64,000 bases of DNA, taken from Candidatus Falkowbacteria bacterium. Lineage in GTDB: Bacteria > Patescibacteriota > Patescibacteriia > UBA11705. The stretch is from the NCBI GenBank assembly GCA_003518055.1, contig DOZJ01000002.1, positions 55,225 to 119,224 on the forward strand. Direction: 5' to 3'. Position numbers and translations under genes: made by a program. The notes under the pieces are model-generated. The model had not been told where the DNA came from and ran no database searches. It saw only the letters and a list, made by a program, of their open reading frames with translations. This document shows, one piece after another, positions 1 through 64,000 of this stretch. Every line of letters starts with the position of its first letter. Position 1 is the stretch's first letter.

Positions 1-1378
1 CGCTTTTATTATTGCGTTTGATTTGCTTTGGCTGATCAGAATTGTTTATTTTTCATTGTTGTTGTTTTTTTCATGGAGAAGTTTCCGGCGTGAATCCCGC
101 CTCAACTGGTTTGACCGCCTGAAAACTGAAAATAAAGATTGGCAGCGGATCTATCATTACATCCTTTTACCCACCGCCGGTGAACCGTATGAAGTGCTTG
201 ACACCACATTGGACAGTTTGACCAAAAATCATTTTCCCTTGGATCACTTTATTGTCCACTTGGCCGGCGAGGAGCGGTTTCAAACTCAGTTCATCGCCGC
301 GTGGGAAAAATTGTCAAAGAAATATCACGGCCGTTTTTTCCGTTTGATTCACACGATTCATCCGGATGGTTTGCCGGGAGAGATGAAAGGCAAAGGCGCC
401 AATGCTCACTTTGCCGGGTGGGAGGGCAAGAAAGTCATGGATCAACTCGGCTTGAAGTATGAGGATATAATTTGTTCCTATTTTGATTCAGATACTCAGG
501 CCCATCCGGAATACTTTTCGAATTTAACGTACAAGTATTTAACCGTTGAAAATCCGCTGAGGAAGGCTTATCAGCCGGCCGTGGTTTATAACAACAATAT
601 TTGGGATGCTCCCGCCATTACTCGGATTACCGCGTTTGGGACAGTCTTTTGGTTAATGGCGGAGTTGGTGCGGCCGGAGCGCATGTTTACTTTTTCGTCG
701 CACTCCATGCCTTACAAAGCCTTGGTTGATATCGGTTTTTGGCAAAAGGATATTGTGACCGATGATTCGCGAATATTTCTTCAGGGGTATTTTCAGTATC
801 GAGGCGATTTTGAAGTCGTCCCGTTATACGTACCTGTTTCCATGGATAATGTTGCCGCCGACACTTGGTGGCAGAGCGCTCGGAATTTATACAAACAACA
901 GCGCCGCTGGGCGTGGGGCGTGGAGCACTTCCCGTATATGATGAAGGAGTATCGCGCTCACCCGGAAATTTCCAAATGGGCGAAATTTAGACACGCTTTC
1001 AATCAAACCGAGGGGATGTTCTCTTGGGCTACAGCCCCGATCCTGATCTTTATCCTCGGCCGCCTGCCGCTTTGGGTAGCCGGTCTTGGACCGGAATCCT
1101 CATCGGTGATCGTTCAAAATACACCGTTTGTGTTGGAATGGCTGATGGGCGCGGCCATGTTTGGAATATTGATTTCCGCTATTTTCAGCCTGTTGATTTT
1201 ACCGCCGCGACCGGAGTCTCATCCCCGCTACAAATGGTTGATCATGCTGGTCCAGTGGGCTTTACTGCCGGTCACCATGATTATTTTCGGCTCGATTCCC
1301 GCGCTTGATGCTCAAACTCGCTTGGCTCTCGGCAAGAAATATCATCTCGGTTTTTGGGTCACGCCGAAGAAACGCTAG
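1..1378 (+). CDS. Glycosyltransferase family 2, processive (cellulose/chitin-synthase-like), 5'-partial (frame open to window edge)
   Basis: Multi-TM protein with a QQRRW (QxxRW) motif typical of processive GT2 enzymes. The reading frame continues upstream of the first Met at position 23 with no stop. Confidence 0.6.
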   Translation, partial: AFIIAFDLLWLIRIVYFSLLLFFSWRSFRRESRLNWFDRLKTENKDWQRIYHYILLPTAGEPYEVLDTTLDSLTKNHFPLDHFIVHLAGEERFQTQFIAAWEKLSKKYHGRFFRLIHTIHPDGLPGEMKGKGANAHFAGWEGKKVMDQLGLKYEDIICSYFDSDTQAHPEYFSNLTYKYLTVENPLRKAYQPAVVYNNNIWDAPAITRITAFGTVFWLMAELVRPERMFTFSSHSMPYKALVDIGFWQKDIVTDDSRIFLQGYFQYRGDFEVVPLYVPVSMDNVAADTWWQSARNLYKQQRRWAWGVEHFPYMMKEYRAHPEISKWAKFRHAFNQTEGMFSWATAPILIFILGRLPLWVAGLGPESSSVIVQNTPFVLEWLMGAAMFGILISAIFSLLILPPRPESHPRYKWLIMLVQWALLPVTMIIFGSIPALDAQTRLALGKKYHLGFWVTPKKR

Positions 1379-1520
1379 TATCAAGTCATAAAACAAAATT
1401 AGAAGGTATTTACTTAAAATAATTTGTAATTAGTCGAAATTAGGCTGTCTACCGATAAATTTCTCGCCGAAGGACGAGTCAGTCCTATGGCTGACAACAA
1501 ATTTCCCAACTTCTATTAAT

Positions 1521-1603
1521 TTCATTTCTCTAAACCCGCTACCCGCTACCCGCTACACGCTAAAAGCTAAAAGCTATAAGCTATAAGTAAAACGCTATTC
1601 GCT
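1521..1603. repeat. Short tandem repeats abutting a start codon: 3x 'cccgctac', then 'aagctaaa' and 'aagctata' units, ending ...cgctATG
   Basis: Direct reading of the sequence. 7-8 bp periodicity. No Shine-Dalgarno. Confidence 0.8.
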
Positions 1604-2593
1604 ATGTCAAAAGTCGCCGTCAATTTAGTCACGTGGAACGGAGCCAACTACATCAAGGGTTGTCTGGATTCTTTGTTTAATCAGACCTTCACGGACTTCT
1701 CTTTGATGATTATTGACAACGGCTCAACCGACGAAACTCTGGAATTGATCAATGAAAAGTATCCGCATTTAAAAATAGTTAAACACCGAAATAATCTTGG
1801 TTTTGCCAAGGCGCATAATCAGGCGATTCACTGGACCGACAGCGAGTATGTTTTGCTGCTGAATCAGGATATTCTGCTTGAGCCGGATTTTATTGCCAAG
1901 CTGGTGGCGTTCGCCGACACGCGGCCAGACTCTGGCGCCTTTACCGGCAAAATTCTCAAACTGCAAGACGGCCAAAAAACCAAATATATTGATTCCCTTG
2001 GTTTACGTTTGTTCAAAAATCACCGGGTGATTGATCTCGGCGCCGGCGAAATGGACGACAGTCAGTATGACGCAGTCGAAGAAGTTTTCGGCGTTTCCGG
2101 CGCGATTCCATTGTATCGCCGAGCTGCCTTGACGGCGGTTGAGATGGATAAACAGTTTTTTGATGAAGATTTTTTCAGCTACAAGGAAGATGTGGACTTG
2201 GCCTATCGGCTGCGTTCCGCCGGCTGGAAAGCGTTCAAAGTGCCGCCGGCCGTCGCTTATCATGACCGCTCAGTTGCTTTGCCGCAAAAAGATATGTCCA
2301 AACTTGAGCTGGCCAAAGCGCGGCGTCACCGATCAAAGTTTGCCAATTATTATTCCTATCGCAACCATTGGTATTTCCTGATCAAAAATTTACCTGATCT
2401 GAAACCCAAGCATTTATTGCCGGTTTTATGGTTTGAATTTATCAAATTTTTTTACATTTTATTTTTTGAGACCGCGAATTTGAAAATTATAAAAGAGGTT
2501 TGGGCCGAGCGTCATCGATTCCAAGCCAAACGCCGCCTTATCAAGGCCAAACAAAAAGCAAGGACTGAAGATATTGATTCATGGCTGACATAG
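1604..2593 (+). CDS. Glycosyltransferase family 2 (WcaA/rhamnosyltransferase-like)
   Basis: N-terminal 'VTWNGANYIKGCLDSL...IIDNGSTDET' plus DxD-type GT-A signatures. Confidence 0.75.
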   Translation: MSKVAVNLVTWNGANYIKGCLDSLFNQTFTDFSLMIIDNGSTDETLELINEKYPHLKIVKHRNNLGFAKAHNQAIHWTDSEYVLLLNQDILLEPDFIAKLVAFADTRPDSGAFTGKILKLQDGQKTKYIDSLGLRLFKNHRVIDLGAGEMDDSQYDAVEEVFGVSGAIPLYRRAALTAVEMDKQFFDEDFFSYKEDVDLAYRLRSAGWKAFKVPPAVAYHDRSVALPQKDMSKLELAKARRHRSKFANYYSYRNHWYFLIKNLPDLKPKHLLPVLWFEFIKFFYILFFETANLKIIKEVWAERHRFQAKRRLIKAKQKARTEDIDSWLT

Positions 2594-3408
2594 ATATGGA
2601 TTTGTCTATCGTAATATTAAATTACAAATCAAAACGGCTGGTTCGAAACTGCATCCGCGCCATCAAGGAGTCGGTGATTAAGGCTGAATATGAGATAATT
2701 GTGGTTGATAATGATTCCGGTGATCGCATCGCCGAAGATTTGAGTCAATACGCGCCTGATGTTCGTTTTCTCTCGTCCGACCATAATCTTGGCATGGGCG
2801 GCGGCAACAATATCGGCATTCGCGCGGCCGCGGGAAAATATGTCATGATCATGAATCCGGATATTTTTGTCTTCAAAGATTCCATTCAGCGGCTCTACGA
2901 TTTTATCGCTCAGAATCCGGATATCGGTCTGGCCGCGCCGCGCTTGTTAAACCCTGACCGGAGTTTACAATATACCTGTTATGAGTGGTATGGCCCGTTG
3001 ACACCACTGTACCGCCGGACATTTCTCGGCCGGCTGAACTTTGCCGCTCGGGACATCGATCGATTTTTGATGAAAAATTTTGATCATTTGTCGATCAAGG
3101 ACGTTGATTGGTGTCAGGGATCATGTTTCATCGTTCCGAAAAAAGTTTTTGATCAAGTTGGATTGTTTGATGAACGATTTTTTATGTATTTTGAGGATAC
3201 GGATTTATGCCGGCGGATTTGGGCCGGTGGTTATCGCGTCACCTATGTCGGTCCGATTGAAGTGATTCACATGCACATGAAAATGAGCCGTGGCGGCCTA
3301 TTTCAACTATTTACCAACAAACTGACTCGTTTGCATCTCGCCAGTTGGATGCGTTACCTCTGGAAGCATCGATCACGGGAAACACAACCATCAAAAACAA
3401 ACAGCTAA
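2581..3408 (+). CDS. Glycosyltransferase family 2
   Basis: 'SIVILNYKS...VVDNDSGD' GT-A fold motifs. 13-nt overlap with the upstream GT2, which suggests an operon. Confidence 0.75.
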   Translation: MADIDMDLSIVILNYKSKRLVRNCIRAIKESVIKAEYEIIVVDNDSGDRIAEDLSQYAPDVRFLSSDHNLGMGGGNNIGIRAAAGKYVMIMNPDIFVFKDSIQRLYDFIAQNPDIGLAAPRLLNPDRSLQYTCYEWYGPLTPLYRRTFLGRLNFAARDIDRFLMKNFDHLSIKDVDWCQGSCFIVPKKVFDQVGLFDERFFMYFEDTDLCRRIWAGGYRVTYVGPIEVIHMHMKMSRGGLFQLFTNKLTRLHLASWMRYLWKHRSRETQPSKTNS

Positions 3409-3521
3409 AAGTATTTAAAAGCGAATTTACATTCATTTTCTTACTCTATCTTCTTCTTGTATTTGTATTCGTCGTCTCATAATTGTATTTTATCCTCTTA
3501 ATTATCTAAAATTTTACCACC

Positions 3522-5489
3522 ATGGAGGGCCACCAAAATTTTCTTCATCAGTTTGAAGACCGTCATGAACCCAAAACCGGCAGCCGGTGGTGGCGGATTT
3601 TGGCGGTGCCGTTTTCAGTTCTGCCGACAATCTTGCTTACGCTTATAATCGTTGTGTTGGTGATTGTCGTTGGCGGCTTGGTTTTGATCTGGCCGTCGAT
3701 CAATTCCGTTCAAACGATTTCGACCGAGACCCTAAATGCCAAAAAACACCTTGAAGCAGCCCAGACATATCTTCTGGCTCAGGATTTTTTTACCGCCAAA
3801 GAGCAAATTACAGCCGCACGAGATAGTTTTTCCACCGTCAACCGCGAACTTGATGTGATCGCGGCCAAAAGAATCTTTCGTCTGCCTTATGTCAAAGACC
3901 AGGTGAGTATCGCTCGCGACATTGCGCTGATCGGTGAGAACACTTCAAGTCTATTGTCTGAGGTTTCAGATCTTGGAGATCATATTCTGCAACTCACCAA
4001 TTCAACTACGGTCAATTTCAAAGATATCTCAGAGGAACAAAAGGTTCTGGTTCTAAATCAATTGGTGGCCGCCGGCCAAACGTTAAAAAATTCAGAATCG
4101 AAGATCAACGAGGTTGACGCAGCCCTGATTCGGTTGCAGCCTTTGCAGGCTTCTGGCCTGTGGCGCGAGGTGGTGGTTGAGTTGAATTCAAACATTCCTC
4201 AACTTATGAAGGGGTTGCGCTATATCATTACCGCCTCTGATGTTTTGCCCGAGCTGGCCGGCCTTGACCGCGAAAAAGTTTATCTGCTCCTACTTCAAAA
4301 CAATTCCGAACTCCGACCGAGCGGCGGATTTATCGGCACCTACGGCATTTTAAAAGTCAAAAACGGCGAGCTGGCCTCAATCTTTACCGACAACATTTAT
4401 AACTTGGACAAAACAATTGAAGACACCAACGAGATCGCGCCGCCCGAGCCGCTGGTCAAATATCTGAACCAAAAAAAATGGTATATGCGGGATTCAAATT
4501 GGTGGCCTGATTTTCCGACTTCAGCGCGTAAAGTTGAAGAATTTTATCATCTCGAAGGCGGCCCTGAAACCAATATTGACGGTGTGCTGGCGTTAACCCC
4601 TGATGTCATCGCAGATTTCTTGAAAATTGTTGGTCCGGTTACCATTTCTGGCATCACCTTTACCGCTGACAATTTTGTCGATGAACTTCAATATCAAGTG
4701 GAAGTGGGTTTTTTCGAAGACCCCAAAGAATTTGAAGAGCGCAAAGAAATCATCAGTCACTTGGCCGAAGAAATCAAAAATCGTCTGTTCAATTTGAAGG
4801 TCGAACAGCTTCCTTTGGTTTTTGACACGCTTGAAAATAATTTGACCGAAAAATTTATCCTTGGTTATTTTGATCAAGCTGATTTACAAACATTTTTCTC
4901 CACTAAGAATTGGTCGGGTGAGGTCAGACCGACTCCCGATGATTATTTGCTTGTGGTGGATGCTAATTTGGCCGCGCTCAAAACCGATCGGGTGATGCAA
5001 CGTCAAGTCAGTTATTCGGTCCGACCGGACAGCGGCGGCCTTTTGGCTGAAGCCAAGCTGACTTATATCAATAACGGCTGGTTTGACTGGCGCACTACGC
5101 GCTATCGCACCTACACTCGCGTTTACGTTCCTGCCGGCAGCCGGATTCAGAGCCTCAAGGTTGGCAATACTGAATTTAACCCCGAGAGCATCGATACTTA
5201 TCATGAATTTGGTAAAACTGCGTTTGGTTTTTTCTTTCAAGTTGAACCGGGGACCCGCCAAGTGGTCACCTTACGCTATCATCTCCCCGAGTCAGTCGCA
5301 GCCGGCCTCGCTGATTCAGCTTATACGCTGCTGCTGCAAAAACAGTCGGGTGTACCTGAATATGATTTGTCGTTGAACATTAATTTGGGCCGGTCGATTG
5401 TCAAGCAATCCACCGGCGAGACGCTCCCTTCGCTGAACTATTCCGCGAAGGTAAAGGCCGATGAACTATTGACCATAAAAATTAAATAG
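3522..5489 (+). CDS. Membrane-anchored extracytoplasmic protein, DUF4012-like (family assignment tentative)
   Basis: 655 aa with an N-terminal TM helix. Size, architecture and position after the GT genes resemble DUF4012 proteins. No catalytic motif seen. Confidence 0.4.
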   Translation: MEGHQNFLHQFEDRHEPKTGSRWWRILAVPFSVLPTILLTLIIVVLVIVVGGLVLIWPSINSVQTISTETLNAKKHLEAAQTYLLAQDFFTAKEQITAARDSFSTVNRELDVIAAKRIFRLPYVKDQVSIARDIALIGENTSSLLSEVSDLGDHILQLTNSTTVNFKDISEEQKVLVLNQLVAAGQTLKNSESKINEVDAALIRLQPLQASGLWREVVVELNSNIPQLMKGLRYIITASDVLPELAGLDREKVYLLLLQNNSELRPSGGFIGTYGILKVKNGELASIFTDNIYNLDKTIEDTNEIAPPEPLVKYLNQKKWYMRDSNWWPDFPTSARKVEEFYHLEGGPETNIDGVLALTPDVIADFLKIVGPVTISGITFTADNFVDELQYQVEVGFFEDPKEFEERKEIISHLAEEIKNRLFNLKVEQLPLVFDTLENNLTEKFILGYFDQADLQTFFSTKNWSGEVRPTPDDYLLVVDANLAALKTDRVMQRQVSYSVRPDSGGLLAEAKLTYINNGWFDWRTTRYRTYTRVYVPAGSRIQSLKVGNTEFNPESIDTYHEFGKTAFGFFFQVEPGTRQVVTLRYHLPESVAAGLADSAYTLLLQKQSGVPEYDLSLNINLGRSIVKQSTGETLPSLNYSAKVKADELLTIKIK

Positions 5490-5664
5490 TCTGGTTTTTT
5501 TTGCTAGAAATAGCTTTTTTTGTTATTATAATCATTATTATGGGAATTTAGATGTTGAGTTAGGTACTAGAAAGCAATAGGCGCAATGATTAACGATTTT
5601 TTAAGGTAATTAAGCGGATATTTAAACGAAATTCGTATATGAAAAGCTAAATCCAGAATTATGA

Positions 5665-5693
5665 TTGACAGGATGAAAGTTATGTGATAAAAT
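5665..5693 (+). promoter_or_regulatory. Sigma70-type promoter TTGACA-17-TGaTAAAAT (extended -10)
   Basis: ttgaca at 5665-5670, 17-nt spacer, TG at 5685-5686, taaaat at 5688-5693. Followed by SD 'aaaggag' 6 nt before the ATG at 5754. Confidence 0.5.
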
Positions 5694-5753
5694 ATTCCGT
5701 TATGTCCTTTATAATTTTCACCAAGCCGCTCACCAACAGGAAAGGAGCACGGC

Positions 5754-7757
5754 ATGGTATGGTTGATCCTGGCCGTTCTGTTCATCATTTTGGCTGCCTG
5801 CGGTAAGCCGATTTCCAAGCTGTTTTATCGTGAAAACTATCGAGAGGATGTGATGATTAGCGGACGGCGCAAGGTATTTCTTGGCGTCACAATCGCTTCA
5901 AGCTTTATCGCTCTCTTTCTCATCATGGCTACCAGTTATGTGTTTATCGATCAGGATAAGGTTGGTCATCTCAAGCGTATTTACGGCGCCAATATGCCCG
6001 CCGGCCGAGTCATCGCCGTTGATGGCGAAAAGGGCCCCCAGGCTGAGATCCTGCCTCCCGGTTTTCACTTCCGACTGTTCATCAATGTTCTCTATGAAGT
6101 GGAGGAGAAGGATATCGTCTCCGTTTCCAATGATCATTACCGCATTCTCACCGCCTTTGACGGTCGAACGCTGCCTGAAGGTCAGTATCTGGCTGATGAA
6201 TGGCCTGATGGTATGACTGAAAGTTTCCTCAATGCTGAATATTTTATGAGTCCTGTGGCGGAGGGTGGCGAACCACGTGGTCAGAAGGGTCCTCAGCTGT
6301 CGGTTCTAAAGCCTGGCCAGTATCGTCTCAATCGGTATCTGTTTGATGTTAGTGACGAAGTTCAGGCAACCGAGATCGAAGCTGGATCAGTCGGTGTGAT
6401 CAAGAGCAATGTTGGTACGGTTTATACGGACAAGGCGATCGTGCCGAAGTCCATCATCGAGTCCTATCTCGAGGCTTCTCGTCTGGAAATTTCGCTTCGT
6501 CGGACTGCTCTTGAGCAGGAACTCAAGACGCTTGAATCTCTACCTCCGGTAATCGATACCGTAGCGACTCTCGCTACTCCAGAAGCCGCTCCCGAATCCG
6601 GTGATCAGGCTTCTGATGTTGTGCCGGAGGTAGGTGTCACCGCCATTGCTGCCGTCGCTCCGTCTGCTCCGATTTTCCGGACTCAGGAAGTCATTCAGAA
6701 GGATCTGGATAGTCTACGAGAGCTGACTGAAGATGAGGCCTATTCCCGGGCTCTGACCAATCTGTCAAATCCGCTGGTTCCAAAAGGAAACATCGGTGTC
6801 TGGCAGGAGGTTTTGCTTCCCGGCCGCTATTATCTGAATAAGCTGGCATACCATGTAACTATGGTTGATACTCGAGTCCAGACTTGGACTTATGAAGGCG
6901 GGTATACCAGGCGGTATTTTGATCTGACTGTGAATCCTGACGGATCAATCACTCAGAAGGAACGGGAAGATGACGTTCTTCAGCCAGATGGTGCTGCCGA
7001 TTCGGCCATCGTTCATAAGGTTGAGGGCTGGGACGTCTGGCTCGACAGCCGCATTCTGGTTCAGGTCACTCCGGATAATGCACCTTTCGTAGTCGCTTCA
7101 GTTGGAAATCTGGAAGAAGTCGAGAATCGGATCATCACCCCGATGTATCGATCTGTTTCCAGAAACATCCTCGGCAATCGTAAGAATCGCGTACTTGACG
7201 TGATTTATGATCGTCAGACTCAGGAGGCACAGGTTGAGGCGGGTATCAAGCCTGAAGGTTTGAAGTCAGGGCTCATCATCCGAGATGTTCGCTTCGGTGA
7301 TCCATATGTGCCGCCCGAGCTCCTGATCCCTGGCAAGCGTCAGCAGTTGGCTATGCAGCTTCAGACCACGTTCGATCAGGAGAAGGTCGCCCAGGAGACC
7401 CGAATCCAAGCTGAGAAAAAGAAGGCTGAGGCCGAACAGCAGGCCATTCTCATGAAGGCCGAGATCGAAAAGCAGGCGGCCGAGCGCCAGAAGGAACGCG
7501 ATCGTTTGCTCGGTGAAGGTGAACAGCTTCGTCTCGAGGCCGTGGCCAAGGGGCAGAAGGCCCAGGAGGATGTTCTCGGTCCGAAGCTGACATTCGAGCT
7601 GTCCGTAATTCGCGAGATGCTCGCTGCCGCCAAGGAGCATCCCGAGTTGGTCAAGGTTCCCCACATCTTGGTTACCGGTGAGGGTGGCGGTCTATCAGGC
7701 GCGGCCGCTATTCTTGGTGAAAGCACCCTTACTCGGGCCCTCACGCCGAGCAAGTAA
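5754..7757 (+). CDS. SPFH/band-7 flotillin-like protein with lipoprotein-type signal (LAAC lipobox)
   Basis: C-terminal EA-rich coiled coil 'QAEKKKAEAEQQAILMKAEIEKQAAERQKE' typical of flotillin/YqiK, preceded by an SPFH-like region. N-terminal signal with a Cys. GC-richer than flanks, with codons such as CTG/GCC/GGC. Confidence 0.5.
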   Translation: MVWLILAVLFIILAACGKPISKLFYRENYREDVMISGRRKVFLGVTIASSFIALFLIMATSYVFIDQDKVGHLKRIYGANMPAGRVIAVDGEKGPQAEILPPGFHFRLFINVLYEVEEKDIVSVSNDHYRILTAFDGRTLPEGQYLADEWPDGMTESFLNAEYFMSPVAEGGEPRGQKGPQLSVLKPGQYRLNRYLFDVSDEVQATEIEAGSVGVIKSNVGTVYTDKAIVPKSIIESYLEASRLEISLRRTALEQELKTLESLPPVIDTVATLATPEAAPESGDQASDVVPEVGVTAIAAVAPSAPIFRTQEVIQKDLDSLRELTEDEAYSRALTNLSNPLVPKGNIGVWQEVLLPGRYYLNKLAYHVTMVDTRVQTWTYEGGYTRRYFDLTVNPDGSITQKEREDDVLQPDGAADSAIVHKVEGWDVWLDSRILVQVTPDNAPFVVASVGNLEEVENRIITPMYRSVSRNILGNRKNRVLDVIYDRQTQEAQVEAGIKPEGLKSGLIIRDVRFGDPYVPPELLIPGKRQQLAMQLQTTFDQEKVAQETRIQAEKKKAEAEQQAILMKAEIEKQAAERQKERDRLLGEGEQLRLEAVAKGQKAQEDVLGPKLTFELSVIREMLAAAKEHPELVKVPHILVTGEGGGLSGAAAILGESTLTRALTPSK

Positions 7758-7769
7758 ATTTAATTCAAA

Positions 7770-7794
7770 CACAGCAACTACTGTGTTTTTTTGT
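7770..7794 (+). terminator. Rho-independent terminator (acacag-caacta-ctgtgt + T7)
   Basis: Perfect 6-bp stem followed by tttttttg, 13 nt after the stop. Confidence 0.6.
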
Positions 7795-8102
7795 TATAAA
7801 AAATCCCATTTGTTCAGTTGCTCAAAATTTGGTAAACTAGGGGACGCGGGTGACATGAGGCGAGTGCCGCACACTTACCTCGATGTTACTGTCACCAAAT
7901 CCTTTTACCCTCACTATTCCCTTATTACACATTACTTCTCACTTATACTGTTTCCTCTTTACCACCCTCATCACCGTAATTTATTTATTTACCATCTCCC
8001 AATTCGTCCAAAATTTTTGTAGAAAGACTTTATCTAAACGACCCTTCATCTTGAAATTGTTTTTGTAAAAGCCAAACCTCCCAATTTCTTTCCAGAATAA
8101 TA

Positions 8103-8144
8103 TCTAATCTCGAATCTCCAATCTCTTAATCTCTTAATCTCTTC
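8103..8144. repeat. Tandem 7-8 bp repeat (t)aatctc(t), about 5 units, directly upstream of dnaE, ending ...tctccccctATG
   Basis: Direct reading. The same unit recurs at 57619-57668. Confidence 0.8.
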
Positions 8145-8156
8145 TTTTCTCCCCCT

Positions 8157-11100
8157 ATGTCTCAATTCGTCCATCTCCACGTCCACAGCCATTATTCTCT
8201 ACTTGACGGCTTGGCCAAAATCGATGACTTGGTTGGCAAGGCGGCCGCTGACGGCATGCCGGCTTTGGCTTTGACCGATCATGGTGTGATGTATGGCTCG
8301 ATTGAGTTTTACCAAAAATGCCGCAAAGCCGGTATCAAGCCGATTATCGGCGTCGAAGCCTATATCGCTAAATTCGGCCACTTGGTCAAAGACAGTTCTC
8401 GAGAAAAGCGGTTTCACGTGATTTTGCTGGCCAAAAACAACACCGGTTACAAAAATTTAATCAAATTAACCACAATCGCGCATTTGGTGGGTTTTTATTA
8501 TAAACCACGGATCGATTGGGACTTATTAAAAGAATATCATGAGGGTATAATCTGTGCGTCCGCTTGCCAGCAGGGGGAGTTAGCCAACGCTATCCTGAAT
8601 GAAAATTTAGACGCGGCTGAAGAGGTGGCTCGCAAATATTTGGCATTGTTCGGCGAGGGTAATTATTATCTGGAAGTGCAGCATCATCCCAACCTGCCCA
8701 AACAAAAAATCGTCAATGACGGCGTCTTTAAAATCGGAAAAAAATTAAATATCCCGATCATCGCCACCAACGACGTTCACTATTTGAATACCGAAGACGC
8801 CGAAGCCCACGATATCTTGATCTGTCTGCAAACCAAAAAAAAGGTTCATGATGAAAATCGCATGAGTTACTTGGGCGAAGATTTCTCCTTGTATTCCACG
8901 GCTCAGATGCAGGGATTTTTTCGCGCCAATCCCGAAGTTTTGGATAATACGGTCAAATTAGCCGAGCAATGCGATGTTGACATCACACTCGGCCAGATTC
9001 AATTACCGTCATATGATTTACCGGCAGGGCAGACGGCGTTTATGGCGCTTACCGCCGCCTGTCAGACTGGCATAACTGAGCGCTTTCAGTTTGATCCTGC
9101 CCAGCAGGATACCGATCGCCAAAAACAAATTATTGAGCGGTTGAATTATGAGCTCGGGATTATTGAAAAAACCGGCTATGCTTCCTACTTTTTGATTGTT
9201 ATGGATTTCATTGTCTGGGCGAAAAAGAACGGCATTGTCGTTGGTCCGGGCCGTGGTTCAGCCGCCGGCAGCTTGGTGGCTTATTTAACCAAAATCACCA
9301 ACATTGATCCGCTGCAATATGATTTATTGTTCGAGCGCTTTTTGAATCCCGACCGCGTATCCATGCCCGATATTGATACTGATTTTGCCGATATCCGCCG
9401 CTCCGATGTGATTCGTTACGTGGAAGAAAAATATGGCAAGGACAATGTGTCGCAGATTATTACTTTTGGCACCATGGCCGCTCGCGTGGCCATTCGGGAT
9501 GTTGGTCGGGTTCTGGATGTGCCGTATTCTTTTTGCGACAAGGTGGCCAAACAAGTCCCCATGGGTATGAGCATTGATGACTCAATCAATCAAAACAAGG
9601 AAATGAAGAGTTTGTACGAGAGCAACAGCGACGCCAAACGATTGTTGGATTTTGCCCGGAAGCTTGAGGGCGTTTGCCGCCACACATCGACCCACGCCTG
9701 CGGCATTTTGATTACTCCAAAACCACTCACCGAGTATACGCCGGTCCAATATTCGGCGACGAGCGATGAAGACACGGTTTCTCAGTATTCTTTGCATCCG
9801 GTCGAAGATTTGGGGCTGCTCAAAATGGACTTCCTCGGGTTAAAAAACTTGACCATCATGCAGCACGCCACCGAAATTATCGAAAAAATCCACGGTCTGA
9901 AATTAGATCTGGACGCCCTGCCTCTCGATGATGAGAAAACATTTAAACTGTTCCAACAGGGCAAAACCACCGGCGTTTTTCAATTTGAATCTCAAGGCAT
10001 GAAAAAATATTTGAAAATGTTGAAACCGACGCAGTTCGAAGATTTGATCGCTATGGTGGCCCTGTATCGTCCCGGACCACTCAATTCCGGCATGGTTGAT
10101 GAATTCATTGATCGTAAACACGGGCGCAAACAAATTTCTTATCCGCACGAAATTATGCGCGAACCACTCAAAAATACTTATGGCGTCATTGTTTACCAGG
10201 AGCAGGTCATGCAACTATCCAAGGATATGGCCGGGTTTACCGGTGGCCAAGCCGATACTTTGCGCAAGGCCATGGGCAAAAAAATTGCCGATTTGATGGC
10301 CAAAATGAAATTGGAATTTATTACCGGCTGCGAAAAAAATAAACTACCCAAAAGATTGGCGGAAGAAACTTTCGCCAGCATGGAAAAATTCGCTGAATAC
10401 GGATTCAACAAATCGCACGCAGCCTGCTACGCTTTGATTGCCTACCAAACCGCGTATCTCAAAGCCAATTATCCAGCTGAATTTATGGCCTCGCTTTTGA
10501 CGAGCGACCAGGAAAATATGGATCGGGTGGCGATTGAGATCGATGAATGCAAACAGATGAAAATCAAAGTGCTCCCGCCTGATGTCAATGAAAGTTTTAC
10601 CACCTTCACGGTCGTGGCCGAGTCTCTGGCTGCCGGAAATCCAACCATCAGATTTGGGTTGCAGGCGATTCGCAATGTCGGTCATGGCGTGGTTAAGGCG
10701 ATCATTCGAGAGCGCAAGGACCATGGCCGGTTCGCTGATTTTTCCGCTTTCTTGCAGCGGGTCAAAAGCAAGGATTTGAACAAAAAATCATTGGATGGAT
10801 TGGCCAAGAGCGGCGCTCTTGATAATTTCATTGGCCGCAGTCTGGTCCTGGAAAATATGGACAAGATTTTGTTGTATATCAAGGCGGTGGATGAAGAACA
10901 GAATACCAACCAGACCAATCTGTTTGCTCTTGGCGGCGGTCAGTCATTGCCGTCCTTGAATTTGATCGAATACCCCGAGGCCGCCAAAAAACAACGTTTA
11001 TCATGGGAAAAAGAATTCCTCGGTCTTTACGTTACCGAACATCCTTTCTCCGAGTTTGAAGACCGCCTCAAAGACATCATTGTTCCACTGCATAAAATCA

Positions 11101-11648
11101 AAGAAACCGACCCCGAAGAACAAGAGGAGCGGGCTACGGTTGTGACTGCGGGCGTTATCGGCAGCCTGACTAAAATTATTACCGCCAAGGGCGACCCCAT
11201 GTTATTCGTCCGGCTGGAAGACGCGTTTGTCGGGGTTGAACTGTTGATTTTCCCCAAACTATATGAGGAAATTGGCGACAAGATTCAAGAAGAAAAAATT
11301 ATGATGGTAACCGGCCAGTTGAGCTACAAAGACGCCGAACCAAAGATCTTGGTCAATAATTTATGGGAAATCAATCAAGACAATCTGGATTCGGTTGTCC
11401 AATCGGTACGGGTGTATGAACCGCCGCGATTCAACAAAAAAAATATTATTATCAAATATCCCAAAGGCAGTACGCACGAACTGGCTGATCGCATCAAGCA
11501 TCTCTTCCGATCGTTTCCCGGGACGAACACCATTTTTCTCCATGTGGACGCGCAAATCATCAAAACCAACTTCAAAGTCAAATACTGTCCTAATTTTGAG
11601 CAAAAAGTTCAGGAATTGCTGGGCAAAGACGCGATCAAGATCAAATAA
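8157..11648 (+). CDS. dnaE: DNA polymerase III alpha subunit
   Basis: N-terminal PHP domain 'HLHVHSHYSLLDG...ALTDHG'. 1163 aa. Conserved polymerase core. Confidence 0.95.
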   Translation: MSQFVHLHVHSHYSLLDGLAKIDDLVGKAAADGMPALALTDHGVMYGSIEFYQKCRKAGIKPIIGVEAYIAKFGHLVKDSSREKRFHVILLAKNNTGYKNLIKLTTIAHLVGFYYKPRIDWDLLKEYHEGIICASACQQGELANAILNENLDAAEEVARKYLALFGEGNYYLEVQHHPNLPKQKIVNDGVFKIGKKLNIPIIATNDVHYLNTEDAEAHDILICLQTKKKVHDENRMSYLGEDFSLYSTAQMQGFFRANPEVLDNTVKLAEQCDVDITLGQIQLPSYDLPAGQTAFMALTAACQTGITERFQFDPAQQDTDRQKQIIERLNYELGIIEKTGYASYFLIVMDFIVWAKKNGIVVGPGRGSAAGSLVAYLTKITNIDPLQYDLLFERFLNPDRVSMPDIDTDFADIRRSDVIRYVEEKYGKDNVSQIITFGTMAARVAIRDVGRVLDVPYSFCDKVAKQVPMGMSIDDSINQNKEMKSLYESNSDAKRLLDFARKLEGVCRHTSTHACGILITPKPLTEYTPVQYSATSDEDTVSQYSLHPVEDLGLLKMDFLGLKNLTIMQHATEIIEKIHGLKLDLDALPLDDEKTFKLFQQGKTTGVFQFESQGMKKYLKMLKPTQFEDLIAMVALYRPGPLNSGMVDEFIDRKHGRKQISYPHEIMREPLKNTYGVIVYQEQVMQLSKDMAGFTGGQADTLRKAMGKKIADLMAKMKLEFITGCEKNKLPKRLAEETFASMEKFAEYGFNKSHAACYALIAYQTAYLKANYPAEFMASLLTSDQENMDRVAIEIDECKQMKIKVLPPDVNESFTTFTVVAESLAAGNPTIRFGLQAIRNVGHGVVKAIIRERKDHGRFADFSAFLQRVKSKDLNKKSLDGLAKSGALDNFIGRSLVLENMDKILLYIKAVDEEQNTNQTNLFALGGGQSLPSLNLIEYPEAAKKQRLSWEKEFLGLYVTEHPFSEFEDRLKDIIVPLHKIKETDPEEQEERATVVTAGVIGSLTKIITAKGDPMLFVRLEDAFVGVELLIFPKLYEEIGDKIQEEKIMMVTGQLSYKDAEPKILVNNLWEINQDNLDSVVQSVRVYEPPRFNKKNIIIKYPKGSTHELADRIKHLFRSFPGTNTIFLHVDAQIIKTNFKVKYCPNFEQKVQELLGKDAIKIK

Positions 11649-11790
11649 AGTTTTTTGCCTTGGATTGGCGTTTCAGTCTATGGTATAATACAGATAGTAA
11701 TTTGGTGTTAATTGCCAAGTTATTTGATGCTGGCCGAATCCGGTCTTGATAGTAATTAATTTTTTATCCAATATATTTTAATTTTTCTCT

Positions 11791-12933
11791 ATGAGTTCAC
11801 ACGCAGCCAATAAGGTGGGGATTTCCAAACTTTATGTCAAATTCATCGCGGTCTTTGTTGTCTTGACCATAGTGTTGATTTTTGTCATCTTTTATTTTTC
11901 ATTTTCTCGCGCCTTGATCCGCATCACGCCCAAACCGGCGTCGGTCGCGACCGATTTTATCGCCGATATCAATACTCAGGATAATGAACCCACAGCCGGC
12001 ACGCTCAAAGGATTTCTATTTGAAACCGAGGTTGATATGACCAAGGAATATCCGGCCACCGGGACCAAGGATGCGGAGGGCAATGTCATCGGACAGGTTT
12101 CGATTATCAATAAACGGACTGTTAACCAGCCTCTCGTCGCGACTACTCGGCTGATCACGACTGATGGTGTGCTGCTGCGAATCAAAAACCGCGTGGATGT
12201 TCCCGCCGGCGGATCGGTCAATGCTGATGTTTACGCCGATGATCCATCGAGCTTTACCACCTTGGCGGCAACCAAATTTACCATTCCCGGCTTGTCTGAA
12301 AGCCTCCAAAACGAAGTGTACGCTGAGAGCAAAACTTCATTGAATAGCGCTCCCGGAGCGTTAAAAGTAGTCAAATCTGTTGATGTCGCCCGCGCCAAAG
12401 ATGATTTAACCGCCGCTTTATATCAAAAAGCTTTGGCTGATTTTGAAGCCGAGGTCAGCGAAGGTTACGTTGCGGTTTTGGTTGATAAAAAAGTGGTCGA
12501 AGAAGCGGTCAGCGCCGGTATCGATGATGTGGCGGAGACCTTTACTGTCCGGCAAAAGATGAATGTCACCCTGATTGGACTCGAACAGCCGGCGATCGTC
12601 AGCCTGTCGGCCGAGCGGTTGAGGGAACTCGTCACGGGCGAGCGGGAGTTGAGTGAGATAATGTTGGATAAATTAACTTACGTGGTGCAAAATTATAATC
12701 AGGAAAACAAAACCGCCAATATCAAAGTGCACGCCGAAGGTGAAACCGTATTAAAAGAAAACAGTGAAATTTTGGACAAAAGCAAAATCGCCGGCTTGAG
12801 CGACAAAGGGGTGGAATTATATCTCGATAGTTTTGATGAAATCGAATCAGTTGAAGTTCAGCTGTCGCCATTTTGGGTCAAACGCGTACCGTCTTTACCT
12901 GATAATATAGTTATCGAAGTGGTCACGGATTAG
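11791..12933 (+). CDS. Hypothetical membrane-anchored protein (single N-terminal TM)
   Basis: 380-aa ORF with a TM helix at residues about 17-38. No recognisable motifs. Confidence 0.5.
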   Translation: MSSHAANKVGISKLYVKFIAVFVVLTIVLIFVIFYFSFSRALIRITPKPASVATDFIADINTQDNEPTAGTLKGFLFETEVDMTKEYPATGTKDAEGNVIGQVSIINKRTVNQPLVATTRLITTDGVLLRIKNRVDVPAGGSVNADVYADDPSSFTTLAATKFTIPGLSESLQNEVYAESKTSLNSAPGALKVVKSVDVARAKDDLTAALYQKALADFEAEVSEGYVAVLVDKKVVEEAVSAGIDDVAETFTVRQKMNVTLIGLEQPAIVSLSAERLRELVTGERELSEIMLDKLTYVVQNYNQENKTANIKVHAEGETVLKENSEILDKSKIAGLSDKGVELYLDSFDEIESVEVQLSPFWVKRVPSLPDNIVIEVVTD

Positions 12934-13049
12934 ATCTTATTTATATTCGATAAAAAAATGTGTCATCTTTCGAGAACATCAGGATGACACATTTTTTATC
13001 AAAAAAGAACCGTGTTTGGTTCTTGTTTATTCAATGATTGCCGACAGTT

Positions 13050-13379
13050 TTACATCTTGTTACGTTTCATGTAAACATAATAAAGTTTCATTTGAAACCA
13101 TTCCCCGCGATCGGCCAGATCATTTGGTTCTGGACATTTCCTGACATCAAAGCTGGTGACCATTGCGTTGCCCGGCAGAAGACCCAATCGATGAAGTTCA
13201 GATGCGAATACGGCTGCGGCTCGCTCATGAAGCCTATCGACAGATTCGTCAATGATCACGATTGGTGTTCCGGCTTCCCATGCCATTAGGAGTGTCTCCG
13301 TTTGCGGGTGAAGAATCTGAGGATCATTCCCATCAGAGTCAGTTCGGGAGACTTTCCCGAACCGGAGCAATAACTGCAC
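13050..13379 (-). CDS. Hypothetical ORF overlapping the zinc-ribbon gene in another frame; possible Toprim-like remnant or frameshift partner
   Basis: 109 aa. 'TPIVIIDESVDRL' loosely resembles a Toprim acidic motif. 94-nt out-of-frame overlap with 13286..13486. Confidence 0.25.
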   Translation of the reverse strand: MQLLLRFGKVSRTDSDGNDPQILHPQTETLLMAWEAGTPIVIIDESVDRLHERAAAVFASELHRLGLLPGNAMVTSFDVRKCPEPNDLADRGEWFQMKLYYVYMKRNKM

Positions 13380-13486
13380 TGTACCAATTGAGGTATGGCA
13401 CTGTGTCGATCTTCATCAAGGAATCGTGGAATATAGTATTCTCCTACTCCTTTGCAGACAGGACATTTCCTGCCAAAGATTGCCAT
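13286..13486 (-). CDS. Small zinc-ribbon protein (CxxC...CxxC)
   Basis: 66 aa 'KCPVCKG...CSYCSGSG'. Strong SD 'gggagg' 5 nt before the ATG. Consensus-type promoter upstream. Confidence 0.4.
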   Translation of the reverse strand: MAIFGRKCPVCKGVGEYYIPRFLDEDRHSAIPQLVQCSYCSGSGKSPELTLMGMILRFFTRKRRHS

Positions 13487-13518
13487 TTTTACCTCCCAAG
13501 TGATTTGGAATACTTAAT

Positions 13519-13547
13519 ACTATATCACAAGGATTTTTTATTGTCAA
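13519..13547 (-). promoter_or_regulatory. Promoter TTGACA-17-TGaTATAGT (minus strand)
   Basis: Reverse complement of 13519-13547 reads ttgaca-ataaaaaatccttgtga-tatagt. Confidence 0.4.
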
Positions 13548-13924
13548 TGAATCGGTTTGACGTTATGCGTTGTTTTATCTATAATTAACTTGCTCGCTGG
13601 TGATTGGGTCAGCTACCATCTGGCCGTCCTTTAATAGGACTTAAATCAGCCAAGAATTTAACTAAGCGGCGAGAACAATCAAAGAAATTAAGAGCTCCAA
13701 TTATTGTCATAATGTCTTGAACTTTTAAGGGATCAAGGAATCAATGGTGAACAATAGCGGAGAACGTGGGTGGAAACGCCGTCAATTCGATGGTCCCAAG
13801 GTTTATAGCCTTGTTTTTTATTTATATTATTACTAATGACGAATATACTACGAATATACTAAAACAAACTTAGGCGGTTGCTAAATTCGTAGATAAGTAG
13901 TCGATTTGTAATTGGTAACAAATT

Positions 13925-14362
13925 ATGAAAGCCCTGCTCCAACGCGTGAACCACGCGAAAGTCACAGTTGATCACAAGACAGTCGGCGAGATCGGCCGGG
14001 GGATTTTGATTCTGCTCGGAATTGATCGGGCTGATGACGCGGGTAAAATAAAACCGTTGGCGGATAAAATTTTAAATTTACGGATTTTTGCCGGTGCTGG
14101 TGGGGAATTTGATCAAGCGGTGCTTGATATCAAGGGTGAAATTTTAGTTGTTTCCCAGTTTACCTTGTGCGGTTCGTGCGCCAAAGGCCGGCGGCCGGAT
14201 TTTATGAGCGCAGCGGATCCGATTGTGGCTAATGATTTGTATAAAAAATTCGTGGCGGAGCTCAAGGCATCAGGTCTGACCGTTGCTACCGGCGAATTTC
14301 AGAAAATGATGAAGGTTGAATTGGAAAATGATGGACCAGCCACGTTTATAATCGAAAAATAA
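13925..14362 (+). CDS. dtd: D-tyrosyl-tRNA(Tyr) deacylase
   Basis: 145 aa, 'QRV..A.V....GEIG.G.L.LLG' start and 'VVSQFTL...NDGPATF' core, collinear with Dtd. Confidence 0.9.
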   Translation: MKALLQRVNHAKVTVDHKTVGEIGRGILILLGIDRADDAGKIKPLADKILNLRIFAGAGGEFDQAVLDIKGEILVVSQFTLCGSCAKGRRPDFMSAADPIVANDLYKKFVAELKASGLTVATGEFQKMMKVELENDGPATFIIEK

Positions 14363-14369
14363 TAAAAAT

Positions 14370-15017
14370 ATGTTTTTAGAAGATTTAAATGTAAATAAAA
14401 GTCGGCCACCACAGAGCGAACGCGATATGGCTAAAGAAAAGCTTGATCGGGTGGTGACTGAAAACATCAGGATGTTAAAGACCGAAGGCTATGAATCTAC
14501 GTCTGATGAATCAATGGGCGGGAACGCCAGAACATTTAACGTTGCTGGTTTAAATATCTTGATGACATGCAAAGGAATGAATGCCTATTGCGATGAGGAT
14601 GGTATCTTAAAACAGTTTACAAACTATGAGAATCAGGTAAGGAGTGGAAGTCGGAGGCATATAACCTTTCGTGTCGGCATCGATGTCAGTGAATATTTCC
14701 AACGCCACAAACCGACCGCTGGGTTAATTGTTGAAGTTTATGGCACTGAAAACGCCACTCCTGAAATCAAAAAAATATTCAGAGAGACTCAGCACCGCTT
14801 CAATGTTGAATCCGCCAAGAGCTTTCATGATTTAAAAATCGCCGTCGCGCTCATGGGCGAGCTGGAATCATCAACCGGTGAAACTATATCCACGGCAGAG
14901 CTGTTACAGCGTCTTAACGAAGTTCAAACTTCTCGCAGCAATGCCGCGCTGCTTCCTCGGGAGTTTGGCCTCAGGTACAAGGTGATTGAATTGTTGAGAA
15001 ATGAAATTGTCCATTGA
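14370..15017 (+). CDS. Hypothetical protein
   Basis: 215-aa ORF, no motifs recognised. Confidence 0.45.
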   Translation: MFLEDLNVNKSRPPQSERDMAKEKLDRVVTENIRMLKTEGYESTSDESMGGNARTFNVAGLNILMTCKGMNAYCDEDGILKQFTNYENQVRSGSRRHITFRVGIDVSEYFQRHKPTAGLIVEVYGTENATPEIKKIFRETQHRFNVESAKSFHDLKIAVALMGELESSTGETISTAELLQRLNEVQTSRSNAALLPREFGLRYKVIELLRNEIVH

Positions 15018-15099
15018 AATTGGTTGTTGATGATTTGTTTTATGGGTGAAATTCAATGTTTAGATTATCATCACATCAAATTTATGGGCTTGATTAAAT

Positions 15100-15730
15100 A
15101 GATAATCCCCACTTTAGTGGAAGGGTTTTATGAGATATCAGTTCTTTTCCAACACAACATATTTTGTTACCTACAAAACATGTAATAATGGATCGTATTA
15201 TTTTTCTGATGAGGAAAAAGATATTATCTTATCGAAATTGCTAGAAGCCCGGTCAAAATTCATACCCGGATTAAAAGCGTTTGCCATTCTTTCCAACCAT
15301 TATCATCTATTAATTGAAAATGTTGATAGTCGGGCCGCCCAAAAGTTTTTCCAACTATTAAATGGTGGTAGCTCGTTCATTATTAATAAGGATAAAAATA
15401 GTAAATTTAATTATTGGGGGATTCAGGACCGAATCAATTGGCCGGTTAAGACTGAGGGAAAGTTTTTTCAATTTTTAGCGTATGTGGTGGCCAATCCGTG
15501 GCGTCATGGTTTGGTGCGGGAAATAAGTGATTTAAAAGGTTATCGGTATTGTAATTATGACCAAGTTTGCGAAGACTATGGAGAGGCGTTTATACAAGAT
15601 TTAATTTTAAATCGTATTAAGAAAGATGATGAATGAGGTGTTTTCCCCACTAAGGTGGGGCATATTTAATTCATGTAATATAAAAAGAAATAAAATTCCT
15701 TATGTCCCACTTTAGTGGGAGGGTCTATAA
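15100..15730 (+). mobile_element. IS200/IS605-like or REP-RAYT element: Y1 transposase flanked by palindromic hairpins
   Basis: Near-identical hairpin copies 'cccactttagtgg(a/g)agggt' at 15106-15129 and 15704-15727, plus 'ccccactaaggtgggg' at 15645-15660, bracket the 168-aa HuH gene. Confidence 0.6.
15130..15636 (+). CDS. IS200/RAYT-like HuH tyrosine (Y1) transposase
   Basis: HuH motif 'NHYHLLIE'. 'NYWGIQDRI' and C-terminal 'NPWRHGLV' match the COG1943/RayT signature (NPvkaGLV). About 165 aa, typical size. Confidence 0.7.
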   Translation: MRYQFFSNTTYFVTYKTCNNGSYYFSDEEKDIILSKLLEARSKFIPGLKAFAILSNHYHLLIENVDSRAAQKFFQLLNGGSSFIINKDKNSKFNYWGIQDRINWPVKTEGKFFQFLAYVVANPWRHGLVREISDLKGYRYCNYDQVCEDYGEAFIQDLILNRIKKDDE

Positions 15731-15764
15731 AAAACGATAGAATTAATATTTTCTTTATAATAAT

Positions 15765-17525
15765 ATGAACGAAGATCAATTAAAAAAAATGCGTCACTCT
15801 CTCGCCCACGTAATGGCTCAAGCGGTTTTGAAGTTTTTTCCTGACGCCAAATTAGCGATCGGTCCTGACATTGATACCGGTTTTTATTATGATTTTGACT
15901 TGGGTGGCCAGTCATTCTCACCGGAAGATTTGAAAAAAATCGAGAAACAAATGAAAAAAATCATCGCCGGTAATCAGAAATTCGAAGCTTATTCCTTACC
16001 GCTGTCCGAAGCCAAAGAAAAAATGCAGGGCAACCCCTACAAGGTTGAGTTAATCGATGAACTTGGGGGTGCGGGGGAGACGGTTATTAATTTTTACAAA
16101 AATATCGACGGCAACGGCCAAACCATGTTTAATGATATGTGCCGCGGGCCTCATGTCGAGTCCACCAAAGCGGTCGGCGCCTTCAAAATTGACAAGGTCG
16201 CTGGCGCCTATTGGCGGGGAGATGAAAAAAAACCGATGCTTCAGCGGATTTACGCGTTGGCTTTTGGCACCCAAGCGGAATTGGAACATTTTCTAACCAT
16301 GAGGGCTGAGGCTGAACGCCGCGATCACCGAAAACTGGCCAAAGAGTTGGGCTTGATTGTCCATTCCGAATTGGTCGGACCGGGCCTGCCGCTTTACACG
16401 GGCAAAGGCGCGTTGCTTCGACGACTGATCGGCGATTATTCGCGTGAACTTCGAGACCGTATGGGTTATGTCGAAGTTCATACGCCGCAAATGAACAAGG
16501 CCGAACTCTTTAAACGCTCCGGCCATTATGACAAATACAAAGATGATATGTTCCGCGTGGTGTCCAATTATACCGATGAAGAATATTATCTTAAACCCAT
16601 GAATTGTCCTCAGCACACGCAGATTTTTGCCGCGGATATCCGCAGCTACAAAGACTTACCGGTTCGCATCGCTGATTTCGCCAATCTCTATCGAGATGAA
16701 AAACCCGGAGAGTTGAGCGGTCTGACTCGTCTACGGTGTTTTGCTCAGGACGACGGCCATTGTTTTTGCCGCGAGGATCAGATTGAGCAGGAATTCAGCC
16801 AGCTGCTCGAAGCGGAAAAGGAAACCCTCGCGACTTATGGGATGGACTATCATGTTCGGTTGTCATTCTCTGATAAAAATAATATGAAAGCCTATCTCGG
16901 TGACGAAGCGGTGTGGTCCAAGGCGGAGATCATGCTCGAAGCTTTGGTTAAAGAAAAAAATGTCCCTTACGTTATAGCCGAAGGCGAAGCCGCTTTTTAT
17001 GGCCCCAAAATGGACATCATTGCCAAGGATTCGCTCGGCCGCGAGTGGCAATTGTCGACGATTCAAATCGATTTTAATCTGCCTGAGCGGTTTGAACTGG
17101 AATACATCGGCCAAGACGGCAAAAAACACCGTCCGGTGATGATTCATAGTGCTCTAGTCGGTTCGCTGGAACGTTTTATGGCCGTCGTGATTGAGCATTA
17201 TGCCGGGGACTTTCCTTTGTGGCTCTCACCGGTTCAGGTCAAGCTGATTTCCGTCGGTGAAAAACATCACGACTATGTGGTTAATTTGGCTGCTAAATTA
17301 AAACAGGAAAAAATTCGAGTGGAGATTGATTTGAGCGATGAAACCGTTGGCAACAAAATTAGAAAATCAGAAAAAGAAAAGAATCCTTACATGTTGGTCA
17401 TTGGTGACAAAGAAATGGAATCGACCAAATACACCATTCGTCAGCGTAATGAATCTGACCAACGCGAACTCAGTCTGGACGAGTTGGTCACGGAAATTGT
17501 CCAGAAAGTGGCTGCCAAAAAATAG
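15765..17525 (+). CDS. thrS: Threonyl-tRNA synthetase (short form lacking N-terminal TGS domain)
   Basis: 586 aa. 'HSLAHVMAQAV' editing-domain start, class II core and anticodon-binding domain collinear with ThrRS. Confidence 0.9.
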   Translation: MNEDQLKKMRHSLAHVMAQAVLKFFPDAKLAIGPDIDTGFYYDFDLGGQSFSPEDLKKIEKQMKKIIAGNQKFEAYSLPLSEAKEKMQGNPYKVELIDELGGAGETVINFYKNIDGNGQTMFNDMCRGPHVESTKAVGAFKIDKVAGAYWRGDEKKPMLQRIYALAFGTQAELEHFLTMRAEAERRDHRKLAKELGLIVHSELVGPGLPLYTGKGALLRRLIGDYSRELRDRMGYVEVHTPQMNKAELFKRSGHYDKYKDDMFRVVSNYTDEEYYLKPMNCPQHTQIFAADIRSYKDLPVRIADFANLYRDEKPGELSGLTRLRCFAQDDGHCFCREDQIEQEFSQLLEAEKETLATYGMDYHVRLSFSDKNNMKAYLGDEAVWSKAEIMLEALVKEKNVPYVIAEGEAAFYGPKMDIIAKDSLGREWQLSTIQIDFNLPERFELEYIGQDGKKHRPVMIHSALVGSLERFMAVVIEHYAGDFPLWLSPVQVKLISVGEKHHDYVVNLAAKLKQEKIRVEIDLSDETVGNKIRKSEKEKNPYMLVIGDKEMESTKYTIRQRNESDQRELSLDELVTEIVQKVAAKK

Positions 17526-17580
17526 TAATTTATTTCTCAAATTATTTCACCTGCATCCCGAGTAGGTATTTCACCGACAA

Positions 17581-17607
17581 AAAAAGGCGCTCATTGGGCG
17601 TCTTTTT
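17581..17607. terminator. Bidirectional hairpin terminator (aggcgc-loop-gcgucu flanked by A7 / T5) between thrS and a convergent gene
   Basis: A-run and T-run flank a 6-bp stem. The stop codon of the minus-strand gene (17591-17593) lies in the loop. Confidence 0.5.
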
Positions 17608-18380
17608 GGTCTTTGTTTCGAAACAGCTTTTGCTTTAGCCTCTGCCAAGTTGTCAGTGTCGGCGTTGGCTCAGGTTCAGTGGCGAGTACCGATTCGGCCG
17701 GCTTGATCTTGGCCATTTGCTCTGCGACTGTGATCAGGGTCGCGACGGCCGTTATCACCGTTGCTTTTGGCAGCTGACTGATAGCTGATAGCCGCTGGAT
17801 GCGGCAGCACACCGCCAGCCAGTTCCAGACAGGGAGGTAGTCATCATGGATCTTGTAGGCAAGATTTTGTTTAACTTGGCCCTGCTTCTCAGGGAATAGA
17901 ACCATGACATTCCGAGTATTAGCCGGAAAACTCTTCTGGAATACTCGTTTGTGATGAGGGAGTGCCTCCTTGCCGAAGAGCAGCCGGATTTCTAGGCTGG
18001 TTGTCCGGCGCCAGGCTTCTTCCTCCAATCTAACCACTTCAATCAGTCCAAGATCTCTGAGCTCGGCCTCAACCTTTTCGATTTCTATTGGTTCGGTCTT
18101 GACAATGCCGGCCAGCTTATCGGTCAGCGCGACCAGCAATTCCCGCTGGGTTTCAGTGCCAATGGATTCATTATGCAGTACTTTGAGCACAAATTGGGTC
18201 AGCGTCGTCTTTGGCATGTCAACCGGCTTTTGCCCGTGGTGGGGTTGTTTATCTGCTCTTGAAAGGCTGAATTCAAGCAGACTCGCTCCGTCAGAATCCG
18301 GGGCCTTCAATGGATAAAAAGTTCGTCGCTTGGTCAATGCTTGACGGGCTGACAAGAGGATAACATCCTGATTTTCCATG
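17591..18380 (-). CDS. Hypothetical protein, likely start MENQDV...
   Basis: SD 'aaaggag' 5 nt before the ATG at 18380. The ORF-track start at 18418 is a GTG inside the promoter. GC-richer than flanks. Confidence 0.5.
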
Positions 18381-18408
18381 ATTCGCTCCTTTGGTTGAGT
18401 TACATTGA

Positions 18409-18437
18409 AGCATATCACGAAAGCACAAGTTTGTCAA
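18409..18437 (-). promoter_or_regulatory. Promoter TTGACA-17-TGaTATGCT (minus strand)
   Basis: Reverse complement reads ttgaca-aacttgtgctttcgtga-tatgct. Confidence 0.35.
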
Positions 18438-18492
18438 ATGGGTGGGGTGTATGATAATATAATGGTATTAGAAGTATAAATTGTCGCTAATT

Positions 18493-20499
18493 ATGATGAA
18501 AAAAATTGTTTCAGGAGTAATGTTGTTGTTTCTCGCATTATTAACCGCCGCTCCAGTCTTAGCTAATGATCCCTATGAAGATGACCAATGGTATTTGGAT
18601 CAAATCAATGTTCGGCCGGCTTGGGACATTACAACCGGGAACGATGAGATCGTCGTCGCGGTTCTTGATACCGGCGTGGATATGAACCACCCGGATTTGG
18701 TCGACAATCTCTGGACTAATCCAAACGAGATCTCGGGTGATGGCCGCGATAACGACAACAATGGTTTTATTGACGATGTTCACGGCTGGAATTTTATCTA
18801 TGACTCCAACGATCCTGAACCGCACATCACCTCAATCTACTCGGTTGAAGCGGTTAAACACGGAACCTTTGTGGCGGGGCTTATTTCCGCGGTTCATGAT
18901 AATAATGTCGGTATCAAGGGTGTCACCGCCAAGGTAAAAATCATGCCTCTGGTGGTCTTGAATGCCGCCGGCTTTGGTACTTCGACCTCAGTCTCCGATG
19001 CCATTCATTATGCGATTGATAATGGCGCCGATGTCATCAATTTGAGCTTTGGCGGCAGCGAACATTACAGCGCGCTCAAAAGCGCCATTGTCCGCGCTTA
19101 TGACAACAACGTGACCGTCGTGGCTGCCGCCGGCAATAGTATCAGCGGCGGGTTAAACTTGGCTGCGAGTCCGGTTTATCCAATTTGCTACGACAATGAT
19201 TGGGAATTGAACGCCATAATCGGTGTGGCCGCGACCGATGAAGACAACCAATTATCAGGTTATTCAAATTACGGCGGTGGCTGTATTGATATTGTCGCCC
19301 CCGGTGACAATATCACCAGCTTGGCATTTTACAATAATGAATTTAGTGATTTTTCCACCTTGGTCGAGCAGCAATACATGGGCACGTCTTTTTCCACGGC
19401 CTTGGTTTCAGGGACCGTGGCTTTGATGAAATCCATCAATCCAACCTTTACCACCGAACAAGTGGCGGAAATTCTGGCTTCAACCGCTGTAAATCTTGAT
19501 TCAATTAATCCGGATTACGTGGATCAACTTGGAGCCGGTCTATTAGACGCCGCCGCCGCCGTGACTGAGACGTATAATCAGTACAATGTTGAAAATCGTC
19601 TGAAATTTTATATCAGCGCGGATGAAAACCATCCAGCGGCGGCTTATGAGTATGATGTGACCTTTCGGCATCTGAATGATATTGAGGTTTTCGGTTCCGG
19701 TTTCATTGGCTTGAATCTTCAGTCCGGCGATTTGAACGCCGATGGCGTAGCCGATTTGGTGACGGCCGCCAAACCCGGGCAAATGCCGTTTGTCCGCGGT
19801 ATCAGTTCGGATAAAGTATTACTCAGCAGTTTTCTGGCGTTTGAAGATTCCTTCCGTGGCGGCGTTCGCGCCGACGCGGGCGATGTTGACAATGACGGCC
19901 AAATTGAATACGTAGTCGTGCCGGAAAAAGACCGCGCGCCGGTTGTTCGGGTTTTTGATCATAATGGTAAATTACAAACCGGATTCAAAGCCTTTGACCG
20001 CTCAGATTGGTTTGGTTTATCCGTCGCGGTGGGCGATGTGACTGGCGACTCTCGGGCTGAGATCGTGGTCGGCGCGCCAAAAGGCAGCACCCCGGAAGTG
20101 AAAATTTTCGACTCAAACGGCCACTTACTGAAAACTCTTTTGGTTTACGGCTCAAACTTTACCGGCGGCGTCAATGTGGCTCTCGGGGCTATCTCCGGCC
20201 GGGGCTATGATGATATTATCGTCGGCGCCGGCTTCGGCGGCGGTCCTCATGTTCGAGCGTTTTCTTATGATGGGTCTCTCCGCGCCAATTTTTTCGCTTA
20301 CAACGACAATTTCCGCGGCGGTGTCAGGGTTGCGGCCGGTGATTTTAATCTTGATGGTTACATCGATATTATTACCGCTCCGGGCAAGACTGGCGGTCCG
20401 CACGTCCGTATTTACACCCCGACCGGAAATATGCTCGGAGAATTCTTTGCCCTATCAGCTGATTATACCGGAGGGATTCAGGTCGCGGTTGGTGAATAA
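18493..20499 (+). CDS. Secreted subtilisin-like serine protease (peptidase S8) with C-terminal FG-GAP/VCBS repeats
   Basis: Catalytic triad contexts 'DTGVDMNHPDL', 'HGTFVAG' and 'GTSFSTALVSG'. Signal peptide. Repeated 'GD.N.DG..D' units. ATG at 18493 is preferred over the TTG at 18481. Confidence 0.85.
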   Translation: MMKKIVSGVMLLFLALLTAAPVLANDPYEDDQWYLDQINVRPAWDITTGNDEIVVAVLDTGVDMNHPDLVDNLWTNPNEISGDGRDNDNNGFIDDVHGWNFIYDSNDPEPHITSIYSVEAVKHGTFVAGLISAVHDNNVGIKGVTAKVKIMPLVVLNAAGFGTSTSVSDAIHYAIDNGADVINLSFGGSEHYSALKSAIVRAYDNNVTVVAAAGNSISGGLNLAASPVYPICYDNDWELNAIIGVAATDEDNQLSGYSNYGGGCIDIVAPGDNITSLAFYNNEFSDFSTLVEQQYMGTSFSTALVSGTVALMKSINPTFTTEQVAEILASTAVNLDSINPDYVDQLGAGLLDAAAAVTETYNQYNVENRLKFYISADENHPAAAYEYDVTFRHLNDIEVFGSGFIGLNLQSGDLNADGVADLVTAAKPGQMPFVRGISSDKVLLSSFLAFEDSFRGGVRADAGDVDNDGQIEYVVVPEKDRAPVVRVFDHNGKLQTGFKAFDRSDWFGLSVAVGDVTGDSRAEIVVGAPKGSTPEVKIFDSNGHLLKTLLVYGSNFTGGVNVALGAISGRGYDDIIVGAGFGGGPHVRAFSYDGSLRANFFAYNDNFRGGVRVAAGDFNLDGYIDIITAPGKTGGPHVRIYTPTGNMLGEFFALSADYTGGIQVAVGE

Positions 20500-20519
20500 C
20501 AATTAATTTCAATCAATAT

Positions 20520-21080
20520 ATGTTTCCCTTTCCAACCACAGAAGTCACTCCGAACAAAGCTGAATTTGACTTAAAGTTAGAGCCGATTTCTGATCCAGCG
20601 CAAGCGTTAAAATTTCTATGCGGCGTTGATTTCGATCCAAAATACAGCGATTGGAGTCATCGAATCCCGAGTTTTATCGAGACATACGCCGGTTCTTGGC
20701 GGATGCTCAAAATTCAAGACCGGTCAGGTGTTGATTGTGGTTTTTGCCTCATGTCGGATTCTCCGGAGAAGTTGGCTGCATGGAGCCGCAAGTTTACCTC
20801 GGCCGGTTGGATCAGGCAGCCGATTGATGTTCGATCATCAACCCAATTCGCTTACTTTTATATTTTTCCCACCAAACGCGGCGGCGGCCGAGGCACCAAA
20901 GCCCTTGAATTGATCAAACGTCAAGAAAAAGACCGCGGCAAAAAAACTATTTTTGGTTTTTCTCGTTATCCCGAGGTGATTCCGTTGTACCAAAAAACCG
21001 GCGCGGTTATTTTGAACCAAGAAAAAAAAGGCGATGAGGTTCGGAGTTATTATTATTGGGATTTAACCGCTGAGGTTTAA
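20520..21080 (+). CDS. Hypothetical protein, possibly GNAT-like acetyltransferase
   Basis: 'FYIFPTKRGGGRGTKAL' resembles GNAT motif A (R/Q-x-x-G-x-G/A). Weak. Confidence 0.35.
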   Translation: MFPFPTTEVTPNKAEFDLKLEPISDPAQALKFLCGVDFDPKYSDWSHRIPSFIETYAGSWRMLKIQDRSGVDCGFCLMSDSPEKLAAWSRKFTSAGWIRQPIDVRSSTQFAYFYIFPTKRGGGRGTKALELIKRQEKDRGKKTIFGFSRYPEVIPLYQKTGAVILNQEKKGDEVRSYYYWDLTAEV

Positions 21081-21137
21081 ACTCCCAGCCGTAATTGACG
21101 AATTACGTCATTATTGCGTAAGATATAGTAAGTAATT

Positions 21138-21176
21138 CCCTAAACCCTAAAAGCTAAACGCTAACCCCTAAACCCT
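21138..21176. repeat. Telomere-like heptamer repeats CCCTAAA / (a/c)GCTAAA abutting the rfbC start (...ccctATG)
   Basis: Direct reading of 'ccctaaaccctaaaagctaaacgctaacccctaaaccct'. Confidence 0.8.
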
Positions 21177-21632
21177 ATGATCTCCGGAGTTCAAATCAAA
21201 CCCATCAAACGCTTCTGCGATGACCGCGGTTATTTTTGCGAAGTTATTAAGTTCGGTGAAGACACTTATCACGAAGTCAAACAAACCAGCTATACCGAGA
21301 CGCATCCCGGCGTGATCAAAGCTTTCCATTGGCACAAAAAACAATGGGATGTCTGGTTCGTGGTTCGGGGTATGGCTCAGGTTGTGCTTCATGATATGCG
21401 CGATGACTCGCCAACCAAAGGCGAAACTCAAGTCATTTGCGCCGGCGAAGATAACCCGGTCTTGATTGCCATCCCGCCATTTGTGGCCCATGGTTATCGG
21501 GTTCTGGGAAACGAGAAGGTTTGTTTGTTTTATCACACGAGCGAAGCCTATGATCCGGCCAACCCGGATGAAGAGCGGATCGAATTTGACGACCCGAAAA
21601 TCGGCTTTGACTGGACCACCAAAAATCGTTAG
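21177..21632 (+). CDS. rfbC: dTDP-4-dehydrorhamnose 3,5-epimerase (short cupin form)
   Basis: 'DDRGYFCEV' and 'AFHWHKKQ' correspond to RmlC 'DERGFF' and 'GLHFQ' motifs. Confidence 0.7.
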   Translation: MISGVQIKPIKRFCDDRGYFCEVIKFGEDTYHEVKQTSYTETHPGVIKAFHWHKKQWDVWFVVRGMAQVVLHDMRDDSPTKGETQVICAGEDNPVLIAIPPFVAHGYRVLGNEKVCLFYHTSEAYDPANPDEERIEFDDPKIGFDWTTKNR

Positions 21633-21727
21633 TTGCTATCGCGTATGTTTTTTTGTCACGCTGAATTTAGTTCAGCGCCTAAGTCACCAGTGGCCACAAG
21701 TCATCAGCTGAATTATTATCATCATTT

Positions 21728-22309
21728 ATGCTCGAAAAAATCAAACAACACATGGAAAATTTTTTCGATCCGTTTTGCCGCCTTTTTTTCCCGGTGATCC
21801 CAATGTGGGTCACGCCGAATCGCTTGACCATAAGCAGATTAATCGGTGTGCCTTTTCTGATATATTTTTTATGGCAGGGCTGGTATGTTGGTTCGCTGGT
21901 TTTATTTATCCTTTTAGCCTTGACCGACATGTTCGACGGCGCTCTGGCTCGCGGCCGCAATATGATTACCGAGTTTGGCACTTTGCTTGACCCGCTCGCC
22001 GACAAAATTTTAATTGCCTCAGCCAGTTTGATTCTATTGATCAAGGTAAACCTGACTTTGGCTATTCTGGTCGTCGGACTGGATGTCATTGTCATCGTTT
22101 TGGGCGCGGTCGGAAAACTCATCGGCCACAAATTGACCTTGAAGGCTAATATTTGGGGCAAAACCAAATTAACCCTGCAGGTTCTAGGTATCGGTTTGGT
22201 ATTTTTGGGTTTTATTTTCAACTTCGTGTGGCTTCATAACGTGGCCGAATATTTTCTCTGGGCCGCTATCGGCTTTGCCATCATCAGTATTGTCAAAAAC
22301 GGGGCGTGA
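21728..22309 (+). CDS. CDP-alcohol phosphatidyltransferase family protein (PgsA-like)
   Basis: Signature 'D..DG.LAR......G..LD...D' present: 'DMFDGALARGRNMITEFGTLLDPLADK'. Multi-TM. Confidence 0.75.
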   Translation: MLEKIKQHMENFFDPFCRLFFPVIPMWVTPNRLTISRLIGVPFLIYFLWQGWYVGSLVLFILLALTDMFDGALARGRNMITEFGTLLDPLADKILIASASLILLIKVNLTLAILVVGLDVIVIVLGAVGKLIGHKLTLKANIWGKTKLTLQVLGIGLVFLGFIFNFVWLHNVAEYFLWAAIGFAIISIVKNGA

Positions 22310-22404
22310 GTTAATTGAGCGTATAGCGCCTCTGTCTGCTGGCAGACAGGTTTAGCGTCTAGGGTAGAGAAAAAACTAACCGCTGCACACCAACCCCTAA
22401 AATT

Positions 22405-22749
22405 ATGGATTGGAAAGAGCAATTTAACGAAGGTCAGGAGTTAGTCTTGGCCACAGCGTCAAAATCGAGTCTCCCCAACGCCAATATTGTGGTCTCATTA
22501 GGGTTCGTCGCCGAAAAATTATTGGTGGCCAACTGCCAAATGAATCAAACCATAAAAAATTTGACTGAAAACAATCGCATCTGCGTTATTGGCGGCTATT
22601 ATAGACTCAAAGGCACGGTGGAAATTTTTTCTTCAGGTGAATATTTTGATTTATGCCAGCAAAAAAACGCCGGTTATGAAGTTAAAAGCGCTATTTTGAT
22701 CACGGTCGATGAAATTTTTGATTTGAATGACCTGAAAGTCATAAGGTAA
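22405..22749 (+). CDS. Hypothetical small protein, possibly PNPOx-like FMN-binding split barrel
   Basis: 114 aa, size and pattern only. Confidence 0.3.
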   Translation: MDWKEQFNEGQELVLATASKSSLPNANIVVSLGFVAEKLLVANCQMNQTIKNLTENNRICVIGGYYRLKGTVEIFSSGEYFDLCQQKNAGYEVKSAILITVDEIFDLNDLKVIR

Positions 22750-22809
22750 CGAGCGCCCACTGCCGTTTTATATATTACACATTACATATTACACAAATAA
22801 TTCACCAAT

Positions 22810-23214
22810 ATGCCCGACTGTATTTTTTGTAAAATTATCGCCGGTGATATCCCGAGTTATAAAATCTATGAAGACGCTGAGTTTTTGGCATTTCTTGATA
22901 TTCGGCCGCTGACAAAAGGGCATGCTTTAGTTATTCCCAAGAAACACTATCGCTGGGTTTGGGATGTTGAAAATATTTCCGGCTATTACTCCGTGGTCAA
23001 AAAAATCGCCAACGCCCAAAAACACGCTTTTGGCACCGACCGGATTTTTTCTCTCGTTTTTGGCGAAGAAGTTCCTCATGCCCACGTTTGGCTCATCCCG
23101 AGATACGACGACGATGGCCATGGCCCGGCAATTGATTTAAAAAATATTCAAGAATATTCACCAGATCAAATGATGGCCTTCGCTGAAGCGATTAAAAATC
23201 ATTTGTCGGACTAG
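22810..23214 (+). CDS. HIT family hydrolase
   Basis: 'CIFCKII' start and histidine triad 'VPHAHVWLIP'. Confidence 0.85.
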   Translation: MPDCIFCKIIAGDIPSYKIYEDAEFLAFLDIRPLTKGHALVIPKKHYRWVWDVENISGYYSVVKKIANAQKHAFGTDRIFSLVFGEEVPHAHVWLIPRYDDDGHGPAIDLKNIQEYSPDQMMAFAEAIKNHLSD

Positions 23215-23286
23215 CGGATTCTGTTCCCTGACAGTTGTTTGATCTCCCCTAATTACTGATCACTGTTTACTCTTTACTTTTTCTAT

Positions 23287-23838
23287 ATGCACCAAGAATG
23301 GCAGACCATAAAAAGCAACGAGATTCACAAAAATCCTTGGTATCGTCTGGTTCAGGATGATGTGGTCATGCCGAGCGGCCAAGTTGGTAAATATACTTAT
23401 ATCGACCGCAGCCCGGGCGTGATTATCCTCGCTCTGACGCCGGGCAAAGAATTGTATATCGTTGGCCAATACCGCTACCCGGTCAAAAAGTTTTCCTGGG
23501 AATTGCCGATGGGTGCGGTTGAAACGGGGGATGCTGATGTTCTCAGCGCCGCCAAACGGGAGCTGTTGGAGGAGGTCGGGGTGGCCGCGGCCAAGTGGAC
23601 TGAGTTCGGCCATTTTGATTTTTGCAACGGCCTCTGCAACCAAGTAGCGCATATTTTTGTGGCGGAAGATTTGACCCAGCAGGAAGCCAATCCCGCCTTT
23701 ACCGAATTCATTACCATGAAACGAGTCCCGATCAATGAAATTGAACAGATGATCTCCCGCGGCGAGATTTCCAACGCCCCGACGATTAGCGCTTTTTATC
23801 GGTTTCAGTTGGGGAACAAGGGAGAGCAAGGGAGATAA
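23287..23838 (+). CDS. NUDIX hydrolase (ADP-ribose pyrophosphatase-like)
   Basis: Nudix box 'GAVETGDADVLSAAKRELLEEVGV'. Confidence 0.8.
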   Translation: MHQEWQTIKSNEIHKNPWYRLVQDDVVMPSGQVGKYTYIDRSPGVIILALTPGKELYIVGQYRYPVKKFSWELPMGAVETGDADVLSAAKRELLEEVGVAAAKWTEFGHFDFCNGLCNQVAHIFVAEDLTQQEANPAFTEFITMKRVPINEIEQMISRGEISNAPTISAFYRFQLGNKGEQGR

Positions 23839-23874
23839 GGGTTATCACGGGAAATCAAGGGGGATTTATAAGCC

Positions 23875-24110
23875 CGTGTCATGCTGAGCCCCGTCGAAGC
23901 ATAGACACGCGAAGGTGATTATTGAAACAAAAAACCAGGCTTCGAGAGCCTCAGCCTGACAAGACTGATAATCCAACATCCCAAAGGAATTTCAAGCATC
24001 AAAATAATTCGTGTCATGCTGAGCCCCGTCGAAGCATAGACACGCGAAGGTGATTATTGAAATAAAAAGCCAGGATTCGAGAGCTTCAATCTGACAAAAT
24101 AAGTAATCCT
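23875..24110. repeat. Two tandem copies (about 136-bp period) of a unit containing a conserved hairpin 'cgtgtcatgct-gagccccgtcga-agcatagacacg'
   Basis: The first 53 nt of each copy are identical (23875-23927 vs 24010-24062). The rest is about 85% similar. Confidence 0.7.
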
Positions 24111-24207
24111 ACATCCTCAACCCTACAACTTACTTCTTTCATTGACTTTTTATCAAATTTACCATAAGTTAAACATTACGGAGGGTTAATCTTCTAACGA
24201 TCGAATT

Positions 24208-25227
24208 ATGAAAATGCTTGTAACCGGAGGGGCCGGTTTTATCGGATCAAACTTTATCCGTTTTATTTTGACTAAATATCCTCATTACGCGGTAATTAAT
24301 TTTGATAAATTAACCTACGCCGGTAATTTGGAGAATCTGCGCGACGTTGAACATCACCCCAACTATTCTTTTGTTAAGGGTGATATTTTAAATACCGAAT
24401 TATTGATTCACGTGATGAAGGACGTGGACGTGGTCGCACATTTCGCGGCTGAGACCCACGTCGATCGCTCGATCCTCGGCGCCGACGCCTTTGTTCAGAC
24501 CAATGTTATCGGGACTTACTCTGTCATGGAGGCGGCGCGGCAGACCAAAGTTAAACGTTTTCACCATATTTCCACCGATGAAGTCTTTGGCTCGCTCGGG
24601 CCTGATGGTTATTTCACCGAAGACACGCCCTATGATCCTCGGAGTCCATACTCGGCGGCCAAGGCCGCCTCGGATCATTTGGTCCGGGCATATTATCACA
24701 CCCACGGCCTGCCGGCCACCATTTCCAACTGCACCAACAACTATGGCCCCTATATGTTTCCGGAAAAAATGATGCCGCTTTTTATCACCAATTTGCTCGA
24801 AGGCAAAAAAGTGCCGCTTTACGGCGACGGTTTGAATGTCCGCGACTGGATTCATGTCGACGATCACAATCGTGCCGTTGATTTGATTATTCACGAAGGT
24901 AAAGTGGGGGAGACCTACTGCATCAGCGCTAGGGAAGAAAAAACCAATCGGGAAGTTACTGATTTGGTTTTGCAAAAAATGGGTTTTGGCCCGGACATGA
25001 TCGAATACGTCGAAGACCGCAAAGGCCACGACCGGCGCTATGCCATCCGTCCCTATAAGCTGATGGCGGAACTGGGCTGGAAACCGGCCATCAGTTTTGA
25101 TCAGGGTTTGAGCCAGATGATCGAATGGTACAAGAATAATCCTGAATGGTGGAAGCGCGTCCGGAGTGGGGAGTACCAGAATTATTACGCCAAACAATAC
25201 GGCCAAAAAACCGGTATTACCATATAA
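24208..25227 (+). CDS. rfbB: dTDP-glucose 4,6-dehydratase
   Basis: 'MLVTGGAGFIGSNF' Rossmann start, 'YSAAKAASD' YxxxK. 339 aa. Confidence 0.9.
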   Translation: MKMLVTGGAGFIGSNFIRFILTKYPHYAVINFDKLTYAGNLENLRDVEHHPNYSFVKGDILNTELLIHVMKDVDVVAHFAAETHVDRSILGADAFVQTNVIGTYSVMEAARQTKVKRFHHISTDEVFGSLGPDGYFTEDTPYDPRSPYSAAKAASDHLVRAYYHTHGLPATISNCTNNYGPYMFPEKMMPLFITNLLEGKKVPLYGDGLNVRDWIHVDDHNRAVDLIIHEGKVGETYCISAREEKTNREVTDLVLQKMGFGPDMIEYVEDRKGHDRRYAIRPYKLMAELGWKPAISFDQGLSQMIEWYKNNPEWWKRVRSGEYQNYYAKQYGQKTGITI

Positions 25228-25263
25228 ATATCTCTAAAACAGGCCTTGAAACCTGTTTTTTTA

Positions 25264-25292
25264 TTGACAAAGAGTAAAGTTTTTGATATTAT
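25264..25292 (+). promoter_or_regulatory. Promoter TTGACA-17-TGaTATTAT
   Basis: ttgaca at 25264-25269, 17-nt spacer ending tga, tattat at 25287-25292. SD 'ggagg' before the ATG at 25325. Confidence 0.5.
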
Positions 25293-25324
25293 ACATTGTC
25301 CATACACTACCGGAGGAAAAAGTC

Positions 25325-25645
25325 ATGAGGGGACCGGTCATCGCCGCTCAGATGAATCCATCCACCGTCAACTTTATGGCCAAAGTTGAAGCTGAGTGTG
25401 ATCGTTATTTGGAACTCGAATTTATACCGGGATCAACATTTTTTCGACGGGAAATGACCATTCCGGTCGCCAACTGTGATGTTGGGTATATCAGTTATCC
25501 CAAGATGTTCGCGGCCTTGATTGCTCTTTATACTACCGGCGATGAATCATGGGCCCAAGCCGTGTTTACCTTGTTTTCAACTGAAAATCAGACTTGTGTC
25601 ATCGAAGTATTTTTGTCAACCGAAACAGCCGAAACCAAGGAGTGA
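25325..25645 (+). CDS. Small hypothetical protein (paralogue A)
   Basis: Start at MRGPVIAAQ after the SD. Shares 'M.GP...VEAECD..L.L.F.P.S' with the next ORF. Confidence 0.45.
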   Translation: MRGPVIAAQMNPSTVNFMAKVEAECDRYLELEFIPGSTFFRREMTIPVANCDVGYISYPKMFAALIALYTTGDESWAQAVFTLFSTENQTCVIEVFLSTETAETKE

Positions 25646-25650
25646 AACCC

Positions 25651-26028
25651 ATGATCGGACCCCATCAGGCGGAGGCCGTGATTTTGTCAGAAGATGAAAC
25701 TCGTGTTTTTCGGGTTATTGAGGCGGCTTGTGATGCCAATCTTCCGCTTCATTTTCAACCGGATTCTCTGACAACGGAATTTTCTTTTGCTGTTAATCCG
25801 CCGGCGTTTAGAGAGATTTTGTACCGGGGGGTTGAAATTGCTTTAGCCAAATGTTACACGACCCCTACCGAAAAGAATCCCAAAGCCTGGGCAGCAGCTG
25901 AATTCAGGATTCGCAGAAAAGATAATGGGGAATTTATCATTTCCGTTAAACTGTCAGTCGCGCCGGCGCAGGAAGCTCCACGGCCGGATTTTCATGATCT
26001 CCGTAGTGATGCTTTCCATAACAAGTAA
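25651..26028 (+). CDS. Small hypothetical protein (paralogue B)
   Basis: Start MIGPHQAEAV after SD 'aaggag'. Paralogous to 25325..25645. Confidence 0.45.
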   Translation: MIGPHQAEAVILSEDETRVFRVIEAACDANLPLHFQPDSLTTEFSFAVNPPAFREILYRGVEIALAKCYTTPTEKNPKAWAAAEFRIRRKDNGEFIISVKLSVAPAQEAPRPDFHDLRSDAFHNK

Positions 26029-26099
26029 TTGAATCGTCTAACCGCGATTCTTTTTTATTTTTGATAATCACAATCTTGTCTTTCAATGGGTTAAACCAC

Positions 26100-26128
26100 T
26101 TGACAAAATTATCCATTATCGTTAAATT
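26100..26128 (+). promoter_or_regulatory. Promoter TTGACA-17-TAAATT
   Basis: ttgaca at 26100-26105. The -10 is only 4/6. Confidence 0.3.
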
Positions 26129-26157
26129 AAATTAAACGCCAAAGGAGAGGAGGCAAT

Positions 26158-26391
26158 ATGGTTGGCAGCTTCGACGAAGACACAATTCTGGATGAATTTG
26201 ATCAGGAGGAGCCGGTTTTCCTGGCTACCTGCCCCAAATGCTCATATACATTTTCTGTCGATGAATTGGCAGTCGAGTGCAAGTGTCCGCGCTGCCGCTT
26301 TGTTTTTGACCATGAAGCTTCTACTGAAGCCCCGGAGCCGGATGATGATGTGGCGGATACTGTCGATGACCTGAATTTTGATGATCAATGA
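26158..26391 (+). CDS. Small acidic zinc-ribbon protein (CPKC...CPRC)
   Basis: 77 aa. Two CxxC pairs. Very acidic N- and C-terminal tails. SD 'aaaggagaggagg'. Confidence 0.5.
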   Translation: MVGSFDEDTILDEFDQEEPVFLATCPKCSYTFSVDELAVECKCPRCRFVFDHEASTEAPEPDDDVADTVDDLNFDDQ

Positions 26392-26490
26392 TCATCTCTT
26401 TTTATTTTGCGGATTTGACGAATTATAAACTCTGAGATACGGTGAAATCACGGTGAAGTTTTCCCATCACCACCATGGAAAGGCGAACCA

Positions 26491-27195
26491 ATGGGGCACA
26501 ATCCGCTGCAGTCGATTCCGGCCGGTGCCAAACGCGGCTGGTCAGTCAAAGTAAATGGAGCCGTGGTTGATCCGGTTTCGGTCGTAGAAATTTCCCATCC
26601 GCGTTATGGCGTCCTGAATTATGGTTCTGTTGGTGGGAGATATGACAGCTGGAATTTCATGGAGATTGGAAGCGGCGGTGTCGTTACCGTGCCATACGCC
26701 AGAGTAAATGGGGCTCTTTATATCGGCTTGGTTGATCAGGAGAGAGACAATCAAGGCGGTCGTGTTCTCAACGTTCCTCGTGGTTTTTTGGATCCCAAGG
26801 AAAAGCATTTTGAAGCCGCGGCCCGAGAACTGGAAGAAGAAACCGGTTTGGCCAATTTGAATGACCGAATGTCGGAGTTTCCCGGCCAGCGGGCCAATCC
26901 TAATTCCACATTCTTTGTAACTAACGGAGACAATGAAGGCGTAGCTTTCTTTGGTTTGGTTATCAAACCTCATGAATTGGAACGAGATCCCGGGCATGTT
27001 GTCCCTGAGCTTTCGGCCTCGGCAGTGGCTGTCGATCCGGTCGTCAGTCTCAAACTGAGGGCGGATATGGTTAAACCGGTTAGTAAACAAGCAGAATTGA
27101 TTTATAGTTGTTGTTTCCTTCCAATTTCGGTGGCCATTGCTCTTTCAGATATGTTCACCAAAGTCGCGGCCGGTCTGGTGCTGCAGCACGGTTAA
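26491..27195 (+). CDS. NUDIX-domain protein (divergent)
   Basis: Nudix box-like 'GFLDPKEKHFEAAARELEEETGL'. Confidence 0.55.
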   Translation: MGHNPLQSIPAGAKRGWSVKVNGAVVDPVSVVEISHPRYGVLNYGSVGGRYDSWNFMEIGSGGVVTVPYARVNGALYIGLVDQERDNQGGRVLNVPRGFLDPKEKHFEAAARELEEETGLANLNDRMSEFPGQRANPNSTFFVTNGDNEGVAFFGLVIKPHELERDPGHVVPELSASAVAVDPVVSLKLRADMVKPVSKQAELIYSCCFLPISVAIALSDMFTKVAAGLVLQHG

Positions 27196-27204
27196 GTTTA
27201 CATT

Positions 27205-27230
27205 AGAAAGCTAAAGAGCTTTCTTTTTTA
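27205..27230 (+). terminator. Rho-independent terminator (agaaagct-aaag-agctttct + T5)
   Basis: Perfect 8-bp stem and T-run. Confidence 0.6.
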
Positions 27231-27401
27231 ATCCAGCAAATCAAACCGTTTTATTTTCGATCCCCGCGAGAAATCTATCCCTCCAACAAATTCCTATTTA
27301 TTTCAATATGTTTCCCTATTCCAAATTTACTTATCTCGCATTCTTGCTCATCTCGCTTATCCAATTGACAATTATCCTCACTTTGCTACACTTAAATTAC
27401 T

Positions 27402-29120
27402 ATGAAAATACTTATTATCGGTGCCAAAGGCATGCTTGGTCAAGAGTTAGCTAAGGTTTTTAATGATGAAGATCTTCATCAGTGGGATCGCGAAGAGATT
27501 GATATTACCGATCGAAACGCGGTCTTCACCAAGGTCAAAGCTTTAGCGCCTGACATCATCATCAATGCCGCCGCCTACAACGCGGTGGACCAAGCCGAAG
27601 AGGAAACAGAGTTGGCTCACCTCGTCAACGCTGTCGGCCCCAAAAATCTAGCAGAGGTGGCTAGGGATCTGCACACTAAATTTGTTCACTACAGCAGTGA
27701 TTATGTTTTTGATGGTACCAAAACCGACGGATACACAGAAACCGATACCCCAAACCCGATCAGCGAATATGGCCGATCAAAGCTGGCGGGGGAGCGTTTC
27801 GTTCAAACTGCCGGCGGCCAATATTACATTATTCGCTTGTCTCGGCTATTTGGCCGGCCCGCCTTATCCGATGGCGCTAAAAAAAGCTTTGTCGACGTTA
27901 TGCGCGACCTAGGTGAAACCAAAGATGAGCTTCAGGTGGTGAATGAAGAAGTCAGCTGTCCGACATATGCTCCTGACCTTGCGTTGCAAACCAAACGGTT
28001 GCTGTCGCTCCAATTACCAGCCGGTATTTATCATTCGGCCAATGCGGGCGCCTGCACTTGGTATGAGTTCGCGGCTGAAATTTTCAAAACTTTAAATAAA
28101 ACCCTTCACTTGATCCCTGTAGCCGGATCCACTTTTCCTCGGCCGGCCAAACGCCCGGCGTATTCAGAGTTAAAGACAACAAAAATGCCGGCGATGCGGC
28201 CTTGGTCGGAGGCGCTACGTGAATATTTGAATCGCGATAATCGTCCGGTTAAAACCGATCTGACTTCCAAATCAAATTCAGCAGCCAATCTCAATCAAAT
28301 GCCACTCAATCAAAATGTTATTCCTCCCGTCGTGCCACAATCTGTTGGCTCAAGTCGAGGGATGAAAGGGATTGTTCTAGCCGGAGGCAAGGGCACTCGT
28401 CTGTATCCATTGACTAAAATCACCAGCAAACAGCTACTGCCTGTTTTCAACAAAGCCATGGTGATGTACCCGGTGGAAACTTTGATTAGGGCTGGAATAA
28501 AAGATATTTTAATCATTGTCGCGCCTGATCACGCCGGCGATTACTTGCGCCTGCTCGGTTCCGGTCGAGAATTAGGGGTCAAATTTACCTACGAAATTCA
28601 AGATGAACCCAAAGGCTTGCCCGAAGCGTTCATTATCGGGGAGAATTTTATCGGCGACGACGATGTGACCATGATTTTGGGCGACAATATTTTCTTTGGG
28701 CATGATTTTTCCGACGACATCCAGTCTTTTGTCAAAGGCGGCCGAATTTTTGCCGTTGAAGTCCCAGATCCGGAGCGCTTTGGCGTTGTCGAATTTGATT
28801 CCACCATGAAAGTGTTGTCGATTGAAGAAAAACCGCAACAGCCAAAGAGTCATTACGCTATTCCCGGTGTTTATATTTACGACCATCGCGTGATCAATAT
28901 TGCCAAAGGTATCCGGCCAACTTGGCGGACTGAAACCGATATTGTCGAGGTCCACAAAGCCTATCTTGGATTAAATGAACTTGATGTCCGCATGGTTCGT
29001 GGCAGTTGGTATGATGCCGGCACCTTCGAGTCTCTGCTTCAGGCTTCAAATGAAGCGGCCGCCGAAGCTTACAAAAAAAAGCTGGGCATGAATCCGGATA
29101 TTTATACCGCCAAAAAATAA
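27402..29120 (+). CDS. rfbD-rfbA: Bifunctional fusion: dTDP-4-dehydrorhamnose reductase (RmlD, N-terminal) + glucose-1-phosphate thymidylyltransferase (RmlA, C-terminal)
   Basis: N-terminal 'MKILIIGAKGMLGQEL' Rossmann and 'YSSDYVFDG' of RmlD. From about residue 320, 'MKGIVLAGGKGTRLYPLT' of RmlA. Single uninterrupted 572-aa frame with a Pro/Ser/Asn-rich linker. Confidence 0.8.
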   Translation: MKILIIGAKGMLGQELAKVFNDEDLHQWDREEIDITDRNAVFTKVKALAPDIIINAAAYNAVDQAEEETELAHLVNAVGPKNLAEVARDLHTKFVHYSSDYVFDGTKTDGYTETDTPNPISEYGRSKLAGERFVQTAGGQYYIIRLSRLFGRPALSDGAKKSFVDVMRDLGETKDELQVVNEEVSCPTYAPDLALQTKRLLSLQLPAGIYHSANAGACTWYEFAAEIFKTLNKTLHLIPVAGSTFPRPAKRPAYSELKTTKMPAMRPWSEALREYLNRDNRPVKTDLTSKSNSAANLNQMPLNQNVIPPVVPQSVGSSRGMKGIVLAGGKGTRLYPLTKITSKQLLPVFNKAMVMYPVETLIRAGIKDILIIVAPDHAGDYLRLLGSGRELGVKFTYEIQDEPKGLPEAFIIGENFIGDDDVTMILGDNIFFGHDFSDDIQSFVKGGRIFAVEVPDPERFGVVEFDSTMKVLSIEEKPQQPKSHYAIPGVYIYDHRVINIAKGIRPTWRTETDIVEVHKAYLGLNELDVRMVRGSWYDAGTFESLLQASNEAAAEAYKKKLGMNPDIYTAKK

Positions 29121-29136
29121 TCATCGACCGGCCAAG

Positions 29137-29156
29137 ACCTGTTTTTAAAAACAGGT
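29137..29156. terminator. Perfect 20-bp palindrome 'acctgtttttaaaaacaggt' (hairpin, weak T-run)
   Basis: Direct reading, 16 nt after the rfbDA stop. Confidence 0.4.
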
Positions 29157-29192
29157 TTGTCTGGTTGACCAATAAAACAAAAATAAAATTTA

Positions 29193-30052
29193 TGATGATG
29201 TCCTTCAAAGAAGTTTTTAAGACGTCTTGGCGCAACGTTTTCAAGTACAAAAGTTTGTGGTTCATGGGCATATTCGTATCCGGCGCCAGCATTCTACTCG
29301 AATATAATCCGGACGATATCAACCAATTTTTTTCCACCCTAGCCTCAGTCGGAGTTATCAATTGGTTCACCGGACTCGCCAAGGCGCCTGCGTTTCTTCT
29401 GTTGATTATTTTAGGCTTGATTTTAGCCGTAGTTTTTGCCTTGATTTCTGTCATTGCCTCAGCTGGATTGCTGGCAGCAGTAGGGCAAATCAAAAATGAA
29501 GCTCGAGCTGATTTTAAATATAATATAAAAGCCGGTCTGAGCCGATTCGCGCCGATGATCGTGGCGGCTGTTTGGTTTTTTATCCCCTTGTTTTTTCTGT
29601 TTATTTTGACGGTTATTTTTTATCAATTTGAGTTGTTTTTCTTGTCGTCATTAGTTGGTATATTGATGTTTGTTTACATGTTTTTCATTTATTTATTCAA
29701 ACACTTTGCTTCATGTTATATCGTGCTGGAGCAGTACCCTGCTTGGGCGGCAATCATGGCCGGTTTTAAATTTTTTATCCGGAATTGGTCTTCGGTATTA
29801 GTCGCGCACTTGATTGATTGGGGTATCCTCTTGGCCTTCTTTTTGGCCAGTTTTCTAATCGCGGCGTTGGTGGCCATCCCCTTTATCCTGATCGGTGCCA
29901 TTTTGATCCTTTTTTCCGGCTGGAGCTTACCGTTTGTCACCATCATGATCGGTATTGTCGTTTATGGTTTAGTCACGATAATTATGTCCGGAATTCGAGT
30001 TTGTTTCTCGTATAACTTTTTAACGCATACATACTGGCAGCTGAAAAAATAA
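29193..30052 (+). CDS. Hypothetical polytopic membrane protein
   Basis: Multiple hydrophobic helices. ATG at 29193 is preferred over the TTG at 29165. Confidence 0.5.
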
Positions 30053-30070
30053 AATTTGCAGCTGAATTAA

Positions 30071-30095
30071 AAAACAGGCATAGCGCCTGTTTTTA
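30071..30095. terminator. Bidirectional terminator (A5-caggc-atagc-gcctg-T5) between convergent genes
   Basis: Hairpin flanked by an A-run and a T-run. Confidence 0.6.
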
Positions 30096-30107
30096 AGTTG
30101 ATTTGTC

Positions 30108-31460
30108 TTAATGTATCTCCAAGGCAAATAATCCGGGTTCGGTATTCTTAAAGTAATATATAAACTCTCCCTTCCGGTCAAGTACCATATCATTGATATC
30201 ATCAATCGGGAGGTCCCACTGCAGCCGATAGTCTCGTTCGTCCAGTTCGATTATTTTAGCCCGATTTTGGAAGGCGTACACGACATAGTTTATCTCCGGA
30301 TACCAGCTGACGTGACTGATCCCATCGCTCACCCTGGTAATGGTAGTCTTTTCCCCAGCGTCCAGATCGAACACCGCGATTTCATTCTTGTCTGCGACTA
30401 AAAGCAGATTTTCTTTTTCTTTGTAATAATAACTTGAAAGCTCAGTCACACCGGTCAAGATTTCTCCCAGCCCTAAACTGACAAAATATGTTGTATCTGA
30501 TGTTTTATCAAGAATCACCAAATGATCATCAACCACTCCTGGGATGGTATATTCTGCTGTCGGCAGGATTATTTTTGCCTCAGGCCGGTCAGCCGGCACT
30601 CCGACGCGATGCCTTTCAATGATCGTTTCTTGATTTCGATCGCTGGAGATCAGATAAAGGTAATCATTGTAAATATTGAAATCCGCTTGTTTGACCGGGT
30701 TATAGTTGTCCACGGTTTCCGTCACTAGGATCCGATTTTGAATGGTGGCTTGGATAATTTTGTCACCCGACACCGCGTACAAAATATTATCTTCTTCCAA
30801 ACTAAATTTAACCTTTACCGCATTGGCCATAAATTCGGCGACTGTTATTTTAATGCTTGGAGCGGTCCGGTTGATAATTACTCCGGACAAAGCCGGCTCA
30901 GCGAAGGTCAGGAGCAAAAAATTTCCGTCTTTTGACCATGATAGGTTCGGCTCATTTAGAGTGTCGGTGGTATTATATATTTTTTGGACTGTTTTGCTGC
31001 CAAACGCGTAGTAATAAATATCCAGCTCATTCTCGTTGTGGCTGAGAATGGCCGCGCCTTTTCGATCCGGTGTTTCCGCCATGGCCGTGACACGAAAGTC
31101 AAACAACTTTTTCGGATCGGTTTTTTTGAACAACACAATATCTTCAGCAAAGGTCGTTTCCTGCGAGTTTATAGTTAGATTTTTTTTCCATGGATAATAA
31201 CCGTCTTTCGAGATTTCGATGGTATATTTTTGCGGCGTCAAATCAGTCAGTCTGATCGGGGTCTGATATTCTACTTCTTGATTGAGCGTCAGCCGCGCGG
31301 CCCGGGGAGCGGTTTCAACTACCAGTGTGCCGGTCGTCGCCAGCTGTTGTTTTTTTGGATTGTAGCGATAGCCGGCAGTGTAAAAAATCAAAATCGGGGC
31401 GATGATCACAAAAGCCAAAATGAATGAATACGCCAAAAAACGCCGCGCGTGGATGTTCAT
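30108..31460 (-). CDS. PEGA-domain protein with N-terminal TM anchor and beta-rich C-terminal region
   Basis: 'YTIEISKDGYYPWKKNLTIN' matches the PEGA motif. 450 aa. Confidence 0.55.
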   Translation of the reverse strand: MNIHARRFLAYSFILAFVIIAPILIFYTAGYRYNPKKQQLATTGTLVVETAPRAARLTLNQEVEYQTPIRLTDLTPQKYTIEISKDGYYPWKKNLTINSQETTFAEDIVLFKKTDPKKLFDFRVTAMAETPDRKGAAILSHNENELDIYYYAFGSKTVQKIYNTTDTLNEPNLSWSKDGNFLLLTFAEPALSGVIINRTAPSIKITVAEFMANAVKVKFSLEEDNILYAVSGDKIIQATIQNRILVTETVDNYNPVKQADFNIYNDYLYLISSDRNQETIIERHRVGVPADRPEAKIILPTAEYTIPGVVDDHLVILDKTSDTTYFVSLGLGEILTGVTELSSYYYKEKENLLLVADKNEIAVFDLDAGEKTTITRVSDGISHVSWYPEINYVVYAFQNRAKIIELDERDYRLQWDLPIDDINDMVLDRKGEFIYYFKNTEPGLFALEIH

Positions 31461-31626
31461 AAATTAGTTGGAAGTCAATGACGATTTACCCTTCTATCCT
31501 ACCTGAAAATTCGAAAAAATTCAATTATTCGCGTCCGGACTTTATTTTATGGTGATTTTGTGCTAGATTGTTAGAGGAATTAATCGTTTTGTTTTTAACC
31601 AATTTTATCTGATAAAAGTCAACCAT

Positions 31627-32883
31627 ATGTCAAAGTTCATTATTACCGGAGGTAAAGCATTGAGTGGTGAGATCTCCGTCATGGGGGCCAAGAACGCCGC
31701 GTTAAAAATTCTGGCAGCTTCACTTCTGTCCGACAAAGAAATCACCATCAATAATGTGCCGAACATCGAGGAAATCAGTCGGCTGCTTGAGCTGATGGAA
31801 AGCATCGGCACCCAATACCGCCGCTCCGAGGAACGACTGATACTCAAAACGCCGGTCATTACCGATTCAAAGTTGCCCGAAGAATTAGTGCGCAAGATTC
31901 GCGCCGCTGTTTTGTTGGTCGGACCGCTTTTGGTTCGAACGGGTGAAGCGCATTTGTCTCACCCCGGTGGCTGCGCCATCGGCCAGCGACCGATCGATTT
32001 GTTTATCGAGGGTTTCAAGCGTTTTGGCGCCGAAGTTAAGTTTGATAATGATACCTATATTTTCAAAGCCAAAAAGCTCAAGGGCATGACTTTTATTTTC
32101 CCCAAAATTTCCGTCACCGCCACCGAAGCGCTTATGATGACGGCGACTCTGGCCGAAGGTACCACCACCCTCAAAAACGCGGCCTGTGAACCGGAAATCC
32201 CAGCCTTGGCCGAATATTTGAATCGAGTCGGGGCGCGGATTACCGGCGCCGGCACGCACACCATCGTTATCGAGGGGGTAAAGGAATTGTCGTCTGATAG
32301 TTATACCGTTATTCCTGATCGGGTTGAAGCCGGCAGCTTTGCCATTCTTGGCGCTTTGATCGGACACGACCTCAAGGTTGTCAATTGTCGCCCCGACCAC
32401 CTTGAAGCTTTGTGGACCATGTTCGACGCCATGGGCGTTGATTATCAGTTGGGTTCTGATTATGTTCAAGTTTTTGGTGGGAAAAAACTAAAGGCGGTCG
32501 ACATTCAAACTCATGAATATCCCGGGTTTATCACCGACTTGCAGCAGCCGTTCACAGTTTTGCTGACCCAAGCGGAGGGAATGTCTCTGGTTCATGAAAC
32601 GATTTTTGAGAGCCGTCTTTTTTATACCGATATGCTGCGTCAAATGGGGGCCAATATCATAATGTGCGATCCGCATCGAGTGATCGTCAATGGACCGACC
32701 AAATTATATGGCCGAAAATTGACCAGCCCTGACTTGCGCGCCGGTTTTGCCATGTTGCTGGCCGGTTTGGTGGCTGAAGGCGAGACGGAAATCGACAATA
32801 TATATCAGATTGATCGGGGATACAGCCACATTGAAAAACGCCTGCAAAATATCGGCGCTGACATCAAGCGTGTTGTTGACTAA
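31627..32883 (+). CDS. murA: UDP-N-acetylglucosamine 1-carboxyvinyltransferase
   Basis: 'GGKALSGEISVMGAKNAALKILAASLL' and 'HPGGCAIGQRPIDL' with the active-site Cys. Confidence 0.9.
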   Translation: MSKFIITGGKALSGEISVMGAKNAALKILAASLLSDKEITINNVPNIEEISRLLELMESIGTQYRRSEERLILKTPVITDSKLPEELVRKIRAAVLLVGPLLVRTGEAHLSHPGGCAIGQRPIDLFIEGFKRFGAEVKFDNDTYIFKAKKLKGMTFIFPKISVTATEALMMTATLAEGTTTLKNAACEPEIPALAEYLNRVGARITGAGTHTIVIEGVKELSSDSYTVIPDRVEAGSFAILGALIGHDLKVVNCRPDHLEALWTMFDAMGVDYQLGSDYVQVFGGKKLKAVDIQTHEYPGFITDLQQPFTVLLTQAEGMSLVHETIFESRLFYTDMLRQMGANIIMCDPHRVIVNGPTKLYGRKLTSPDLRAGFAMLLAGLVAEGETEIDNIYQIDRGYSHIEKRLQNIGADIKRVVD

Positions 32884-32939
32884 GTAGCGCATCTGTGTTT
32901 TTAAAGATATTCGAGTGTCTGATTTTTTCTTAACTGGCA

Positions 32940-34241
32940 TTGACCGGAGCGGTCCCTTTTGTTTTCTGTCTGCGTTTTATATTAATTATTATGGACATTC
33001 AGTCTTATCAAAATCATTTAAAGACAAGTATGGGAAAACTCAAACGGTTTGCCTTTTTGTATATTATTTTTATCGTGGTTATTATCTCTTTTGGCGTTGG
33101 ATTTGTGGCCGGCCGAATAAAAATTAATTCCACGTCCGGATTTGTCAATTATTATCAAACCGCCTTGGCCGGAGAAGATTTACCCGAGGTATTTGAGGGG
33201 GATTTGATCAAGTCGATCTGGGGCATGCTGCAGTCTGATTTCATTTACAAAGACAAACTTGATCCGGCCAAAATGTATTACAGCGCTCTCGAAGGGTTTG
33301 TGAATGGCGCCGATGATCCATATACGAATTATTTGGATCCGGAGCAGACCGAAGAATTTCAAAGCGATATCAATGCCGAGTTCGAGGGGATTGGAGCTGA
33401 AATCGGCATCCGCGACGGCCGATTGACCATTGTGGCTCCGATGCCCGGTTCGCCGGCCGCCAAAGCCGGGCTATTGGCCGGAGATAAAATTTACGCCATC
33501 GATGAAATTGATACGACCGATATGTCGATGGACAAAGCGATCAAACTTATTCGTGGCCCGCGGGGCACTGATGTAAAGTTGTTGGTTTTACGCGGGGCTG
33601 ACACCCCGATTGACGTGGTGATTACCCGCGACACGATTGAGATTGCGAGCGTGGAGTGGGAATTCCGGTCTGACAATATATTATATATAAAAATAGCGAA
33701 TTTTTACCGTGACACCGACGAGCAGATCGACAAAATTGTCAAAGAAAGCCGTGGTCGTGAGTTGTCGGGAATAATCTTGGATATGAGAAACAATCCGGGC
33801 GGCATTTTATCTGAAGCCAATTATGTCGCGTCTCAATGGCTTAATTCCGATGAGGTGGTCGTGGTTGAGCGATTCAGCGACGGCCGTGAAGTGCAGTATC
33901 AAGCTGACGCCGGTTCGCCGTTTCGTGATATCCCGACCGTGGTGTTGGTCAATGTCGGCTCAGCCTCAGGTTCGGAGATCGTAGCCGGCGCCCTTCAGGA
34001 TTATCATCAGGGAATTATCCTCGGCGAACAAACTTTCGGCAAGGGATCGGTTCAAGAGCTGCGGCCGCTGCCCGATGGTTCGTCGTTAAAAGTCACCACC
34101 GCCATCTGGCTGACCCCGAATAAAAATTCTATCAACGAAGTGGGTATCACTCCGGATGAAATAGTGGCGATGACTTATGAAGATTATCAAGCCGAGCGTG
34201 ATCCGCAGCTTGATAAAGCGCTATCGCTGATAAAAAAATAA
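32940..34241 (+). CDS. C-terminal processing peptidase (S41, CtpA-like) with PDZ domain
   Basis: PDZ 'GIGAEIGIRDGRLTIVAPMPGSPAAKAGLLAGDKI'. S41 'LDMRNNPGGIL' and 'TFGKGSVQ'. Start may be the internal Met at 33030. Confidence 0.8.
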   Translation: MTGAVPFVFCLRFILIIMDIQSYQNHLKTSMGKLKRFAFLYIIFIVVIISFGVGFVAGRIKINSTSGFVNYYQTALAGEDLPEVFEGDLIKSIWGMLQSDFIYKDKLDPAKMYYSALEGFVNGADDPYTNYLDPEQTEEFQSDINAEFEGIGAEIGIRDGRLTIVAPMPGSPAAKAGLLAGDKIYAIDEIDTTDMSMDKAIKLIRGPRGTDVKLLVLRGADTPIDVVITRDTIEIASVEWEFRSDNILYIKIANFYRDTDEQIDKIVKESRGRELSGIILDMRNNPGGILSEANYVASQWLNSDEVVVVERFSDGREVQYQADAGSPFRDIPTVVLVNVGSASGSEIVAGALQDYHQGIILGEQTFGKGSVQELRPLPDGSSLKVTTAIWLTPNKNSINEVGITPDEIVAMTYEDYQAERDPQLDKALSLIKK

Positions 34242-34319
34242 GACTGACAAAAACGAGGGGATACTCTCGTTTTTGGCTTTTGGAATAATGTGATAAAATA
34301 CGTTAAAGATGAATAATAT

Positions 34320-34760
34320 ATGAAGATTGTTGTGCTGAAAAATGATCCTAGGATTGGAAAAGTCGGCGACCTCAAGACCGTGTCCGACGGCTATGCCTCC
34401 AACTTCTTGTTTCCTCAAAAGCTAGCCGCTCCGGCTACGCCGGCCAATGTAGCACTCGCAGCCAAGATAAACAATCAGCGGGCTGAGCAATTGGGCCGGC
34501 CGAAAATTGCGGCTCAAACCGCGATCAGCCGGTTGTCGGGGATGCATTTGACGTTCACCGAGCCGGCCGATGAATCAGGAACTTTTTTTGCCGGCGTTAC
34601 GCGCGAATTGATTGCCTCAGCGTTGAATTTAAAAGGAATTGGGGTTAAAAGCAAACAAATCATTTTGGCTCAGCCGATCAAAACCGCCGGCCGTTATCAC
34701 GTTCCGGTGTCAGTCGGCGGCCAAACAGTCGAAATAACCATTACCGCAACCAATCAATAG
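34320..34760 (+). CDS. rplI: 50S ribosomal protein L9
   Basis: 'MKIVVLKNDPRIGKVGDLKTVSDGYASNFLFP' is the canonical L9 N-terminal domain. Confidence 0.85.
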   Translation: MKIVVLKNDPRIGKVGDLKTVSDGYASNFLFPQKLAAPATPANVALAAKINNQRAEQLGRPKIAAQTAISRLSGMHLTFTEPADESGTFFAGVTRELIASALNLKGIGVKSKQIILAQPIKTAGRYHVPVSVGGQTVEITITATNQ

Positions 34761-34907
34761 GGTGATGAGTTAATTTAAATCGTTAATGCCGGTCGAGTCA
34801 AAAATTATTCCGGAGTGACTAGGTGTTTTCTTCATCGGCTTGATTTTTAAAAAAGTAAGCATTGGGTATAAAATTTAATTCACTAAGTTTTTCTTTTTCA
34901 GTTTTCT

Positions 34908-36554
34908 ATGTCCAAATACATTTTCGTGGTGGGAGGGGTGATGAGCGGCGTGGGCAAGGGGATTGCCTCAGCCTCGATCGGTCGAATACTTCAATCCAAG
35001 GGGTACAAAGTTACCGCCATCAAAATTGATCCGTATATTAATGTCGATGCCGGCACGATGAATCCGACCGAGCACGGGGAAGTTTTTGTCACCGATGACG
35101 GCGATGAAACCGATCAGGATATCGGTAATTATGAGAGATTTCTCAACCAAGATATTACTTCGGTCAATTATATGACGACCGGCCGAGTTTACAAGACGGT
35201 CATCGAAAAGGAGCGTAATTTGGAATACAAAGGCAAATGCGTGGAAGTCGTGCCTCACATTCCCGACGAGATTATTCGGCGGATTACCACCGCGGCGGAA
35301 AAAGCCCGAGCGGACATTTCTATCGTTGAGGTCGGCGGTACGGTTGGGGAGTATCAAAACTTGTTATTTTTGGAAGCGGCCAGAATGATGAAAATGACTA
35401 ATTACGGCGATGTGGTATTCGTTTTGGTTTCTTATCTGCCGATTCCTTCGAAAATCGGGGAGATGAAAACCAAACCGACCCAATACGCGATTCGGACGTT
35501 GAATTCCGCCGGTATTCAGCCTGATTTTGTGGTTTGCCGCGCAGACCGGGCGATTGACGATGTGCGCAAGAAGAAAATTTCCATCCAAGGCAATGTGTTC
35601 AAAGACCATATTATCTCCGCTCCGGATATTGATTATATTTACGAAGTGCCGCTTAATTTTGAGAAAGAACGCTTTGGCGATTTGATTTTGAAGCAATTTG
35701 GCTGGTCGGAAAAATCAGATGCGCCCGGCTTGAAGGAATGGGAGAATTTTATTGATCGGATCAAGCGCTCGGACAAAAAAAATAATGAAATTAAAATCGG
35801 CATTGTCGGCAAATATTTCAAAACCGGCGACTTTGTGTTAACTGATTCTTATATTTCAGTCATCGAGGCGATCAAGCACGCCTGCTGGAAAATCGAAGCC
35901 AAGCCGGTCTTGACTTGGATCAACTCCGAGGAGTATGAAGAAGAGCCCGCAAAATTGTCCGAACTTAGTCAGTATGACGGTATTATCGTGCCCGGCGGTT
36001 TTGGTACTCGGGGGATTGAAGGCAAAATTTCCGCCATTGAATACGTGCGGCAAAATGGCATTCCTTATTTGGGCTTATGTTATGGTATGCAGCTGGCCAC
36101 GATTGAGTTTGCCCGCCATGTCGCCGGTATCAAGGACGCCACTACCTCCGAGGTTGATCCCGACGCCAAACACCAAATCATCCACACCAATCCGGAGCAG
36201 GAAAAAAATATTGCCGCCAATCGTTATGGTTCATCCATGCGCCTTGGAGCCTATCCCTGCGAGCTGGCGCCGGACTCAATTTCAGCCAAGGCTTACAACA
36301 AAACCAAAATCTCCGAGCGGCACCGCCATCGCTACGAATTTAACAATGACTATCGTGAACAGTTGGAGCAGGCCGGCCTAAAATTTGCCGGTGTTTCTCC
36401 GGACAACAAATTGGTGGAGGTGATTGAGCTTCCCAACCACCCGTTTTTTGTCGGTGTGCAGTTTCACCCGGAACTGAAATCGCGGCCGCTGACCGGTCAT
36501 CCACTCTTCAACGCCTTTATCGAAGCCGCGGCCGAACATAAAACCAAAGAATAA
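34908..36554 (+). CDS. pyrG: CTP synthase
   Basis: 'KYIFVVGGVMSGVGKGI' start. Glutamine amidotransferase 'GLCYGMQ' and 'HRHRYE'. Confidence 0.95.
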   Translation: MSKYIFVVGGVMSGVGKGIASASIGRILQSKGYKVTAIKIDPYINVDAGTMNPTEHGEVFVTDDGDETDQDIGNYERFLNQDITSVNYMTTGRVYKTVIEKERNLEYKGKCVEVVPHIPDEIIRRITTAAEKARADISIVEVGGTVGEYQNLLFLEAARMMKMTNYGDVVFVLVSYLPIPSKIGEMKTKPTQYAIRTLNSAGIQPDFVVCRADRAIDDVRKKKISIQGNVFKDHIISAPDIDYIYEVPLNFEKERFGDLILKQFGWSEKSDAPGLKEWENFIDRIKRSDKKNNEIKIGIVGKYFKTGDFVLTDSYISVIEAIKHACWKIEAKPVLTWINSEEYEEEPAKLSELSQYDGIIVPGGFGTRGIEGKISAIEYVRQNGIPYLGLCYGMQLATIEFARHVAGIKDATTSEVDPDAKHQIIHTNPEQEKNIAANRYGSSMRLGAYPCELAPDSISAKAYNKTKISERHRHRYEFNNDYREQLEQAGLKFAGVSPDNKLVEVIELPNHPFFVGVQFHPELKSRPLTGHPLFNAFIEAAAEHKTKE

Positions 36555-36555
36555 T

Positions 36556-36933
36556 ATGTTAAAGCTTCAAGTTAACCACACTGTCGCAGTTGTTGGCGCC
36601 TCAGCCAATCAGGACAAATATGGTTACAAAGTTTTAAATACCCTCAAGGTCAAAGGGGTGAAAGTCTACCCAGTTAATCCCAACGCTGATTGTATTGGTG
36701 GGTTAAAGGTCTGGCCGGATTTGGCCTCGCTGCCGGTCAAGCCGGATATTATTTCAATCATTGTTCCGCCGGCGGTTAGTCTGCGGATTGTCGATCAGAT
36801 TATTAAATTGAAGTATGATAATGTGTGGTTTCAGCCCGGCAGTTTTGATGAAGCCGTTTTAGCCAAAGCCAAATCAGCAGGGTTGAATTATGAGGCTAAG
36901 GCTTGCATTTTAGTCGCGGCTGGCGAGTTATAA
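36556..36933 (+). CDS. CoA-binding domain protein (YccU-like)
   Basis: 'VAVVGASANQDKYGYKV' CoA-binding Rossmann. Confidence 0.7.
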   Translation: MLKLQVNHTVAVVGASANQDKYGYKVLNTLKVKGVKVYPVNPNADCIGGLKVWPDLASLPVKPDIISIIVPPAVSLRIVDQIIKLKYDNVWFQPGSFDEAVLAKAKSAGLNYEAKACILVAAGEL

Positions 36934-36945
36934 AATAAAAAATAT

Positions 36946-37386
36946 ATGAATCAAGTCGGTTATTTAATTTCATTTATCATTGGATTGGTCTTGTTTGTTT
37001 TTGGTTTTTATTATCTGGCCAAAAGCCGCAAGATAAAGCACTGGCCGCGGGCTCAGGCCAAGGTTTTGAGCCGGCAAGTGATATTGTCCCAACAGCCGGC
37101 CGCTATTCATGACAACGAAATTGCTAAATATGAGGTAGCTATTGAATTTGAATATGTAGCCAACGGCCAGAAACTCCAAGCCGCCAATTTGTATCCATCT
37201 CATCACCTATATAGCCAAAAGCGGGCCGCCAAAGTTTTGGCCGAGCTGCCGCCATCAGCCATGATTTATTATAATCCGGATAAACCGGAAGAAGCCTATT
37301 TTTTGGCTGAACCGTATTGGATTTCAGTTGTAATCGTTATTTCCGGCTTTGTGCTGCTGCTGTTGGGGCTGCCATTCTTCTTCTGA
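36946..37386 (+). CDS. Membrane protein, DUF3592-like (two TM helices flanking a soluble domain)
   Basis: Architecture only. Confidence 0.4.
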   Translation: MNQVGYLISFIIGLVLFVFGFYYLAKSRKIKHWPRAQAKVLSRQVILSQQPAAIHDNEIAKYEVAIEFEYVANGQKLQAANLYPSHHLYSQKRAAKVLAELPPSAMIYYNPDKPEEAYFLAEPYWISVVIVISGFVLLLLGLPFFF

Positions 37387-37402
37387 CTTTATCTCCGCGA
37401 AA

Positions 37403-37426
37403 AAACCGGCCTGGCCGGATTTTTTG
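37403..37426 (+). terminator. Rho-independent terminator (A6-ccggc-ctg-gccgg-T6)
   Basis: GC stem and T-run. Confidence 0.6.
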
Positions 37427-37519
37427 TATCCTAAACCTCCGATTGTTTATTGTGAAAAGCTAAGAAAATTATTGGAGTTATTTTTTTTTCTAAGTTTAAG
37501 CCAAATAATGAGTATGTAC

Positions 37520-37548
37520 TTGACGTTATGGAGGAAATATGATATAAT
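37520..37548 (+). promoter_or_regulatory. Consensus promoter TTGACG-17-TGaTATAAT
   Basis: ttgacg at 37520-37525. 17-nt spacer ending tga. tataat at 37543-37548. Confidence 0.6.
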
Positions 37549-37608
37549 ACTCTGATGTAAGCTCTTTTTCACGTTTGCCTCACAGGGGAAACCCAAGGAG
37601 AGAAGCGC

Positions 37609-38031
37609 ATGAAGATCTATAAGGGAGACCGCATCACGTTCAACCATACCACCAGGATGAGAGGCCGGATCAAGCTGATCGTGAGCTACACCAACGGAAT
37701 GGGGCCGTTGATCGGCGCCGACGAGGTCAAGATGCTGGCCGACTGGCTGGCGGCTGAGATCCGCAGTCGGGGGATCGTCCTCGACCAGTGTCGGCACATC
37801 ATGCTTCACCTGGCCCACACCGAGCAGCATCCCGGATACAACAGCCGCGAAGGTCAGCCGATCGTCGGCTGCTTCGCCACCGTCCAGATGTATATGGGAC
37901 GCAAGCTGGTCGTGAGCCACGCCACCACCTACCACGGCTTCTTCCAGGCCGCACACGGTATGCTCCGAGGAACCGTGCTGCCGTACATCGCGCGCATGGC
38001 GTCCAAGGAGACTGTCGCGGCCGTGGCCTAA
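37609..38031 (+). CDS. Hypothetical protein on a GC-rich single-gene islet
   Basis: 140 aa. SD 'aaggag' 8 nt upstream. GC-rich codons (CTG/GCC/GGC/CGC) contrast sharply with flanks. Antisense ORFs 37447..38043 and 37788..38336 are shadows. Confidence 0.6.
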   Translation: MKIYKGDRITFNHTTRMRGRIKLIVSYTNGMGPLIGADEVKMLADWLAAEIRSRGIVLDQCRHIMLHLAHTEQHPGYNSREGQPIVGCFATVQMYMGRKLVVSHATTYHGFFQAAHGMLRGTVLPYIARMASKETVAAVA

Positions 38032-38156
38032 CCGTCTACCCACCTCATCTCAGCCCGATTCAGGGCAAATTCCAAGCAAAACCAAACCACGCAATATCAT
38101 TTGCACCCTGGCATCTCAATGTCAGGTTTTTTGATTATTTATTTTTGTGGATTATA

Positions 38157-38211
38157 AAACTCCCGAGAATGTCATCCTGGATGTGTTTCAGGATCTGGTC
38201 TCGGGAGTTTT
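38157..38211. terminator. Long nested hairpin ('aaaactcccgaga' ... 'tctcgggagtttt' enclosing 'atcctg...caggat')
   Basis: 12-bp outer stem with A/T runs on both sides. Between the convergent genes 37609(+) and 38242(-). Confidence 0.45.
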
Positions 38212-38241
38212 ATCAGTATCTAATCAGTTACTCTTATTATG

Positions 38242-38709
38242 TTATTCGCGAACCACGTAAGTTTTCGCGATCATGTCATGCAGGCCTTGTTTTTTCTTGG
38301 TCCAGAAAATTATCAAAAAGCCAATGCCGAGGGTGATACCGCAGACAATGCCACCAACAATTTGTCTCAGCAGGACGACCGCCCACCAATTCATCTTGTT
38401 CTCATTTGCTTCTTTGATTAATTTCAATTTCAAAGCCATCATGCCCAGTGTTTGCTGCTTCAAAGCCAAGAAACAAATCACATAAACCAATCCGATCAAG
38501 CCGCCAAGATTGTTGGTCGCGTTTTCTGACATGAATGAACCGAGGATTCCGATCACAATCCCTAGAATTATCGCATCGATAATGTAGGCCAGAAATCGAA
38601 TCCAGCCACCGGCATAATGCGGTCCGCCGAGCGCCGGTTTTGACATGTCCGGTTGAGCAGCCATTGGCGTTGCCGCCGGCATCGACCCTTGAGATCTTTG
38701 TTCGTCCAT
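38242..38709 (-). CDS. RDD family membrane protein
   Basis: 'WIRFLAYIIDAII' and C-terminal 'QGLHDMIAKTYVV' typical of RDD domains. Confidence 0.7.
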   Translation of the reverse strand: MDEQRSQGSMPAATPMAAQPDMSKPALGGPHYAGGWIRFLAYIIDAIILGIVIGILGSFMSENATNNLGGLIGLVYVICFLALKQQTLGMMALKLKLIKEANENKMNWWAVVLLRQIVGGIVCGITLGIGFLIIFWTKKKQGLHDMIAKTYVVRE

Positions 38710-39063
38710 AAGAAGTTTGATTATGATTTATTCTTACTCGTCTATTATAGCAAAAAACAATCAAACAATCCAATAATTAAAAAACCACGTGGTGACGTGA
38801 TTTATTGTTCCTTTAACAGTTGTTTAGTTTCTTCCAAGGTTTTTCTAAACGCCTTGAACAAGAACCATTTCCCGGTGAAAAAGGCCTTCCATTTGAGCCG
38901 CCGCAGGCGGCTGATTTCAGCTTCCAGATATTGTTTATATTCGTGAGCCGTCCAGAGTCCTTCGGCTTTCCTTTCCGTTTCCATTGATCATCTCTTTCCG
39001 GCTGCTGCCAGATTTTTCTTTTGTAAATGGGTGAGGTTTTACCCTGATATTAATTGTTAATTA

Positions 39064-39090
39064 AAACAAACGAGCTAACCTCGTTTGTTT
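39064..39090 (-). terminator. Hairpin 'aaacaaacgag-ctaacc-tcgtttgttt' (terminator for the minus-strand GIY-YIG gene)
   Basis: 10-bp stem. T-run on the minus strand. Confidence 0.4.
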
Positions 39091-39147
39091 CTATGTGAGT
39101 CAATAACCCCAATCGGGGCTTTGATTTTATTTTTTTCTCTCGCTGAT

Positions 39148-39432
39148 TCAATGGGTTTGACTTTCAACCAGTGTTTCTCTAATCATTTGCCTTAAAGTAG
39201 TTTTTCCTTTTGTTGTTTTAAAATATTTTTCGCGGCGCAAAGCGTCTTTTTTTGAAAGGTAGGCTTCGTAAAACACCAAAATCATTGGTAGCCTTTTGGC
39301 GGTAGAGACATTTTCGCCTCTCTGATGTTCAAGAACCCTTCGGTCAACCTCAGCCGAATATCCGATATAAAATTTATTATCCTTCAAGCTTTGAAGAACA
39401 TAAACGTAATAGAATTTTTTCACCATACTCAA
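39148..39432 (-). CDS. GIY-YIG nuclease family protein
   Basis: 'YVYVLQS...KFYIGYS...R...H' GIY-YIG core. 94 aa. Confidence 0.8.
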   Translation of the reverse strand: MSMVKKFYYVYVLQSLKDNKFYIGYSAEVDRRVLEHQRGENVSTAKRLPMILVFYEAYLSKKDALRREKYFKTTKGKTTLRQMIRETLVESQTH

Positions 39433-39493
39433 ATTGCAGTGAACCTGAAAAATAAATGGCGAGCCATGAACTCGAGCGTACGCGAGTAGTTCA

Positions 39494-39567
39494 TGGCTCG
39501 AGGCCAGGGATTCGAACCCCGATAGCTGGGACCAAAACCCAGAGTCCTACCATTAGACGAGCCTCGA
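39494..39567 (-). tRNA. tRNA-Gln (anticodon UUG)
   Basis: Hand-folded cloverleaf, 74 nt. Acceptor UCGAGGC/GCCUCGA with U1-A72 and G73 (GlnRS identity elements). D-loop AAUGGUA. Anticodon loop UUUUGGU. T-arm CGGGG-UUCGAAU-CCCUG. CCA encoded. Confidence 0.8.
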
Positions 39568-39883
39568 ATAAGTTTTCAGGTCAAACATATCCGAATCAAT
39601 GCTATCATGGCTTATTTCGTTTGTCAATCGCGGTTTTGTTTGTCGTGTATAACGGATGAGATTAAATCGGACCATAAAATTTTGTGCTGGTCGTGGATCA
39701 GTTTTATGCCGACACTGAATTTGGTTTACCCGCCAATGTTTTTACAACCAGAAAATTATTATCAAGATTTCGTATTCAATATTATAGCAGTTTTTTTTTA
39801 TTCTCCCCAAATAATATTTCCCCCGACCAGCTGGAACGATCGTATTTTTGGAGTTTAGCTATGGTTGAGTTATAATAATCAAT

Positions 39884-40249
39884 ATGAGCTACAATCAGTT
39901 AACACCTGAAGAAGAAGCGGTTATCGTTCGCAAGGGGACTGAAGCGCCATTTTCAGGGGAGTATAATGAACACTTCGCGGCCGGCAGTTATCTCTGCCGC
40001 CGCTGCGGCGCTGCACTTTATAAGTCCAAAGACAAATTCAAATCCGATTGCGGCTGGCCGAGTTTTGATGATTCTGTGCCGGGCGCGGTTGTGCGGCTGC
40101 CTGATCCCGACGGTCTGCGCGTCGAAATCCAATGCGCCAACTGCGGCGCTCATTTGGGCCATATGTTTGCCGGCGAGAACTATACCGCCAAAAACACTCG
40201 TCATTGCGTCAATTCATTATCAATGAAATTTATTCCCGCCAAAAAATAA
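39884..40249 (+). CDS. msrB: Peptide methionine-(R)-S-oxide reductase
   Basis: Two CxxC zinc pairs and 'GHMFAGE...RHCVNS'. Confidence 0.9.
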
Positions 40250-40264
40250 TTAGTCAAAATATTT

Positions 40265-41872
40265 ATGTCCAAATCAACCATGGAATCGGCTGCGATGCCG
40301 GCTGCGGCCGGAGAGAAACAAGAAACTAAAAAAGAAGATCGAATTGAAACCCTGCGGGAAAAAGCGCGGGAAAGACTTTTCTGGAGTGGTGAAACGCCGG
40401 TAAATAAATCAGGGTTCTATTTGCCGACTTACATTTATCCCGATGTGGAGATCGAGCGGTCTTATGATTATGAAATAGTTCAGGAGCTGTGCGACAAAGA
40501 ATACCAATCCAGAAAGGCCTATGCATTTGATCCTAAAACCAGCGCGCTTTATTTGGTTCGAGAAAAGTTAGACCGGTATGGCGAATATTATGATGACCTA
40601 TCTGAGGATGAGATTCCGCCATCAGATCCTGTATACAAAAAAATCAAGGAAATGCATGACAAAGATATGGCGGTCTTAACGGCCAGAAATGAATTAGCCG
40701 ATGCTTTGTCCGGCGGCGATGCCCTGCTGCGAAAAATTATCAGTTTGTCTATAGCCAAAGATGGGGAAGTCCAAATCATGAGAATGCGGGGCATTGAGTT
40801 TTTCGCTGTGGGCGAAAATTCCAGTCATCGATTTTATCTCGGAGTCAAAGACGGCAAGCTGTTTAGATATGCGACTACCGGCGATGAGGTTTTTATCGAA
40901 GATCAAATCGCTGTGGCGCAAGAAGAAATTGACGCTACGGTCGAACAAGCAGAATTACTAGCGCGCATGGATGACCGTGAGTTTGAGGCGTATGTCACAA
41001 CCAAACAACAGGCCCAGACCGAAAGGCTGGCCGGATACAACCATCAGGATAATGAACGGTTTTTGCCCCAAACCATCAAGCAGATTCAGCAGGAAAAGCA
41101 GATGGCCGAATATTTGTTGACGCATAACCCAAAAAATACCTTGCAGCTTGACCGGATTGTGAAACTCATCAGGGCGCTGGCCGCTCACGTTAATGAACCT
41201 GACGCCAGAGCTGAATTGGCAGCGGTGACAAATGAACCTGAAAAAGTCGATTTTACCGCCTTGTTAGAGACCCATGCGGATGAACCGGATGATCAAATCT
41301 TGGCGGCCGCCAGAAAATGTATTAAAAAATGCCTGCCGAAAGTCAAGACTGCTGAACAGATCACCAAACTGGCCGAAGAATACCTAACCAGAAATACCTT
41401 TTCCAATTTTGGTAAAGTTGAAGATCCGGCACAAACCCAAAACAGGCTTCAAGAATTACGCGTTGGACTGGAGCATTTGCGCGTAGAGGGTGAGATGTAT
41501 CTGCAAATGACGCCGGAGGAGAAAGCTGAGCATATCTCCGGAGCTGCGGCAGCCAAAGTTGATAGATTTATTGATAGGATAAAAAGCGATTTGCGCTCCC
41601 GGTTTTATGCTGGTGATGATTATGAAAGTATTGATTTTGATCAGCCTGTAGATCCGGTAACAGAACAAATGGTGGAGCATTTTATCAGACCCGGCAGCGC
41701 TATTCATGAGATTGATGTCAACCAAGAAGAAGAAATATATATAGACCGCGGCACTTTTCTCAATTTGAAAGATTTGACCATTACCGATCCCCGAGAATTG
41801 TGGGCTGAGGCGATAGAGATAGCGACCGCTAAAATGGAGCGCTCTGAGCTTCCGGATGATGAATTAAATTAA
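40265..41872 (+). CDS. Hypothetical acidic cytoplasmic protein (535 aa) inserted between msrB and msrA
   Basis: No motifs recognised. Helical, acidic. Confidence 0.5.
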   Translation: MSKSTMESAAMPAAAGEKQETKKEDRIETLREKARERLFWSGETPVNKSGFYLPTYIYPDVEIERSYDYEIVQELCDKEYQSRKAYAFDPKTSALYLVREKLDRYGEYYDDLSEDEIPPSDPVYKKIKEMHDKDMAVLTARNELADALSGGDALLRKIISLSIAKDGEVQIMRMRGIEFFAVGENSSHRFYLGVKDGKLFRYATTGDEVFIEDQIAVAQEEIDATVEQAELLARMDDREFEAYVTTKQQAQTERLAGYNHQDNERFLPQTIKQIQQEKQMAEYLLTHNPKNTLQLDRIVKLIRALAAHVNEPDARAELAAVTNEPEKVDFTALLETHADEPDDQILAAARKCIKKCLPKVKTAEQITKLAEEYLTRNTFSNFGKVEDPAQTQNRLQELRVGLEHLRVEGEMYLQMTPEEKAEHISGAAAAKVDRFIDRIKSDLRSRFYAGDDYESIDFDQPVDPVTEQMVEHFIRPGSAIHEIDVNQEEEIYIDRGTFLNLKDLTITDPRELWAEAIEIATAKMERSELPDDELN

Positions 41873-41888
41873 CCTCTAAATCAACAAT

Positions 41889-42425
41889 ATGAAAAATGAA
41901 GCCATTGTCTTTGGCGGCGGTTGTTTCTGGTGCACTGAGGCGATCTTCCAGCTGGTCGAGGGCGTGAAAAATGTAATTCCCGGCTACACCGGCGGTCATG
42001 TCGAAGATCCAACCTACGAGCATGTTGGCAGCGGCAGCACCGGCCACGCTGAAGTGATCAAACTAGAATTTGATCCTGACGTTATTAGTCTGGAAAACTT
42101 ATTGAGGATTTTTTTTGAAGCCCACGATCCGACCGTTGAAGACAAACAAGGCCCTGACATTGGCAATCAATATCGTTCGGTTATTTTTTGGACCGACAGC
42201 AGCCAATTATCGGTGATCAAACCATTGATGATTGAATTACGCAAAAAACTAGGGCAAAAAATTGTTACGCAGGTTGAAGCCCTGACCCATTTTTATCCGG
42301 CTGAAGAATTTCATCGTGATTATTTTCACAAAAACCCCAATAAACCATATTGCGCCTTGAACATCGCACCGAAAGTTCGTAAGTTAAAAAAGTATCTTGA
42401 AGATAACGGCTGGCTGAAAAAATGA
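41889..42425 (+). CDS. msrA: Peptide methionine-(S)-S-oxide reductase
   Basis: 'AIVFGGGCFWCTEAIF' active site. Confidence 0.9.
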   Translation: MKNEAIVFGGGCFWCTEAIFQLVEGVKNVIPGYTGGHVEDPTYEHVGSGSTGHAEVIKLEFDPDVISLENLLRIFFEAHDPTVEDKQGPDIGNQYRSVIFWTDSSQLSVIKPLMIELRKKLGQKIVTQVEALTHFYPAEEFHRDYFHKNPNKPYCALNIAPKVRKLKKYLEDNGWLKK

Positions 42426-42461
42426 ATGGTAATAAAAAAGCTCACTGGATTTCAGTGAGTT

Positions 42462-43004
42462 TTATCGTTGGCACAATTGTTCCATTTTTTTCCAGAGCAT
42501 CATCAGCTTATCAAATCCAAATTCCTGCTGCACCCGCCGTTCTAATTCGCCCTGTTCCCAATACCCGAGTTCCACTAGGGCGCAGTTAAACCGGTTTTGC
42601 GGCGGCGTGACCGTGGTTTCAGCTTCGCGGCAGGGAATCGTATCGGCCACAGCCGCGATCAATTCATCAAGTGAACCGCAATATGGACAGCCGGCGCAGA
42701 GCCAGTCATTGAGCATCGCCTGATACATCCGCCGTTGATGATTTTCATACCAAAGATTGAATGAATTCGGAACCGCGTCATCAACGGAGAGTCCAAATCG
42801 GCGGCAGCAATCATCAATAAACTGCCGGCGGAAACCGTCGACTTGATCAATCACCTCCATTTGCTTTACCAGCATATCATCACTGGCGTCATCGAGCCCA
42901 GCTTGCGCCTTTGCCAGATAGACTCTCAGTCCCTCAATCATCTCAAAGAATTCTTTCTCAGTCTGTGGATCGGGAAACAGGTGTAGTGCCATGAATCCCC
43001 CCAT
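42462..43004 (-). CDS. Hypothetical protein (CxxC-containing)
   Basis: About 176-180 aa. G-rich SD. Consensus promoter upstream. GC-richer. Confidence 0.5.
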   Translation of the reverse strand: MGGFMALHLFPDPQTEKEFFEMIEGLRVYLAKAQAGLDDASDDMLVKQMEVIDQVDGFRRQFIDDCCRRFGLSVDDAVPNSFNLWYENHQRRMYQAMLNDWLCAGCPYCGSLDELIAAVADTIPCREAETTVTPPQNRFNCALVELGYWEQGELERRVQQEFGFDKLMMLWKKMEQLCQR

Positions 43005-43052
43005 TGACGGTGGTTTGTTCCGATCGGTGGTAACTGAAATTACCAGTTTTTC

Positions 43053-43081
43053 ATTTTAACATATAATGTCTACGCTGTCAA
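43053..43081 (-). promoter_or_regulatory. Consensus promoter TTGACA-17-TGtTAAAAT (minus strand)
   Basis: Reverse complement reads ttgaca-gcgtagacattatatgt-taaaat. Confidence 0.45.
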
Positions 43082-43147
43082 TTGTCGTGTCTTAAATTTT
43101 ATTCCAAAGCTTAATTAATCAGTAACAAATGACTTCATTCGGACATG

Positions 43148-43176
43148 TTGACAAATATTTTGATTAATGTTAGAAT
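43148..43176 (+). promoter_or_regulatory. Consensus promoter TTGACA-17-TGtTAGAAT
   Basis: ttgaca at 43148-43153. tagaat at 43171-43176. Confidence 0.5.
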
Positions 43177-43218
43177 CATAGCTAAATCAATCAGTCCCAC
43201 TCACCAAAGGAGCCGGTC

Positions 43219-43632
43219 ATGTCCGCTGATACTCTAGTTGGAGCTATTCTTCTTGGCCTCTTGGTTTGGTTGATAATTTATAGAGCTCGCCGGTCCCGCC
43301 GTCTGCGCGTTGATCATCTCAATCACTACACAAGGATACTTGAAGCGATTCATGACAAGGGTCACGCTGATGCCGCTGCCCGCAAGGAACGAAAATCGCA
43401 TTATGATATCAATGACTCGGAACTAAAAGGGGTAAGGCAGGAGTTGGTTGATGCTTTGAATCATAGTTATCTGAGCGGCTTTGATGATTTCAATAAGGGA
43501 AAGCCCAGTTTTTATTCTCTTTACGAGAAGCAGAATGAATTGCTCCAGCAAGAATTGGATGCCCTCAAAGCCCGGCTGGATGAGCTCCGCCATCCCAAGC
43601 CGCCGCCCAAGCAGCTCGAACTCAAATTCTAG
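43219..43632 (+). CDS. Small membrane-anchored coiled-coil protein
   Basis: N-terminal TM. SD 'aaaggag'. Leu-heptad C-terminal region. Confidence 0.5.
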   Translation: MSADTLVGAILLGLLVWLIIYRARRSRRLRVDHLNHYTRILEAIHDKGHADAAARKERKSHYDINDSELKGVRQELVDALNHSYLSGFDDFNKGKPSFYSLYEKQNELLQQELDALKARLDELRHPKPPPKQLELKF

Positions 43633-43655
43633 ACTCACATGTTGAGTCTTTTTTA
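43631..43655 (+). terminator. Rho-independent terminator (agactca-catgt-tgagtct + T6) overlapping the stop codon
   Basis: 7-bp stem and T-run. Confidence 0.65.
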
Positions 43656-43804
43656 TTAATTATTCTTTCTATTTTATTCACACCGGCGGGAGTGTCTGGT
43701 TTGAATCCGAGGAAAATCACGGTTCAACCTTCTACGTGTCTTTGCCGCTTTCGGGCATGAAAGAAAAATCCGGTGCTAAAGCCCTCGAAGCCTGAAGTTC
43801 AGAA

Positions 43805-43830
43805 CAAAAAAACCAACCTTATGTTGGTTG
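43805..43830 (-). terminator. Terminator hairpin for the minus-strand gene (aaccaac-auaag-guugguu + U7); the stop codon sits in the loop
   Basis: Reverse-complement reading. Confidence 0.5.
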
Positions 43831-45045
43831 CCCCGAATGTGTTATCGGGTAATTGACTGCGATTTTGGCTGTTTGCAGCGCTTCAATCAATTTGATGATA
43901 TTGGGGTTATCCCAATCAACAAAGAGATCAGCCGGGAAAAGGAGTTTGAGCAGCGGCAGGCTTTGCTGCAGCCGATATAGATGATGGTTTTCCGGTCCAA
44001 ACGATAGTTTCCGATTGAAGTAATGATCGAATATAAATAGTTGGACTTCCAACACTTCACCTTGAACATATACTAGAAACTGCATCTCGGGCGGTGACAC
44101 GGTGGATGAATATTCGTTGCGCCGCTTTCCTCCATGTCCATTGATTTTAACGTTTGAAATTACGGCGCCGTTGCCAAAAATTCCATGAGGTTCGGTCATC
44201 CGTTCATAGGCGGCGTTCAAATCATCTCTAGAGAAAAAGACCATCGTGATGCCGCACGCGTCATTATTGATCGGCAGCTCGGCTTTGCTCTGAACTAGGG
44301 TTTTGCGGAAATTATCTTCTTCTTTTTTAATGCGGCTGTCATACAAAACCTTGATTAGGCGGTTTTCGGTATTTATAAATCGATACCACAGCGCTAGGGT
44401 CAAACAATTTTGAGTTTCATCGCACGCGCCCAGCCCCGCAAACCGATTGAGGTTGGCCGGGTCATATCTGACCGTAATGTTTTCTCTGTAGGGTTTTTCC
44501 ACCTGCTCGGCCACAAACAGATTTTTTTCGAGCCAAAGAGTGAGACCGCTCAGCTGTCGTGAATAGTCTTTGTGGTGAATGCGCATCATGAGAAATCTGA
44601 TCCCAAGATGCCAGTAAACCAGAGCCACGAAGGATCTCATCCGTCGGTAGCGTTCATCTCCGGGCGGCCGCCAGATAATCGTCAAAATTTCGGCCGGATC
44701 AATCGTTGGGTTGATGATTCCGTCTGATGTGAACGGGAACCGAATGGCATCGGGGACAAATTCGCGAATCAAGGCTTGTTTGAAATCCTTGACCGCCGCG
44801 ATTGCCTGCCTGAAATTTTCATACAAGTATTTTTTCTCAATTTTTTCTCCGGTTGTCAGGTGCAGCCAATCAGCGATGGCTCTTCTGGCTTGGTCCGCGC
44901 TTTTTTTCTCCACTTTCTGGTATAATGAATACAGGGACCTCAGATGTGTCCACGCGATCGGATTTTCAATCCTCAGCTTGGTTTCATCAGTGAGGAACAT
45001 TTGCGTCAAGTCAGTGGGCTTGAGCAGGGGCGCTACATCTTTCAT
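43819..45045 (-). CDS. Hypothetical 408-aa protein, isolated on the minus strand; C-terminal half weakly nucleotidyltransferase (RelA/SpoT- or Pol-beta-)like
   Basis: Preferred start MKDVAPLL after SD 'aaaggagg'. 'DACGITMVFFSRDD' and 'EVQLFIFDHY' are only loosely reminiscent of the Syn2/Syn4 motifs. Confidence 0.5.
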   Translation of the reverse strand: MKDVAPLLKPTDLTQMFLTDETKLRIENPIAWTHLRSLYSLYQKVEKKSADQARRAIADWLHLTTGEKIEKKYLYENFRQAIAAVKDFKQALIREFVPDAIRFPFTSDGIINPTIDPAEILTIIWRPPGDERYRRMRSFVALVYWHLGIRFLMMRIHHKDYSRQLSGLTLWLEKNLFVAEQVEKPYRENITVRYDPANLNRFAGLGACDETQNCLTLALWYRFINTENRLIKVLYDSRIKKEEDNFRKTLVQSKAELPINNDACGITMVFFSRDDLNAAYERMTEPHGIFGNGAVISNVKINGHGGKRRNEYSSTVSPPEMQFLVYVQGEVLEVQLFIFDHYFNRKLSFGPENHHLYRLQQSLPLLKLLFPADLFVDWDNPNIIKLIEALQTAKIAVNYPITHSGQPT

Positions 45046-45089
45046 CCAGCCTCCTTTGTCCGAGCATTTTTGTGAGTTTGCCAATAATT

Positions 45090-45118
45090 ATTATATTGAA
45101 GTTATATTATTCTGTAAA
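45090..45118 (-). promoter_or_regulatory. Promoter TTTACA-17-TATAAT (minus strand)
   Basis: Reverse complement reads tttaca-gaataatataacttcaa-tataat. Confidence 0.45.
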
Positions 45119-45165
45119 GCCGGCACTTGATCTCGTCTTGCCATCAAAATTTCAACGAACAATAT

Positions 45166-46113
45166 ATGAAGTATATTTTTTCTTCAATCGGAATAGTCAT
45201 AATCTTGATTCTGATGGGATTATCTTGGGCCTTGTATCAAGATAATAGTTCAGCGGTCGTGCCGGTCACCACATTTAGTGAGTGTGCTTCAGCCGGATTT
45301 CCGGTTCTGGACGGTCCCGTGCGCAAATGCGCCATCGATGGTCGGGTTTTTATTGAAGACAGCCTTGGCGATGTTATTATCGACAAAAACGGCTCATTGG
45401 TTATTATGAAACCGCAATCAGAGCAAGTAGTGACCAGTCCGCTGGTGATTCAGGGGCGAGCGGTCAAAAGCGTCTTCACTTCCGGCGGTCTTGGTTTAGA
45501 GGTTTATGACAACGACGATGTTTTGCTTGGTCGGGATTTGCTTGATCTTGTACCCGAGGCCGCCGACGTCACCTATGGACAGTTCACCGCCGCCATTGAG
45601 CTTGAGCGGACCGATCAACCACGCGGTTATGTCATTGTTAAACCGACATCCGAGGCGGACAACAACAGCGTCGAGCCGATTATAATTCCCATTGCCTTTT
45701 CCGCCGATACCTGGCCGGCCTCAGATTTAGTTGAAACCACAATTTTCTTTCACAACCAAAGCTTGACTCCCGCTGATTCTGGTGATTGCGGTATAGTTTT
45801 CCCGGTTTTTCGTTCAGTCGCGGCGTCCGATGATTTAAGCCTCGAATCCCTGTCAGCATTGGTCAATGGACCCACTGATGAGGAGCGGGCCGCCGGATAT
45901 ACCACATCTTTCAACAGCCGTGTTGTCATTCAGGATCTGCAAATAGCCGATCGGGTAGCTTATGTTGATTTCAACGACCAATTCAGCCGTGATGTCTCGG
46001 ATGAATGCCGCGTTCAGGCTTTGACGGAGCAGGTCAAACAGACAGTGCTTCAATTTCCGGGTATTGATGACGTAAAAATTTCCGTCAATGGTCAATTTGA
46101 TGATATTTTTTAA
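45166..46113 (+). CDS. GerMN/Gmad2-domain secreted protein
   Basis: C-terminal 'VAYVDF...LTEQVKQTVLQFPGIDDVKISVNGQ' is typical of GerMN. N-terminal anchor. Paralogue of 49889..50839. Confidence 0.55.
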   Translation: MKYIFSSIGIVIILILMGLSWALYQDNSSAVVPVTTFSECASAGFPVLDGPVRKCAIDGRVFIEDSLGDVIIDKNGSLVIMKPQSEQVVTSPLVIQGRAVKSVFTSGGLGLEVYDNDDVLLGRDLLDLVPEAADVTYGQFTAAIELERTDQPRGYVIVKPTSEADNNSVEPIIIPIAFSADTWPASDLVETTIFFHNQSLTPADSGDCGIVFPVFRSVAASDDLSLESLSALVNGPTDEERAAGYTTSFNSRVVIQDLQIADRVAYVDFNDQFSRDVSDECRVQALTEQVKQTVLQFPGIDDVKISVNGQFDDIF

Positions 46114-46342
46114 CGATTGTATTGGAATCTAAACCGCCAATTGGGGCTGAGGTGTAATTTTAATCTAAGACTTTATATCGATGAGGATTAATAATCCATT
46201 TTTTTATTTTGTTAAATCTCACCAGGATCAAAAAATCAATTACCAAACGCTCCAATTTTATAATCCTCCGGTTGGCGTCTTGCCCTCACTTCTTAAAACA
46301 TGCTACAATTGAACCATTATTTATAAGTAAATTGTAATTTGT

Positions 46343-46696
46343 ATGAAAGATTTAGCGCAGATTTTTGATCGGATTCAGGAAAAAAGTAAAAAAATGAAAG
46401 ACATCAAGTCGTCCATTAGGGATGCTTTGGACACCACTCCCGGCTTCAAAGATGTGATGGAAGAACTCAAAACGATCAGGGCGCGTAAAGCCGCTTTGGA
46501 ATTGGCCGTCAAAGAGCAATTCAACGCCGAACTCGGTGAACTTGAAGAATTAAAAATCGACATTGATTCCGACCGAGAAATGCTGAGCGATTTAGCCCTG
46601 ACTCAAATGATGAAAGGGGAGACCATTGAGCTGAAAGATAAATACGATACCAGTTATGAGCCGGTTTTCAAGGTCAATTTTCGCAAACTGAATTAA
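46343..46696 (+). CDS. Hypothetical coiled-coil protein
   Basis: 117 aa. No motifs. Confidence 0.45.
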   Translation: MKDLAQIFDRIQEKSKKMKDIKSSIRDALDTTPGFKDVMEELKTIRARKAALELAVKEQFNAELGELEELKIDIDSDREMLSDLALTQMMKGETIELKDKYDTSYEPVFKVNFRKLN

Positions 46697-46710
46697 ACAT
46701 ATCAAAAAAA

Positions 46711-46733
46711 ACACTCAGCTGAGTGTTTTTTTG
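46711..46733 (+). terminator. Rho-independent terminator (acactcagctgagtgt + T7)
   Basis: Perfect palindrome and T-run. Confidence 0.7.
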
Positions 46734-46839
46734 TTTAACCGGTGAATATCATAGCTCCGGCAGTATATATCGTGATGTTTTTGAATAGTTATTTTTGTTT
46801 TGTCGCGATTTTGCTATAATAAAACCATAAACATTTCAT

Positions 46840-47937
46840 ATGAAACAACGCTACAAAGTTTTGTTGCTATTTCTGATTATTTCGCTCATTCCTCTTGTGA
46901 TGTCAGTCGGTTGGGGAGTCTATACCGTTAAGCAAGCCCAAGATGAGGGGTTTTCTTTTCTCCAAGCGCAGATTACACGGGCGGTGAGCAATAATATGTC
47001 ATTGTATTTTCAGCAGAAAATTGAAAACACCTCTATCCGAGTGGTCCAAGAGGGCGCGAGTGACATCTCCGTCGAGGACCAACAATTTATTTTGACCGGC
47101 CTTTTGGCCAAGGATCAGGGTTTGGTTGAAGCCTCAATCGTCAATCGCGGCGGAATCGAAAAAAGTAAAATGGTTAGAGGCGCGCAGGCTTTTATCATGA
47201 GTAATACCAATTTTGCTGATCAAGAATTTTTTCATCTCAATCGCGGCGGTGAGTATTTTGTTGATTCAATTCAAACAACAGCTGCAGGGAAAACGGTGTT
47301 GATCGCCTCGCCCATATTGAGTTCTACCGATGAATACCTTGGAAGTTTGCTTGCCAGATATAACCTAACCGAAGTTAAAAATATTTTGGATGAAGTCACT
47401 CAAAGCGGCCACGGTTATGCTTATGTCGTGGATAAGGCCAAAAATCTGCTCATGACCACCCACAATGTTGATGGCTTAAAACTTAATGTCGGGCTTGGAA
47501 TTTTTGCGTCTGATTCTAAGTATCAAAAATTCCTGCTTGAAGGGGAAGATGTTTATTCCGGCCTTCAGGGCAGTCTGGTTCACGGCACCATCGACAAGCT
47601 GCCCGGTGTTGATTGGTGGCTGGTGGTGGAATGGCCGGTGGCTGATTTGTCCGACATCATTCGTGTCAACTTAATTCAGCTCGCCATTTTAACGTTGATT
47701 GTTTTGCTTGTTTCCGCAGTCGTGAGTCTAATCTATATTAATCGCGTGAACAATCAATTCAACCAAGTGATCGAAGGCGTTAAAATTATTGACAAGGGCA
47801 ATCTGAAATTCCGGATCAAAGCTCCGACCAATGATGAGTTGGAGGATCTGGCTACGGCCGTGAATAGTCTCGCCGATAAACTGGAACGATGCCAACCAGA
47901 GGGAGAAGATAAATCCAAATCCGGATCAGCATCATAA
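46840..47937 (+). CDS. Membrane sensor-like protein: periplasmic Cache-like domain + HAMP, no output domain
   Basis: Two TM helices bracket an extracytoplasmic domain. A HAMP-like amphipathic segment follows the second TM. The protein ends there. Confidence 0.45.
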   Translation: MKQRYKVLLLFLIISLIPLVMSVGWGVYTVKQAQDEGFSFLQAQITRAVSNNMSLYFQQKIENTSIRVVQEGASDISVEDQQFILTGLLAKDQGLVEASIVNRGGIEKSKMVRGAQAFIMSNTNFADQEFFHLNRGGEYFVDSIQTTAAGKTVLIASPILSSTDEYLGSLLARYNLTEVKNILDEVTQSGHGYAYVVDKAKNLLMTTHNVDGLKLNVGLGIFASDSKYQKFLLEGEDVYSGLQGSLVHGTIDKLPGVDWWLVVEWPVADLSDIIRVNLIQLAILTLIVLLVSAVVSLIYINRVNNQFNQVIEGVKIIDKGNLKFRIKAPTNDELEDLATAVNSLADKLERCQPEGEDKSKSGSAS

Positions 47938-47963
47938 TGTAACTTTTATTTAATAATTTAATA

Positions 47964-48590
47964 TTGCATATGGGGAGTTTTGACGTCCCGCCGGCGGCCA
48001 ATGAAGATTTGCGCAATTCAGAGGTTATGCTTAAACTTTTGGAACGAGGTGATCCGGACGACTTGAAAAAAATTGCCGTTTTTCATCAAGTTCCTATCGA
48101 CAAGGTTAAATTATTCAGTGATTTTGCCAAATTGCGACTGCGGACGGTGACCCGTTCTTGGGATGATGTTGTCGACCGGGAAAAAAATAACCCCAAAGCC
48201 ACCGACGAGGAATTGGCGCTCGGCGGCTACGCGGAAATGATTGAGCCGCAAGTCAGGAACGCTGTCTTGGCTCTTCGGCGCAAGGGTTACTCGACTTATG
48301 AATCCGGCTTTTACGACGAAAATTTTCAAGTCATTAGTTGTCAGGATAAACCATTCACAAATTACGTTTTCCCTGAAGCCTTTGTCGCCTCATTGAAATC
48401 CAAGGGTGTGGAGATTACGATTATCGACGATGAAATGATTCAGCTCAAATTTGACCGGTTTATGGATCTGGCTGAGATTAAACAGATTTGGGATGATATC
48501 GCGGAAATTTTGCCGCCGCTTGGCCGTCCGGCTGAACCCAGTCAAACCGGGTTTGCCCGAAATTTCAGAGATTCTCAACAAGCAGTATGA
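47964..48590 (+). CDS. Hypothetical protein
   Basis: 208-aa ORF. Confidence 0.45.
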   Translation: MHMGSFDVPPAANEDLRNSEVMLKLLERGDPDDLKKIAVFHQVPIDKVKLFSDFAKLRLRTVTRSWDDVVDREKNNPKATDEELALGGYAEMIEPQVRNAVLALRRKGYSTYESGFYDENFQVISCQDKPFTNYVFPEAFVASLKSKGVEITIIDDEMIQLKFDRFMDLAEIKQIWDDIAEILPPLGRPAEPSQTGFARNFRDSQQAV

Positions 48591-48661
48591 TTACTTAAAC
48601 CATATTTTTATTTCGGCAGGAGCAGGCTAGGCTTGTAATATAATTGTGAAATAAATTGAAT

Positions 48662-48690
48662 AAAAAAAGCCGCGATGTTTTCGCGGTTTT
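48662..48690. terminator. Bidirectional terminator (A7-ccgcga-tgttt-tcgcgg-T4)
   Basis: Between convergent genes. Confidence 0.55.
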
Positions 48691-48693
48691 ATC

Positions 48694-49143
48694 TTACTCG
48701 TTCCAGTTTTCAGGCTGCATCTCAAAGTCGGTCGGTTTCCAGACGACGACCGTGCGGTCAAAGTCTAGTCCGGCCTGTTTCAAATACCATGCAAAGGCTT
48801 CCACCGCCAGCCCACGGTTAATCGCGTCAGAGTTAACCACGATGTCCGGCAGGAACGGCCGATCATCGTCGGTGTGGATGACATAGTCAAGGTTCGAGAA
48901 GGTGTTACCAGCCTCAAAGTCCGCTGCCACGCGGGCGGCCGCATCAAGTCCTGCCGCTTCAGCGTATTTGCGCCACCGGGCAGCATCCTCCTCAAAGCTG
49001 ATCCTTCCCAGAATGGTGAAACGATACAGTCGCTGTTCACCTCGAACCCATACAGTCACATCAAAATCATCCCATGGTACGGTAGATGTCTGATGATTCG
49101 CAAGCGGTCCGAGCGTCGTTACCGTCAATCGCAGCTTCTTCAT
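48694..49143 (-). CDS. Hypothetical protein (GC-rich islet, gene 2 of 2)
   Basis: 149 aa. SD 'gggagg'. Confidence 0.55.
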   Translation of the reverse strand: MKKLRLTVTTLGPLANHQTSTVPWDDFDVTVWVRGEQRLYRFTILGRISFEEDAARWRKYAEAAGLDAAARVAADFEAGNTFSNLDYVIHTDDDRPFLPDIVVNSDAINRGLAVEAFAWYLKQAGLDFDRTVVVWKPTDFEMQPENWNE

Positions 49144-49231
49144 TCTCGCCTCCCGTGGTTGTTGGGATTTAGAGAAACCCCGACAATCGCAGGCTGGCGC
49201 AGCCGCTTCTCTTCATGTTTCTCCTTCCGGG

Positions 49232-49525
49232 TTAGTCGTTCTTCGTCAAATACGCCACCAAGGACTGAGCCTCTTCGGGCGTCCAGGCAAACCGCTGGGT
49301 CAGGCAAGAAATCACCTGCTCGTTAGTCCGGCCGCCAGCCAGAAGCTTGCGCGCCACCTTGCACGGCATAATGCTTTCATCGGACAGAGCGTGAGAACCA
49401 CCGGCATGTTCAGTCCAGCGATAAGGCCGGCGCAGATTTTCCCGCGCCGCCCTGAACCAACGCTTCGGACAATGATTATTATCCCGGCCAATAGTTTTGA
49501 CGAAACGGCGATGCGTTCGGCTCAT
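49232..49525 (-). CDS. Hypothetical basic protein, possible HTH at the C-terminus (GC-rich islet, gene 1 of 2)
   Basis: 97 aa. SD 'ggagg'. Arg-rich N-terminus. Confidence 0.5.
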   Translation of the reverse strand: MSRTHRRFVKTIGRDNNHCPKRWFRAARENLRRPYRWTEHAGGSHALSDESIMPCKVARKLLAGGRTNEQVISCLTQRFAWTPEEAQSLVAYLTKND

Positions 49526-49631
49526 GATTTCCTCCGGCCGCGGTTAGGTTTCTATTCGAAATCCCCGCAGCTGAAGCAGTTGATCATCCCTTTCTTTCAT
49601 CGTATCCCTCCATTTGGGAGTATCTTTGCTA

Positions 49632-49660
49632 ATTTTAGCAAAATTGTAATGGTTTGTCAA
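49632..49660 (-). promoter_or_regulatory. Consensus promoter TTGACA-17-TGcTAAAAT (minus strand)
   Basis: Reverse complement reads ttgaca-aaccattacaattttgc-taaaat. Confidence 0.5.
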
Positions 49661-49888
49661 TAGACCAGATTTTTTTGCTTGACTTTTTTAGTAAAATAAG
49701 ATATAATTTTAATATAATAAAAGATATTTAAAATCAGTTTGCATCTTCTGAAGCAGCAAATCCTACCTCTCAGTTTGCCATTTACGGCGAACTGAATTTA
49801 TGGGGTTAATTTTAAATCTTTTCTTATTGCGCTTGCCAAAATAGCTCAATTTGGTAGGATACCTAAATAACTATTTTACTTCTAATTT

Positions 49889-50839
49889 ATGATGAAAAAT
49901 CTTTTACTTGTTATCATTATCGTCCTTTTGGCCGCTTTGCTTGGATTGGCCGCGTTCTTTTACTTCGGTGAACGCGCTGCTGAGCCGACTGACAATACTA
50001 ATTCTACTACTGATATCACAGACGTCGCGAATGGGGCCAATGGTTCTCGAAGCGATGATTCAAATACAAATTCTGATCCTCGAACAAACCAGCCGTCGAA
50101 CACTCGTCCGGTTGATGAGTTAATTCGGGTGGTCAGTCCGAAAGTGGGGGACACTGTGTCCAACCCGATCCAGTATAGCGGTGAAGCCCGCGGTCAATTT
50201 TATTTCGAGGGCAGCTTTCCGGTTCGGCTGGAGACACCGAGTGGAAAAATTATCGCTCAAAGTTTCGCGACCGCTCAGGGTGAATGGATGACCGAGAATT
50301 TTGTGCCTTTTACCGGTCAATTGACTTTCAATTATGCTGATATTGAAGACGGTCGCCTTAATTTGGTATTTGAAAAAGATAATGCCGGTGACTTGCCTCT
50401 GACCGCCAATGACCGCAAGGTTATTGCGATCTATATTCAGGACGCGCCGGATAGAGTTTCTTTTAATGTCTATTTCCTCAACGACGACCTCGATAACAAC
50501 CCGAACTCCTGCGCTGAAGTCTTTCCCATAGTGCGCAGCGTTCCGTTTACCCAAGCTGTGGCCCGAGCCGCGTTGGAGACTCTGATCGAAGGCCCTGATG
50601 GCTTGGAATCAGAATCAGGCTACACCAGCGTGGTGCCGACAGCGACGATTAATTCGTTGGCAATCAATAATGGTACTCTAACGGTTGACTTCCGTGGTAA
50701 TAGCAATGACTGGAGCGGCGGATCATGCCGAGTCACCGCTATGCGTCAGCAAATCCTGCGTACCGCCAGTCAATTCCCGACGGTGAATAATGTAGTTATC
50801 TCCGTCAATGGTGAAGTTGATACGATTTTCCAACCATAA
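49889..50839 (+). CDS. GerMN/Gmad2-domain secreted protein (paralogue)
   Basis: Same C-terminal pattern '...VISVNGEVDTIF'. N-terminal TM. Confidence 0.55.
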   Translation: MMKNLLLVIIIVLLAALLGLAAFFYFGERAAEPTDNTNSTTDITDVANGANGSRSDDSNTNSDPRTNQPSNTRPVDELIRVVSPKVGDTVSNPIQYSGEARGQFYFEGSFPVRLETPSGKIIAQSFATAQGEWMTENFVPFTGQLTFNYADIEDGRLNLVFEKDNAGDLPLTANDRKVIAIYIQDAPDRVSFNVYFLNDDLDNNPNSCAEVFPIVRSVPFTQAVARAALETLIEGPDGLESESGYTSVVPTATINSLAINNGTLTVDFRGNSNDWSGGSCRVTAMRQQILRTASQFPTVNNVVISVNGEVDTIFQP

Positions 50840-50936
50840 TTAAACTTCGATATACTTAAAAAATACCGGTCAGCGGTATTTTTTAATTTGGCTGAAATGC
50901 TTTATAATTATCTTTATATAATGATTAATATTATTT

Positions 50937-52082
50937 ATGAAAAAAATATTGGTTATATTCTTACTCTGTTTACTTTGGCTGCCGACCAGCACCGTTTTTG
51001 CCGCTGATGCCGAAGCCGCACCCGATCAAGAGTTTTTCACCGCCAAGGTGATCAAAATTTTGGCTGAGCAGGAAATCACCCGGCAGGATGGCTCAATTGC
51101 TGTTCAGCAGAATATTCGCCTTTTGGGTTTGGAGGGTGAGTGGACCGGGCGAGAGGTAGAGTACATTGGCATCTCCGGCCTCGATGTGATCAGCAACAAT
51201 GTTTATCGAGAAGGCGACAAGGTTATAGTTCTATCGAGTCCAGACACCGATGGGAATGAAATTTATTACATCACCGACTATGTCCGTCAGGGATATTTGA
51301 TTTGGCTGCTGGTGATTCTGTTCTTGGTTATTTTTGCTGTGGCTTTTGGTAAAGGAATTAAGGCGTTGATCAGTTTATTCCTCACGTTTGTGGTTATTAT
51401 TTGGTTTATTATTCCGCGGATTTTGGCTGGCGGCAACCCGGTTTTATATACCGTGATCGGATCATTGATTATTTTGGCTATTATTATTTATTTGACCGAA
51501 GGCTGGAATCAGAAATCGCACTTGGCTGTGACGAGTATCGTGATCTCTCTTTTTATCACCGGTACTTTGGCGGTCCTTTTCACGTCACTGGCCCGCTTGA
51601 CCGGCAGCGCCGAGGAAGAAGTGATGTATCTGATCGGTGTCGGCAAGGGCATCATTGATTTCAAGGGGCTGCTTCTAGCCGGCATTATCATTGGTACTTT
51701 GGGCGCGCTTGATGACGGTGTCATCAGTCAGGTATCAGCCGTCGAAGAACTCAAAAAAGCCAATCCAAATTTGACCAAAATGCAAATTTACACCAGCGCC
51801 ATGAAAGTGGGCGTATCTCATATCGGCTCAATGACCAACACCTTATTTCTGGCCTATGCCGGCGCCTCCATGCCGCTGCTGCTGATTTTCAGTGTGCGAC
51901 AAGAGCCGTTTTTGCGGTTTTCTCAGATTGTCAACAATGAAATGATTGCCACCGAGATTGTCCGCGCTTTTGTCGGCAGTATCGGCTTGGCATTGGTTGT
52001 GCCGATTGCCACCGCCCTAGCCGCCTTTTACTTGAAAATTGAGGTTAAAGGACCAATTACAGAATCCGCTAAAAAACAGTAA
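50937..52082 (+). CDS. YibE/F-family membrane protein
   Basis: Signal peptide, periplasmic N-domain, then about 6 TM helices with a Gly-rich core typical of YibE/F. Confidence 0.6.
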   Translation: MKKILVIFLLCLLWLPTSTVFAADAEAAPDQEFFTAKVIKILAEQEITRQDGSIAVQQNIRLLGLEGEWTGREVEYIGISGLDVISNNVYREGDKVIVLSSPDTDGNEIYYITDYVRQGYLIWLLVILFLVIFAVAFGKGIKALISLFLTFVVIIWFIIPRILAGGNPVLYTVIGSLIILAIIIYLTEGWNQKSHLAVTSIVISLFITGTLAVLFTSLARLTGSAEEEVMYLIGVGKGIIDFKGLLLAGIIIGTLGALDDGVISQVSAVEELKKANPNLTKMQIYTSAMKVGVSHIGSMTNTLFLAYAGASMPLLLIFSVRQEPFLRFSQIVNNEMIATEIVRAFVGSIGLALVVPIATALAAFYLKIEVKGPITESAKKQ

Positions 52083-52095
52083 AAACAAGCTAGTT

Positions 52096-52124
52096 TTGAC
52101 AATATTTATTAATTGTGATATAAT
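52096..52124 (+). promoter_or_regulatory. Consensus promoter TTGACA-17-TGaTATAAT
   Basis: ttgaca at 52096-52101. 17-nt spacer ending tga. tataat at 52119-52124. Confidence 0.6.
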
Positions 52125-52168
52125 TTTGTGTTGTTTTCCACCACGGAGAAGGTGAAAGGGGATACCGA

Positions 52169-53077
52169 ATGAGCAGTGCAGCCTTCGCCACTTTTCCAAT
52201 GTATGGCGCTTTTCAGTCTGCTGAAGAACACATGGGTATCAAGAACGCGCGCTGGCAGCCCGTGGCAGCGGAGTCTTTGCAGCAGCGGTTTGTTGAATTT
52301 TTGGAGCGCAATCGTGGTAATGTTGGAACCGTGAATCGTTTCATGAAGTGTATCGCGACCAGAGACGTGGCTGAGTTTAATCGCTTCATGGTGGAAAATC
52401 ATCATCCGGAAATGCAGCTTCAAAGCCTCGGTGATATGCAGTTCGCCGCCGGTGCGGTCATGGATGTGCTCGTCAAGTGGCTTCAGATCGGCGATCCCGT
52501 TGACATTTGCCAGTTCGGCCATCAGGGACCGACTTATCCTGGTGTTCATCTGAAGAAGGGCGTGACCGTTTACTCCACGGCTGAAGATCACGGCCGATGC
52601 GTGGTCAAGATCATCACGCAGGATCCGGATGTCGAAGTGCTTTTGATCAAGGCCAAACCAGGAGCCGATGATGACATGGACGGCCTGACTCTCACTGACC
52701 GCGGCCGGTTCATTATTGGCATGGTTGATCGGTTGCCCCGTTCCCGGACTTTTTCCGGTGTGGAATTTCCGATGGTGATGTTGGACACCGAACCGGATGT
52801 GAACTGGCTTTGCGGCTTGTCCACGGTTGACGACGGAGGGGTGCCGGCCTGGGTGGCTCAGGCGCGGATGCACGTCCGCCTGCGGGTCAACCTCGAAGGG
52901 GCGCGCGCTGAAGCTGCTTTTGAAATGGTTGTCCTTCGTGGCGGCGGCGATTTCAATCCGCCATATGTCATTGATGGTCCGTTTTACTTCATCATGCGCT
53001 ATCGCGGCGTGGATGAGCCGCTTCTGGTCGCCTACTGCGATGTGGATTCGTGGAAGGATCCGGGCAGTCTCGCTTAG
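52169..53077 (+). CDS. Hypothetical cytoplasmic protein (GC-rich)
   Basis: 302 aa. Extended SD 'ggagaaggtgaaagggg'. The antisense ORF 52109..53095 is His-rich low-complexity and is judged a shadow. Confidence 0.55.
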   Translation: MSSAAFATFPMYGAFQSAEEHMGIKNARWQPVAAESLQQRFVEFLERNRGNVGTVNRFMKCIATRDVAEFNRFMVENHHPEMQLQSLGDMQFAAGAVMDVLVKWLQIGDPVDICQFGHQGPTYPGVHLKKGVTVYSTAEDHGRCVVKIITQDPDVEVLLIKAKPGADDDMDGLTLTDRGRFIIGMVDRLPRSRTFSGVEFPMVMLDTEPDVNWLCGLSTVDDGGVPAWVAQARMHVRLRVNLEGARAEAAFEMVVLRGGGDFNPPYVIDGPFYFIMRYRGVDEPLLVAYCDVDSWKDPGSLA

Positions 53078-53209
53078 TTCGTACACTGATATCAATCAGT
53101 GTTTTTTTGTGCTTGTAGCGGAATCGGCATTTTTTCATTGATTGGTTGACAAATGAATGGTTATTTTATATCATTATATATCGTATCCACCACAGGAAGG
53201 AGCTGCCTG

Positions 53210-53659
53210 ATGTTGTACCGGATTGGGCTTATCCTTGTTGGTCTTTCCCTATGCAGCTGCGGGCCGTCAACCGGATTCATTCGACATCGAATTTCGCGGA
53301 CCACTGATTGGCAGCATGAACGCTTGGCTGATTTGTGGCAGAAAACCGATGGCGGACATCACATTGTCAAAACCGTGGTTGACCCCAAAGATGGCGATGA
53401 ATATTATGTTAAATGCGGTTTCAGGTTTGATCATCAGGCCATGGTTCAGCTCAGCACGGAATATGAGGAGGCGTTACTGAATTTCGCAATTTGCGATCAA
53501 TGCCGATATGATAGACGGTTCGGTCATGATTGCGAAACATTCGAACGAAATACTCGAATTAAGCGCGACGGCTTTACCGGCTTTTTTCAAGAAGGGGAAG
53601 ATCAAAATCCCGAAGCGGTGTGCGGTTTTTTGCGCCTTGATCGTCCGGACTGTTTGTGA
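53210..53659 (+). CDS. Putative lipoprotein
   Basis: Start MLYRIGLILVGLSLCSC after SD 'aggaaggag'. Lipobox L-S-L-C. Confidence 0.5.
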   Translation: MLYRIGLILVGLSLCSCGPSTGFIRHRISRTTDWQHERLADLWQKTDGGHHIVKTVVDPKDGDEYYVKCGFRFDHQAMVQLSTEYEEALLNFAICDQCRYDRRFGHDCETFERNTRIKRDGFTGFFQEGEDQNPEAVCGFLRLDRPDCL

Positions 53660-53677
53660 TTAACCCCACAAGGAGGT

Positions 53678-54088
53678 TTGGAAATGAAAATGACATCATT
53701 TATCGTACTCTTTGCCTGTTTCTGGCTCATGGCTGGCTGCGGTTCTGCTAATCTTCGTGAGAGTGAACAACCTAATACTCGATTGATTGAGTGGTGGGGT
53801 CTGTCAGCCTCTGGATCGGCGGTTTTTAGAAGCTCCGATGGTGATGAAGATATTTTTGTTTACTGCTCCGAGGTGGAGTCAGCGGATCGTCTTAAGGCAA
53901 AAGAATTGGGATCAATTCTTATTTTACGCCGGCATATTTATAATGAAGAATGCGGCGAAGACCGAGTGTTTTTAAGTGATGAGGAGATTAGCTTTTATCC
54001 CGTGATGCTTCATGAGGTCGATTGCACCAATTGTCGAGTTTGTATTTATACCAAAACGATTCAAGTCAATTGTTCTTCTGCCCTCTAG
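53678..54088 (+). CDS. Putative lipoprotein (Cys-rich)
   Basis: SD 'aaggagg'. Signal plus lipobox L-M-A-G-C. Eight Cys residues. Confidence 0.5.
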   Translation: MEMKMTSFIVLFACFWLMAGCGSANLRESEQPNTRLIEWWGLSASGSAVFRSSDGDEDIFVYCSEVESADRLKAKELGSILILRRHIYNEECGEDRVFLSDEEISFYPVMLHEVDCTNCRVCIYTKTIQVNCSSAL

Positions 54089-54114
54089 TCCTAATATAAA
54101 TTAGGACTTTTTTA
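54087..54114 (+). terminator. Rho-independent terminator (agtcctaat-ataa-attaggact + T6)
   Basis: 9-bp stem and T-run. Confidence 0.65.
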
Positions 54115-54186
54115 TTTCAATAGTTATCTTTTTTTGCTATAATATTTGTGTAGTGCAATTATTTTAACTATATTTCACCATCGTCT

Positions 54187-55545
54187 ATGTCAAAATACAT
54201 GTCTTTGAATCACCAGAAAGCTTGGGTGGTCGCCGTTGATATGGGGTATGGCCACCAGCGCGCGGCCGCGCCGCTCAAAAACTTGGCGTACGGCGGCGAA
54301 GTGATCAACGCCAATAATTACAAGGGGATACCAAAAGAAGATCAAGAGTTATGGCATGACAGCCGGCGATTTTATGAATTTATTTCTCGATTCAAAAATG
54401 TCCCCATCTTAGGCCGAGCCGCATTTGATTTATTTGATAAGTTCCAAGAAATACCGCCATTCTATCCCAAACGTGATTTGTCTGATCCGAATTTGCAGGT
54501 CAAATACATGCATCATTTGATCCAGAAAAAAGACTGGGGCAAGCACCTGATCCAGAAGCTCGACAAGAAACCCATGCCGTTGATTACCACGTTTTTTGTC
54601 ACCGCCTTTATGGCTGAACAATTTAATTATTCAGGTGATATTTATGCCGTCGCCACTGACACGGACATCAGCCGCAGCTGGGTGCCGATTGATCCGGAAA
54701 AGAGCCGAATCCGCTATTTTGCGCCGAGCCAAAGAGCTTATGATCGTCTCAAGCGGTATGGGGTTCAAGAAGACAAAATTTTTCTCACCGGTTTCCCACT
54801 GCCGATTGAACTCCTCGGCCAAAAAAGTCTTAATATTCTGAAGGGTGACCTCGGACATCGTCTGACCAACCTAGATCCCAACCGTAAATATATCGAGCAT
54901 TATGGCGAGAGTTTGGTTGAGCATCTGGGCAAAAATAATTTTCCCGGCAAAAAGCGTCATCATCCGCTTACTATTATGTTTGCCGTTGGCGGCGCCGGAG
55001 CCCAGCGTGAAGTCGGGGTCGCGGTAGTCAAGAGCCTTCGAGCCAAAATTAGACGCGGCCAGGTCCGCGTGATTCTCGTCGCCGGCACGCACAAAGATAT
55101 CAAAACCTATTTTAAACGAGAAATAATTTCCTTGGGCTTGGACAAACAGTTGGGGAGGGGAGTTATTATTATTCACTGCCTGAATAAGGAGCAATATTTT
55201 CGTAAATTCAACCGCGCGCTGCGCACCACCGATATCTTGTGGACCAAGCCGAGCGAATTGAGTTTCTATACCGCACTTGGTCTGCCGATTGTCATGGCGC
55301 CGCCGATCGGTTCGCAGGAAAAATTCAACCGCAAGTGGCTGTTTATGATTGGCTCGGGCGTGGAACAGGAAAGGGCTGAATACACCGACGAATGGCTATT
55401 CGATTTGATCAATACCGGCTGGTTTGCGGAAGCCGCAGTTAATGGTTTTCTCGAAGCGCCGAAATACGGCACCTACAACATTCAGAAAATTATCAGCGCC
55501 AAGCCGGAAGAATGTTTACGGTGCAAAACCGAGATGAGGTATTAG
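54187..55545 (+). CDS. GT28-family glycosyltransferase (MGDG-synthase/UgtP/MurG-like)
   Basis: N-terminal 'VAVDMGYGHQRAA' matches the GT-B N-domain G-G-H motif of MGDG synthase-like enzymes. 452 aa. Confidence 0.5.
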   Translation: MSKYMSLNHQKAWVVAVDMGYGHQRAAAPLKNLAYGGEVINANNYKGIPKEDQELWHDSRRFYEFISRFKNVPILGRAAFDLFDKFQEIPPFYPKRDLSDPNLQVKYMHHLIQKKDWGKHLIQKLDKKPMPLITTFFVTAFMAEQFNYSGDIYAVATDTDISRSWVPIDPEKSRIRYFAPSQRAYDRLKRYGVQEDKIFLTGFPLPIELLGQKSLNILKGDLGHRLTNLDPNRKYIEHYGESLVEHLGKNNFPGKKRHHPLTIMFAVGGAGAQREVGVAVVKSLRAKIRRGQVRVILVAGTHKDIKTYFKREIISLGLDKQLGRGVIIIHCLNKEQYFRKFNRALRTTDILWTKPSELSFYTALGLPIVMAPPIGSQEKFNRKWLFMIGSGVEQERAEYTDEWLFDLINTGWFAEAAVNGFLEAPKYGTYNIQKIISAKPEECLRCKTEMRY

Positions 55546-55744
55546 TGACGAATTTAAAATTACAATCATTGTTGATAGAAGCCGGACCAATGAGGTTGTC
55601 CGGCTTTTTTATCTCCCTGATGTGAACTCTTAAACTTTTAATCACATCCTTTTTTGGTATGGAGGTTATTGCTCTCAATCATCCCCAAAGATTTTGGTTA
55701 TCACCAAATAAATGATATAATATTTCCATAACAATTCGGTTTCT

Positions 55745-56095
55745 ATGCAAAAATCACATAAAATCCGATTGGTAATCAGCTATCTTTTTTTAGTCGCGGC
55801 TTACGCGATTTATTTTGGTTATGATACGGTTTTGTTTAGTTTACTTTTGACTGTTTTCGGTTTATCGATTCTGATGCTTGGTTTGGTTGGCGGCAAACCA
55901 AAATTGCGGATGTCGTCCCCCGGTTTTGTTTGGCGGCGGCGAAAAGAAAAATCCGCTGAGGAGCAGGATTTGGCCGCGGTTGAGTTGTCACCGGAAACCG
56001 CGGAGGTTGAGGTCCGGCCAAAAACTTCCGCTGACATCAAGAATGATCTCCAAGAAATAACTAAGGTTTGGAAAGAACTTGAAGAAGATAAATAA
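55745..56095 (+). CDS. Small membrane protein
   Basis: Two hydrophobic helices. Confidence 0.35.
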   Translation: MQKSHKIRLVISYLFLVAAYAIYFGYDTVLFSLLLTVFGLSILMLGLVGGKPKLRMSSPGFVWRRRKEKSAEEQDLAAVELSPETAEVEVRPKTSADIKNDLQEITKVWKELEEDK

Positions 56096-56096
56096 T

Positions 56097-56453
56097 ATGA
56101 GAGAATTATCTATCGCTGACCGGCGGTTAGTCGGCCAGATGGCCGAGAATTTCCGTGCTGAAGTCGAGCGGTTACAATCAGCTTATGCCAAGGCGCATCA
56201 GCAGATTAAACCCAAAAAAGATTTTGAGGCTGAAGCGCGCCAACTTGTTTTGCGTCAATATATCGGAGATAACTTATCTCAGGCGGATTTCAGTTTTTGG
56301 ACACGGCAGTTACGCCTCGAAGTCAAGGAACTGGACCGGTTGGCCAAAGAACGATTGCTCGCCGGCGCCAGACAACATGAACAAGAGATTGTTCATCGTC
56401 TGCCGGATGAGGACCAAGCTGAATATTGGCATGAACAAGGACGATTTCGTTAA
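56097..56453 (+). CDS. Hypothetical protein
   Basis: Start MRELSIADRR is preferred over the overlapping ATG at 56079. Confidence 0.4.
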   Translation: MRELSIADRRLVGQMAENFRAEVERLQSAYAKAHQQIKPKKDFEAEARQLVLRQYIGDNLSQADFSFWTRQLRLEVKELDRLAKERLLAGARQHEQEIVHRLPDEDQAEYWHEQGRFR

Positions 56454-56456
56454 TTT

Positions 56457-57416
56457 ATGAAAAAAATTATTTTAATTATAATTCTGATATTGCTGCCAAC
56501 CACCGTACTGGCCGCGTTTGATATTGATTTTACCTCTCAAGCTCCGGTCGGGGATTGGCGTCAACCGTGGCAGGATGCATGTGAAGAAACTTCGGTGGTG
56601 ATGGTGGATGCTTTTTATGGCGGTTATGACCTGACGGTTGATAAATCTGTGACCAAAATCAAAACTGTTTTTGCCATCAAAGAAAAATTTTTTGGTCCGA
56701 GTTATGATGAAACTGCCGGCCTTATCGTTGATATGATCAACCGGCATTTTCCTTGGGAATCGCGAGTGGTCGAAAACCCAACGCTTGATCAGATAAAGTT
56801 TGAGCTGGATGCCAGCCGTCCGGTTTTGGTGCCGGTTCATGGCGGTACGCTTAATAATCCCAATTATCATTCCGGCTCAATCGATTATCACATGATTGTG
56901 CTGATCGGTTATGACGACGCTCGCGGTGAATTTATGGCGCATGATCCGGGCACGCAATTCGGTTCTCGTCATCATTACAGTTACGATACCATTATGGCCG
57001 CCATGCATGATTTTTTGCCTAACGACCAGACATTAAGAGGCGCCAAAGTGGCGATTTTCACACAGCCTGACATTTCTCTCTCCGGTCAAACCGATGGCGA
57101 CAGGGACGGATTATTGAAAATTGACGAAATTAGATCAGGCGCCAACCTGTCACAAGCTGATACTGATCGAGATGGTTTTCTTGACGGCGAAGAAGTTCAG
57201 CAGGGGTATTCTCCGTTGGTGGCCGAGTTCAAACTGGGGGATAACCGATTGGTGCGCGACGCGGCGACTCAGCGGATCTATTTTATTTCCGGCAGCCAGA
57301 AAAGACATATTCAAACCCTCCCGACGGTATTCAGTTATGGCCGCCTTTATGGCGCGGTTGTTAATGTCAGCGCTAAATTCTTGAACAGTTTTGTTGACGG
57401 GCAGCCGATCCATTAG
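56457..57416 (+). CDS. Secreted papain-fold (C39-like) cysteine peptidase domain protein with Ca-binding D-x-D-x-D-G repeats
   Basis: Signal peptide. 'QPWQDACEETS' Cys context and a downstream His are C39_2-like. 'TDGDRDGLL' and 'TDRDGFLDGEE' repeats. Confidence 0.45.
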   Translation: MKKIILIIILILLPTTVLAAFDIDFTSQAPVGDWRQPWQDACEETSVVMVDAFYGGYDLTVDKSVTKIKTVFAIKEKFFGPSYDETAGLIVDMINRHFPWESRVVENPTLDQIKFELDASRPVLVPVHGGTLNNPNYHSGSIDYHMIVLIGYDDARGEFMAHDPGTQFGSRHHYSYDTIMAAMHDFLPNDQTLRGAKVAIFTQPDISLSGQTDGDRDGLLKIDEIRSGANLSQADTDRDGFLDGEEVQQGYSPLVAEFKLGDNRLVRDAATQRIYFISGSQKRHIQTLPTVFSYGRLYGAVVNVSAKFLNSFVDGQPIH

Positions 57417-57420
57417 CTTT

Positions 57421-57616
57421 CCCGCACTGAAGTACAGGAAAAATGATTCTGGCCGGTTTGGATCTTTTCCCGCACTAAAGTACGGGAAAAGAAGGATGGG
57501 AAAAATGGTTTAGGCCGGTTTGAATCCTTTCCCCGCACTAAAGTACGGGAAAAGAATGGTGGGAAAAATGATTTTAGCCGGTTTAGATATTTCCCCGCAC
57601 TTCAGTGCGGGAAGCG
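57421..57616. repeat. Tandem array (about 3.5 units of about 62 bp), each unit starting with a GC-stem hairpin ccc(c)gcac-t(a/t)(a/c)ag-t(a/g)cggg
   Basis: Units at 57421, 57468, 57531 and 57594. First and last hairpins carry reverse-complementary loops (ctgaag vs cttcag). Spacer parts are also repeated, so this is not a CRISPR. Confidence 0.75.
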
Positions 57617-57618
57617 GG

Positions 57619-57668
57619 CTCAATCTCTCAATCTTTCAATCTCTTAATCTCTTAATCTCTTAATCTCT
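57619..57668. repeat. Tandem 8-mer (c/t)aatctct x about 6, ending ...tctctcccaccccATG
   Basis: Same unit as the one upstream of dnaE. Confidence 0.8.
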
Positions 57669-57678
57669 CTCCCACCCC

Positions 57679-58128
57679 ATGTGCGCCGGTATTTCATTTC
57701 ATATTGATAAAATCAATCCTGAGGAACTGGATCGGTTTTTCCTGCCGGCAGAATACGATAGCCACCGCCGCGGCGACCGAGTTGAGGTTTTTTACTGGGA
57801 CCGTGATCCGTTTCTGCCGATTGAAGAAGACGATGGTGTTCATCTTTATCCTTGGGGCAACCGGGAAAAAGATTTGAAGCTGCCCAAAACCGGTTGGGCC
57901 AAGATTGAATCCATTCAAGATGGCCGCTGGGATTATCTGGCGCCGAAACTGGTCAAAATCCCCAGCCTGTCAGGCTATGAAAAAAAACACTGGTTTGGCA
58001 CGCCGGCCGGCATCAGAGGTATTAAGGTTCGCTTTCACAACCTGACTCGCGTTTATTTAGTCACCCAAAAAGCCGATCAAGAATTTTTCAGTAAAATCGG
58101 GCATGATCGGATGCCAATTCAATTTTAA
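57679..58128 (+). CDS. Hypothetical 149-aa protein with N-terminal Met-Cys
   Basis: Stop is 3 nt before the giant ORF start. Confidence 0.5.
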   Translation: MCAGISFHIDKINPEELDRFFLPAEYDSHRRGDRVEVFYWDRDPFLPIEEDDGVHLYPWGNREKDLKLPKTGWAKIESIQDGRWDYLAPKLVKIPSLSGYEKKHWFGTPAGIRGIKVRFHNLTRVYLVTQKADQEFFSKIGHDRMPIQF

Positions 58129-58131
58129 TTT

Positions 58132-61100
58132 ATGTCAGAAGGCGTCTCATACAATTCAAAAATTTCTCATGAGCTAACCGAATCCAAATCCGTCTTGGAA
58201 TCGGAGATTGAACTCATGGGCAATTTAAATCTTGCCAAAAAATATTTTCGAGAAGAAGAGGCTTTTATTTCCTATCTGAAAGAATTGAAAGGGCAAGAAG
58301 AAGAAAGCCAGAAAAAAAAGACCGACCTCCCGTTTGATCTTGATATCGAAGCCAAACAATTGGCTGAAATGCTGGCGGTCAAAGCTCAAGACAACATTGT
58401 TGGCAGTTTTTTGTTGTCCCTCGCTGGAGGCAGCCGGCTTTGGGCCCAGACCATTAAGTATTATCTTGATATGATCGGCGCTGATTGGGATGAATGGCAC
58501 CGATTGGGCCGAGATATTGAAGGACACGTGGAGTATGATTGGGATTTTCGATCCCGGGATCAGGCTCATGCTCTTGGGGCTTGTTTCAGAAATTTTGATT
58601 TTGACGGTTCGTATGATGTTGAAAGACTGCAGGTTTCGTTTGGTAGCCCGGAGCGGTTTCAAAACAAAAGGAACATCATGTTTTCTCGCTTTATCCGTTT
58701 TGGTCAGCAGCATATCAAGGCTGAATACAGGGAAGTTCAATCAGCTTTGTCATCTGTCTCAATCATCTCGGCCGACAGAATTGCGGACCGCTCATCTGAG
58801 TTGGTTGAAAATATTTTAGCAGGCATCCATGCCAAGCCTTATTCTGACCAAATACAAAATTTGACCAAAATGATAGAGACAGGCCTTGGCGATATTGTTT
58901 TGTTTCATTTGGAAGAATTTAAAATTCAGGATTCCGACCGGTCAGATTTGATTTATTCCATTGGTTCTCATGATCCGGAATTATTTTTTGCTCATTTTGA
59001 TGAATTCAATCTCATTGGACACGCTCAAGCTGAAGAGTTGTTTATGAATCTCTTGGACCGAGAGCCAAGGTTGGCTTTGGCTCACTTGGAGCAGTCTGGT
59101 TTGGATCCCAATCCGGTTATCGACTATCTGATTCACAATCACCCTAAACTTTTTATTCATTATTTGGATGAATTTCTGGTGACTCTGATCCCCGAAGGCA
59201 AAATGGCAGAGTGTGTTCACGCTATCAATAAATATTTTGACCGGCTTTATACCGGAAATCCGGCTAGAGCTGTCAATGAACTCTATGGCTTAAAAATCAA
59301 TAATCCGGTTATTAATGGTTTGATTGAAAAATATTATCTTGAAGCACTTCAAATATTTGTTCCTGATGTATATCAAGAGTTGTTAAAAATCCAGTCCGCT
59401 ATTGAAGACGAAGATAAGGATATAATTTTTTCCAAAAATCAAGATTTCCAACCGGTAATCAAATATTTTAAAGAGAAAGGTTTAAATCGGGGCTACGCTG
59501 ATATCCTTGCTTTGGCCGTTGCCGCAGATGATAAGCTGAGGACCATTAAGGCAACATATAATGGTCATGAGTATGATGAAGACATTAGTTTTCGTTATGG
59601 CGCGTCGCATTTTCGGGATGCTGACAATAGGATTGTTCCGGGTCATAGTTCATCTGAGGTGGTTCATCGTTATCTCATTGATAAATTTGTCCGAGAGGAA
59701 GACTGGCATAATGCTATCCATAGCTGGGTGGCCTTTTTCCGAGATGGGATGACGGCCAACTCGAACGATCTCGAGTTTTTTGAAGATCTGTTATTCAATG
59801 TATTGAGATCTGCGCCTGAAATAATTATGAATACTGCAATCTTGGAAGATCTGCCGAAATATCGATTTCCTCGGGAAAAAGAACTTCTTGATATCATGGT
59901 CAAGTTGACGGACGATTGGTTCTTTTTCCAGTCTGGTAAAAACGCCGAGGCTTTGCGCAGCCGGTTGAGCGAGTCGCAAAAATTGACTCTGATCAATAAA
60001 CTCATAGAGCAAAATCCGGTTTATCTGGCTGAAAAATTCAAATTGATCAGGCTCAAGAACAAAAAACAGGAATATGAGATGTTGCGCCGGTTGATCAGGG
60101 ATGGGATTGAACCGTTTAGCTATTTTTCTTCTCCCGGCCAAGCGCTCAAAATTTTACTGGCCAGCAATGTCGGTCGTTTGTGGGACGGCTATCAAGATCC
60201 GGAGCACAGGCGGGAAATAATCAGCCATCTTTTATCCATCAAGGATACGATCTCTCCGGAGACTTGGGATTTTATTCAATCAATTCAAAAAGAATCACAT
60301 CGTTCCTATGATATCAGTCAATTGTCCTTAGACAGCTTCAAAGCAATTGACTATGTTCGCCAAAATAAGCCTGAAATTTTTCAAAAGCTACAGGGACCGA
60401 GAGCTGACTTCAGGCTCAAGATGTTTGAATGTTTCGAGCGGCTTAATACCCAAAATGTCAATCAGCTGACGCGCATTTTGTCGGATATAGAAGAACTATC
60501 AGATGGTATCGAGTCTAAATTACGTCGAAAGGTTGAATCGTATTCTGTTGTTCGCAACGCTGCTCCGGCTGAGAGAGAGAGAATCATTAAAGATCAAATT
60601 CAAGCAGCGATTCACAATCTCAAAGAGCCCGAGAGAAGTATATATGGGACTCTGCGTTCAGCTTATAGTGATGAGGTCTATGATTATATCGCCTTGGCCT
60701 TGGCCACTCAAAGAAAATTGCCTGATTTGATTACTACAATCAATAAAGTTCAGGAAGGCCTCAAGGATGAATCGTCAAAGCGCTATATTTCCGAAGACAA
60801 GCTTTTAGATTTTTGTTTGCGGGACAATCAAATCACAGCCAGATACAACTTGCTCAGAAACAATGTTAGTCAATTAAAAGCATTCAATATATTATTTGGA
60901 GATAATTTGTTTGAATCTCCGTTTCAAGGCGGGCGACAGGAATTGCTGTACTTGGATCTGTTATTTGATGCCCCCCCGGACAGACAGCAGGCGATTTTGG
61001 GCGGAGCGGTTGACTTTGATTCACTGAGCCGCGGGTTGGAGCGGGTTGAAGTTATCAAGTTGACTTTGCAGCTGCTGCCATATTTGGAGTTTGAAAAAGG

Positions 61101-62700
61101 CCAAAGTGAAGTGGAGCTTTTTCAGGGGTATATCCGAGAATTTGGCCTCCTAAATGAGCCTGTAATTTTTTCTGAATACAAAAAAATCAAACAAGGCAGT
61201 GCAGTTTCTCCTGCCTTTGCTTCCTTGGGGGTAAAAAATTTGCCGGCAGTGGCCGGGGAATCAGAAACTGAAGCCAATCGCCGAATCAGCCGGATGCTCA
61301 ATAATATCAGGCACGTGATGAGGCAGCTGAGAGATGATATTATTTTGACCGGCGAAATCAACCCTGACCTTTTGACCAATGACTTAGCTTTGGCTGTTTT
61401 TCGGTCCTCTACTCATTTTGATGAAAGTCAATGGCGCCGGTCATATAGTTTTGAAAAAATGATTGCAGAATTTTATCAAGAAACGGATCAGGGGCTGATT
61501 GCCCCCTTGCCTCGGGAATACCGAGCTGAAATTTTCACGGTTAAAAAGCTGGCCGATGAGAATGAAATTCCGGAGTTTGAATTTTCAGAAGTATCAGCCA
61601 GTCAATTTGAGCGTTTTATCGCTGTCGCCAATGAAACTCTGCGTTTGATTGATTTTCATGGATCAGGCCCGGCTGCTTTCAGAGAAATTGCCACTCGCTG
61701 TCAAGCTGGTTTGCGTGAGTATCTGGACAGTTTATCAGCCAATCTTGAACAAACAAAATCCAACTCCAGTCTGCCGGCAGATAAAAAGGAAAAAATTATC
61801 TCTAGTCTGGAGTCACAGTTTAAAGCTCATCAACAGCTATTCCTAGCTCTGGATCACCCTGAAAACATTGTTCAGGCTTTAGCTGATTTTGAAATTCAGC
61901 AGCAAATTAAAAAAGAGAATAAGTATACCAGTCCCTTTTTACGTTTAGCTTCTCTAGTGGCCAGTTATGGGCAGGATCCCAAAGTGGCCGACCTTCTGCA
62001 GAATATCTCCAAAGAAGATGACATCAATTCGGCGGCCTTGCGTCAAATTGGTGAGTTGGTCAACAACAATTTAGCTCAACATGCATTGCCCGCTTTAAAT
62101 TTATCTAATAAACAGATCGCCAAGATAAGACAAATATTGGGCATATCGACATTTAGCGATGAATTGTCTCGGATTCAAGGTTATGAAAGCGGCCGGTTTG
62201 AAGAGTTCGGCATGCTGCCCACCCGTGGTTTTCTCGGAGAACTCAGCGGTTATTATTGCGACGCTTGCTGGACCAGCCGCACTTCTATCATGAAGGCAAA
62301 CCCTCGAATGACTGCGGTGGCGTTTGTCGGTAATTTGGAAAATGAAGCTCAGCGCAAAATTGTGGGTGGCAGTCTTTTGATTGAAACCGAAGCCGGCGGC
62401 GAAAAAGTGATGATCATTCGAGGCTTCAACCCAAAACAAAATACTCTGGCCGGCGCCAATGCTGAAGATTTTTTTGAACAATTTTCCAGTTCTGTGGCTA
62501 GAATTGCCAAAGACCGCGGCTGCACCAAAGTGATTGCTCCGGTTTTTAATCCGGGGGCCATGAGCAATCGTCAGGAGGTGTTGAGTTATATGGATAAGCG
62601 TTATAGCAAAAGTAAAAAGGTAAAACTTGATGAGGAGATATCTTTCAATGGTTATAATCTGGTTACCAGTTGCGTAGTAATACGCGATTTAAAGTCTTAA
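58132..62700 (+). CDS. Giant hypothetical cytoplasmic protein (1522 aa), no recognisable domains
   Basis: Uninterrupted frame. Largely helical-looking. C-terminal about 200 aa Gly/Cys-containing globular region. No signal peptide. Confidence 0.7.
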   Translation: MSEGVSYNSKISHELTESKSVLESEIELMGNLNLAKKYFREEEAFISYLKELKGQEEESQKKKTDLPFDLDIEAKQLAEMLAVKAQDNIVGSFLLSLAGGSRLWAQTIKYYLDMIGADWDEWHRLGRDIEGHVEYDWDFRSRDQAHALGACFRNFDFDGSYDVERLQVSFGSPERFQNKRNIMFSRFIRFGQQHIKAEYREVQSALSSVSIISADRIADRSSELVENILAGIHAKPYSDQIQNLTKMIETGLGDIVLFHLEEFKIQDSDRSDLIYSIGSHDPELFFAHFDEFNLIGHAQAEELFMNLLDREPRLALAHLEQSGLDPNPVIDYLIHNHPKLFIHYLDEFLVTLIPEGKMAECVHAINKYFDRLYTGNPARAVNELYGLKINNPVINGLIEKYYLEALQIFVPDVYQELLKIQSAIEDEDKDIIFSKNQDFQPVIKYFKEKGLNRGYADILALAVAADDKLRTIKATYNGHEYDEDISFRYGASHFRDADNRIVPGHSSSEVVHRYLIDKFVREEDWHNAIHSWVAFFRDGMTANSNDLEFFEDLLFNVLRSAPEIIMNTAILEDLPKYRFPREKELLDIMVKLTDDWFFFQSGKNAEALRSRLSESQKLTLINKLIEQNPVYLAEKFKLIRLKNKKQEYEMLRRLIRDGIEPFSYFSSPGQALKILLASNVGRLWDGYQDPEHRREIISHLLSIKDTISPETWDFIQSIQKESHRSYDISQLSLDSFKAIDYVRQNKPEIFQKLQGPRADFRLKMFECFERLNTQNVNQLTRILSDIEELSDGIESKLRRKVESYSVVRNAAPAERERIIKDQIQAAIHNLKEPERSIYGTLRSAYSDEVYDYIALALATQRKLPDLITTINKVQEGLKDESSKRYISEDKLLDFCLRDNQITARYNLLRNNVSQLKAFNILFGDNLFESPFQGGRQELLYLDLLFDAPPDRQQAILGGAVDFDSLSRGLERVEVIKLTLQLLPYLEFEKGQSEVELFQGYIREFGLLNEPVIFSEYKKIKQGSAVSPAFASLGVKNLPAVAGESETEANRRISRMLNNIRHVMRQLRDDIILTGEINPDLLTNDLALAVFRSSTHFDESQWRRSYSFEKMIAEFYQETDQGLIAPLPREYRAEIFTVKKLADENEIPEFEFSEVSASQFERFIAVANETLRLIDFHGSGPAAFREIATRCQAGLREYLDSLSANLEQTKSNSSLPADKKEKIISSLESQFKAHQQLFLALDHPENIVQALADFEIQQQIKKENKYTSPFLRLASLVASYGQDPKVADLLQNISKEDDINSAALRQIGELVNNNLAQHALPALNLSNKQIAKIRQILGISTFSDELSRIQGYESGRFEEFGMLPTRGFLGELSGYYCDACWTSRTSIMKANPRMTAVAFVGNLENEAQRKIVGGSLLIETEAGGEKVMIIRGFNPKQNTLAGANAEDFFEQFSSSVARIAKDRGCTKVIAPVFNPGAMSNRQEVLSYMDKRYSKSKKVKLDEEISFNGYNLVTSCVVIRDLKS

Positions 62701-62739
62701 TTAGTACAATTAAAAATTATTTTGATCAATTAGGTTAAT

Positions 62740-63657
62740 TTGTATAATTATTATAATTTTTTTATGCTCTGGCTCATCATAACCATATCCGCCCACATTT
62801 TGAATGCTTTGGTTTTTGTTCTGACCAAAGCCCTGCTGGAAAAATACATTACCAATGAAAAAGTTTTCGCGATTCTAATCGGCATTCTCGGGTTGGCTGC
62901 TTTTGCTCTGGCTCCCTTGGGTTTAACGCTTCCTTCCTTTTTGAACTTCACCATTGATATCCTTGCCGGCGCCGCATTTGTCTGGGCGTTGTATTTCTTT
63001 TATCTGGTGTTGAAAAAGTTTGACGCTTCGACCGTGGTGCCGGTCAGCGGCGCATCAGTACCGATTTTTACGTTTATTTTATCTTTCATCTTTTTGCATG
63101 AGCGGTTGAGTCTTCGGGAAGTGATGGCTTTTGGTTTGTTAATTATCGGCACCGTTGTTATTTCCTTGGCCAAATCCAAACACCCATTATCATGGAAGGC
63201 TTTCTATATCGCCGTTTTATCCGGATTTACCTTTGCTCTGTCCTATTTCCTGACGAAATTCGCCTATGACACGCATGATTTTGTCAGCGCTTTTGTCTGG
63301 ATGCGGGCCGGATCATTGATTGGCGCTTTGGTTTTACTTTTGGATTCCAAAGCCAGAGCCGCCACATGGATGATTGTCCGGAAAACATCGATCAAAGTTA
63401 AAATTTCCATTCTCGGCGTCATGGCTTTGGCCGCGGCCGCGTTTGTGTTGTTGAATTGGGGCATTTCGCTTGCCAGCGTCAGTCTGGTCAACGCGCTGCA
63501 AGGGGTTCAGTACGCCTTTTTAATTATCATTGTTATTTTGGGTAATCTGTTCCTGCCAAAATTAATCAAAGAAAAAATCCGCGGCTGGGCTTTGGCGCAA
63601 AAAATATTGGCCATTGTCTTCATCGGCGGAGGAATCGCGCTCTTAGCCTTTGTTTGA
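62740..63657 (+). CDS. EamA/DMT-family transporter (10 TM)
   Basis: Two EamA-like halves with 'ERLSLREVMAFGLLIIGTVVIS'. Confidence 0.75.
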   Translation: MYNYYNFFMLWLIITISAHILNALVFVLTKALLEKYITNEKVFAILIGILGLAAFALAPLGLTLPSFLNFTIDILAGAAFVWALYFFYLVLKKFDASTVVPVSGASVPIFTFILSFIFLHERLSLREVMAFGLLIIGTVVISLAKSKHPLSWKAFYIAVLSGFTFALSYFLTKFAYDTHDFVSAFVWMRAGSLIGALVLLLDSKARAATWMIVRKTSIKVKISILGVMALAAAAFVLLNWGISLASVSLVNALQGVQYAFLIIIVILGNLFLPKLIKEKIRGWALAQKILAIVFIGGGIALLAFV

Positions 63658-63660
63658 TCT

Positions 63661-64000
63661 ATGCCAAGCACTCTCGAACAACTCGGTATCAAATCAGACT
63701 TTGAATTCATTGACCCTGATCATCAGCAGCAGGCTTTGAAATTGTATCAGAAGGTGGTTCGAGTCGCAGGTGATCGTTCATTCGATCAGCTTGTGAATGA
63801 CGCGGATTTTTTAGATTTAGCGGCTGAATTTATCCGAAGGCTTCAGGAATTTATCACAGCTGAGAATGAGGTAAGGGAAAAGTGGAATAAAAATGACCTT
63901 TCCCAGTGGGTGTTGTCCAGCGGTATAGCCAACTCTAATGATGGAGCTTTATACTTTATCCATACCACGTTCAATATGCAAAAAGATGGAGATATTTCTA
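63661..64000 (+). CDS. Hypothetical protein, 3'-partial (runs off window)
   Basis: ATG at 63661. Open frame to the end of the window. Confidence 0.4.
   Translation, partial: MPSTLEQLGIKSDFEFIDPDHQQQALKLYQKVVRVAGDRSFDQLVNDADFLDLAAEFIRRLQEFITAENEVREKWNKNDLSQWVLSSGIANSNDGALYFIHTTFNMQKDGDIS

What the first reader, a model, noticed from the sequence alone, without database searches (positions are those of the whole stretch)
1521..1603. Short tandem-repeat leaders running straight into start codons (also at 8103-8144, 21138-21176, 57619-57668)
Four genes are preceded by 7-8-bp tandem repeats that end directly at the ATG with a ...c(c)ctATG or ...ccccATG context and no SD. The genes are the GT2 at 1604, dnaE, rfbC and the 57679 ORF. 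The repeats are cccgctac / agctaaa, taatctct (shared by two loci 49 kb apart) and the telomere-like ccctaaa. Such repeats could be slipped-strand phase-variation switches. They could also be CU/CA-rich S1-dependent translation enhancers that replace the SD in this organism.
Basis: seen in the sequence. Interest (0 to 1): 0.55.

Follow-up and report, generated by a model that had tools for sequence, protein, structure and literature searches.

The report
Repeat-built gene leaders in a Falkowbacterium
Several genes of this uncultivated groundwater bacterium (Candidatus Falkowbacteria) are preceded by short 7-8-base tandem repeats that run right up to the gene start; these are real, stable, species-specific stretches of untranslated leader rather than on/off switches, and they resemble repeats described earlier in other bacteria whose function is still unknown.

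Summary
All four arrays exist at the stated coordinates and end 0-13 nt before verified start codons of GT2, dnaE, an rfbC-like gene and a conserved 149-aa ORF. None has a Shine-Dalgarno (SD) site. They are far beyond chance: 5 arrays against 0-0.03 in shuffles.

- **Families:** the four collapse into two. Family A is heptamers of the form AnnnGCT (nnCTAAA), at GT2 and rfbC. Family B is AATCTCTY plus a pyrimidine tail, at dnaE and ORF149.
- **Organism:** a CPR bacterium (Candidatus Falkowbacteria) that rarely uses SD (7 of 54 genes) and has G-poor leaders.
- **Same-genome flanks:** 17 kb more holds a third family-B array before a ferredoxin gene. It also holds arrays ending 3-6 nt before two tRNA genes, so the arrays are not translation-specific.
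- **Relatives:** 7-8-nt arrays are pervasive between genes. Eleven of 22 end within 15 nt of a start (3.2 expected). Units differ, and arrays are absent at orthologous genes that are 80-89% identical.
- **Stability:** 5-8 independent assemblies per locus show no copy-number change, and perfect runs never exceed 3 units. Phase variation is unsupported.

Best reading: slippage-born expansions of 5' leaders, tolerated because they stay G-poor, free of start codons and unstructured. The closest precedent is the TAACTGA repeats of Beggiatoaceae. Moderate interest.

The parts
1534..1603 (+). Family-A array: 10 in-phase heptamers of the form AnnnGCT (ACCCGCT x3, ACACGCT, AAAAGCT x2, ATAAGCT x2, ATAAGTA, AAACGCT, ATTCGCT). 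It runs directly into the ATG of the GT2 gene at 1604.
   Evidence: The fold is less structured than 199 of 200 shuffles.
1491..1519 (+). Putative GT2 promoter, CTGACA-17 nt-TATTAA. It lies 14 nt upstream of the array, which would make the array the 5' UTR.
   Evidence: Read from the sequence. It is below the threshold of the consensus scan, so this is an inference.
1604..2593 (+). Family 2 glycosyltransferase gene, first gene of a GT2-GT2 pair.
   Evidence: Pfam PF00535, E = 3.6e-24. The start is conserved in L015.
7810..7838 (+). dnaE promoter-like block TTGTTC-17 nt-TAAACT (with TG), conserved with relative L015. It lies about 318 nt upstream of the ATG here, against about 40 nt in L015.
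   Evidence: Alignment; sequence.
8098..8143 (+). Family-B array: AATATCT, AATCTCG, AATCTCC, then AATCTCTT x3.
8144..8156 (+). Pyrimidine tail CTTTTCTCCCCCT between the array and the dnaE ATG at 8157.
   Evidence: The minimum free energy of 8098-8190 is 0 kcal/mol.
8157..11648 (+). dnaE (DNA polymerase III alpha).
   Evidence: Pfam PHP, DNA_pol3_alpha, finger and HHH_6 domains.
21095..21124 (+). Consensus-like sigma-70 promoter TTGACG-18 nt-TAAGAT, ending 13 nt before the array.
21138..21176 (+). Family-A array: CCCTAAA, CCCTAAA, AGCTAAA, CGCTAAC, CCCTAAA, then CCCT+ATG. It is 88% identical over 24 nt to part of the GT2 array.
21177..21632 (+). rfbC-like dTDP-sugar epimerase family gene (151 aa).
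57437..57613 (+). 63-nt tandem repeat (2.8 copies), each copy with a CCCGCAC...GTRCGGG hairpin, immediately upstream of the family-B array. It is absent from the 67-nt orthologous spacer in L171.
57619..57669 (+). Family-B array: AATCTCTC, AATCTTTC, AATCTCTT x3, AATCTCTC.
57670..57678 (+). Pyrimidine tail TCCCACCCC before the ATG at 57679.
57679..58128 (+). Conserved 149-aa ORF (N-terminus MCAG...), first gene of a pair with the 1522-aa ORF at 58132.
22768..22795 (+). Additional G-free array (ATTACAC x3), ending 14 nt before the HIT-family gene at 22810.
38755..38781 (-). GATTGTTT x3.4 array overlapping the -35 region of the TGCTATAAT promoter of the RDD gene (38242-38709, - strand). This one is promoter-proximal rather than in a leader.

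Best explanation
The arrays are short tandem duplications that have lengthened the 5' leaders of the first genes of transcription units. The organism is a Candidatus Falkowbacteria (CPR) genome that mostly does not use Shine-Dalgarno pairing.

**Origin (inferred).** Replication slippage or tandem duplication with a lineage-wide preference for 7-nt (and 8-nt) units. [quoted passage not shown]

**Persistence (inferred).** Only arrays that obey the local rules for leaders survive next to a start codon. Those rules are: G-poor, no upstream ATG/GTG/TTG, no secondary structure, and a pyrimidine or 'CT' directly before the ATG.

**What they do.** They act as passive, unstructured spacers that permit SD-independent initiation at the first AUG. 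Before tRNA genes they are disposable 5' leaders. They are not on/off switches.

**Shown:** the anatomy, the positional bias, the lack of SD, the lack of predicted structure, the lack of conservation at orthologous sites, and stability across assemblies.

**Inferred:** that the arrays are transcribed, that they arose by slippage, and that they are functionally passive.
For: - **Real and non-random.** 5 arrays against 0-0.025 in shuffles. In 323 kb of Falkowbacteria-like loci, 22 of 23 arrays are intergenic although 87% of the sequence is coding. Eleven of those 22 end within 15 nt of a start, against 3.2 +/- 1.4 expected (p < 5e-5).
- **Leader position.** The rfbC array begins 13 nt after a TTGACG-18-TAAGAT promoter. 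The ferredoxin array lies 58 nt after a TATAAT. The conserved dnaE promoter lies upstream of its array.
- **Leader rules.** SD is found in only 7 of 54 genes, against a 7.7% background. G is 6-17% at positions -25 to -1, against 24.6% in coding sequence, and T is 65% at -1. Thirteen of 55 genes have at least 8 of 10 pyrimidines before the ATG.
- **Structure.** The arrays have 0-14% G. Predicted folds range from 0 to -10.8 kcal/mol with z-scores from -0.1 to +2.1.
- **Lineage-specific expansion.** Spacers carrying arrays are longer than their orthologues: 225 against 56 nt (GT2), 262 against 67 nt (ORF149), 399 against 144 nt (dnaE). Orthologues at 80-89% identity lack the arrays or carry unrelated ones. 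L015 keeps a single CCCGCT where the window has ACCCGCT x3.
- **Not translation-specific.** Arrays end 6 nt and 3 nt before tRNA-Thr and tRNA-Leu in the same genome.
- **Period preference.** Recurrence of 5-mers in intergenic DNA peaks at lags 7, 8, 14 and 21, both in the window and in relatives. This fits the reported over-representation of heptameric repeats in bacteria and the polymerase-slippage idea relayed in PMC4692102.
- **Stability.** All other assemblies are identical.
Against: - **Shared unit families.** Pure local slippage predicts a different unit at every locus. Instead, in 81 kb of this genome family B occurs at 3 gene starts and family A at 3 gene 5' ends. All are in the same orientation and have the same architecture.
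- **A conserved core.** Within family A, the CTA core is kept in 19 of 20 units while the other four positions vary.
- **Another genome does the same.** Relative L022 has its own family (RTCAGTTG + AAAnnT + ATG) at three starts.
- **No direct evidence of transcription.** No start sites have been mapped.
- **Orientation is confounded.** About 90% of genes in the region are on the + strand, so orientation relative to genes cannot be separated from orientation relative to replication.
- **The stability test is weak.** All the assemblies are one clone and are consensus sequences.
Confidence: 0.5

Rival explanations
1. The arrays are sequence-specific binding sites. Each genome has one or a few repeat families recognised by an RNA- or DNA-binding protein, for example a cold-shock-domain or S1-type OB-fold protein that binds about one heptamer per domain. 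Such a protein would recruit ribosomes or regulate a set of transcripts, as MacGregor proposed for the TAACTGA repeats.
For: - The same unit family is found at several loci with identical orientation and architecture.
- L022 has its own family at three starts.
- The CTA core is invariant in 19 of 20 family-A units (sequence).
- TTTAGAA-type units occur both in this genome and in L017.
- The precedent and candidate binding proteins are set out in PMC4679880.
Against: - Arrays are not conserved at orthologous genes that are 80-89% identical.
- Units differ between related genomes.
- The downstream genes share no function: glycosyltransferase, epimerase, dnaE, ferredoxin, tRNA.
- The CTA-N4 core is not the top-ranked core in an unbiased count of all 64 trinucleotides.
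- No binding protein has been identified.
Confidence: 0.22
2. The arrays are active CU/CA-rich translational enhancers that replace the SD sequence. The repeats would raise ribosome recruitment through S1 or through their lack of structure.
For: - SD is rare.
- The four leaders are G-poor, pyrimidine- and A-rich and unstructured.
- Pyrimidine tracts directly before the ATG are common in this genome.
Against: - The same family precedes a tRNA gene.
- Most SD-less genes have no array.
- Orthologues function without arrays.
- Relatives have G-rich arrays, or arrays folded into hairpins of -28 to -33 kcal/mol, right before starts.
Confidence: 0.15
3. The arrays are slipped-strand contingency loci. 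Copy-number changes would switch or tune expression, as with the hmw (ATCTTTC)n 5'-UTR repeat of Haemophilus influenzae.
For: - Two of the genes are envelope-polysaccharide genes (GT2 and rfbC).
- The heptamer repeat in the 5' UTR of hmw genes is a proven tuning device (PMC12721329).
- One unit of the ORF149 array (AATCTTTC) contains the hmw unit.
Against: - No copy-number difference appears in any of 5-8 independent assemblies per locus.
- There are at most 3 identical consecutive units, against 11-63 perfect copies in hmw.
- There is no G-rich partner arm and no predicted hairpin.
- The arrays also precede dnaE and a ferredoxin gene, and lie before tRNA genes.
Confidence: 0.06

Closest known systems
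TAACTGA heptamer direct repeats of marine Beggiatoaceae, also found in some Cyanobacteria and Bacteroidetes (MacGregor 2015, PMC4679880)
   Same: - Tandem 7-nt units in a few copies, almost all intergenic.
- Forward orientation toward the gene, ending within a few nucleotides of the start codon (the largest class ends 1 nt upstream).
- They occupy the place of the SD site in a genome that uses SD little.
- The downstream genes share no function and include essential genes.
- The function has not been tested.
   Different: - The unit sequence differs. Here there are at least two families per genome, AnnnGCT and AATCTCTY, with 7- and 8-nt units.
- The phylum differs (CPR/Patescibacteria).
- Here arrays also abut tRNA genes.
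- Only 81 kb of the genome could be examined, so genome-wide abundance is unknown.
Heptameric intergenic repeats: cyanobacterial STRR, the GGGAATC (Xanthomonas) and GGGGAYT (Nostoc) repeats of Rehm et al. 2015 (PMC4692102), and the general excess of heptamer repeats attributed there to Mrazek et al. 2007
   Same: - The 7-nt period dominates.
- The repeats are intergenic.
- Length and presence vary between close species.
- Some copies occur as inverted pairs that can form hairpins.
- Polymerase slippage has been suggested as the origin.
   Different: - Those repeats are G-rich and can form G-quadruplexes.
- They are not specifically adjacent to start codons.
- The window's arrays are G-poor on the sense strand.
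hmw1A/hmw2A (ATCTTTC)n 5'-UTR repeat of Haemophilus influenzae (PMC12721329)
   Same: - A pyrimidine-rich heptamer array lying between the promoter and the start codon.
- The unit resembles family B (AATCTTTC / AATCTCTT).
   Different: - hmw has 11-63 perfect copies with proven copy-number variation.
- It has a G-rich right arm that forms a long hairpin cleaved by RNase III.
- It has an SD site downstream.
- None of these features is present here.

Membership tests
Start-proximal heptamer direct repeats (TAACTGA type, MacGregor 2015) | Direct tandem repeats of a 7-nt unit, 2-6 copies per set | tested here: met
   4-10 units of 7 or 8 nt.
Start-proximal heptamer direct repeats (TAACTGA type, MacGregor 2015) | The unit is TAACTGA | tested here: not met
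   The units are AnnnGCT/nnCTAAA and AATCTCTY. Only relative L022 has a similar unit, CAACTGAC.
Start-proximal heptamer direct repeats (TAACTGA type, MacGregor 2015) | Intergenic, oriented toward the start codon and ending within a few nt of it | tested here: met
   The gap to the ATG is 0-13 nt for all four arrays. Eleven of 22 arrays across the clade end within 15 nt, against 3.2 expected.
Start-proximal heptamer direct repeats (TAACTGA type, MacGregor 2015) | SD absent from the repeat-bearing spacer, in a genome that uses SD little | tested here: met
   None of the four leaders has an SD site; 7 of 54 genes in the window do.
Start-proximal heptamer direct repeats (TAACTGA type, MacGregor 2015) | The same unit recurs at many loci across the genome | tested here: inconclusive
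   There are 3 loci for each family in the 81 kb available. The whole genome could not be reached.
Phase-variable contingency locus (slipped-strand mispairing) | A long tract of identical units | tested here: not met
   The longest perfect run is 3 units; arrays show 81-95% matches.
Phase-variable contingency locus (slipped-strand mispairing) | Copy-number polymorphism between isolates or samples | tested here: not met
   Assemblies from about 12 runs are identical.
Phase-variable contingency locus (slipped-strand mispairing) | The tract lies in a reading frame or between -35 and -10, so that its length gates expression | tested here: not met
   The four arrays lie downstream of the recognisable -10 elements and outside ORFs. 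The promoter positions are predictions.
hmw-type 5'-UTR heptamer repeat with RNase III hairpin | A G-rich arm pairing with about 10 repeats to form a long hairpin | tested here: not met
   Minimum free energy is 0 to -10.8 kcal/mol, no better than shuffles.
hmw-type 5'-UTR heptamer repeat with RNase III hairpin | At least 11 perfect copies, variable in number | tested here: not met
Heptameric intergenic repeats / STRR-like | A period of 7 over-represented among intergenic tandem repeats | tested here: met
   5-mer recurrence in intergenic DNA peaks at lags 7, 14 and 21 in the window and in relatives.
Heptameric intergenic repeats / STRR-like | Presence and length not conserved between related species | tested here: met
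S1-dependent CU/CA-rich translational enhancer | An unstructured pyrimidine- or A-rich 5' UTR segment | tested here: met
S1-dependent CU/CA-rich translational enhancer | Binds S1 and raises translation | not testable with these tools
   This needs biochemistry or reporter assays.
S1-dependent CU/CA-rich translational enhancer | Associated specifically with translated genes | tested here: not met
   A family-A array ends 6 nt before tRNA-Thr, and other arrays end 3 nt before tRNA-Leu.

The most novel reading that the evidence does not exclude
Falkowbacteria, and perhaps many CPR bacteria, may use genome-specific 7-8-nt 'leader repeat' families as recognition sites for an RNA-binding protein that binds one heptamer per domain (cold-shock-domain or S1-like). 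Such a system would stand in for SD/anti-SD pairing, or would co-regulate a set of primary transcripts that includes tRNA precursors. The nearly invariant CUA core of family A and the AAUCUC core of family B would be the contact points.
Probability: 0.15. Interest if true: 0.7.

Novelty: new member of a known kind. Interest (0 to 1): 0.38.

Why it matters
CPR/Patescibacteria make up a large share of bacterial diversity, yet how their genes are started is almost unstudied. Two full-text searches found nothing on tandem repeats or SD use in this group.

This window shows a lineage with very little SD use and G-poor leaders. It also has a strong tendency to build the last stretch before a gene from 7-8-nt tandem repeats that form a few shared families.

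If the repeats are passive, they are a clean natural example of how free leader length and sequence become once SD pairing is abandoned. They are also a caution for gene callers and for screens that look for phase variation. If they are recognised specifically, they would be a second, independent case, after the Beggiatoaceae TAACTGA repeats, of a repeat-based signal at gene starts. That would make the long-open question of what such heptamer arrays do testable in a small genome.

Tried and rejected
- **hmw-like hairpin or a G-rich partner arm.** Folding of all four leaders gives 0 to -10.8 kcal/mol, no better than shuffles. Rejected.
- **G-quadruplex on the complementary strand.** Only the rfbC array has four G-runs, and they include a 17-nt loop. 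The family-B complements lack GGG runs. Judged by reading the sequence only; not pursued.
- **Family-A units as tandem -10 promoter elements** (GCTATAAG and GCTAAAAG resemble the TGCTATAAT used elsewhere in the window). None of the units has the T at the last position of the hexamer, and the consensus scan found no promoter in the GT2 spacer. Kept only as a remote possibility.
- **A clade-wide CTA-N4 superfamily.** Several arrays that abut a start share the core (window, L015, L020, L164). In an unbiased count of all 64 trinucleotide cores, CTA is not top-ranked. Kept as a lead only.
- **Orientation bias of AATCTCTY arrays in metagenomes.** 14 of 64 arrays have an ATG-started ORF within 45 nt in the sense direction, against 4 of 64 in the antisense direction. 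The effect is modest. The contigs span 29-67% GC and many carry inverted pairs, so this unit is widespread rather than specific to this genome.
- **Closely related strains for a copy-number comparison.** None exists in the protein collection between 90% and 100% identity. All exact-protein hits are the same clone.
- **Complementarity of the repeats to 16S rRNA.** Not testable.
- **Stop codons in all three frames as a termination-reinitiation pad.** TAA is present in most units of this window. It is absent from the units of the start-abutting arrays in L015 and L020, so the feature is not general.

Full report
**1. What is there**

The four regions were read directly and scanned with Tandem Repeats Finder.

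- **GT2 leader.** Read in phase, this is a single run of ten heptamers of the form AnnnGCT over 1534-1603: ACCCGCT x3, ACACGCT, AAAAGCT x2, ATAAGCT x2, ATAAGTA, AAACGCT, ATTCGCT. The ATG at 1604 takes the place of the next unit.
- **rfbC leader (21138-21176).** CCCTAAA, CCCTAAA, AGCTAAA, CGCTAAC, CCCTAAA, then CCCT-ATG. It too runs straight into the start codon.
- **dnaE leader.** AATATCT, AATCTCG, AATCTCC, AATCTCTT x3 (8098-8143), then the pyrimidine tail CTTTTCTCCCCCT and the ATG at 8157.
- **Leader of the 149-aa ORF.** AATCTCTC, AATCTTTC, AATCTCTT x3, AATCTCTC (57619-57669), then TCCCACCCC and the ATG at 57679.

Pfam confirms GT2, DNA polymerase III alpha and a dTDP-sugar epimerase-like protein. 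The 149-aa ORF has no Pfam domain but has about 50 full-length homologues in Falkowbacteria and Parcubacteria. The start codons are supported by conserved N-termini in orthologues.

The four arrays are not four independent things. The repeat finder shows that the dnaE and ORF149 leaders are 81% identical over 48 nt (family B). It also shows that the GT2 and rfbC arrays are 88% identical over 24 nt (family A).

ATTACAC x3 at 22768-22795 lies before a HIT-family gene. GATTGTTT x3.4 at 38755-38781 overlaps the promoter of an RDD gene on the - strand.

**2. Is it more than chance?**

Shuffling the 8.7 kb of intergenic DNA 200 times in two ways gives 0 and 0.025 arrays on average. Five are observed at the same threshold.

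Recurrence of 5-mers in intergenic DNA peaks at lags 7, 8, 14 and 21. The peaks disappear when the listed arrays are masked.

**3. Organism and general context**

Exact-protein look-ups place the window on a 211-kb groundwater metagenome contig (PRJNA292723). NCBI names the protein as Candidatus Falkowbacteria. The dnaE relatives in the genome collection are Falkowbacteria and other Patescibacteria.

The window has one tRNA and no other Rfam match.

SD use is low. Seven of 54 genes have 4 or more consecutive bases of AGGAGGT at the right distance, against 7.7% at random positions. Upstream regions are G-depleted: 6-17% G at -25 to -1, against 24.6% in coding sequence. T occupies position -1 in 65% of genes. 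Thirteen of 55 genes have at least 8 of 10 pyrimidines directly before the ATG, typically TTTTCTCT-ATG. Canonical TTGACA-17-TATAAT promoters, often with a TG extension, are visible at many genes.

**4. Where the arrays sit in the transcription unit**

- **rfbC:** a consensus-like promoter (TTGACG-18-TAAGAT, 21095-21124) ends 13 nt before the array.
- **GT2:** a weaker candidate (CTGACA-17-TATTAA, 1491-1519) ends 14 nt before the array. This was read from the sequence and is below the scan threshold.
- **dnaE:** a 45-nt block containing TTGTTC-17-TAAACT is conserved with relative L015. There it lies about 40 nt before the ATG; in the window it lies about 318 nt before it. The window's dnaE leader has therefore been lengthened by about 280 nt of G-poor sequence ending in the array.

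All four genes are first in their transcription unit. The arrays are therefore most simply the 3' part of 5' untranslated leaders. This is an inference, because no transcription start data are available.

Predicted structure is nil. The dnaE leader has a minimum free energy of 0 kcal/mol, and the GT2 leader folds worse than 199 of 200 shuffles.

**5. Test on the rest of the same genome**

Two look-ups gave 17 kb flanking the window. This held-out sequence contains the following.

- A third family-B array (AATCTCTT, AATGACTT, AATCTCTT x2, then TTCTCTCT-ATG) before a ferredoxin gene, 58 nt downstream of a TATAAT (L176 2528-2567).
- A family-A array (ACAACCT, ACAAGCT, TACAGCT, AAAAGCT x2) ending 6 nt before tRNA-Thr (L175 21755-21789; tRNA at 21796-21871).
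- Inverted AAATTCT/TTTAGAA arrays ending 3 nt before tRNA-Leu (L176 2793-2898; tRNA at 2902-2989).
- C-rich 10-mers running up to the ATG of a glycosyltransferase gene.
- A 9-mer array overlapping a promoter.

In the 81 kb now available, tandem family-B units occur exactly three times and tandem family-A units exactly three times. All are on the + strand and directly 5' of a + strand gene.

The tRNA cases matter. They show that the arrays mark gene 5' ends in general, not translation starts specifically.

**6. Relatives**

In 323 kb of Falkowbacteria-like loci, 22 of 23 arrays (period 6-9, at least 2.9 copies) are intergenic although 87% of the DNA is coding. Eleven of those 22 end within 15 nt of a start codon. 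Placing each array at random within its own spacer gives 3.2 +/- 1.4 (p < 5e-5).

Heptamer arrays precede dnaE in L018 (GACTTTT) and L020 (CTACTTT x5, in phase with the ATG). One precedes the GT2 orthologue in L017 (TTTAGAA), and one precedes the DUF4012 gene in L015 (CTATTTA x4.4).

Arrays are not conserved at orthologous sites.
- L015 (dnaE 85%, GT2 81% identical) has none at dnaE and only a degenerate one at GT2.
- The ORF149 orthologue (80%) has a plain 67-nt spacer.
- Of the rfbC orthologues, the 85% ones have none and the 89% one has unrelated inverted 8-mer arrays.

Spacers carrying arrays are expanded relative to their orthologues: 225 against 56 nt, 262 against 67 nt, and 399 against 144 nt. 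L015 has a single CCCGCT where the window has ACCCGCT x3, which suggests local amplification of an ancestral leader segment.

Some relatives break the G-poor rule. L022 has its own family (RTCAGTTG + AAAnnT + ATG) at three starts. These are paired with upstream complementary arrays that fold at -33 kcal/mol (z = -5.9). L164 has a -28 kcal/mol hairpin of inverted arrays followed by a U-run.

**7. Copy-number stability**

Exact-protein look-ups returned 8 (rfbC), 6 (ORF149) and 5 or more (GT2) places from about a dozen sequencing runs and several assemblers. All are 100% identical to the window over their whole length, arrays included.

This is one clone, and these are consensus sequences, so the test is limited. 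Even so, highly mutable tracts usually differ or break assemblies. In addition, the arrays have at most three identical consecutive units. No strain between 90% and 100% protein identity exists in the collection.

**8. Comparison with what is known**

- **TAACTGA repeats (closest in anatomy).** MacGregor's TAACTGA heptamer repeats in Beggiatoaceae form 169 sets. Most are forward-oriented, and the largest class ends 1 nt before a start codon. They take the place of the SD site and precede unrelated and essential genes. S1, cold-shock or CsrA proteins were proposed as binders but not tested (PMC4679880).
- **Heptameric repeats in general.** They are reported as over-represented in many bacteria, with length variation between close species, occasional inverted pairs, and a polymerase-slippage explanation (PMC4692102).
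- **The hmw repeat (the only experimentally dissected case).** The hmw (ATCTTTC)n repeat of H. influenzae needs 11-63 perfect copies, a G-rich partner arm and RNase III (PMC12721329). None of these is found here.
- **AATCTCTY arrays elsewhere.** A metagenome scan found at least 120 contigs of 29-67% GC. Many carry GAGATT/AATCTC hairpins, and there is a modest sense-orientation bias toward nearby ORFs (14 against 4 of 64). This unit is therefore not peculiar to this genome.
- **CPR literature.** Full-text searches found nothing on such repeats, or on SD use, in CPR/Patescibacteria.

**9. Interpretation**

*Best supported (about 0.5).* The arrays are slippage-born expansions of 5' leaders, with a lineage-wide preference for 7-8-nt units. 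Where SD pairing is not needed, leader length and sequence are free. The arrays that survive keep the leader G-poor, free of start codons and unstructured. They work as passive leaders for SD-independent initiation, and as disposable leaders before tRNAs.

*The main unexplained fact.* Unit families are shared between loci, with a fixed orientation and architecture and a nearly invariant core (CTA in 19 of 20 family-A units). This keeps a sequence-specific binding-site model alive (about 0.22).

*Weaker models.* An active translational-enhancer role (about 0.15) is weakened by the tRNA cases, by orthologues without arrays, and by the structured or G-rich arrays in relatives. Phase variation (about 0.06) is not supported.

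**10. Verdict**

The enhancer idea is compatible with the data but not specifically supported.

The feature is a new member, in a new phylum and with new unit families, of the known but functionally unexplained class of heptamer arrays next to start codons. Interest is moderate.

Noticed in passing
window 57402-57613: A 63-nt tandem repeat (2.8-3 copies). Each copy carries a CCCGCAC-NNNN-GTRCGGG hairpin, and the repeat sits directly upstream of the family-B array. The orthologous spacer in L171 is only 67 nt and lacks it. A similar hairpin-then-array layout precedes the ferredoxin gene (L176 2500-2560).
   Followed up: partly
window 23875-23981 and 24010-24116: Two 107-nt direct copies (89% identical, 135-nt period) upstream of the epimerase gene at 24208. 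Each has a GTGTCATGCT...AGCATAGACAC hairpin. There is no Rfam match. A degenerate heptamer run (ATCCTAC, ATCCTCA, ACCCTAC, AACTTAC) follows at 24106-24133, just before a TTGACT-17-TAAGTT promoter.
   Followed up: no
window 5754-7757: A Band_7-family gene with higher GC (52% against about 45%) and a clear SD site (GGAAAGGAG). It is absent from the otherwise syntenic L015 locus, so it looks like a recent insertion between the DUF4012 gene and dnaE.
   Followed up: partly
window 13839-13861; L015 about 17070-17120; L165 about 1270-1330 and 1960-2010: A (C)TACGAAT motif is repeated 2-4 times upstream of the D-Tyr-tRNA deacylase gene in both the window and L015. It also occurs in spacers of L165 and L017. 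It is a candidate conserved regulator-binding site, distinct from the leader arrays.
   Followed up: no
window about 15095-15125 and about 15705-15725: The same small hairpin, CCCACTTTAGTGGG, occurs upstream of two neighbouring genes (15130 and 15765, the latter thrS).
   Followed up: no
L176 2378-2452 (same genome, about 6 kb upstream of the window): An 18-nt tandem repeat (AAAACTTCGGAGGTCAAG x4.2) lies between a diacylglycerol-kinase gene and the ferredoxin promoter. Intergenic DNA of this genome carries tandem repeats of many periods: 7, 8, 9, 10, 18, 63 and 135 nt.
   Followed up: no
L039-L158 (metagenome contigs): AATCTCTY arrays occur in at least 120 metagenome contigs of 29-67% GC. About 40% have an inverted GAGATT array within 120 nt, giving long perfect hairpins, sometimes followed by a T-run. 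This looks like a widespread intergenic element resembling the cyanobacterial STRR repeats.
   Followed up: partly
L022 2646-2756, 13807-13833 and 20035-20136: A Patescibacteria relative has an 8-mer family, CAACTGAC / GTCAGTTG, that is close to the Beggiatoaceae TAACTGA unit. It is arranged as hairpin-forming inverted pairs ending 4-7 nt before three start codons.
   Followed up: partly
window 57679-62700: The 149-aa ORF begins MCAG, an N-terminal Cys as in Ntn-type amidotransferases. It is followed after 3 nt by a 1522-aa ORF with no Pfam domain. In L171 the giant gene is absent and an EamA transporter gene follows instead.
   Followed up: no

Follow-up and report, generated by a model that had tools for sequence, protein, structure and literature searches.

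Why should some genes of a reduced bacterial genome carry a complete promoter and a strong Shine-Dalgarno (SD) site when their neighbors carry neither? The question was raised by a stretch of 64,000 nt (hereafter, the window) from a groundwater Candidatus Falkowbacteria bacterium (CPR/Patescibacteria; assembly GCA_003518055.1, contig DOZJ01000002.1, positions 55,225 to 119,224, forward strand), in which a preliminary description had noted dispersed, GC-rich genes with a shared promoter, strong SD sites, and hairpin terminators. It proposed either horizontal acquisition from an SD-using donor or a co-regulated accessory gene set. Our sample of the genome consisted of the window and its 18 kb flanks, with gene starts curated by hand, and homologues were sought individually for the SPFH gene, hyp302, hyp140, and the 408-aa gene described below. 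We favor, with a probability of about 0.6, the reading that two expression architectures exist side by side and that the SD-led stand-alone units carry the flexible, lineage-restricted genome. The SD-led class makes up about a quarter of the genes and is mostly lineage-specific.

The exact promoter pattern TTGACA-N14-TGNTANNNT (TGnTAnnnT) occurred nine times in the window, whereas 100 dinucleotide shuffles gave an expectation of 0.01, so that chance was rejected as its origin. The matches start at 5665+, 13547-, 18437-, 25264+, 39627-, 43081-, 43148+, 49660-, and 52096+; eight are upstream of genes listed previously and one is upstream of tRNA-Gln. One-off promoters were found at 37520+ (TTGACG), 45118- (TTTACA), 26100+ (TTGACA-17-TAAATT), and 53146+. 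The spacer was 17 nt in every exact and one-off promoter, and TG was missing from three of the four one-off promoters (26100, 45118, and 53146). Thus, the -35 box and 17-nt spacer of the promoter described earlier were borne out, whereas its TGn did not hold at 26100 and 45118. The use of the same type by the native tRNA-Gln shows that the TTGACA-17 promoter is native to this organism, as its strong sigma-70 type. The promoter-ORF-terminator module was present in all 12 units, and a hairpin with a T-run followed 12 of 12, where the preliminary description had credited most genes with one. Together the units contain 16 ORFs and one 18-aa upstream ORF, as follows.

Unit 1, 5665..7795, plus strand: promoter TTGACA-17-TGATAAAAT at 5665-5693; 60-nt leader; SD aaaggag at 5741-5747; gene 5754-7757, SPFH/Band 7 membrane protein, 667 aa; terminator 7767-7788.
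Unit 2, 13005..13547, minus strand: promoter TTGACA-17-TGATATAGT at 13547-13519; SD gggagg; gene 1 at 13486-13286, 66 aa with two CxxCxGxG motifs; gene 2 at 13286-13050, a 78-aa ORF overlapping gene 1 at a TAATG junction; terminator 13024-13005.
Unit 3, 17581..18437, minus strand: promoter TTGACA-17-TGATATGCT at 18437-18409; SD aaaggag; 262-aa ORFan at 18379-17591; bidirectional terminator hairpin at 17581-17607, common to unit 3 and thrS.
Unit 4, 25264..26056, plus strand: promoter TTGACA-17-TGATATTAT at 25264-25292; gene 1 at 25325-25645, 106 aa, SD ccggagga; gene 2 at 25651-26028, 125 aa, own SD caaggag, tandem paralogue of the 106-aa gene; terminator 26031-26050.
Unit 5, 26100..26402, plus strand: promoter TTGACA-17-TAAATT without TG at 26100-26128; SD aaaggagaggagg; gene 26158-26391, 77-aa acidic zinc-ribbon-like protein; terminator 26380-26396.
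Unit 6, 37520..38132, plus strand: promoter TTGACG-17-TGATATAAT at 37520-37548; 60-nt leader; SD caaggagag; gene 37609-38031, hyp140, a 140-aa ORFan with GC 61.7% and GC3 0.85; terminator 38107-38126.
Unit 7, 42441..43081, minus strand: promoter TTGACA-17-TGTTAAAAT at 43081-43053; gene 42992-42462, 176-aa Cys-rich ORFan, probable ATG at 42992 after GGGGGA; terminator 42459-42441.
Unit 8, 43148..43655, plus strand, divergent from unit 7: promoter TTGACA-17-TGTTAGAAT at 43148-43176; SD aaaggag; gene 43219-43632, 137 aa with an N-terminal TM segment; terminator 43631-43649.
Unit 9, 43811..45118, minus strand: promoter TTTACA-17-TATAAT without TG at 45118-45090; SD aaaggagg; gene 45045-43819, 408 aa, putative RelA/SpoT-like synthetase fold; terminator 43829-43811.
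Unit 10, 48670..49660, minus strand: promoter TTGACA-17-TGCTAAAAT at 49660-49632; SD-led 18-aa upstream ORF at 49600-49544; gene 1 at 49525-49232, 97-aa ORF, SD ccggagga; gene 2 at 49143-48694, 149-aa ORF, SD cgggagg; terminator 48686-48670.
Unit 11, 52096..53108, plus strand: perfect promoter TTGACA-17-TGATATAAT at 52096-52124; SD-like aaagggga; gene 52169-53077, hyp302, a 302-aa near-ORFan with GC 55.7%; terminator 53083-53102.
Unit 12, 53146..54114, plus strand: promoter TTGACA-17-TATCAT at 53146-53174; gene 1 at 53210-53659, predicted lipoprotein, 149 aa, SD aggaaggag; gene 2 at 53678-54088, predicted lipoprotein, 136 aa, TTG start, SD caaggagg; terminator 54087-54108.
Comparator outside the class, 39494..39627, minus strand: tRNA-Gln(UUG) at 39567-39494; promoter TTGACA-17-TGATAGCAT at 39627-39599.

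Three entries in the earlier list were amended: that at 18380 moved to the ATG at 18379; that at 43004 has no SD, the ATG at 42992 (NCBI's 176-aa call) being the one that follows GGGGGA (-9.3); and that at 49525 kept its promoter, but 106 nt upstream, with the SD-led 18-aa ORF between them. Members added were 25651-26028, 13286-13050, 48694-49143, 53210-53659, and 53678-54088. The genes had been said to lack any assignable function, which is incorrect for 5754 (SPFH/Band 7) and probably for 43819-45045 (putative RelA/SpoT-like fold). Scans of the class proteins with Pfam, PHROGs, PADLOC, and NCBIfam returned only SPFH (5754) and weak zinc-ribbon matches, and the structure model of hyp302 (pLDDT 33) was unusable. 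A single paralogous family was rejected, hyp106/hyp125 being the only related pair among the members.

SD strength was scored as the duplex energy between the last 22 nt of the leader and ACCUCCUUU, the canonical anti-SD, which was assumed for this host because a 16S motif search of the window and fetched loci yielded no 16S gene; an anti-SD motif is reported in only 48% of Parcubacteria 16S genes (PMC9297842). The energies were bimodal, with class genes at -8 to -12 kcal/mol and nearly all others at -3 or weaker. This agreed with the strong sites ascribed earlier to the listed genes, the 43004 start excepted, and with the absence of SD from the housekeeping genes named there (dnaE, thrS, dtd, murA, rplI, pyrG, msrA, and msrB), all eight of which scored -3 or weaker. 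The distance from SD to start in the units was 5-9 nt. SD and -35 box were linked among first-in-unit genes (12/12 versus 3/32; Fisher p=2e-8).

Core genes had promoters of the -10 or extended -10 type without a -35 box, and their leaders were G-poor, unstructured, repeat-built, or absent. At -20..-1 these leaders contained 9% G versus 24% for the genome, 76% of core genes had T at -1, and several leaders consisted of G-free tandem repeats of 7-8 nt, in accord with the G-depleted or repeat leaders described before. Many SD-less genes had G-free, often tandem-repeat leaders of 20-45 nt; at msrB, HIT, CDP-OH transferase, DUF4012, and rmlD-rmlA, a -10-only promoter lay 7-9 nt before the start. 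Class leaders were 30-60 nt long and T-poor (T = 8%). Predicted folding from -30 to +30 averaged -5.6 kcal/mol for core genes versus -12.0 at mid-gene (p=2e-7), whereas class genes averaged -11.8, no different from their own interiors. Since class start regions are as structured as interiors, SD/anti-SD anchoring would be needed there; core genes would rely on an open start region in place of SD.

We propose, then, a core tier with -10-type promoters lacking a -35 box, no SD pairing, and leaderless or short, G-poor, unstructured leaders, and an accessory tier of at least 12 stand-alone units, each with a full consensus sigma-70 promoter (TTGACA, 17 nt, TGnTAtAAT), a strong SD 5-9 nt before the start in a 30-60-nt T-poor leader, and an intrinsic terminator at the stop codon. 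Possession of promoter, ribosome-binding site, and terminator would make a unit independent of site and orientation. Architecture, statistics, phyletic pattern, and SD conservation across orthologues are observations; levels of transcription and translation, use of the anti-SD, and the selective reason we infer from the sequence.

The 18 kb flanks served as an out-of-sample comparison. None of their core genes (PK, TIM, M16, and others) had SD, one ORFan had TTGACA-17-TGATATAGT and SD, and a flavin-reductase/radical-SAM-SPASM pair was SD-led and GC-richer. Exceptions to the -35/SD association outside the window were the flavin-reductase operon, with SD but a weak -35, and GT2_3 and rmlD-rmlA, which carry TTGACA without SD. 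In 53 related CPR loci at most 9% of ORFs had SD versus 45-69% in non-CPR loci scored by the same method, and GC in the SD-bearing ORFs of the related CPR loci was higher by about 2.7 points (p=0.004). When related loci were scanned automatically, no -35/SD association emerged (Fisher p=1.0), but the scan was noisy and uninformative because the program had chosen the start codons and flagged pyrG itself in many cases.

Class genes averaged 50.7% GC versus 45.7% for the rest (p=0.0013), a difference carried by GC1 and GC2; GC3 showed no general shift (p=0.16). The elevated GC noted previously is therefore real, but the class mean lies below the mid-to-high 50s estimated by eye, and the six genes singled out as GC-rich ranged from 50.5 to 61.7%. 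Codon usage also set the class apart (leave-one-out z-scores, p=5e-4), with AAG used for Lys at 0.61 versus 0.25 (p=8e-20) and TTA for Leu at 0.02 versus 0.15 (family p=9e-18). Differences were limited to Lys, Gln, Leu, Gly, and a few other families, whereas choice among Glu, Asp, Asn, Tyr, and His codons was host-like; in L091, a related locus, differences were confined to Leu, Asp, and Asn. Core genes were almost all co-oriented and class genes lay on either strand, 6/15 being on the minus strand versus 3/47 of the others (p=0.004).

One could suppose from such signals that the units are simply the organism's most highly expressed genes, promoter and SD marking output and not origin, and the promoters are indeed as near consensus as that of tRNA-Gln and the SD sites strong and well spaced. 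We consider this very unlikely, as rplI, pyrG, thrS, and other genes expected to have high or steady expression have neither signal; class codons depart from rplI/core usage instead of exaggerating it, with pyrimidine-ending two-fold families mostly unchanged; and ORFan status, strand randomness, and synteny gaps would be left unexplained.

The atypical codon usage would also suit genes imported recently, their promoters and SD sites being donor relics not adapted to the host. Two members fit import. The SPFH gene looks, from sequence comparison, horizontally transferred: it is 55-58% identical both to Magasanikbacteria proteins and to proteins on non-CPR contigs of 70-72% GC, and the Magasanikbacteria homologue is SD-led with GC 0.55 in a 0.43 genome. 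hyp140 combines its GC3 with a lack of any homologue among 5.8 billion proteins. In the same collection hyp302 had one homologue, from an SD-rich organism (locus L006) whose codon preferences for Lys, Leu, and Gly are similar. Horizontal acquisition, as first proposed, thus holds for some members only, and relic signals appear quite unlikely as the general rule. The promoter regions share the AT-richness of host intergenic DNA, and the promoters are of the type used by the native tRNA-Gln; the high-GC SPFH homologues have no class-type promoter upstream; and, with two-fold families other than Lys and Gln host-like and differences confined to few families, recent foreign origin cannot explain all members.

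Relatives of the 408-aa gene were found only in contigs of similar gene content; orthologues in L090, L091, and L092, at 42-48% identity, retain a correctly spaced SD and a promoter with a -35 box, and that in L091 is syntenic. Hence the signals work within the lineage and are not donor relics; their conservation in sequence indicates selection on SD and promoter there, and at least one member of the class was inherited vertically. More generally, SD is kept in orthologues of class genes, and SD pairing has probably persisted under selection in this lineage, although its core genes abandoned it. The origins of the units would then be mixed, some arriving by horizontal transfer and others being older residents with the same signals.

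The distribution of the class was ORFan or patchy, with 90%-identity clusters containing this species alone. The relatives that a YibE_F search of genome contigs turned up were all distant (52% and 38% identity). A metagenome scan anchored on pyrG yielded 80 loci, with 66% as the highest identity; the scanned loci L004-L089 contained no class gene except the hyp302 homologue. In L028 the rmlB-rmlD gap is 15 nt, whereas here units 4 and 5 and a NUDIX gene lie between; in L091 the YibE_F-DUF6938 gap is 98 nt, whereas here it holds units 11 and 12. Units 4, 5, 11, and 12 thus fill gaps that are closed in relatives, which, together with the phyletic pattern, placement on either strand, and distinct codon and amino-acid usage, upholds the earlier suggestion of an accessory gene set. 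In L091 the slot of unit 10 (dCache-YibE_F) is occupied by two other ORFans on the opposite strand, which have TTGACA-17 promoters and SD. Around the units there were no direct repeats that convincingly marked an insertion, no adjoining integrase or transposase, and no tRNA-adjacent insertion sites; the class proteins had no PHROG matches, and viral-contig scans with two members found no relatives.

This is a real accessory-gene architecture, in a new variant of themes already known. Genomic islets and the ORFan flexible genome comprise lineage-restricted genes of atypical composition that vary in presence, properties that the units share, but the units are GC-richer than the host, not AT-richer, and are dispersed singly instead of in islands, with none of the insertion features just listed. 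Actinobacteria and Deinococcus have a dichotomy of leaderless and SD-led genes, matched here by -10-only promoters close to the start alongside leadered SD genes; here, however, many SD-less genes have the G-free leaders described above, and SD goes together with a full -35 box and accessory status. Phage morons, which occur in lambdoid phages among others, are self-contained insertions of a gene with its promoter and terminator, a concept reportedly due to Hendrix/Juhala. They are discussed in PMC4378225 and PMC8065619. Like them, the units are single genes or pairs with their own promoter and terminator, set between conserved neighbors from which they differ in composition; unlike them, the units lie in a CPR chromosome among dnaE, thrS, rml genes, pyrG, and msrA and not in a prophage, gave no PHROG matches or, for the two members scanned, viral-contig relatives, and include at least the one vertically inherited member.

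In Bacteroidia the anti-SD is sequestered and the SD-led rpsU is translated by bS21-less ribosomes (PMC7797042, PMC9976891, PMC13000453). There, too, nearly all genes lack SD and have A/U-rich unstructured leaders while a small minority has strong SD, but in Flavobacterium johnsoniae one strong-SD gene, the autoregulatory rpsU, is described, whereas here about a quarter of the genes have SD and these are accessory ORFans; anti-SD sequestration is only an analogy. By this analogy, SD-led units might form a separately translated tier, efficient only with an SD-competent ribosome state, most ribosomes initiating on open, G-free leaders, with the bS21-less ribosomes of Flavobacteria as the model. 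We regard this as highly doubtful; if true, initiation chemistry itself would gate accessory, stress, or host-interaction genes. A related idea, which we think unlikely, is a native regulon in which most ribosomes would be SD-blind and an SD-competent state or subpopulation would switch the set on under stress or host contact. The Bacteroidia precedent, SD conservation on particular genes in an SD-poor clade, and hints of stress or signaling (SPFH, the RelA/SpoT-like fold, and the DnaJ-type CxxCxGxG protein) are consistent with it. Against it, the 12 aligned promoter/leader regions conserve only -35, TG, -10, and SD, with no shared operator, so the co-regulation proposed earlier found no support beyond the common core promoter. 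The members are also heterogeneous, mostly unconserved among relatives, and unrelated save the one paralogue pair, and bS21 is reportedly often missing in Parcubacteria (PMC9297842), which would leave no sequestration partner of the Bacteroidia type.

The probable retention of SD pairing in an SD-poor lineage bears on the evolution of translation initiation in reduced genomes. Most lineage-specific genes of the CPR bacteria, a group without cultures, lack annotation; if core and flexible genes can be told apart by their expression signals alone, as in the two-architecture reading, a single genome would be enough to flag genes that are accessory or newly gained, candidates for host interaction could be prioritized, and gene starts would be better predicted. 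Several public start calls in the window are probably wrong.

The preliminary description had claimed that a dispersed set of genes shares one expression cassette, and we found this cassette to be real: TTGACA-N14-TGNTANNNT occurred nine times exactly, compared with 0.01 expected from shuffled sequences. Eight of the nine matches lay upstream of genes listed in that description and the ninth preceded tRNA-Gln(UUG) (39494-39567, minus strand); one-off promoter variants covered the remaining listed genes, and an extra promoter was found at position 53146. The listed start at 18380 had to be moved to ATG 18379 (-) and that at 43004 probably to ATG 42992 (-). A hairpin followed by a T-run closed each of the 12 units, which together hold 16 ORFs and one 18-aa upstream ORF. 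Class members added to the original list were

25651-26028, ORF
13286-13050, ORF
48694-49143, ORF
53210-53659, ORF
53678-54088, ORF

Leader/anti-Shine-Dalgarno (SD) duplex energies, computed against the canonical anti-SD, which the host is assumed to share, were bimodal, with values of -8 to -12 kcal/mol for class genes and of -3 or weaker for almost all others. The anti-SD is reportedly absent from about half of Parcubacteria (PMC9297842). Among first-in-unit genes the SD and the -35 box were tightly associated (p=2e-8). In unit 10 (48670-49660, minus strand), the 18-aa ORF (MKERDDQLLQLRGFRIET; 49544-49600, minus strand) has its own SD and lies between the promoter and a 97-aa gene; it may encode a leader peptide.

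The window derives from a groundwater metagenome-assembled genome (MAG) of Candidatus Falkowbacteria bacterium (locus tags DF272_01205 to 01450); Falkowbacteria are members of the CPR/Patescibacteria. Pfam scans upheld the housekeeping genes named earlier (dnaE, dtd, thrS, murA, rplI, pyrG, msrB and msrA) and revealed rml sugar genes, glycosyltransferases, and DUF4012, Gmad2/Germane and PEGA proteins, the last three kinds being frequent in CPR genomes. Upstream of non-class genes TGnTATAAT without a -35 box was common, and in several of them the -10 box lay 7-9 nt 5' of the ATG, a spacing that suggests leaderless mRNAs. The G content of non-class leaders at positions -20 to -1 was 9%, compared with 24% for the genome, and base -1 was T in 76% of 46 SD-less genes but in only 13% of SD-led genes. 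Several SD-less leaders were G-free tandem repeats of 7-8 nt, for example five copies of TAATCTCT upstream of dnaE, and such leaders may offer ribosomes an unstructured landing site. Their positions, repeat units and the SD-less genes directly 3' of them were

1534-1605, GCTAAAA, GT2
8098-8143, TAATCTCT, dnaE
21138-21177, CCCTAAA, rmlC-like
22768-22795, ATTACAC, HIT
38755-38781, AAACAATC, RDD
57619-57669, CTCAATCT, hyp149

The TAATCTCT leader was found again outside the window, 5' of a ferredoxin gene (locus L095, 2568).

Predicted folding from -30 to +30 averaged -5.6 kcal/mol in non-class genes, compared with -12.0 in the interiors of these genes (p=2e-7); class genes averaged -11.8 kcal/mol, which did not differ from their own interiors. 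Because this folding contrast and the leader composition fit such a split, we propose two initiation modes, in which core genes would present an open start region without an SD, and class genes would use an SD anchor on a start region of ordinary structure. The rmlD-rmlA fusion gene (27365-27410, plus strand) has TTGACA-16-TGCTACACT just 9 nt 5' of its ATG and is probably transcribed from this full promoter as a leaderless mRNA; thus, the -35 box is not confined to SD-led genes.

With 18 kb of out-of-sample flanking sequence the analysis covered about 82 kb of the genome. In these flanks the claimed lack of SDs at core genes was borne out, since none had one. The full cassette occurred at one ORFan, a flavin-reductase/radical-SAM-SPASM pair was SD-led with a weak -35, and one glycosyltransferase had TTGACA without an SD. 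We concluded that the SD/core split holds, and that the -35 link is a tendency, not a rule. The CPR clade around this genome is SD-poor: SD-bearing ORFs made up at most 9% in 53 related CPR loci, compared with 45-69% in unrelated bacteria scanned by the same method. The few SD-bearing ORFs in these loci were richer in GC and in AAG.

Elevated GC, suggested earlier for several members, held for the class as a whole (50.7% compared with 45.7% for other genes, p=0.0013). The excess sat in codon positions 1 and 2, with Arg and Cys up and Ile, Lys and Asn down; overall GC3 did not differ between class and other genes (p=0.16), hyp140 (unit 6) being the exception within the class at 0.85. The AAG share of Lys codons was 0.61 in the class and 0.25 elsewhere, the TTA share of Leu codons 0.02 and 0.15, and Gln and Gly usage also differed sharply; Glu, Asp, Asn, Tyr and His synonymous usage was the same in both groups. 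That these are simply the highly expressed genes is a less likely reading, contradicted by some of the evidence. Class genes were more often on the minus strand (6/15 compared with 3/47, p=0.004). The hyp140 gene itself (37609-38031, plus strand, 140 aa) has a GC content of 61.7% in a 45% GC genome, and its skewed GC3 accounts for a 198-aa ORF antisense to it. Atypical DNA of a second, low-GC kind forms an AT-rich patch (39148-39858) adjoining tRNA-Gln:

39148-39432, GIY-YIG endonuclease-like ORF, GC 0.36
39607-39858, 83-aa ORF, GC 0.36

All ten class proteins tested fell into 90%-identity clusters of 1-3 sequences, whose named members all came from this MAG. Class proteins had no match in PHROGs, PADLOC or NCBIfam; hyp302 (unit 11, 52169-53077) had a single homologue (36% identity), and hyp140 none among 5.8 billion proteins. 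The rmlB-rmlD gap, 15 nt in the related locus L028 with conserved gene order, is filled here by units 4 and 5, and the YibE_F-DUF6938 gap, 98 nt in L091, by units 11 and 12. Where unit 10 lies here, L091 has two unrelated ORFans on the opposite strand, which also carry strong SDs and TTGACA-17 promoters. A dedicated regulon, in which the shared signals would serve common control, is less likely, being contradicted by some of the evidence. We favour the interpretation that these units make up the lineage's flexible genome, each packaged, we propose, as an insulated promoter-SD-ORF-terminator module that would rely on signals recognised by the host. The units resemble phage morons in architecture but, unlike morons, are chromosomal.

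The origins of class genes are mixed. The SPFH protein (unit 1) was 55-58% identical over its full length both to Magasanikbacteria proteins and to proteins on 70-72% GC contigs with non-CPR gene content. In Magasanikbacteria its gene is SD-led, with GC 0.55 within a 0.43 genome, and an islet of GC 0.65 with a perfect promoter lies nearby. The homologues on GC-rich contigs and the GC-rich, SD-led Magasanikbacteria copy point to acquisition by horizontal transfer. The 408-aa protein (unit 9, 43819-45045, minus strand) comes from a small family, with 17 representatives at E < 1e-30, whose members in L090, L091 and L092 (42-48% identity) kept both a correctly spaced SD and a promoter with a -35 box; L091 is syntenic at this gene, which is not GC-enriched there. 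As intergenic sequence without selection would be lost at such identity, conservation argues that this SD and promoter are functional in this lineage. Import of the signals from donors is likewise less likely, being contradicted by some of the evidence.

GC-rich islets were also seen in relatives with genomes of 0.42-0.43 GC (L087, 15566-16816, minus strand, 0.65; L091, 10173-12778, 0.53-0.65). The L087 islet has an SD and a perfect TTGACA-17-TGATATAAT promoter, and public gene calls there are apparently on the wrong strand. A TTGACG-17-TATAAT promoter, back-to-back with that of unit 2 (13005-13547, minus strand), heads a candidate small RNA (13557-13825, plus strand) with about 230 ORF-free nt and then a terminator (13797-13813); it had no Rfam match and a fold z-score of only -1.9. 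An AT-rich gene (GC 0.34; region 15107-15660) with a weak match to IS200-like Y1 transposases at 15130-15636 is flanked by CCCCACTAA(A/G)GTGGGG hairpins, and similar hairpins occur in a 63-nt repeat (2.8 copies, 57437-57613), an arrangement resembling REP/RAYT systems.

What the first reader, a model, noticed from the sequence alone, without database searches (positions are those of the whole stretch)
15100..15730. Minimal IS200/RAYT-type element with three flanking hairpins next to thrS
A 168-aa HuH Y1 transposase carries the HuH motif NHYHLLIE and the C-terminal NPWRHGLV signature of COG1943/RayT. It is bracketed by near-identical hairpin-containing 24-mers at 15106-15129 and 15704-15727, plus a third hairpin right after the stop. 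This is the classic architecture of a REP-associated tyrosine transposase or IS200 with subterminal hairpins, and it is notable in a reduced genome.
Basis: partly seen in the sequence, partly recalled or inferred. Interest (0 to 1): 0.55.

Follow-up and report, generated by a model that had tools for sequence, protein, structure and literature searches.

The report
RAYT-type transposase gene with mini-REP hairpins
This is a small gene for a single-strand-DNA-cutting enzyme of the known REP-associated tyrosine transposase (RAYT) kind, bracketed by three copies of the short DNA hairpin it probably acts on; it is a genuine but fairly ordinary member of a little-described branch of that family, common in Patescibacteria (CPR).

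Summary
ORF 15130-15636 encodes a 168-aa HUH/Y1 protein. Three copies of the hairpin CCCAC-TTTA-GTGGG lie at 15102-15121 (+, degraded), 15646-15665 (inverted) and 15700-15720 (+). They are the only copies in 64 kb.

The protein is a divergent class-2 TnpA_Y1 (RAYT/TnpA_REP), not an IS200 transposase. It has the Y---NP motif, its best sequence and fold match is E. coli TnpA_REP (4ER8), and H57, H59, Y118 and N122 are invariant in its family. It scores below the curated HMM cut-offs.

All nine loci fetched through eight family relatives (mostly Patescibacteria, at most 43% identical) show the same architecture. So does one locus with an IS200-subclass-1.2-like Y1 gene. Each unit is a T-rich tetranucleotide, 2 nt, a 5-bp covarying stem and a TTTA or TTCA loop. 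One copy sits just upstream of the ATG and an inverted copy at or after the stop.

This geometry matches the characterised Marinomonas REPtron Mb, but GTAG is replaced. A sister Falkowbacteria genome (ThrS 85% identical) has only 26 nt between the same two genes, so the cassette was gained or lost as a unit.

The genome-wide copy number could not be measured. Verdict: new member of a known kind, moderate interest.

The parts
15102..15121 (+). REP1: ATAA-tc-CCCAC-TTTA-GTGGA, a mini-REP in the same orientation as the gene. It ends 8 nt before the ATG. The copy is degraded, with only 4 of 5 stem pairs.
   Evidence: The homologous '+' copy lies 7-17 nt upstream of the ATG in L024, L027, L029 and L070.
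15130..15636 (+). Gene for a 168-aa class-2 TnpA_Y1 (RAYT-like) HUH single-strand DNA endonuclease. Key residues are HuH = H57/H59, catalytic Y118 and N122 (motif Y---NP).
15646..15665 (-). REP2: an inverted copy that reads ATAT-gc-CCCAC-CTTA-GTGGG on the - strand. It starts 9 nt after the stop codon. On the + strand the CCCCAC-TAAG-GTGGGG hairpin (15645-15660) scores as a weak terminator-like site.
   Evidence: (I1: 28-nt inverted repeat with REP1, 79%)
15700..15720 (+). REP3: TTAT-gt-CCCAC-TTTA-GTGGG(A), the best-preserved copy, with a 6-bp perfect stem.
15645..15720 (.). REPIN-like doublet. REP2 and REP3 lie in inverted orientation 44 nt apart and fold as one long hairpin with a 19-bp stem.
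   Evidence: dG -16.4 kcal/mol, z -3.8, 0 of 200 shuffles as stable, I2
15018..15764 (.). The whole 747-nt interval between the 215-aa hypothetical gene and thrS, which holds the cassette. It is replaced by a 26-nt spacer in a sister Falkowbacteria genome. GC is 33%, against 45% for the window.

Best explanation
The locus is a REPtron: a gene for a RAYT-type (class-2 TnpA_Y1) HUH tyrosine endonuclease together with its cognate mini-REP hairpins.

Shown:
- The protein has the TnpA_REP fold and the invariant catalytic set H57-u-H59 and Y118-x3-N122-P.
- It is bracketed by one REP in gene orientation directly upstream and an inverted REP directly downstream, followed by a third copy that forms a REPIN-like doublet.
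- The same arrangement recurs around every relative examined. The stems covary while the C-TTTA-G loop is conserved.
- The cassette is present here and absent at the same site in a sister genome.

Inferred, by analogy with E. coli TnpA_REP and especially Marinomonas TnpA_Mb, whose REP is also a tetranucleotide, 2 nt, a 5-bp stem and a TTTA loop:
- The protein binds the hairpin when the DNA is single-stranded, for example on the lagging-strand template.
- It reads the loop (T, T and A positions) and the perfect stem.
- It uses the AT-rich tetranucleotide 2 nt 5' of the stem (ATAA, TTAT or ATAT here; ATTY, TTCC or TCCC in relatives) as a guide to choose a nearby cleavage site.
- It cuts via a 5'-phosphotyrosine link at Y118, with the metal held by H57, H59 and N122, and rejoins the strands. 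This copies or moves REPs, mostly into its own neighbourhood.
- Because the upstream REP overlaps the ribosome-binding region (GTGGAAGGG, 8 nt from the ATG), it may also damp expression of the gene. This last point is speculative.
For: Protein:
- NCBIfam REP_Tyr_transpos is the only real hit (E 1.5e-13), and all 36 aligned family members hit it.
- The family profile's best PDB hit is 4ER8 TnpA_REP (E 3.6e-15), with HuH and Y---NP aligned.
- The AF2 model has pLDDT 93.8, and its best fold match is 4ER8 (TM 0.64), ahead of the IS608 and ISDra2 TnpA structures.
- H57, H59, Y118 and N122 are invariant in 36 sequences.
- Y---NP is the class-2 signature (PMC6006769).

Hairpins:
- The three copies are significant against shuffles.
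- The inverted arrangement and the REPIN-like fold are seen directly.
- Nine further loci (L017, L020, L024, L026, L027, L029, L043, L068, L070) carry 37 copies of the same unit around the Y1 gene.
- These hairpins are enriched 30- to 200-fold over shuffles in five of the six homologue loci tested; L026 had no perfect-stem copy.
- An alignment of the upstream regions, cut so that each hairpin lies near the centre and aligned by MAFFT, gives a 5-bp consensus stem. Four of its 5 pairs show compensatory double changes, and CTT-AG (loop plus closing pair) is invariant, the third loop base being T in six of seven.
- Copies occur in both orientations relative to the gene, which argues for a DNA-level element rather than an RNA-level one.
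- Marinomonas REPMb has the same geometry, and its loop positions T12, T13 and A15 are essential (PMC8266576).

Unit behaviour:
- The sister genome GCA_002773615.1 has dtd, a 213-aa hypothetical gene and thrS with a 26-nt spacer and ThrS 85% identical. Its 12.6 kb holds no RAYT and no such hairpin.
Against: - The protein scores below the curated cut-offs: NCBIfam 50.9 bits against 80, and Pfam Y1_Tnp 20.1 against 23.
- No GT[AG]G tetranucleotide, the hallmark of canonical REPs, is present at any copy.
- No dispersed copies of this REP exist in the other ~63 kb of the window, whereas classical REP families number tens to hundreds per genome.
- REP1 has lost a stem pair and REP2 has a CTTA loop. 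By analogy with TnpA_Mb, T12 is required, so these may be poor substrates.
- No biochemical activity has been shown for any member of this clade.
- The direction of the indel (gain here or loss in the sister genome) is unresolved.
Confidence: 0.75

Rival explanations
1. The hairpin-gene-hairpin unit is an autonomous, minimal (about 0.62-0.75 kb) IS200-like insertion sequence. REP1 and REP3, which lie in direct orientation, would act as left-end and right-end subterminal hairpins, and the element would have inserted upstream of thrS.
For: REP1 and REP3 are direct repeats with an 18/19 identical core, 598 nt apart, flanking the gene (D3). An empty site exists in a sister genome. The cassette GC is 33% against 45% for the window. 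The length is close to that of IS200. In the Marinomonas REPtrons, REPs clustered around the gene are read as a sign of recent arrival (PMC8266576).
Against: - The Y motif is Y---NP (class 2), not the IS200 Y---Q, and there is no NCBIfam IS200 hit.
- There is only one copy in 64 kb, and the protein is a singleton cluster among 5.8 billion proteins, with the nearest relative 43% identical. That rules out recent proliferation or transfer.
- Relatives sit in syntenic positions in diverged genomes (L027/L029, 66% identical against 69-81% for most neighbours; L026/L068), which indicates vertical inheritance.
- Low GC is a trait of the whole family, so it is not evidence of recent transfer.
Confidence: 0.12
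2. The cassette is a decaying relic. A RAYT REPtron was acquired or inherited, its REPs never spread or have been purged from this small genome, and the enzyme no longer acts.
For: REP1 has a broken stem, REP2 has a variant loop, and the three 5' tetranucleotides differ (ATAA, TTAT, ATAT), whereas relatives keep theirs uniform. There are no dispersed copies in 64 kb. The sister genome does without the cassette.
Against: The ORF is intact and full length. It keeps all 4 invariant and all 6 near-invariant family residues and gives a confident fold. Sequences from eight contigs in several samples are identical across the cassette, with no frameshift variants.
Confidence: 0.08
3. The hairpins are ordinary RNA-level signals: a 5'-UTR stem that hides the ribosome-binding site and a terminator after the gene. 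On this reading they have nothing to do with the enzyme's substrate.
For: REP2 scores as a weak terminator-like site. The 3' arm of REP1 overlaps the Shine-Dalgarno-like GGAAGGG 8 nt from the ATG. IS200 is known to use an RBS-sequestering hairpin (established knowledge).
Against: The same unit occurs in both orientations and in up to nine copies around relatives, including inside the 3' end of the coding sequence and across the stop codon. The loop sequence and a 5' tetranucleotide are conserved while the stems covary, as expected for recognition by a protein. There is no T-tract after REP3 or REP1. No Rfam family matches.
Confidence: 0.05

Closest known systems
Marinomonas sp. MWYL1 REPtron Mb (group 3 RAYT, TnpA_Y1 subclass 2.5; Corneloup et al. 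2021, PMC8266576)
   Same: The REP is a perfect 5-bp stem with a 4-nt TTTA loop, preceded by a tetranucleotide 2 nt from the stem. The loop sequence matters and the stem sequence does not, provided it pairs. The REPs are concentrated next to the gene. The window protein's Y motif, YVVANP, fits the subclass 2.5 pattern YI[VI]ANP.
   Different: The tetranucleotide here is ATAA, TTAT or ATAT (ATTY, TTCC or TCCC in relatives), never GTAG. The HuH motif is NHYH rather than DH[LF]H. The family consensus Y motif is YI[LV]GNP. The host is Patescibacteria rather than Gammaproteobacteria. Only three copies are seen.
E. coli TnpA_REP / RAYT (PDB 4ER8; group 2, subclass 2.2)
   Same: It is the best sequence-profile hit and the best fold hit. 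The HuH histidines, the catalytic Tyr and the NP-x-x-HG-x-V helix all align. The gene is flanked by inverted REPs in a REPtron, and REP doublets (BIME/REPIN) are present.
   Different: E. coli REPs are long bulged hairpins with an obligatory 5' GTAG and hundreds of dispersed copies. Here the hairpins are 14-nt minimal stems without GTAG and, so far, are seen only at the gene. The structural alignment shows 14% identity.
IS200/IS605 TnpA (IS608, ISDra2; TnpA_Y1 subclass 1.1)
   Same: Both have the HUH/Y1 fold, a small gene bounded by subterminal hairpins, and the guide-tetranucleotide logic for choosing the cleavage site.
   Different: IS200/IS605 has a Y---Q motif, a shorter core-only protein, multiple near-identical copies per genome and often a tnpB partner. 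None of these is seen here.
TnpA_Y1 subclass 2.6 and class 3, which have 'atypical secondary structures' (Quentin et al. 2018, PMC6006769)
   Same: These are class-2-like or related Y1 proteins of about 178 aa. Their flanking hairpins lack GT[AG]G, and their copy number is low.
   Different: The motifs differ (2.6: NH[LIV]H with YIH[QN]NP; class 3: Y---EQ), and so do the hosts (Bacteroidetes; Planctomycetes and Acidobacteria). Membership could not be tested without the published subclass HMMs.

Membership tests
RAYT / TnpA_REP (class 2 of the TnpA_Y1 family) | HuH motif plus a single catalytic Tyr in a Y---NP motif | tested here: met
   NHYH at residues 56-59 and Y118-VVA-N122-P123. H57, H59, Y118 and N122 are invariant in 36 family members and align to the HMH and YIYINP motifs of 4ER8. 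The class definition comes from PMC6006769.
RAYT / TnpA_REP (class 2 of the TnpA_Y1 family) | Score above the curated HMM cut-off (NCBIfam NF047646 REP_Tyr_transpos; Pfam PF01797 Y1_Tnp) | tested here: not met
   NF047646 scores 50.9 bits against a cut-off of 80 (E 1.5e-13). PF01797 scores 20.1 bits against a cut-off of 23. These are the best hits, but both are sub-threshold, so the protein is a divergent member. All 36 relatives also hit NF047646 (best E 1.5e-32).
RAYT / TnpA_REP (class 2 of the TnpA_Y1 family) | TnpA_REP-like three-dimensional fold | tested here: met
   The AF2 model has pLDDT 93.8 and pTM 0.89. The top Foldseek hit in the PDB is 4ER8_A (E 5.4e-08, TM 0.64/0.65, 151 aligned columns), ahead of the ISDra2 and IS608 TnpA structures (TM about 0.47).
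RAYT / TnpA_REP (class 2 of the TnpA_Y1 family) | Gene flanked by its cognate REP hairpins in inverted orientation (REPtron) | tested here: met
   REP1 (+) and REP2 (-) form a 28-nt inverted repeat, 79% complementary, around the gene (I1). REP2 and REP3 form a REPIN-like doublet. The same layout is found in nine other loci.
RAYT / TnpA_REP (class 2 of the TnpA_Y1 family) | REP carries a conserved 5' GT[AG]G tetranucleotide at or near the foot of the hairpin (canonical REPs of subclasses 2.2, 2.4, 2.5, 2.7 and 2.8) | tested here: not met
   The tetranucleotides 2 nt 5' of the stem are ATAA, TTAT and ATAT here, and ATTY, TTCC, TCCC, TTCG or TTGC in relatives. None of 40 copies carries GTAG or GTGG at that position. 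Subclass 2.6 and class 3 also lack it.
RAYT / TnpA_REP (class 2 of the TnpA_Y1 family) | Cognate REPs dispersed in many copies in intergenic regions across the genome | tested here: inconclusive
   There is no further copy in the remaining ~63 kb of the window. A related but distinct cluster of four hairpins lies at 57416-57613. Pattern scans of genome contigs and metagenome contigs did not return this locus itself, so they say nothing about this genome.
RAYT / TnpA_REP (class 2 of the TnpA_Y1 family) | Low copy number and vertical, housekeeping-like inheritance (Bertels et al. 2017) | tested here: inconclusive
   There is one copy in 64 kb and the protein is a singleton cluster. Relatives are syntenic orthologues in L027/L029 and in L026/L068. 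However, this copy is absent from the sister genome, and the polarity of that difference is unknown.
RAYT / TnpA_REP (class 2 of the TnpA_Y1 family) | Sequence-specific cleavage and strand transfer on single-stranded REP DNA | not testable with these tools
   This needs purified protein and oligonucleotide substrates, as in the CST assay of PMC8266576.
IS200/IS605 insertion sequences (TnpA_Y1 subclass 1.1) | Transposase with a Y---Q motif that passes the IS200 family HMM | tested here: not met
   The motif here is Y118---N122. There is no NF033573 transpos_IS200 hit at E <= 1 for the window protein. Only 15 of 36 relatives hit it, and weakly.
IS200/IS605 insertion sequences (TnpA_Y1 subclass 1.1) | Left-end and right-end subterminal hairpins in the same orientation | tested here: met
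   REP1 and REP3 are direct copies on the + strand (D3). This alone is not diagnostic, because an inverted copy is also present.
IS200/IS605 insertion sequences (TnpA_Y1 subclass 1.1) | Several near-identical copies per genome, or identical copies in unrelated genomes | tested here: not met
   There is a single copy in the window. No other protein above 43% identity was found among 5.8 billion clustered and 1.84 billion representative proteins. The whole genome was not available.
IS200/IS605 insertion sequences (TnpA_Y1 subclass 1.1) | Presence/absence polymorphism with an intact empty site | tested here: met
   The sister genome has a 26-nt spacer in place of the 747-nt interval. Within the same population, all contigs carrying the neighbouring genes also carry the cassette. 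The ends and the target site could not be defined.

The most novel reading that the evidence does not exclude
Patescibacteria carry a distinct RAYT lineage whose mini-REPs use a non-GTAG, genome-specific T-rich guide tetranucleotide. Its whole REPtron (REP-gene-REP, about 0.7 kb) would still move or be exchanged as a unit. It would then be a living intermediate between IS200-type insertion sequences and fully domesticated RAYTs, and the thrS-proximal cassette here would be a recent arrival.
Probability: 0.2. Interest if true: 0.55.

Novelty: new member of a known kind. Interest (0 to 1): 0.35.

Why it matters
RAYTs and REPs have been studied almost entirely in Proteobacteria, where REPs are abundant and carry GTAG. 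This locus and its relatives show the same system in Patescibacteria (CPR).

- The REP is reduced to a 14-nt hairpin.
- The TTTA loop is the one shown experimentally to be essential in Marinomonas.
- The guide tetranucleotide differs from genome to genome.
- The REPs are confined largely to the gene's immediate vicinity.

This gives a natural series of stem and guide variants for testing the guide-sequence model of cleavage-site choice. It also provides a case (present here, absent in a sister genome) for asking whether REPtrons are gained as units. For annotation, the practical point is that such proteins score below the curated thresholds and are labelled 'hypothetical'. That is how this one is named in NCBI.

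Tried and rejected
1. Counting REP copies genome-wide. Exact-pattern scans for CCCACTTTAGTGGRAGGG in genome contigs (13 hits) and metagenome contigs (28 hits) did not return the window's own locus. The positive control therefore failed, and the scans say nothing about this genome. By my own arithmetic, assuming uniform base composition, about 35 chance hits are expected in 596 Gb on both strands. Most hits are chance or one orthologous Burkholderia site.

2. Single-sequence searches. phmmer against the PDB gave no Y1 hit, and the word-indexed protein search found only the protein itself. Profile and exhaustive searches were needed.

3. Low GC as proof of recent horizontal transfer. I rejected this because every family member examined has 3-11 points lower GC than its host locus, including vertically inherited syntenic orthologues.

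4. Empty-site variants within the same population. None were found. All contigs with identical neighbouring proteins carry the cassette. Several assemblies break inside or next to it, but that is uninterpretable.

5. Relatives in viral contigs: none.

6. Rfam: nothing meaningful for the cassette or for the 57.4-kb array.

7. Promoter scan: no sigma-70-like site upstream of the gene on the + strand.

8. Defining the element's ends or target site by aligning against the sister genome's 26-nt spacer. The intergenic DNA is too diverged.
Full report
**1. What is in the sequence**

The window is 45.5% GC. It belongs to a groundwater Candidatus Falkowbacteria (Patescibacteria/CPR) population. The protein is NCBI 'TPA: hypothetical protein DF272_01235', and identical contigs occur in several ENA, Logan and JGI samples.

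A 747-nt interval (15018-15764, 33% GC) lies between a 215-aa hypothetical gene (14370-15017, downstream of dtd) and thrS (15765-17525). It holds one ORF, 15130-15636, of 168 aa.

There are three copies of a short palindromic unit:
- REP1, 15102-15121 (+): ATAA-tc-CCCAC-TTTA-GTGGA.
- REP2, 15646-15665 (-): ATAT-gc-CCCAC-CTTA-GTGGG.
- REP3, 15700-15720 (+): TTAT-gt-CCCAC-TTTA-GTGGG.

The 14-nt core with up to 2 mismatches occurs only here in 64 kb: 4 hits against 0.23 expected, and 0 of 100 shuffles reached 4. A profile of the three copies finds nothing else below E = 0.2.

REP1 and REP2, with their flanks, form a 28-nt inverted repeat around the gene. REP2 and REP3 form an inverted doublet that folds as a 19-bp hairpin (dG -16.4 kcal/mol, z -3.8). 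REP1 alone keeps only 4 stem pairs and is not more stable than shuffled sequence.

**2. The protein**

Alone, the protein is sub-threshold for the curated models. Pfam Y1_Tnp gives 20.1 bits against a cut-off of 23, and NCBIfam REP_Tyr_transpos gives 50.9 bits against 80 (E 1.5e-13). It has no IS200 hit.

The word-indexed search found only the protein itself. An exhaustive phmmer search of 1.84 billion representatives found 463 relatives at E <= 1e-3 and 53 at E <= 1e-10. None exceeds 41% identity.

In an alignment of 36 relatives, H57, H59, Y118 and N122 are invariant. F12, T14, G79, W96, H126 and L135 are nearly so, and the window protein keeps all of them.

The family profile hits E. coli TnpA_REP (4ER8) best, at E 3.6e-15. 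HuH aligns to HMH, and Y118-x3-N-P aligns to Y-IYI-N-P. The IS200/IS608/ISDra2 transposases follow at E 2e-7 or weaker. All 36 members hit REP_Tyr_transpos.

An AlphaFold model (pLDDT 93.8) matches 4ER8 best, with TM 0.64 against about 0.47 for the IS transposases.

In the published TnpA_Y1 classification, Y---NP defines class 2 (the TnpA_REP-like proteins) and Y---Q defines the IS200 subclass (PMC6006769). The protein is therefore a divergent class-2 TnpA_Y1. Its motif combination (NHYH, and YVVANP against a family consensus of YI[LV]GNP) does not match any one listed subclass exactly. The Y motif fits subclass 2.5.

**3. The hairpins are a property of the family**

A profile search of the 5.8-billion-protein collection gave 1302 members at E <= 1e-10. 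Where named, most are from Patescibacteria (Uhrbacteria, Falkowbacteria, 'Patescibacteria group'). Typically there is one member per cluster, found on one or a few contigs.

I fetched the loci of eight relatives that are 26-43% identical to the window protein: L017, L020, L024, L026, L027, L029, L068 and L070. Every one carries the same kind of unit beside the gene. It consists of a T-rich tetranucleotide, 2 nt, a 5-bp G+C-rich stem closed by C·G, a TTTA (or TTCA) loop, and the complementary stem.

- Stems differ between genomes: CCCAC, GGAGC, CCGGC, CCAGC, CTGAC, CAGAC, CGTAC, CGGAC, GGGAC.
- The tetranucleotide is uniform within a genome: ATTC/ATTT in L024, L027 and L029; TTCC in L026, L068 and L070; TCCC and TTCG in L020.
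- It is never GTAG or GTGG.

An alignment of the regions just upstream of seven genes, cut so that each hairpin lies near the centre and aligned by MAFFT, gives a 5-bp consensus stem. Four of its 5 pairs show compensatory double changes, and CTT-AG (loop plus closing pair) is invariant, the third loop base being T in six of seven.

The hairpins are 30- to 200-fold enriched over shuffles in five of the six homologue loci tested (L026 had no perfect-stem copy), and they cluster at the gene. In the 62%-GC Uhrbacteria locus L070, nine of ten copies lie within about 120 nt of the gene.

The layout is recurrent:
- One copy in gene orientation lies 7-17 nt upstream of the ATG in the window, L024, L027, L029 and L070.
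- Inverted copies lie further upstream and at or after the stop codon.
- In L017 and L070 the stop codon lies within the hairpin loop (TAA of the TAAA loop); in L029 the stop TGA lies in the 5' arm of an imperfect copy.

Occurrence in both orientations argues for a DNA element rather than an RNA motif. No Rfam family matches.

**4. Closest characterised system**

Corneloup et al. 2021 (PMC8266576) studied the group-3 REPtron Mb of Marinomonas sp. MWYL1. Its REP is GTAG, 2 nt, a perfect 5-bp stem and the loop T12-T13-T14-A15.

- Loop positions T12, T13 and A15 are essential.
- A stem mismatch abolishes cleavage, but the stem sequence is largely free.
- The tetranucleotide acts as a guide that selects the cleavage dinucleotide, as in IS608.
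- The REPs are concentrated near the gene, which the authors read as recent arrival.

The units found here have the same geometry and the same loop, and they differ in the tetranucleotide. Mechanistically, I therefore infer the following. The protein binds the hairpin in single-stranded DNA. It recognises the loop and the perfect stem. It uses the AT-rich tetranucleotide to pick a nearby cleavage site. Cutting is by Y118, with the metal held by H57, H59 and N122, and is followed by strand transfer. None of these steps is shown for this protein.

**5. Is it mobile?**

The only other homologue of the 215-aa neighbour is 49% identical. It comes from Ca. Falkowbacteria CG10_big_fil_rev_8_21_14. 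In that genome (GCA_002773615.1 and three metagenome contigs), the order dnaE ... dtd, 213-aa hypothetical gene, thrS, S8 peptidase is conserved and ThrS is 85% identical. The 213-aa hypothetical gene and thrS are only 26 nt apart. Those 12.6-kb loci contain no Y1 gene and no such hairpin.

So the whole cassette was gained here or lost there, and I could not polarise the event. The cassette's low GC is not decisive. Every family member examined is 3-11 points below its host locus, including L027/L029, which are syntenic orthologues (66% identical against 69-81% for most neighbours) and hence vertically inherited. L026 and L068 are likewise syntenic, with the order rluD-like, Y1 gene, cca.

Within the window's own population, every contig that carries the identical neighbours also carries the cassette. 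There is one Y1 ORF in the window and no close relative anywhere. This looks like RAYT-style low-copy persistence, not IS-style proliferation. Unit-wise gain or loss does occur.

**6. What could not be done**

The two large pattern scans did not return the window's own locus, so they cannot count copies in this genome. They did reveal two things.

- L043, a 55%-GC contig, carries a 147-aa Y1 gene with a Y---Q--HH motif (IS200 subclass 1.2-like; NCBIfam IS200 65 bits). It is preceded by exactly CCCACTTTAGTGGGAGGG and followed by CCTCCCAC-TGAA-GTGGGAGG.
- A low-GC organism in the Ga03155xx metagenomes carries the same core as a truly dispersed family, CCCT-CCCAC-TAAA-GTGGG-GTAG, with up to five copies in 11 kb.

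**7. Verdict**

The RAYT reading is supported and the IS200 reading is not. The element is a new, divergent member of a known kind: a class-2 TnpA_Y1 REPtron with short TTTA-loop REPs. It belongs to a Patescibacteria-rich lineage that, in the paper library searched here, is not described as such.

Interest is moderate. The family-level regularities are useful to specialists: covarying stems, a fixed loop, a non-GTAG guide, REPs confined to the gene, and an empty site in a sister genome. Nothing here departs from the established logic of the system.

Noticed in passing
window 57416-57613 (and 57619-57669): An intergenic cluster of four REP-like hairpins sits in 2.8 tandem units of 63 nt. On the - strand they read TTTT-cc-CGTAC-TTTA-GTGCG (twice), CGCAC-TGAA-GTGCG and TGTAC-TTCA-GTGCG. 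The geometry is the same as the RAYT-flanking units, but the stem differs. The core CGTAC-TTTA-GTGCG, including its T·G mispair, is identical to the REP that flanks the RAYT homologue in L026. The cluster is followed by (CTCAATCT)x6.4. There is no second Y1 ORF in the window, and no Rfam match.
   Followed up: partly
L043 5680-6262 (metagenome contig Ga0207639_10003032, 55% GC): A 147-aa Y1 gene of another subclass (Y---Q--HH motif; passes the NCBIfam IS200 model) is flanked by the very same hairpin: TTGC-ct-CCCAC-TTTA-GTGGG-AGGG about 40 nt upstream and CCTCCCAC-TGAA-GTGGGAGG downstream. This hairpin type is therefore not restricted to the class-2 clade. The gene lies directly downstream of an rluD-like pseudouridine synthase gene, as do the RAYT homologues in L026 and L068.
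   Followed up: partly
L038, L042, L048, L054, L056, L061, L062 (Ga03155xx metagenome contigs, about 35% GC): These contigs hold a dispersed REP family with the same core as the window's hairpin, CCCT-CCCAC-TAAA-GTGGG-GTAG-AAAA. There are up to 5 copies in 11 kb. Here a GTAG lies 3' of the hairpin on the TAAA strand. REP3 of the window matches this family over 21 nt (AGACCCTCCCACTAAAGTGGG). No Y1 gene was found on these contigs.
   Followed up: partly
L017, L020, L024, L026, L027, L029, L043, L070 and window 15130-15636: Every Y1 gene of this kind has 3-11 percentage points lower GC than its host locus (for example 24% against 35% in L027 and L029, and 52% against 62% in L070). This holds even for vertically inherited syntenic orthologues. 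It is a persistent compositional trait that I did not explain.
   Followed up: no
L027 6711-7328 and L029 6561-7292: A second, longer class-2 Y1 gene (205 and 243 aa; passes the NCBIfam REP_Tyr_transpos cut-off) lies 3 kb upstream of the first in both genomes. It is 85% identical between them, which is more conserved than the first copy (66%).
   Followed up: no
L017 8642-8660, L029 10525-10545, L070 10559-10575: The inverted REP overlaps the end of the coding sequence. In L017 and L070 the stop codon is the TAA of the TAAA loop. In L029 the stop TGA lies in the 5' arm of an imperfect copy. In L070 a further copy lies inside the 3' end of the gene.
   Followed up: no
L009 3090-3160 (Ca. Peribacteria MAG) and L012 4900-4940 (Rikenellaceae MAG): Two adjacent TTTA-loop hairpins occur in unrelated MAG contigs: CCCCC(C)-TTTA/TTATTA-GGGGG(G) followed by TCCCAC-TTTA-GTGGGA-GGGGG. 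No Y1 gene was detected in the 8-kb loci.
   Followed up: no
window 15229-15671 (contig ends of L002, L032, L033, L035): Four independent metagenome assemblies of this population break inside or just after the cassette, at window positions 15245, 15229, 15447 and 15671. All bases that are present are identical to the window. This could reflect low coverage, the low GC, or strain heterogeneity.
   Followed up: no
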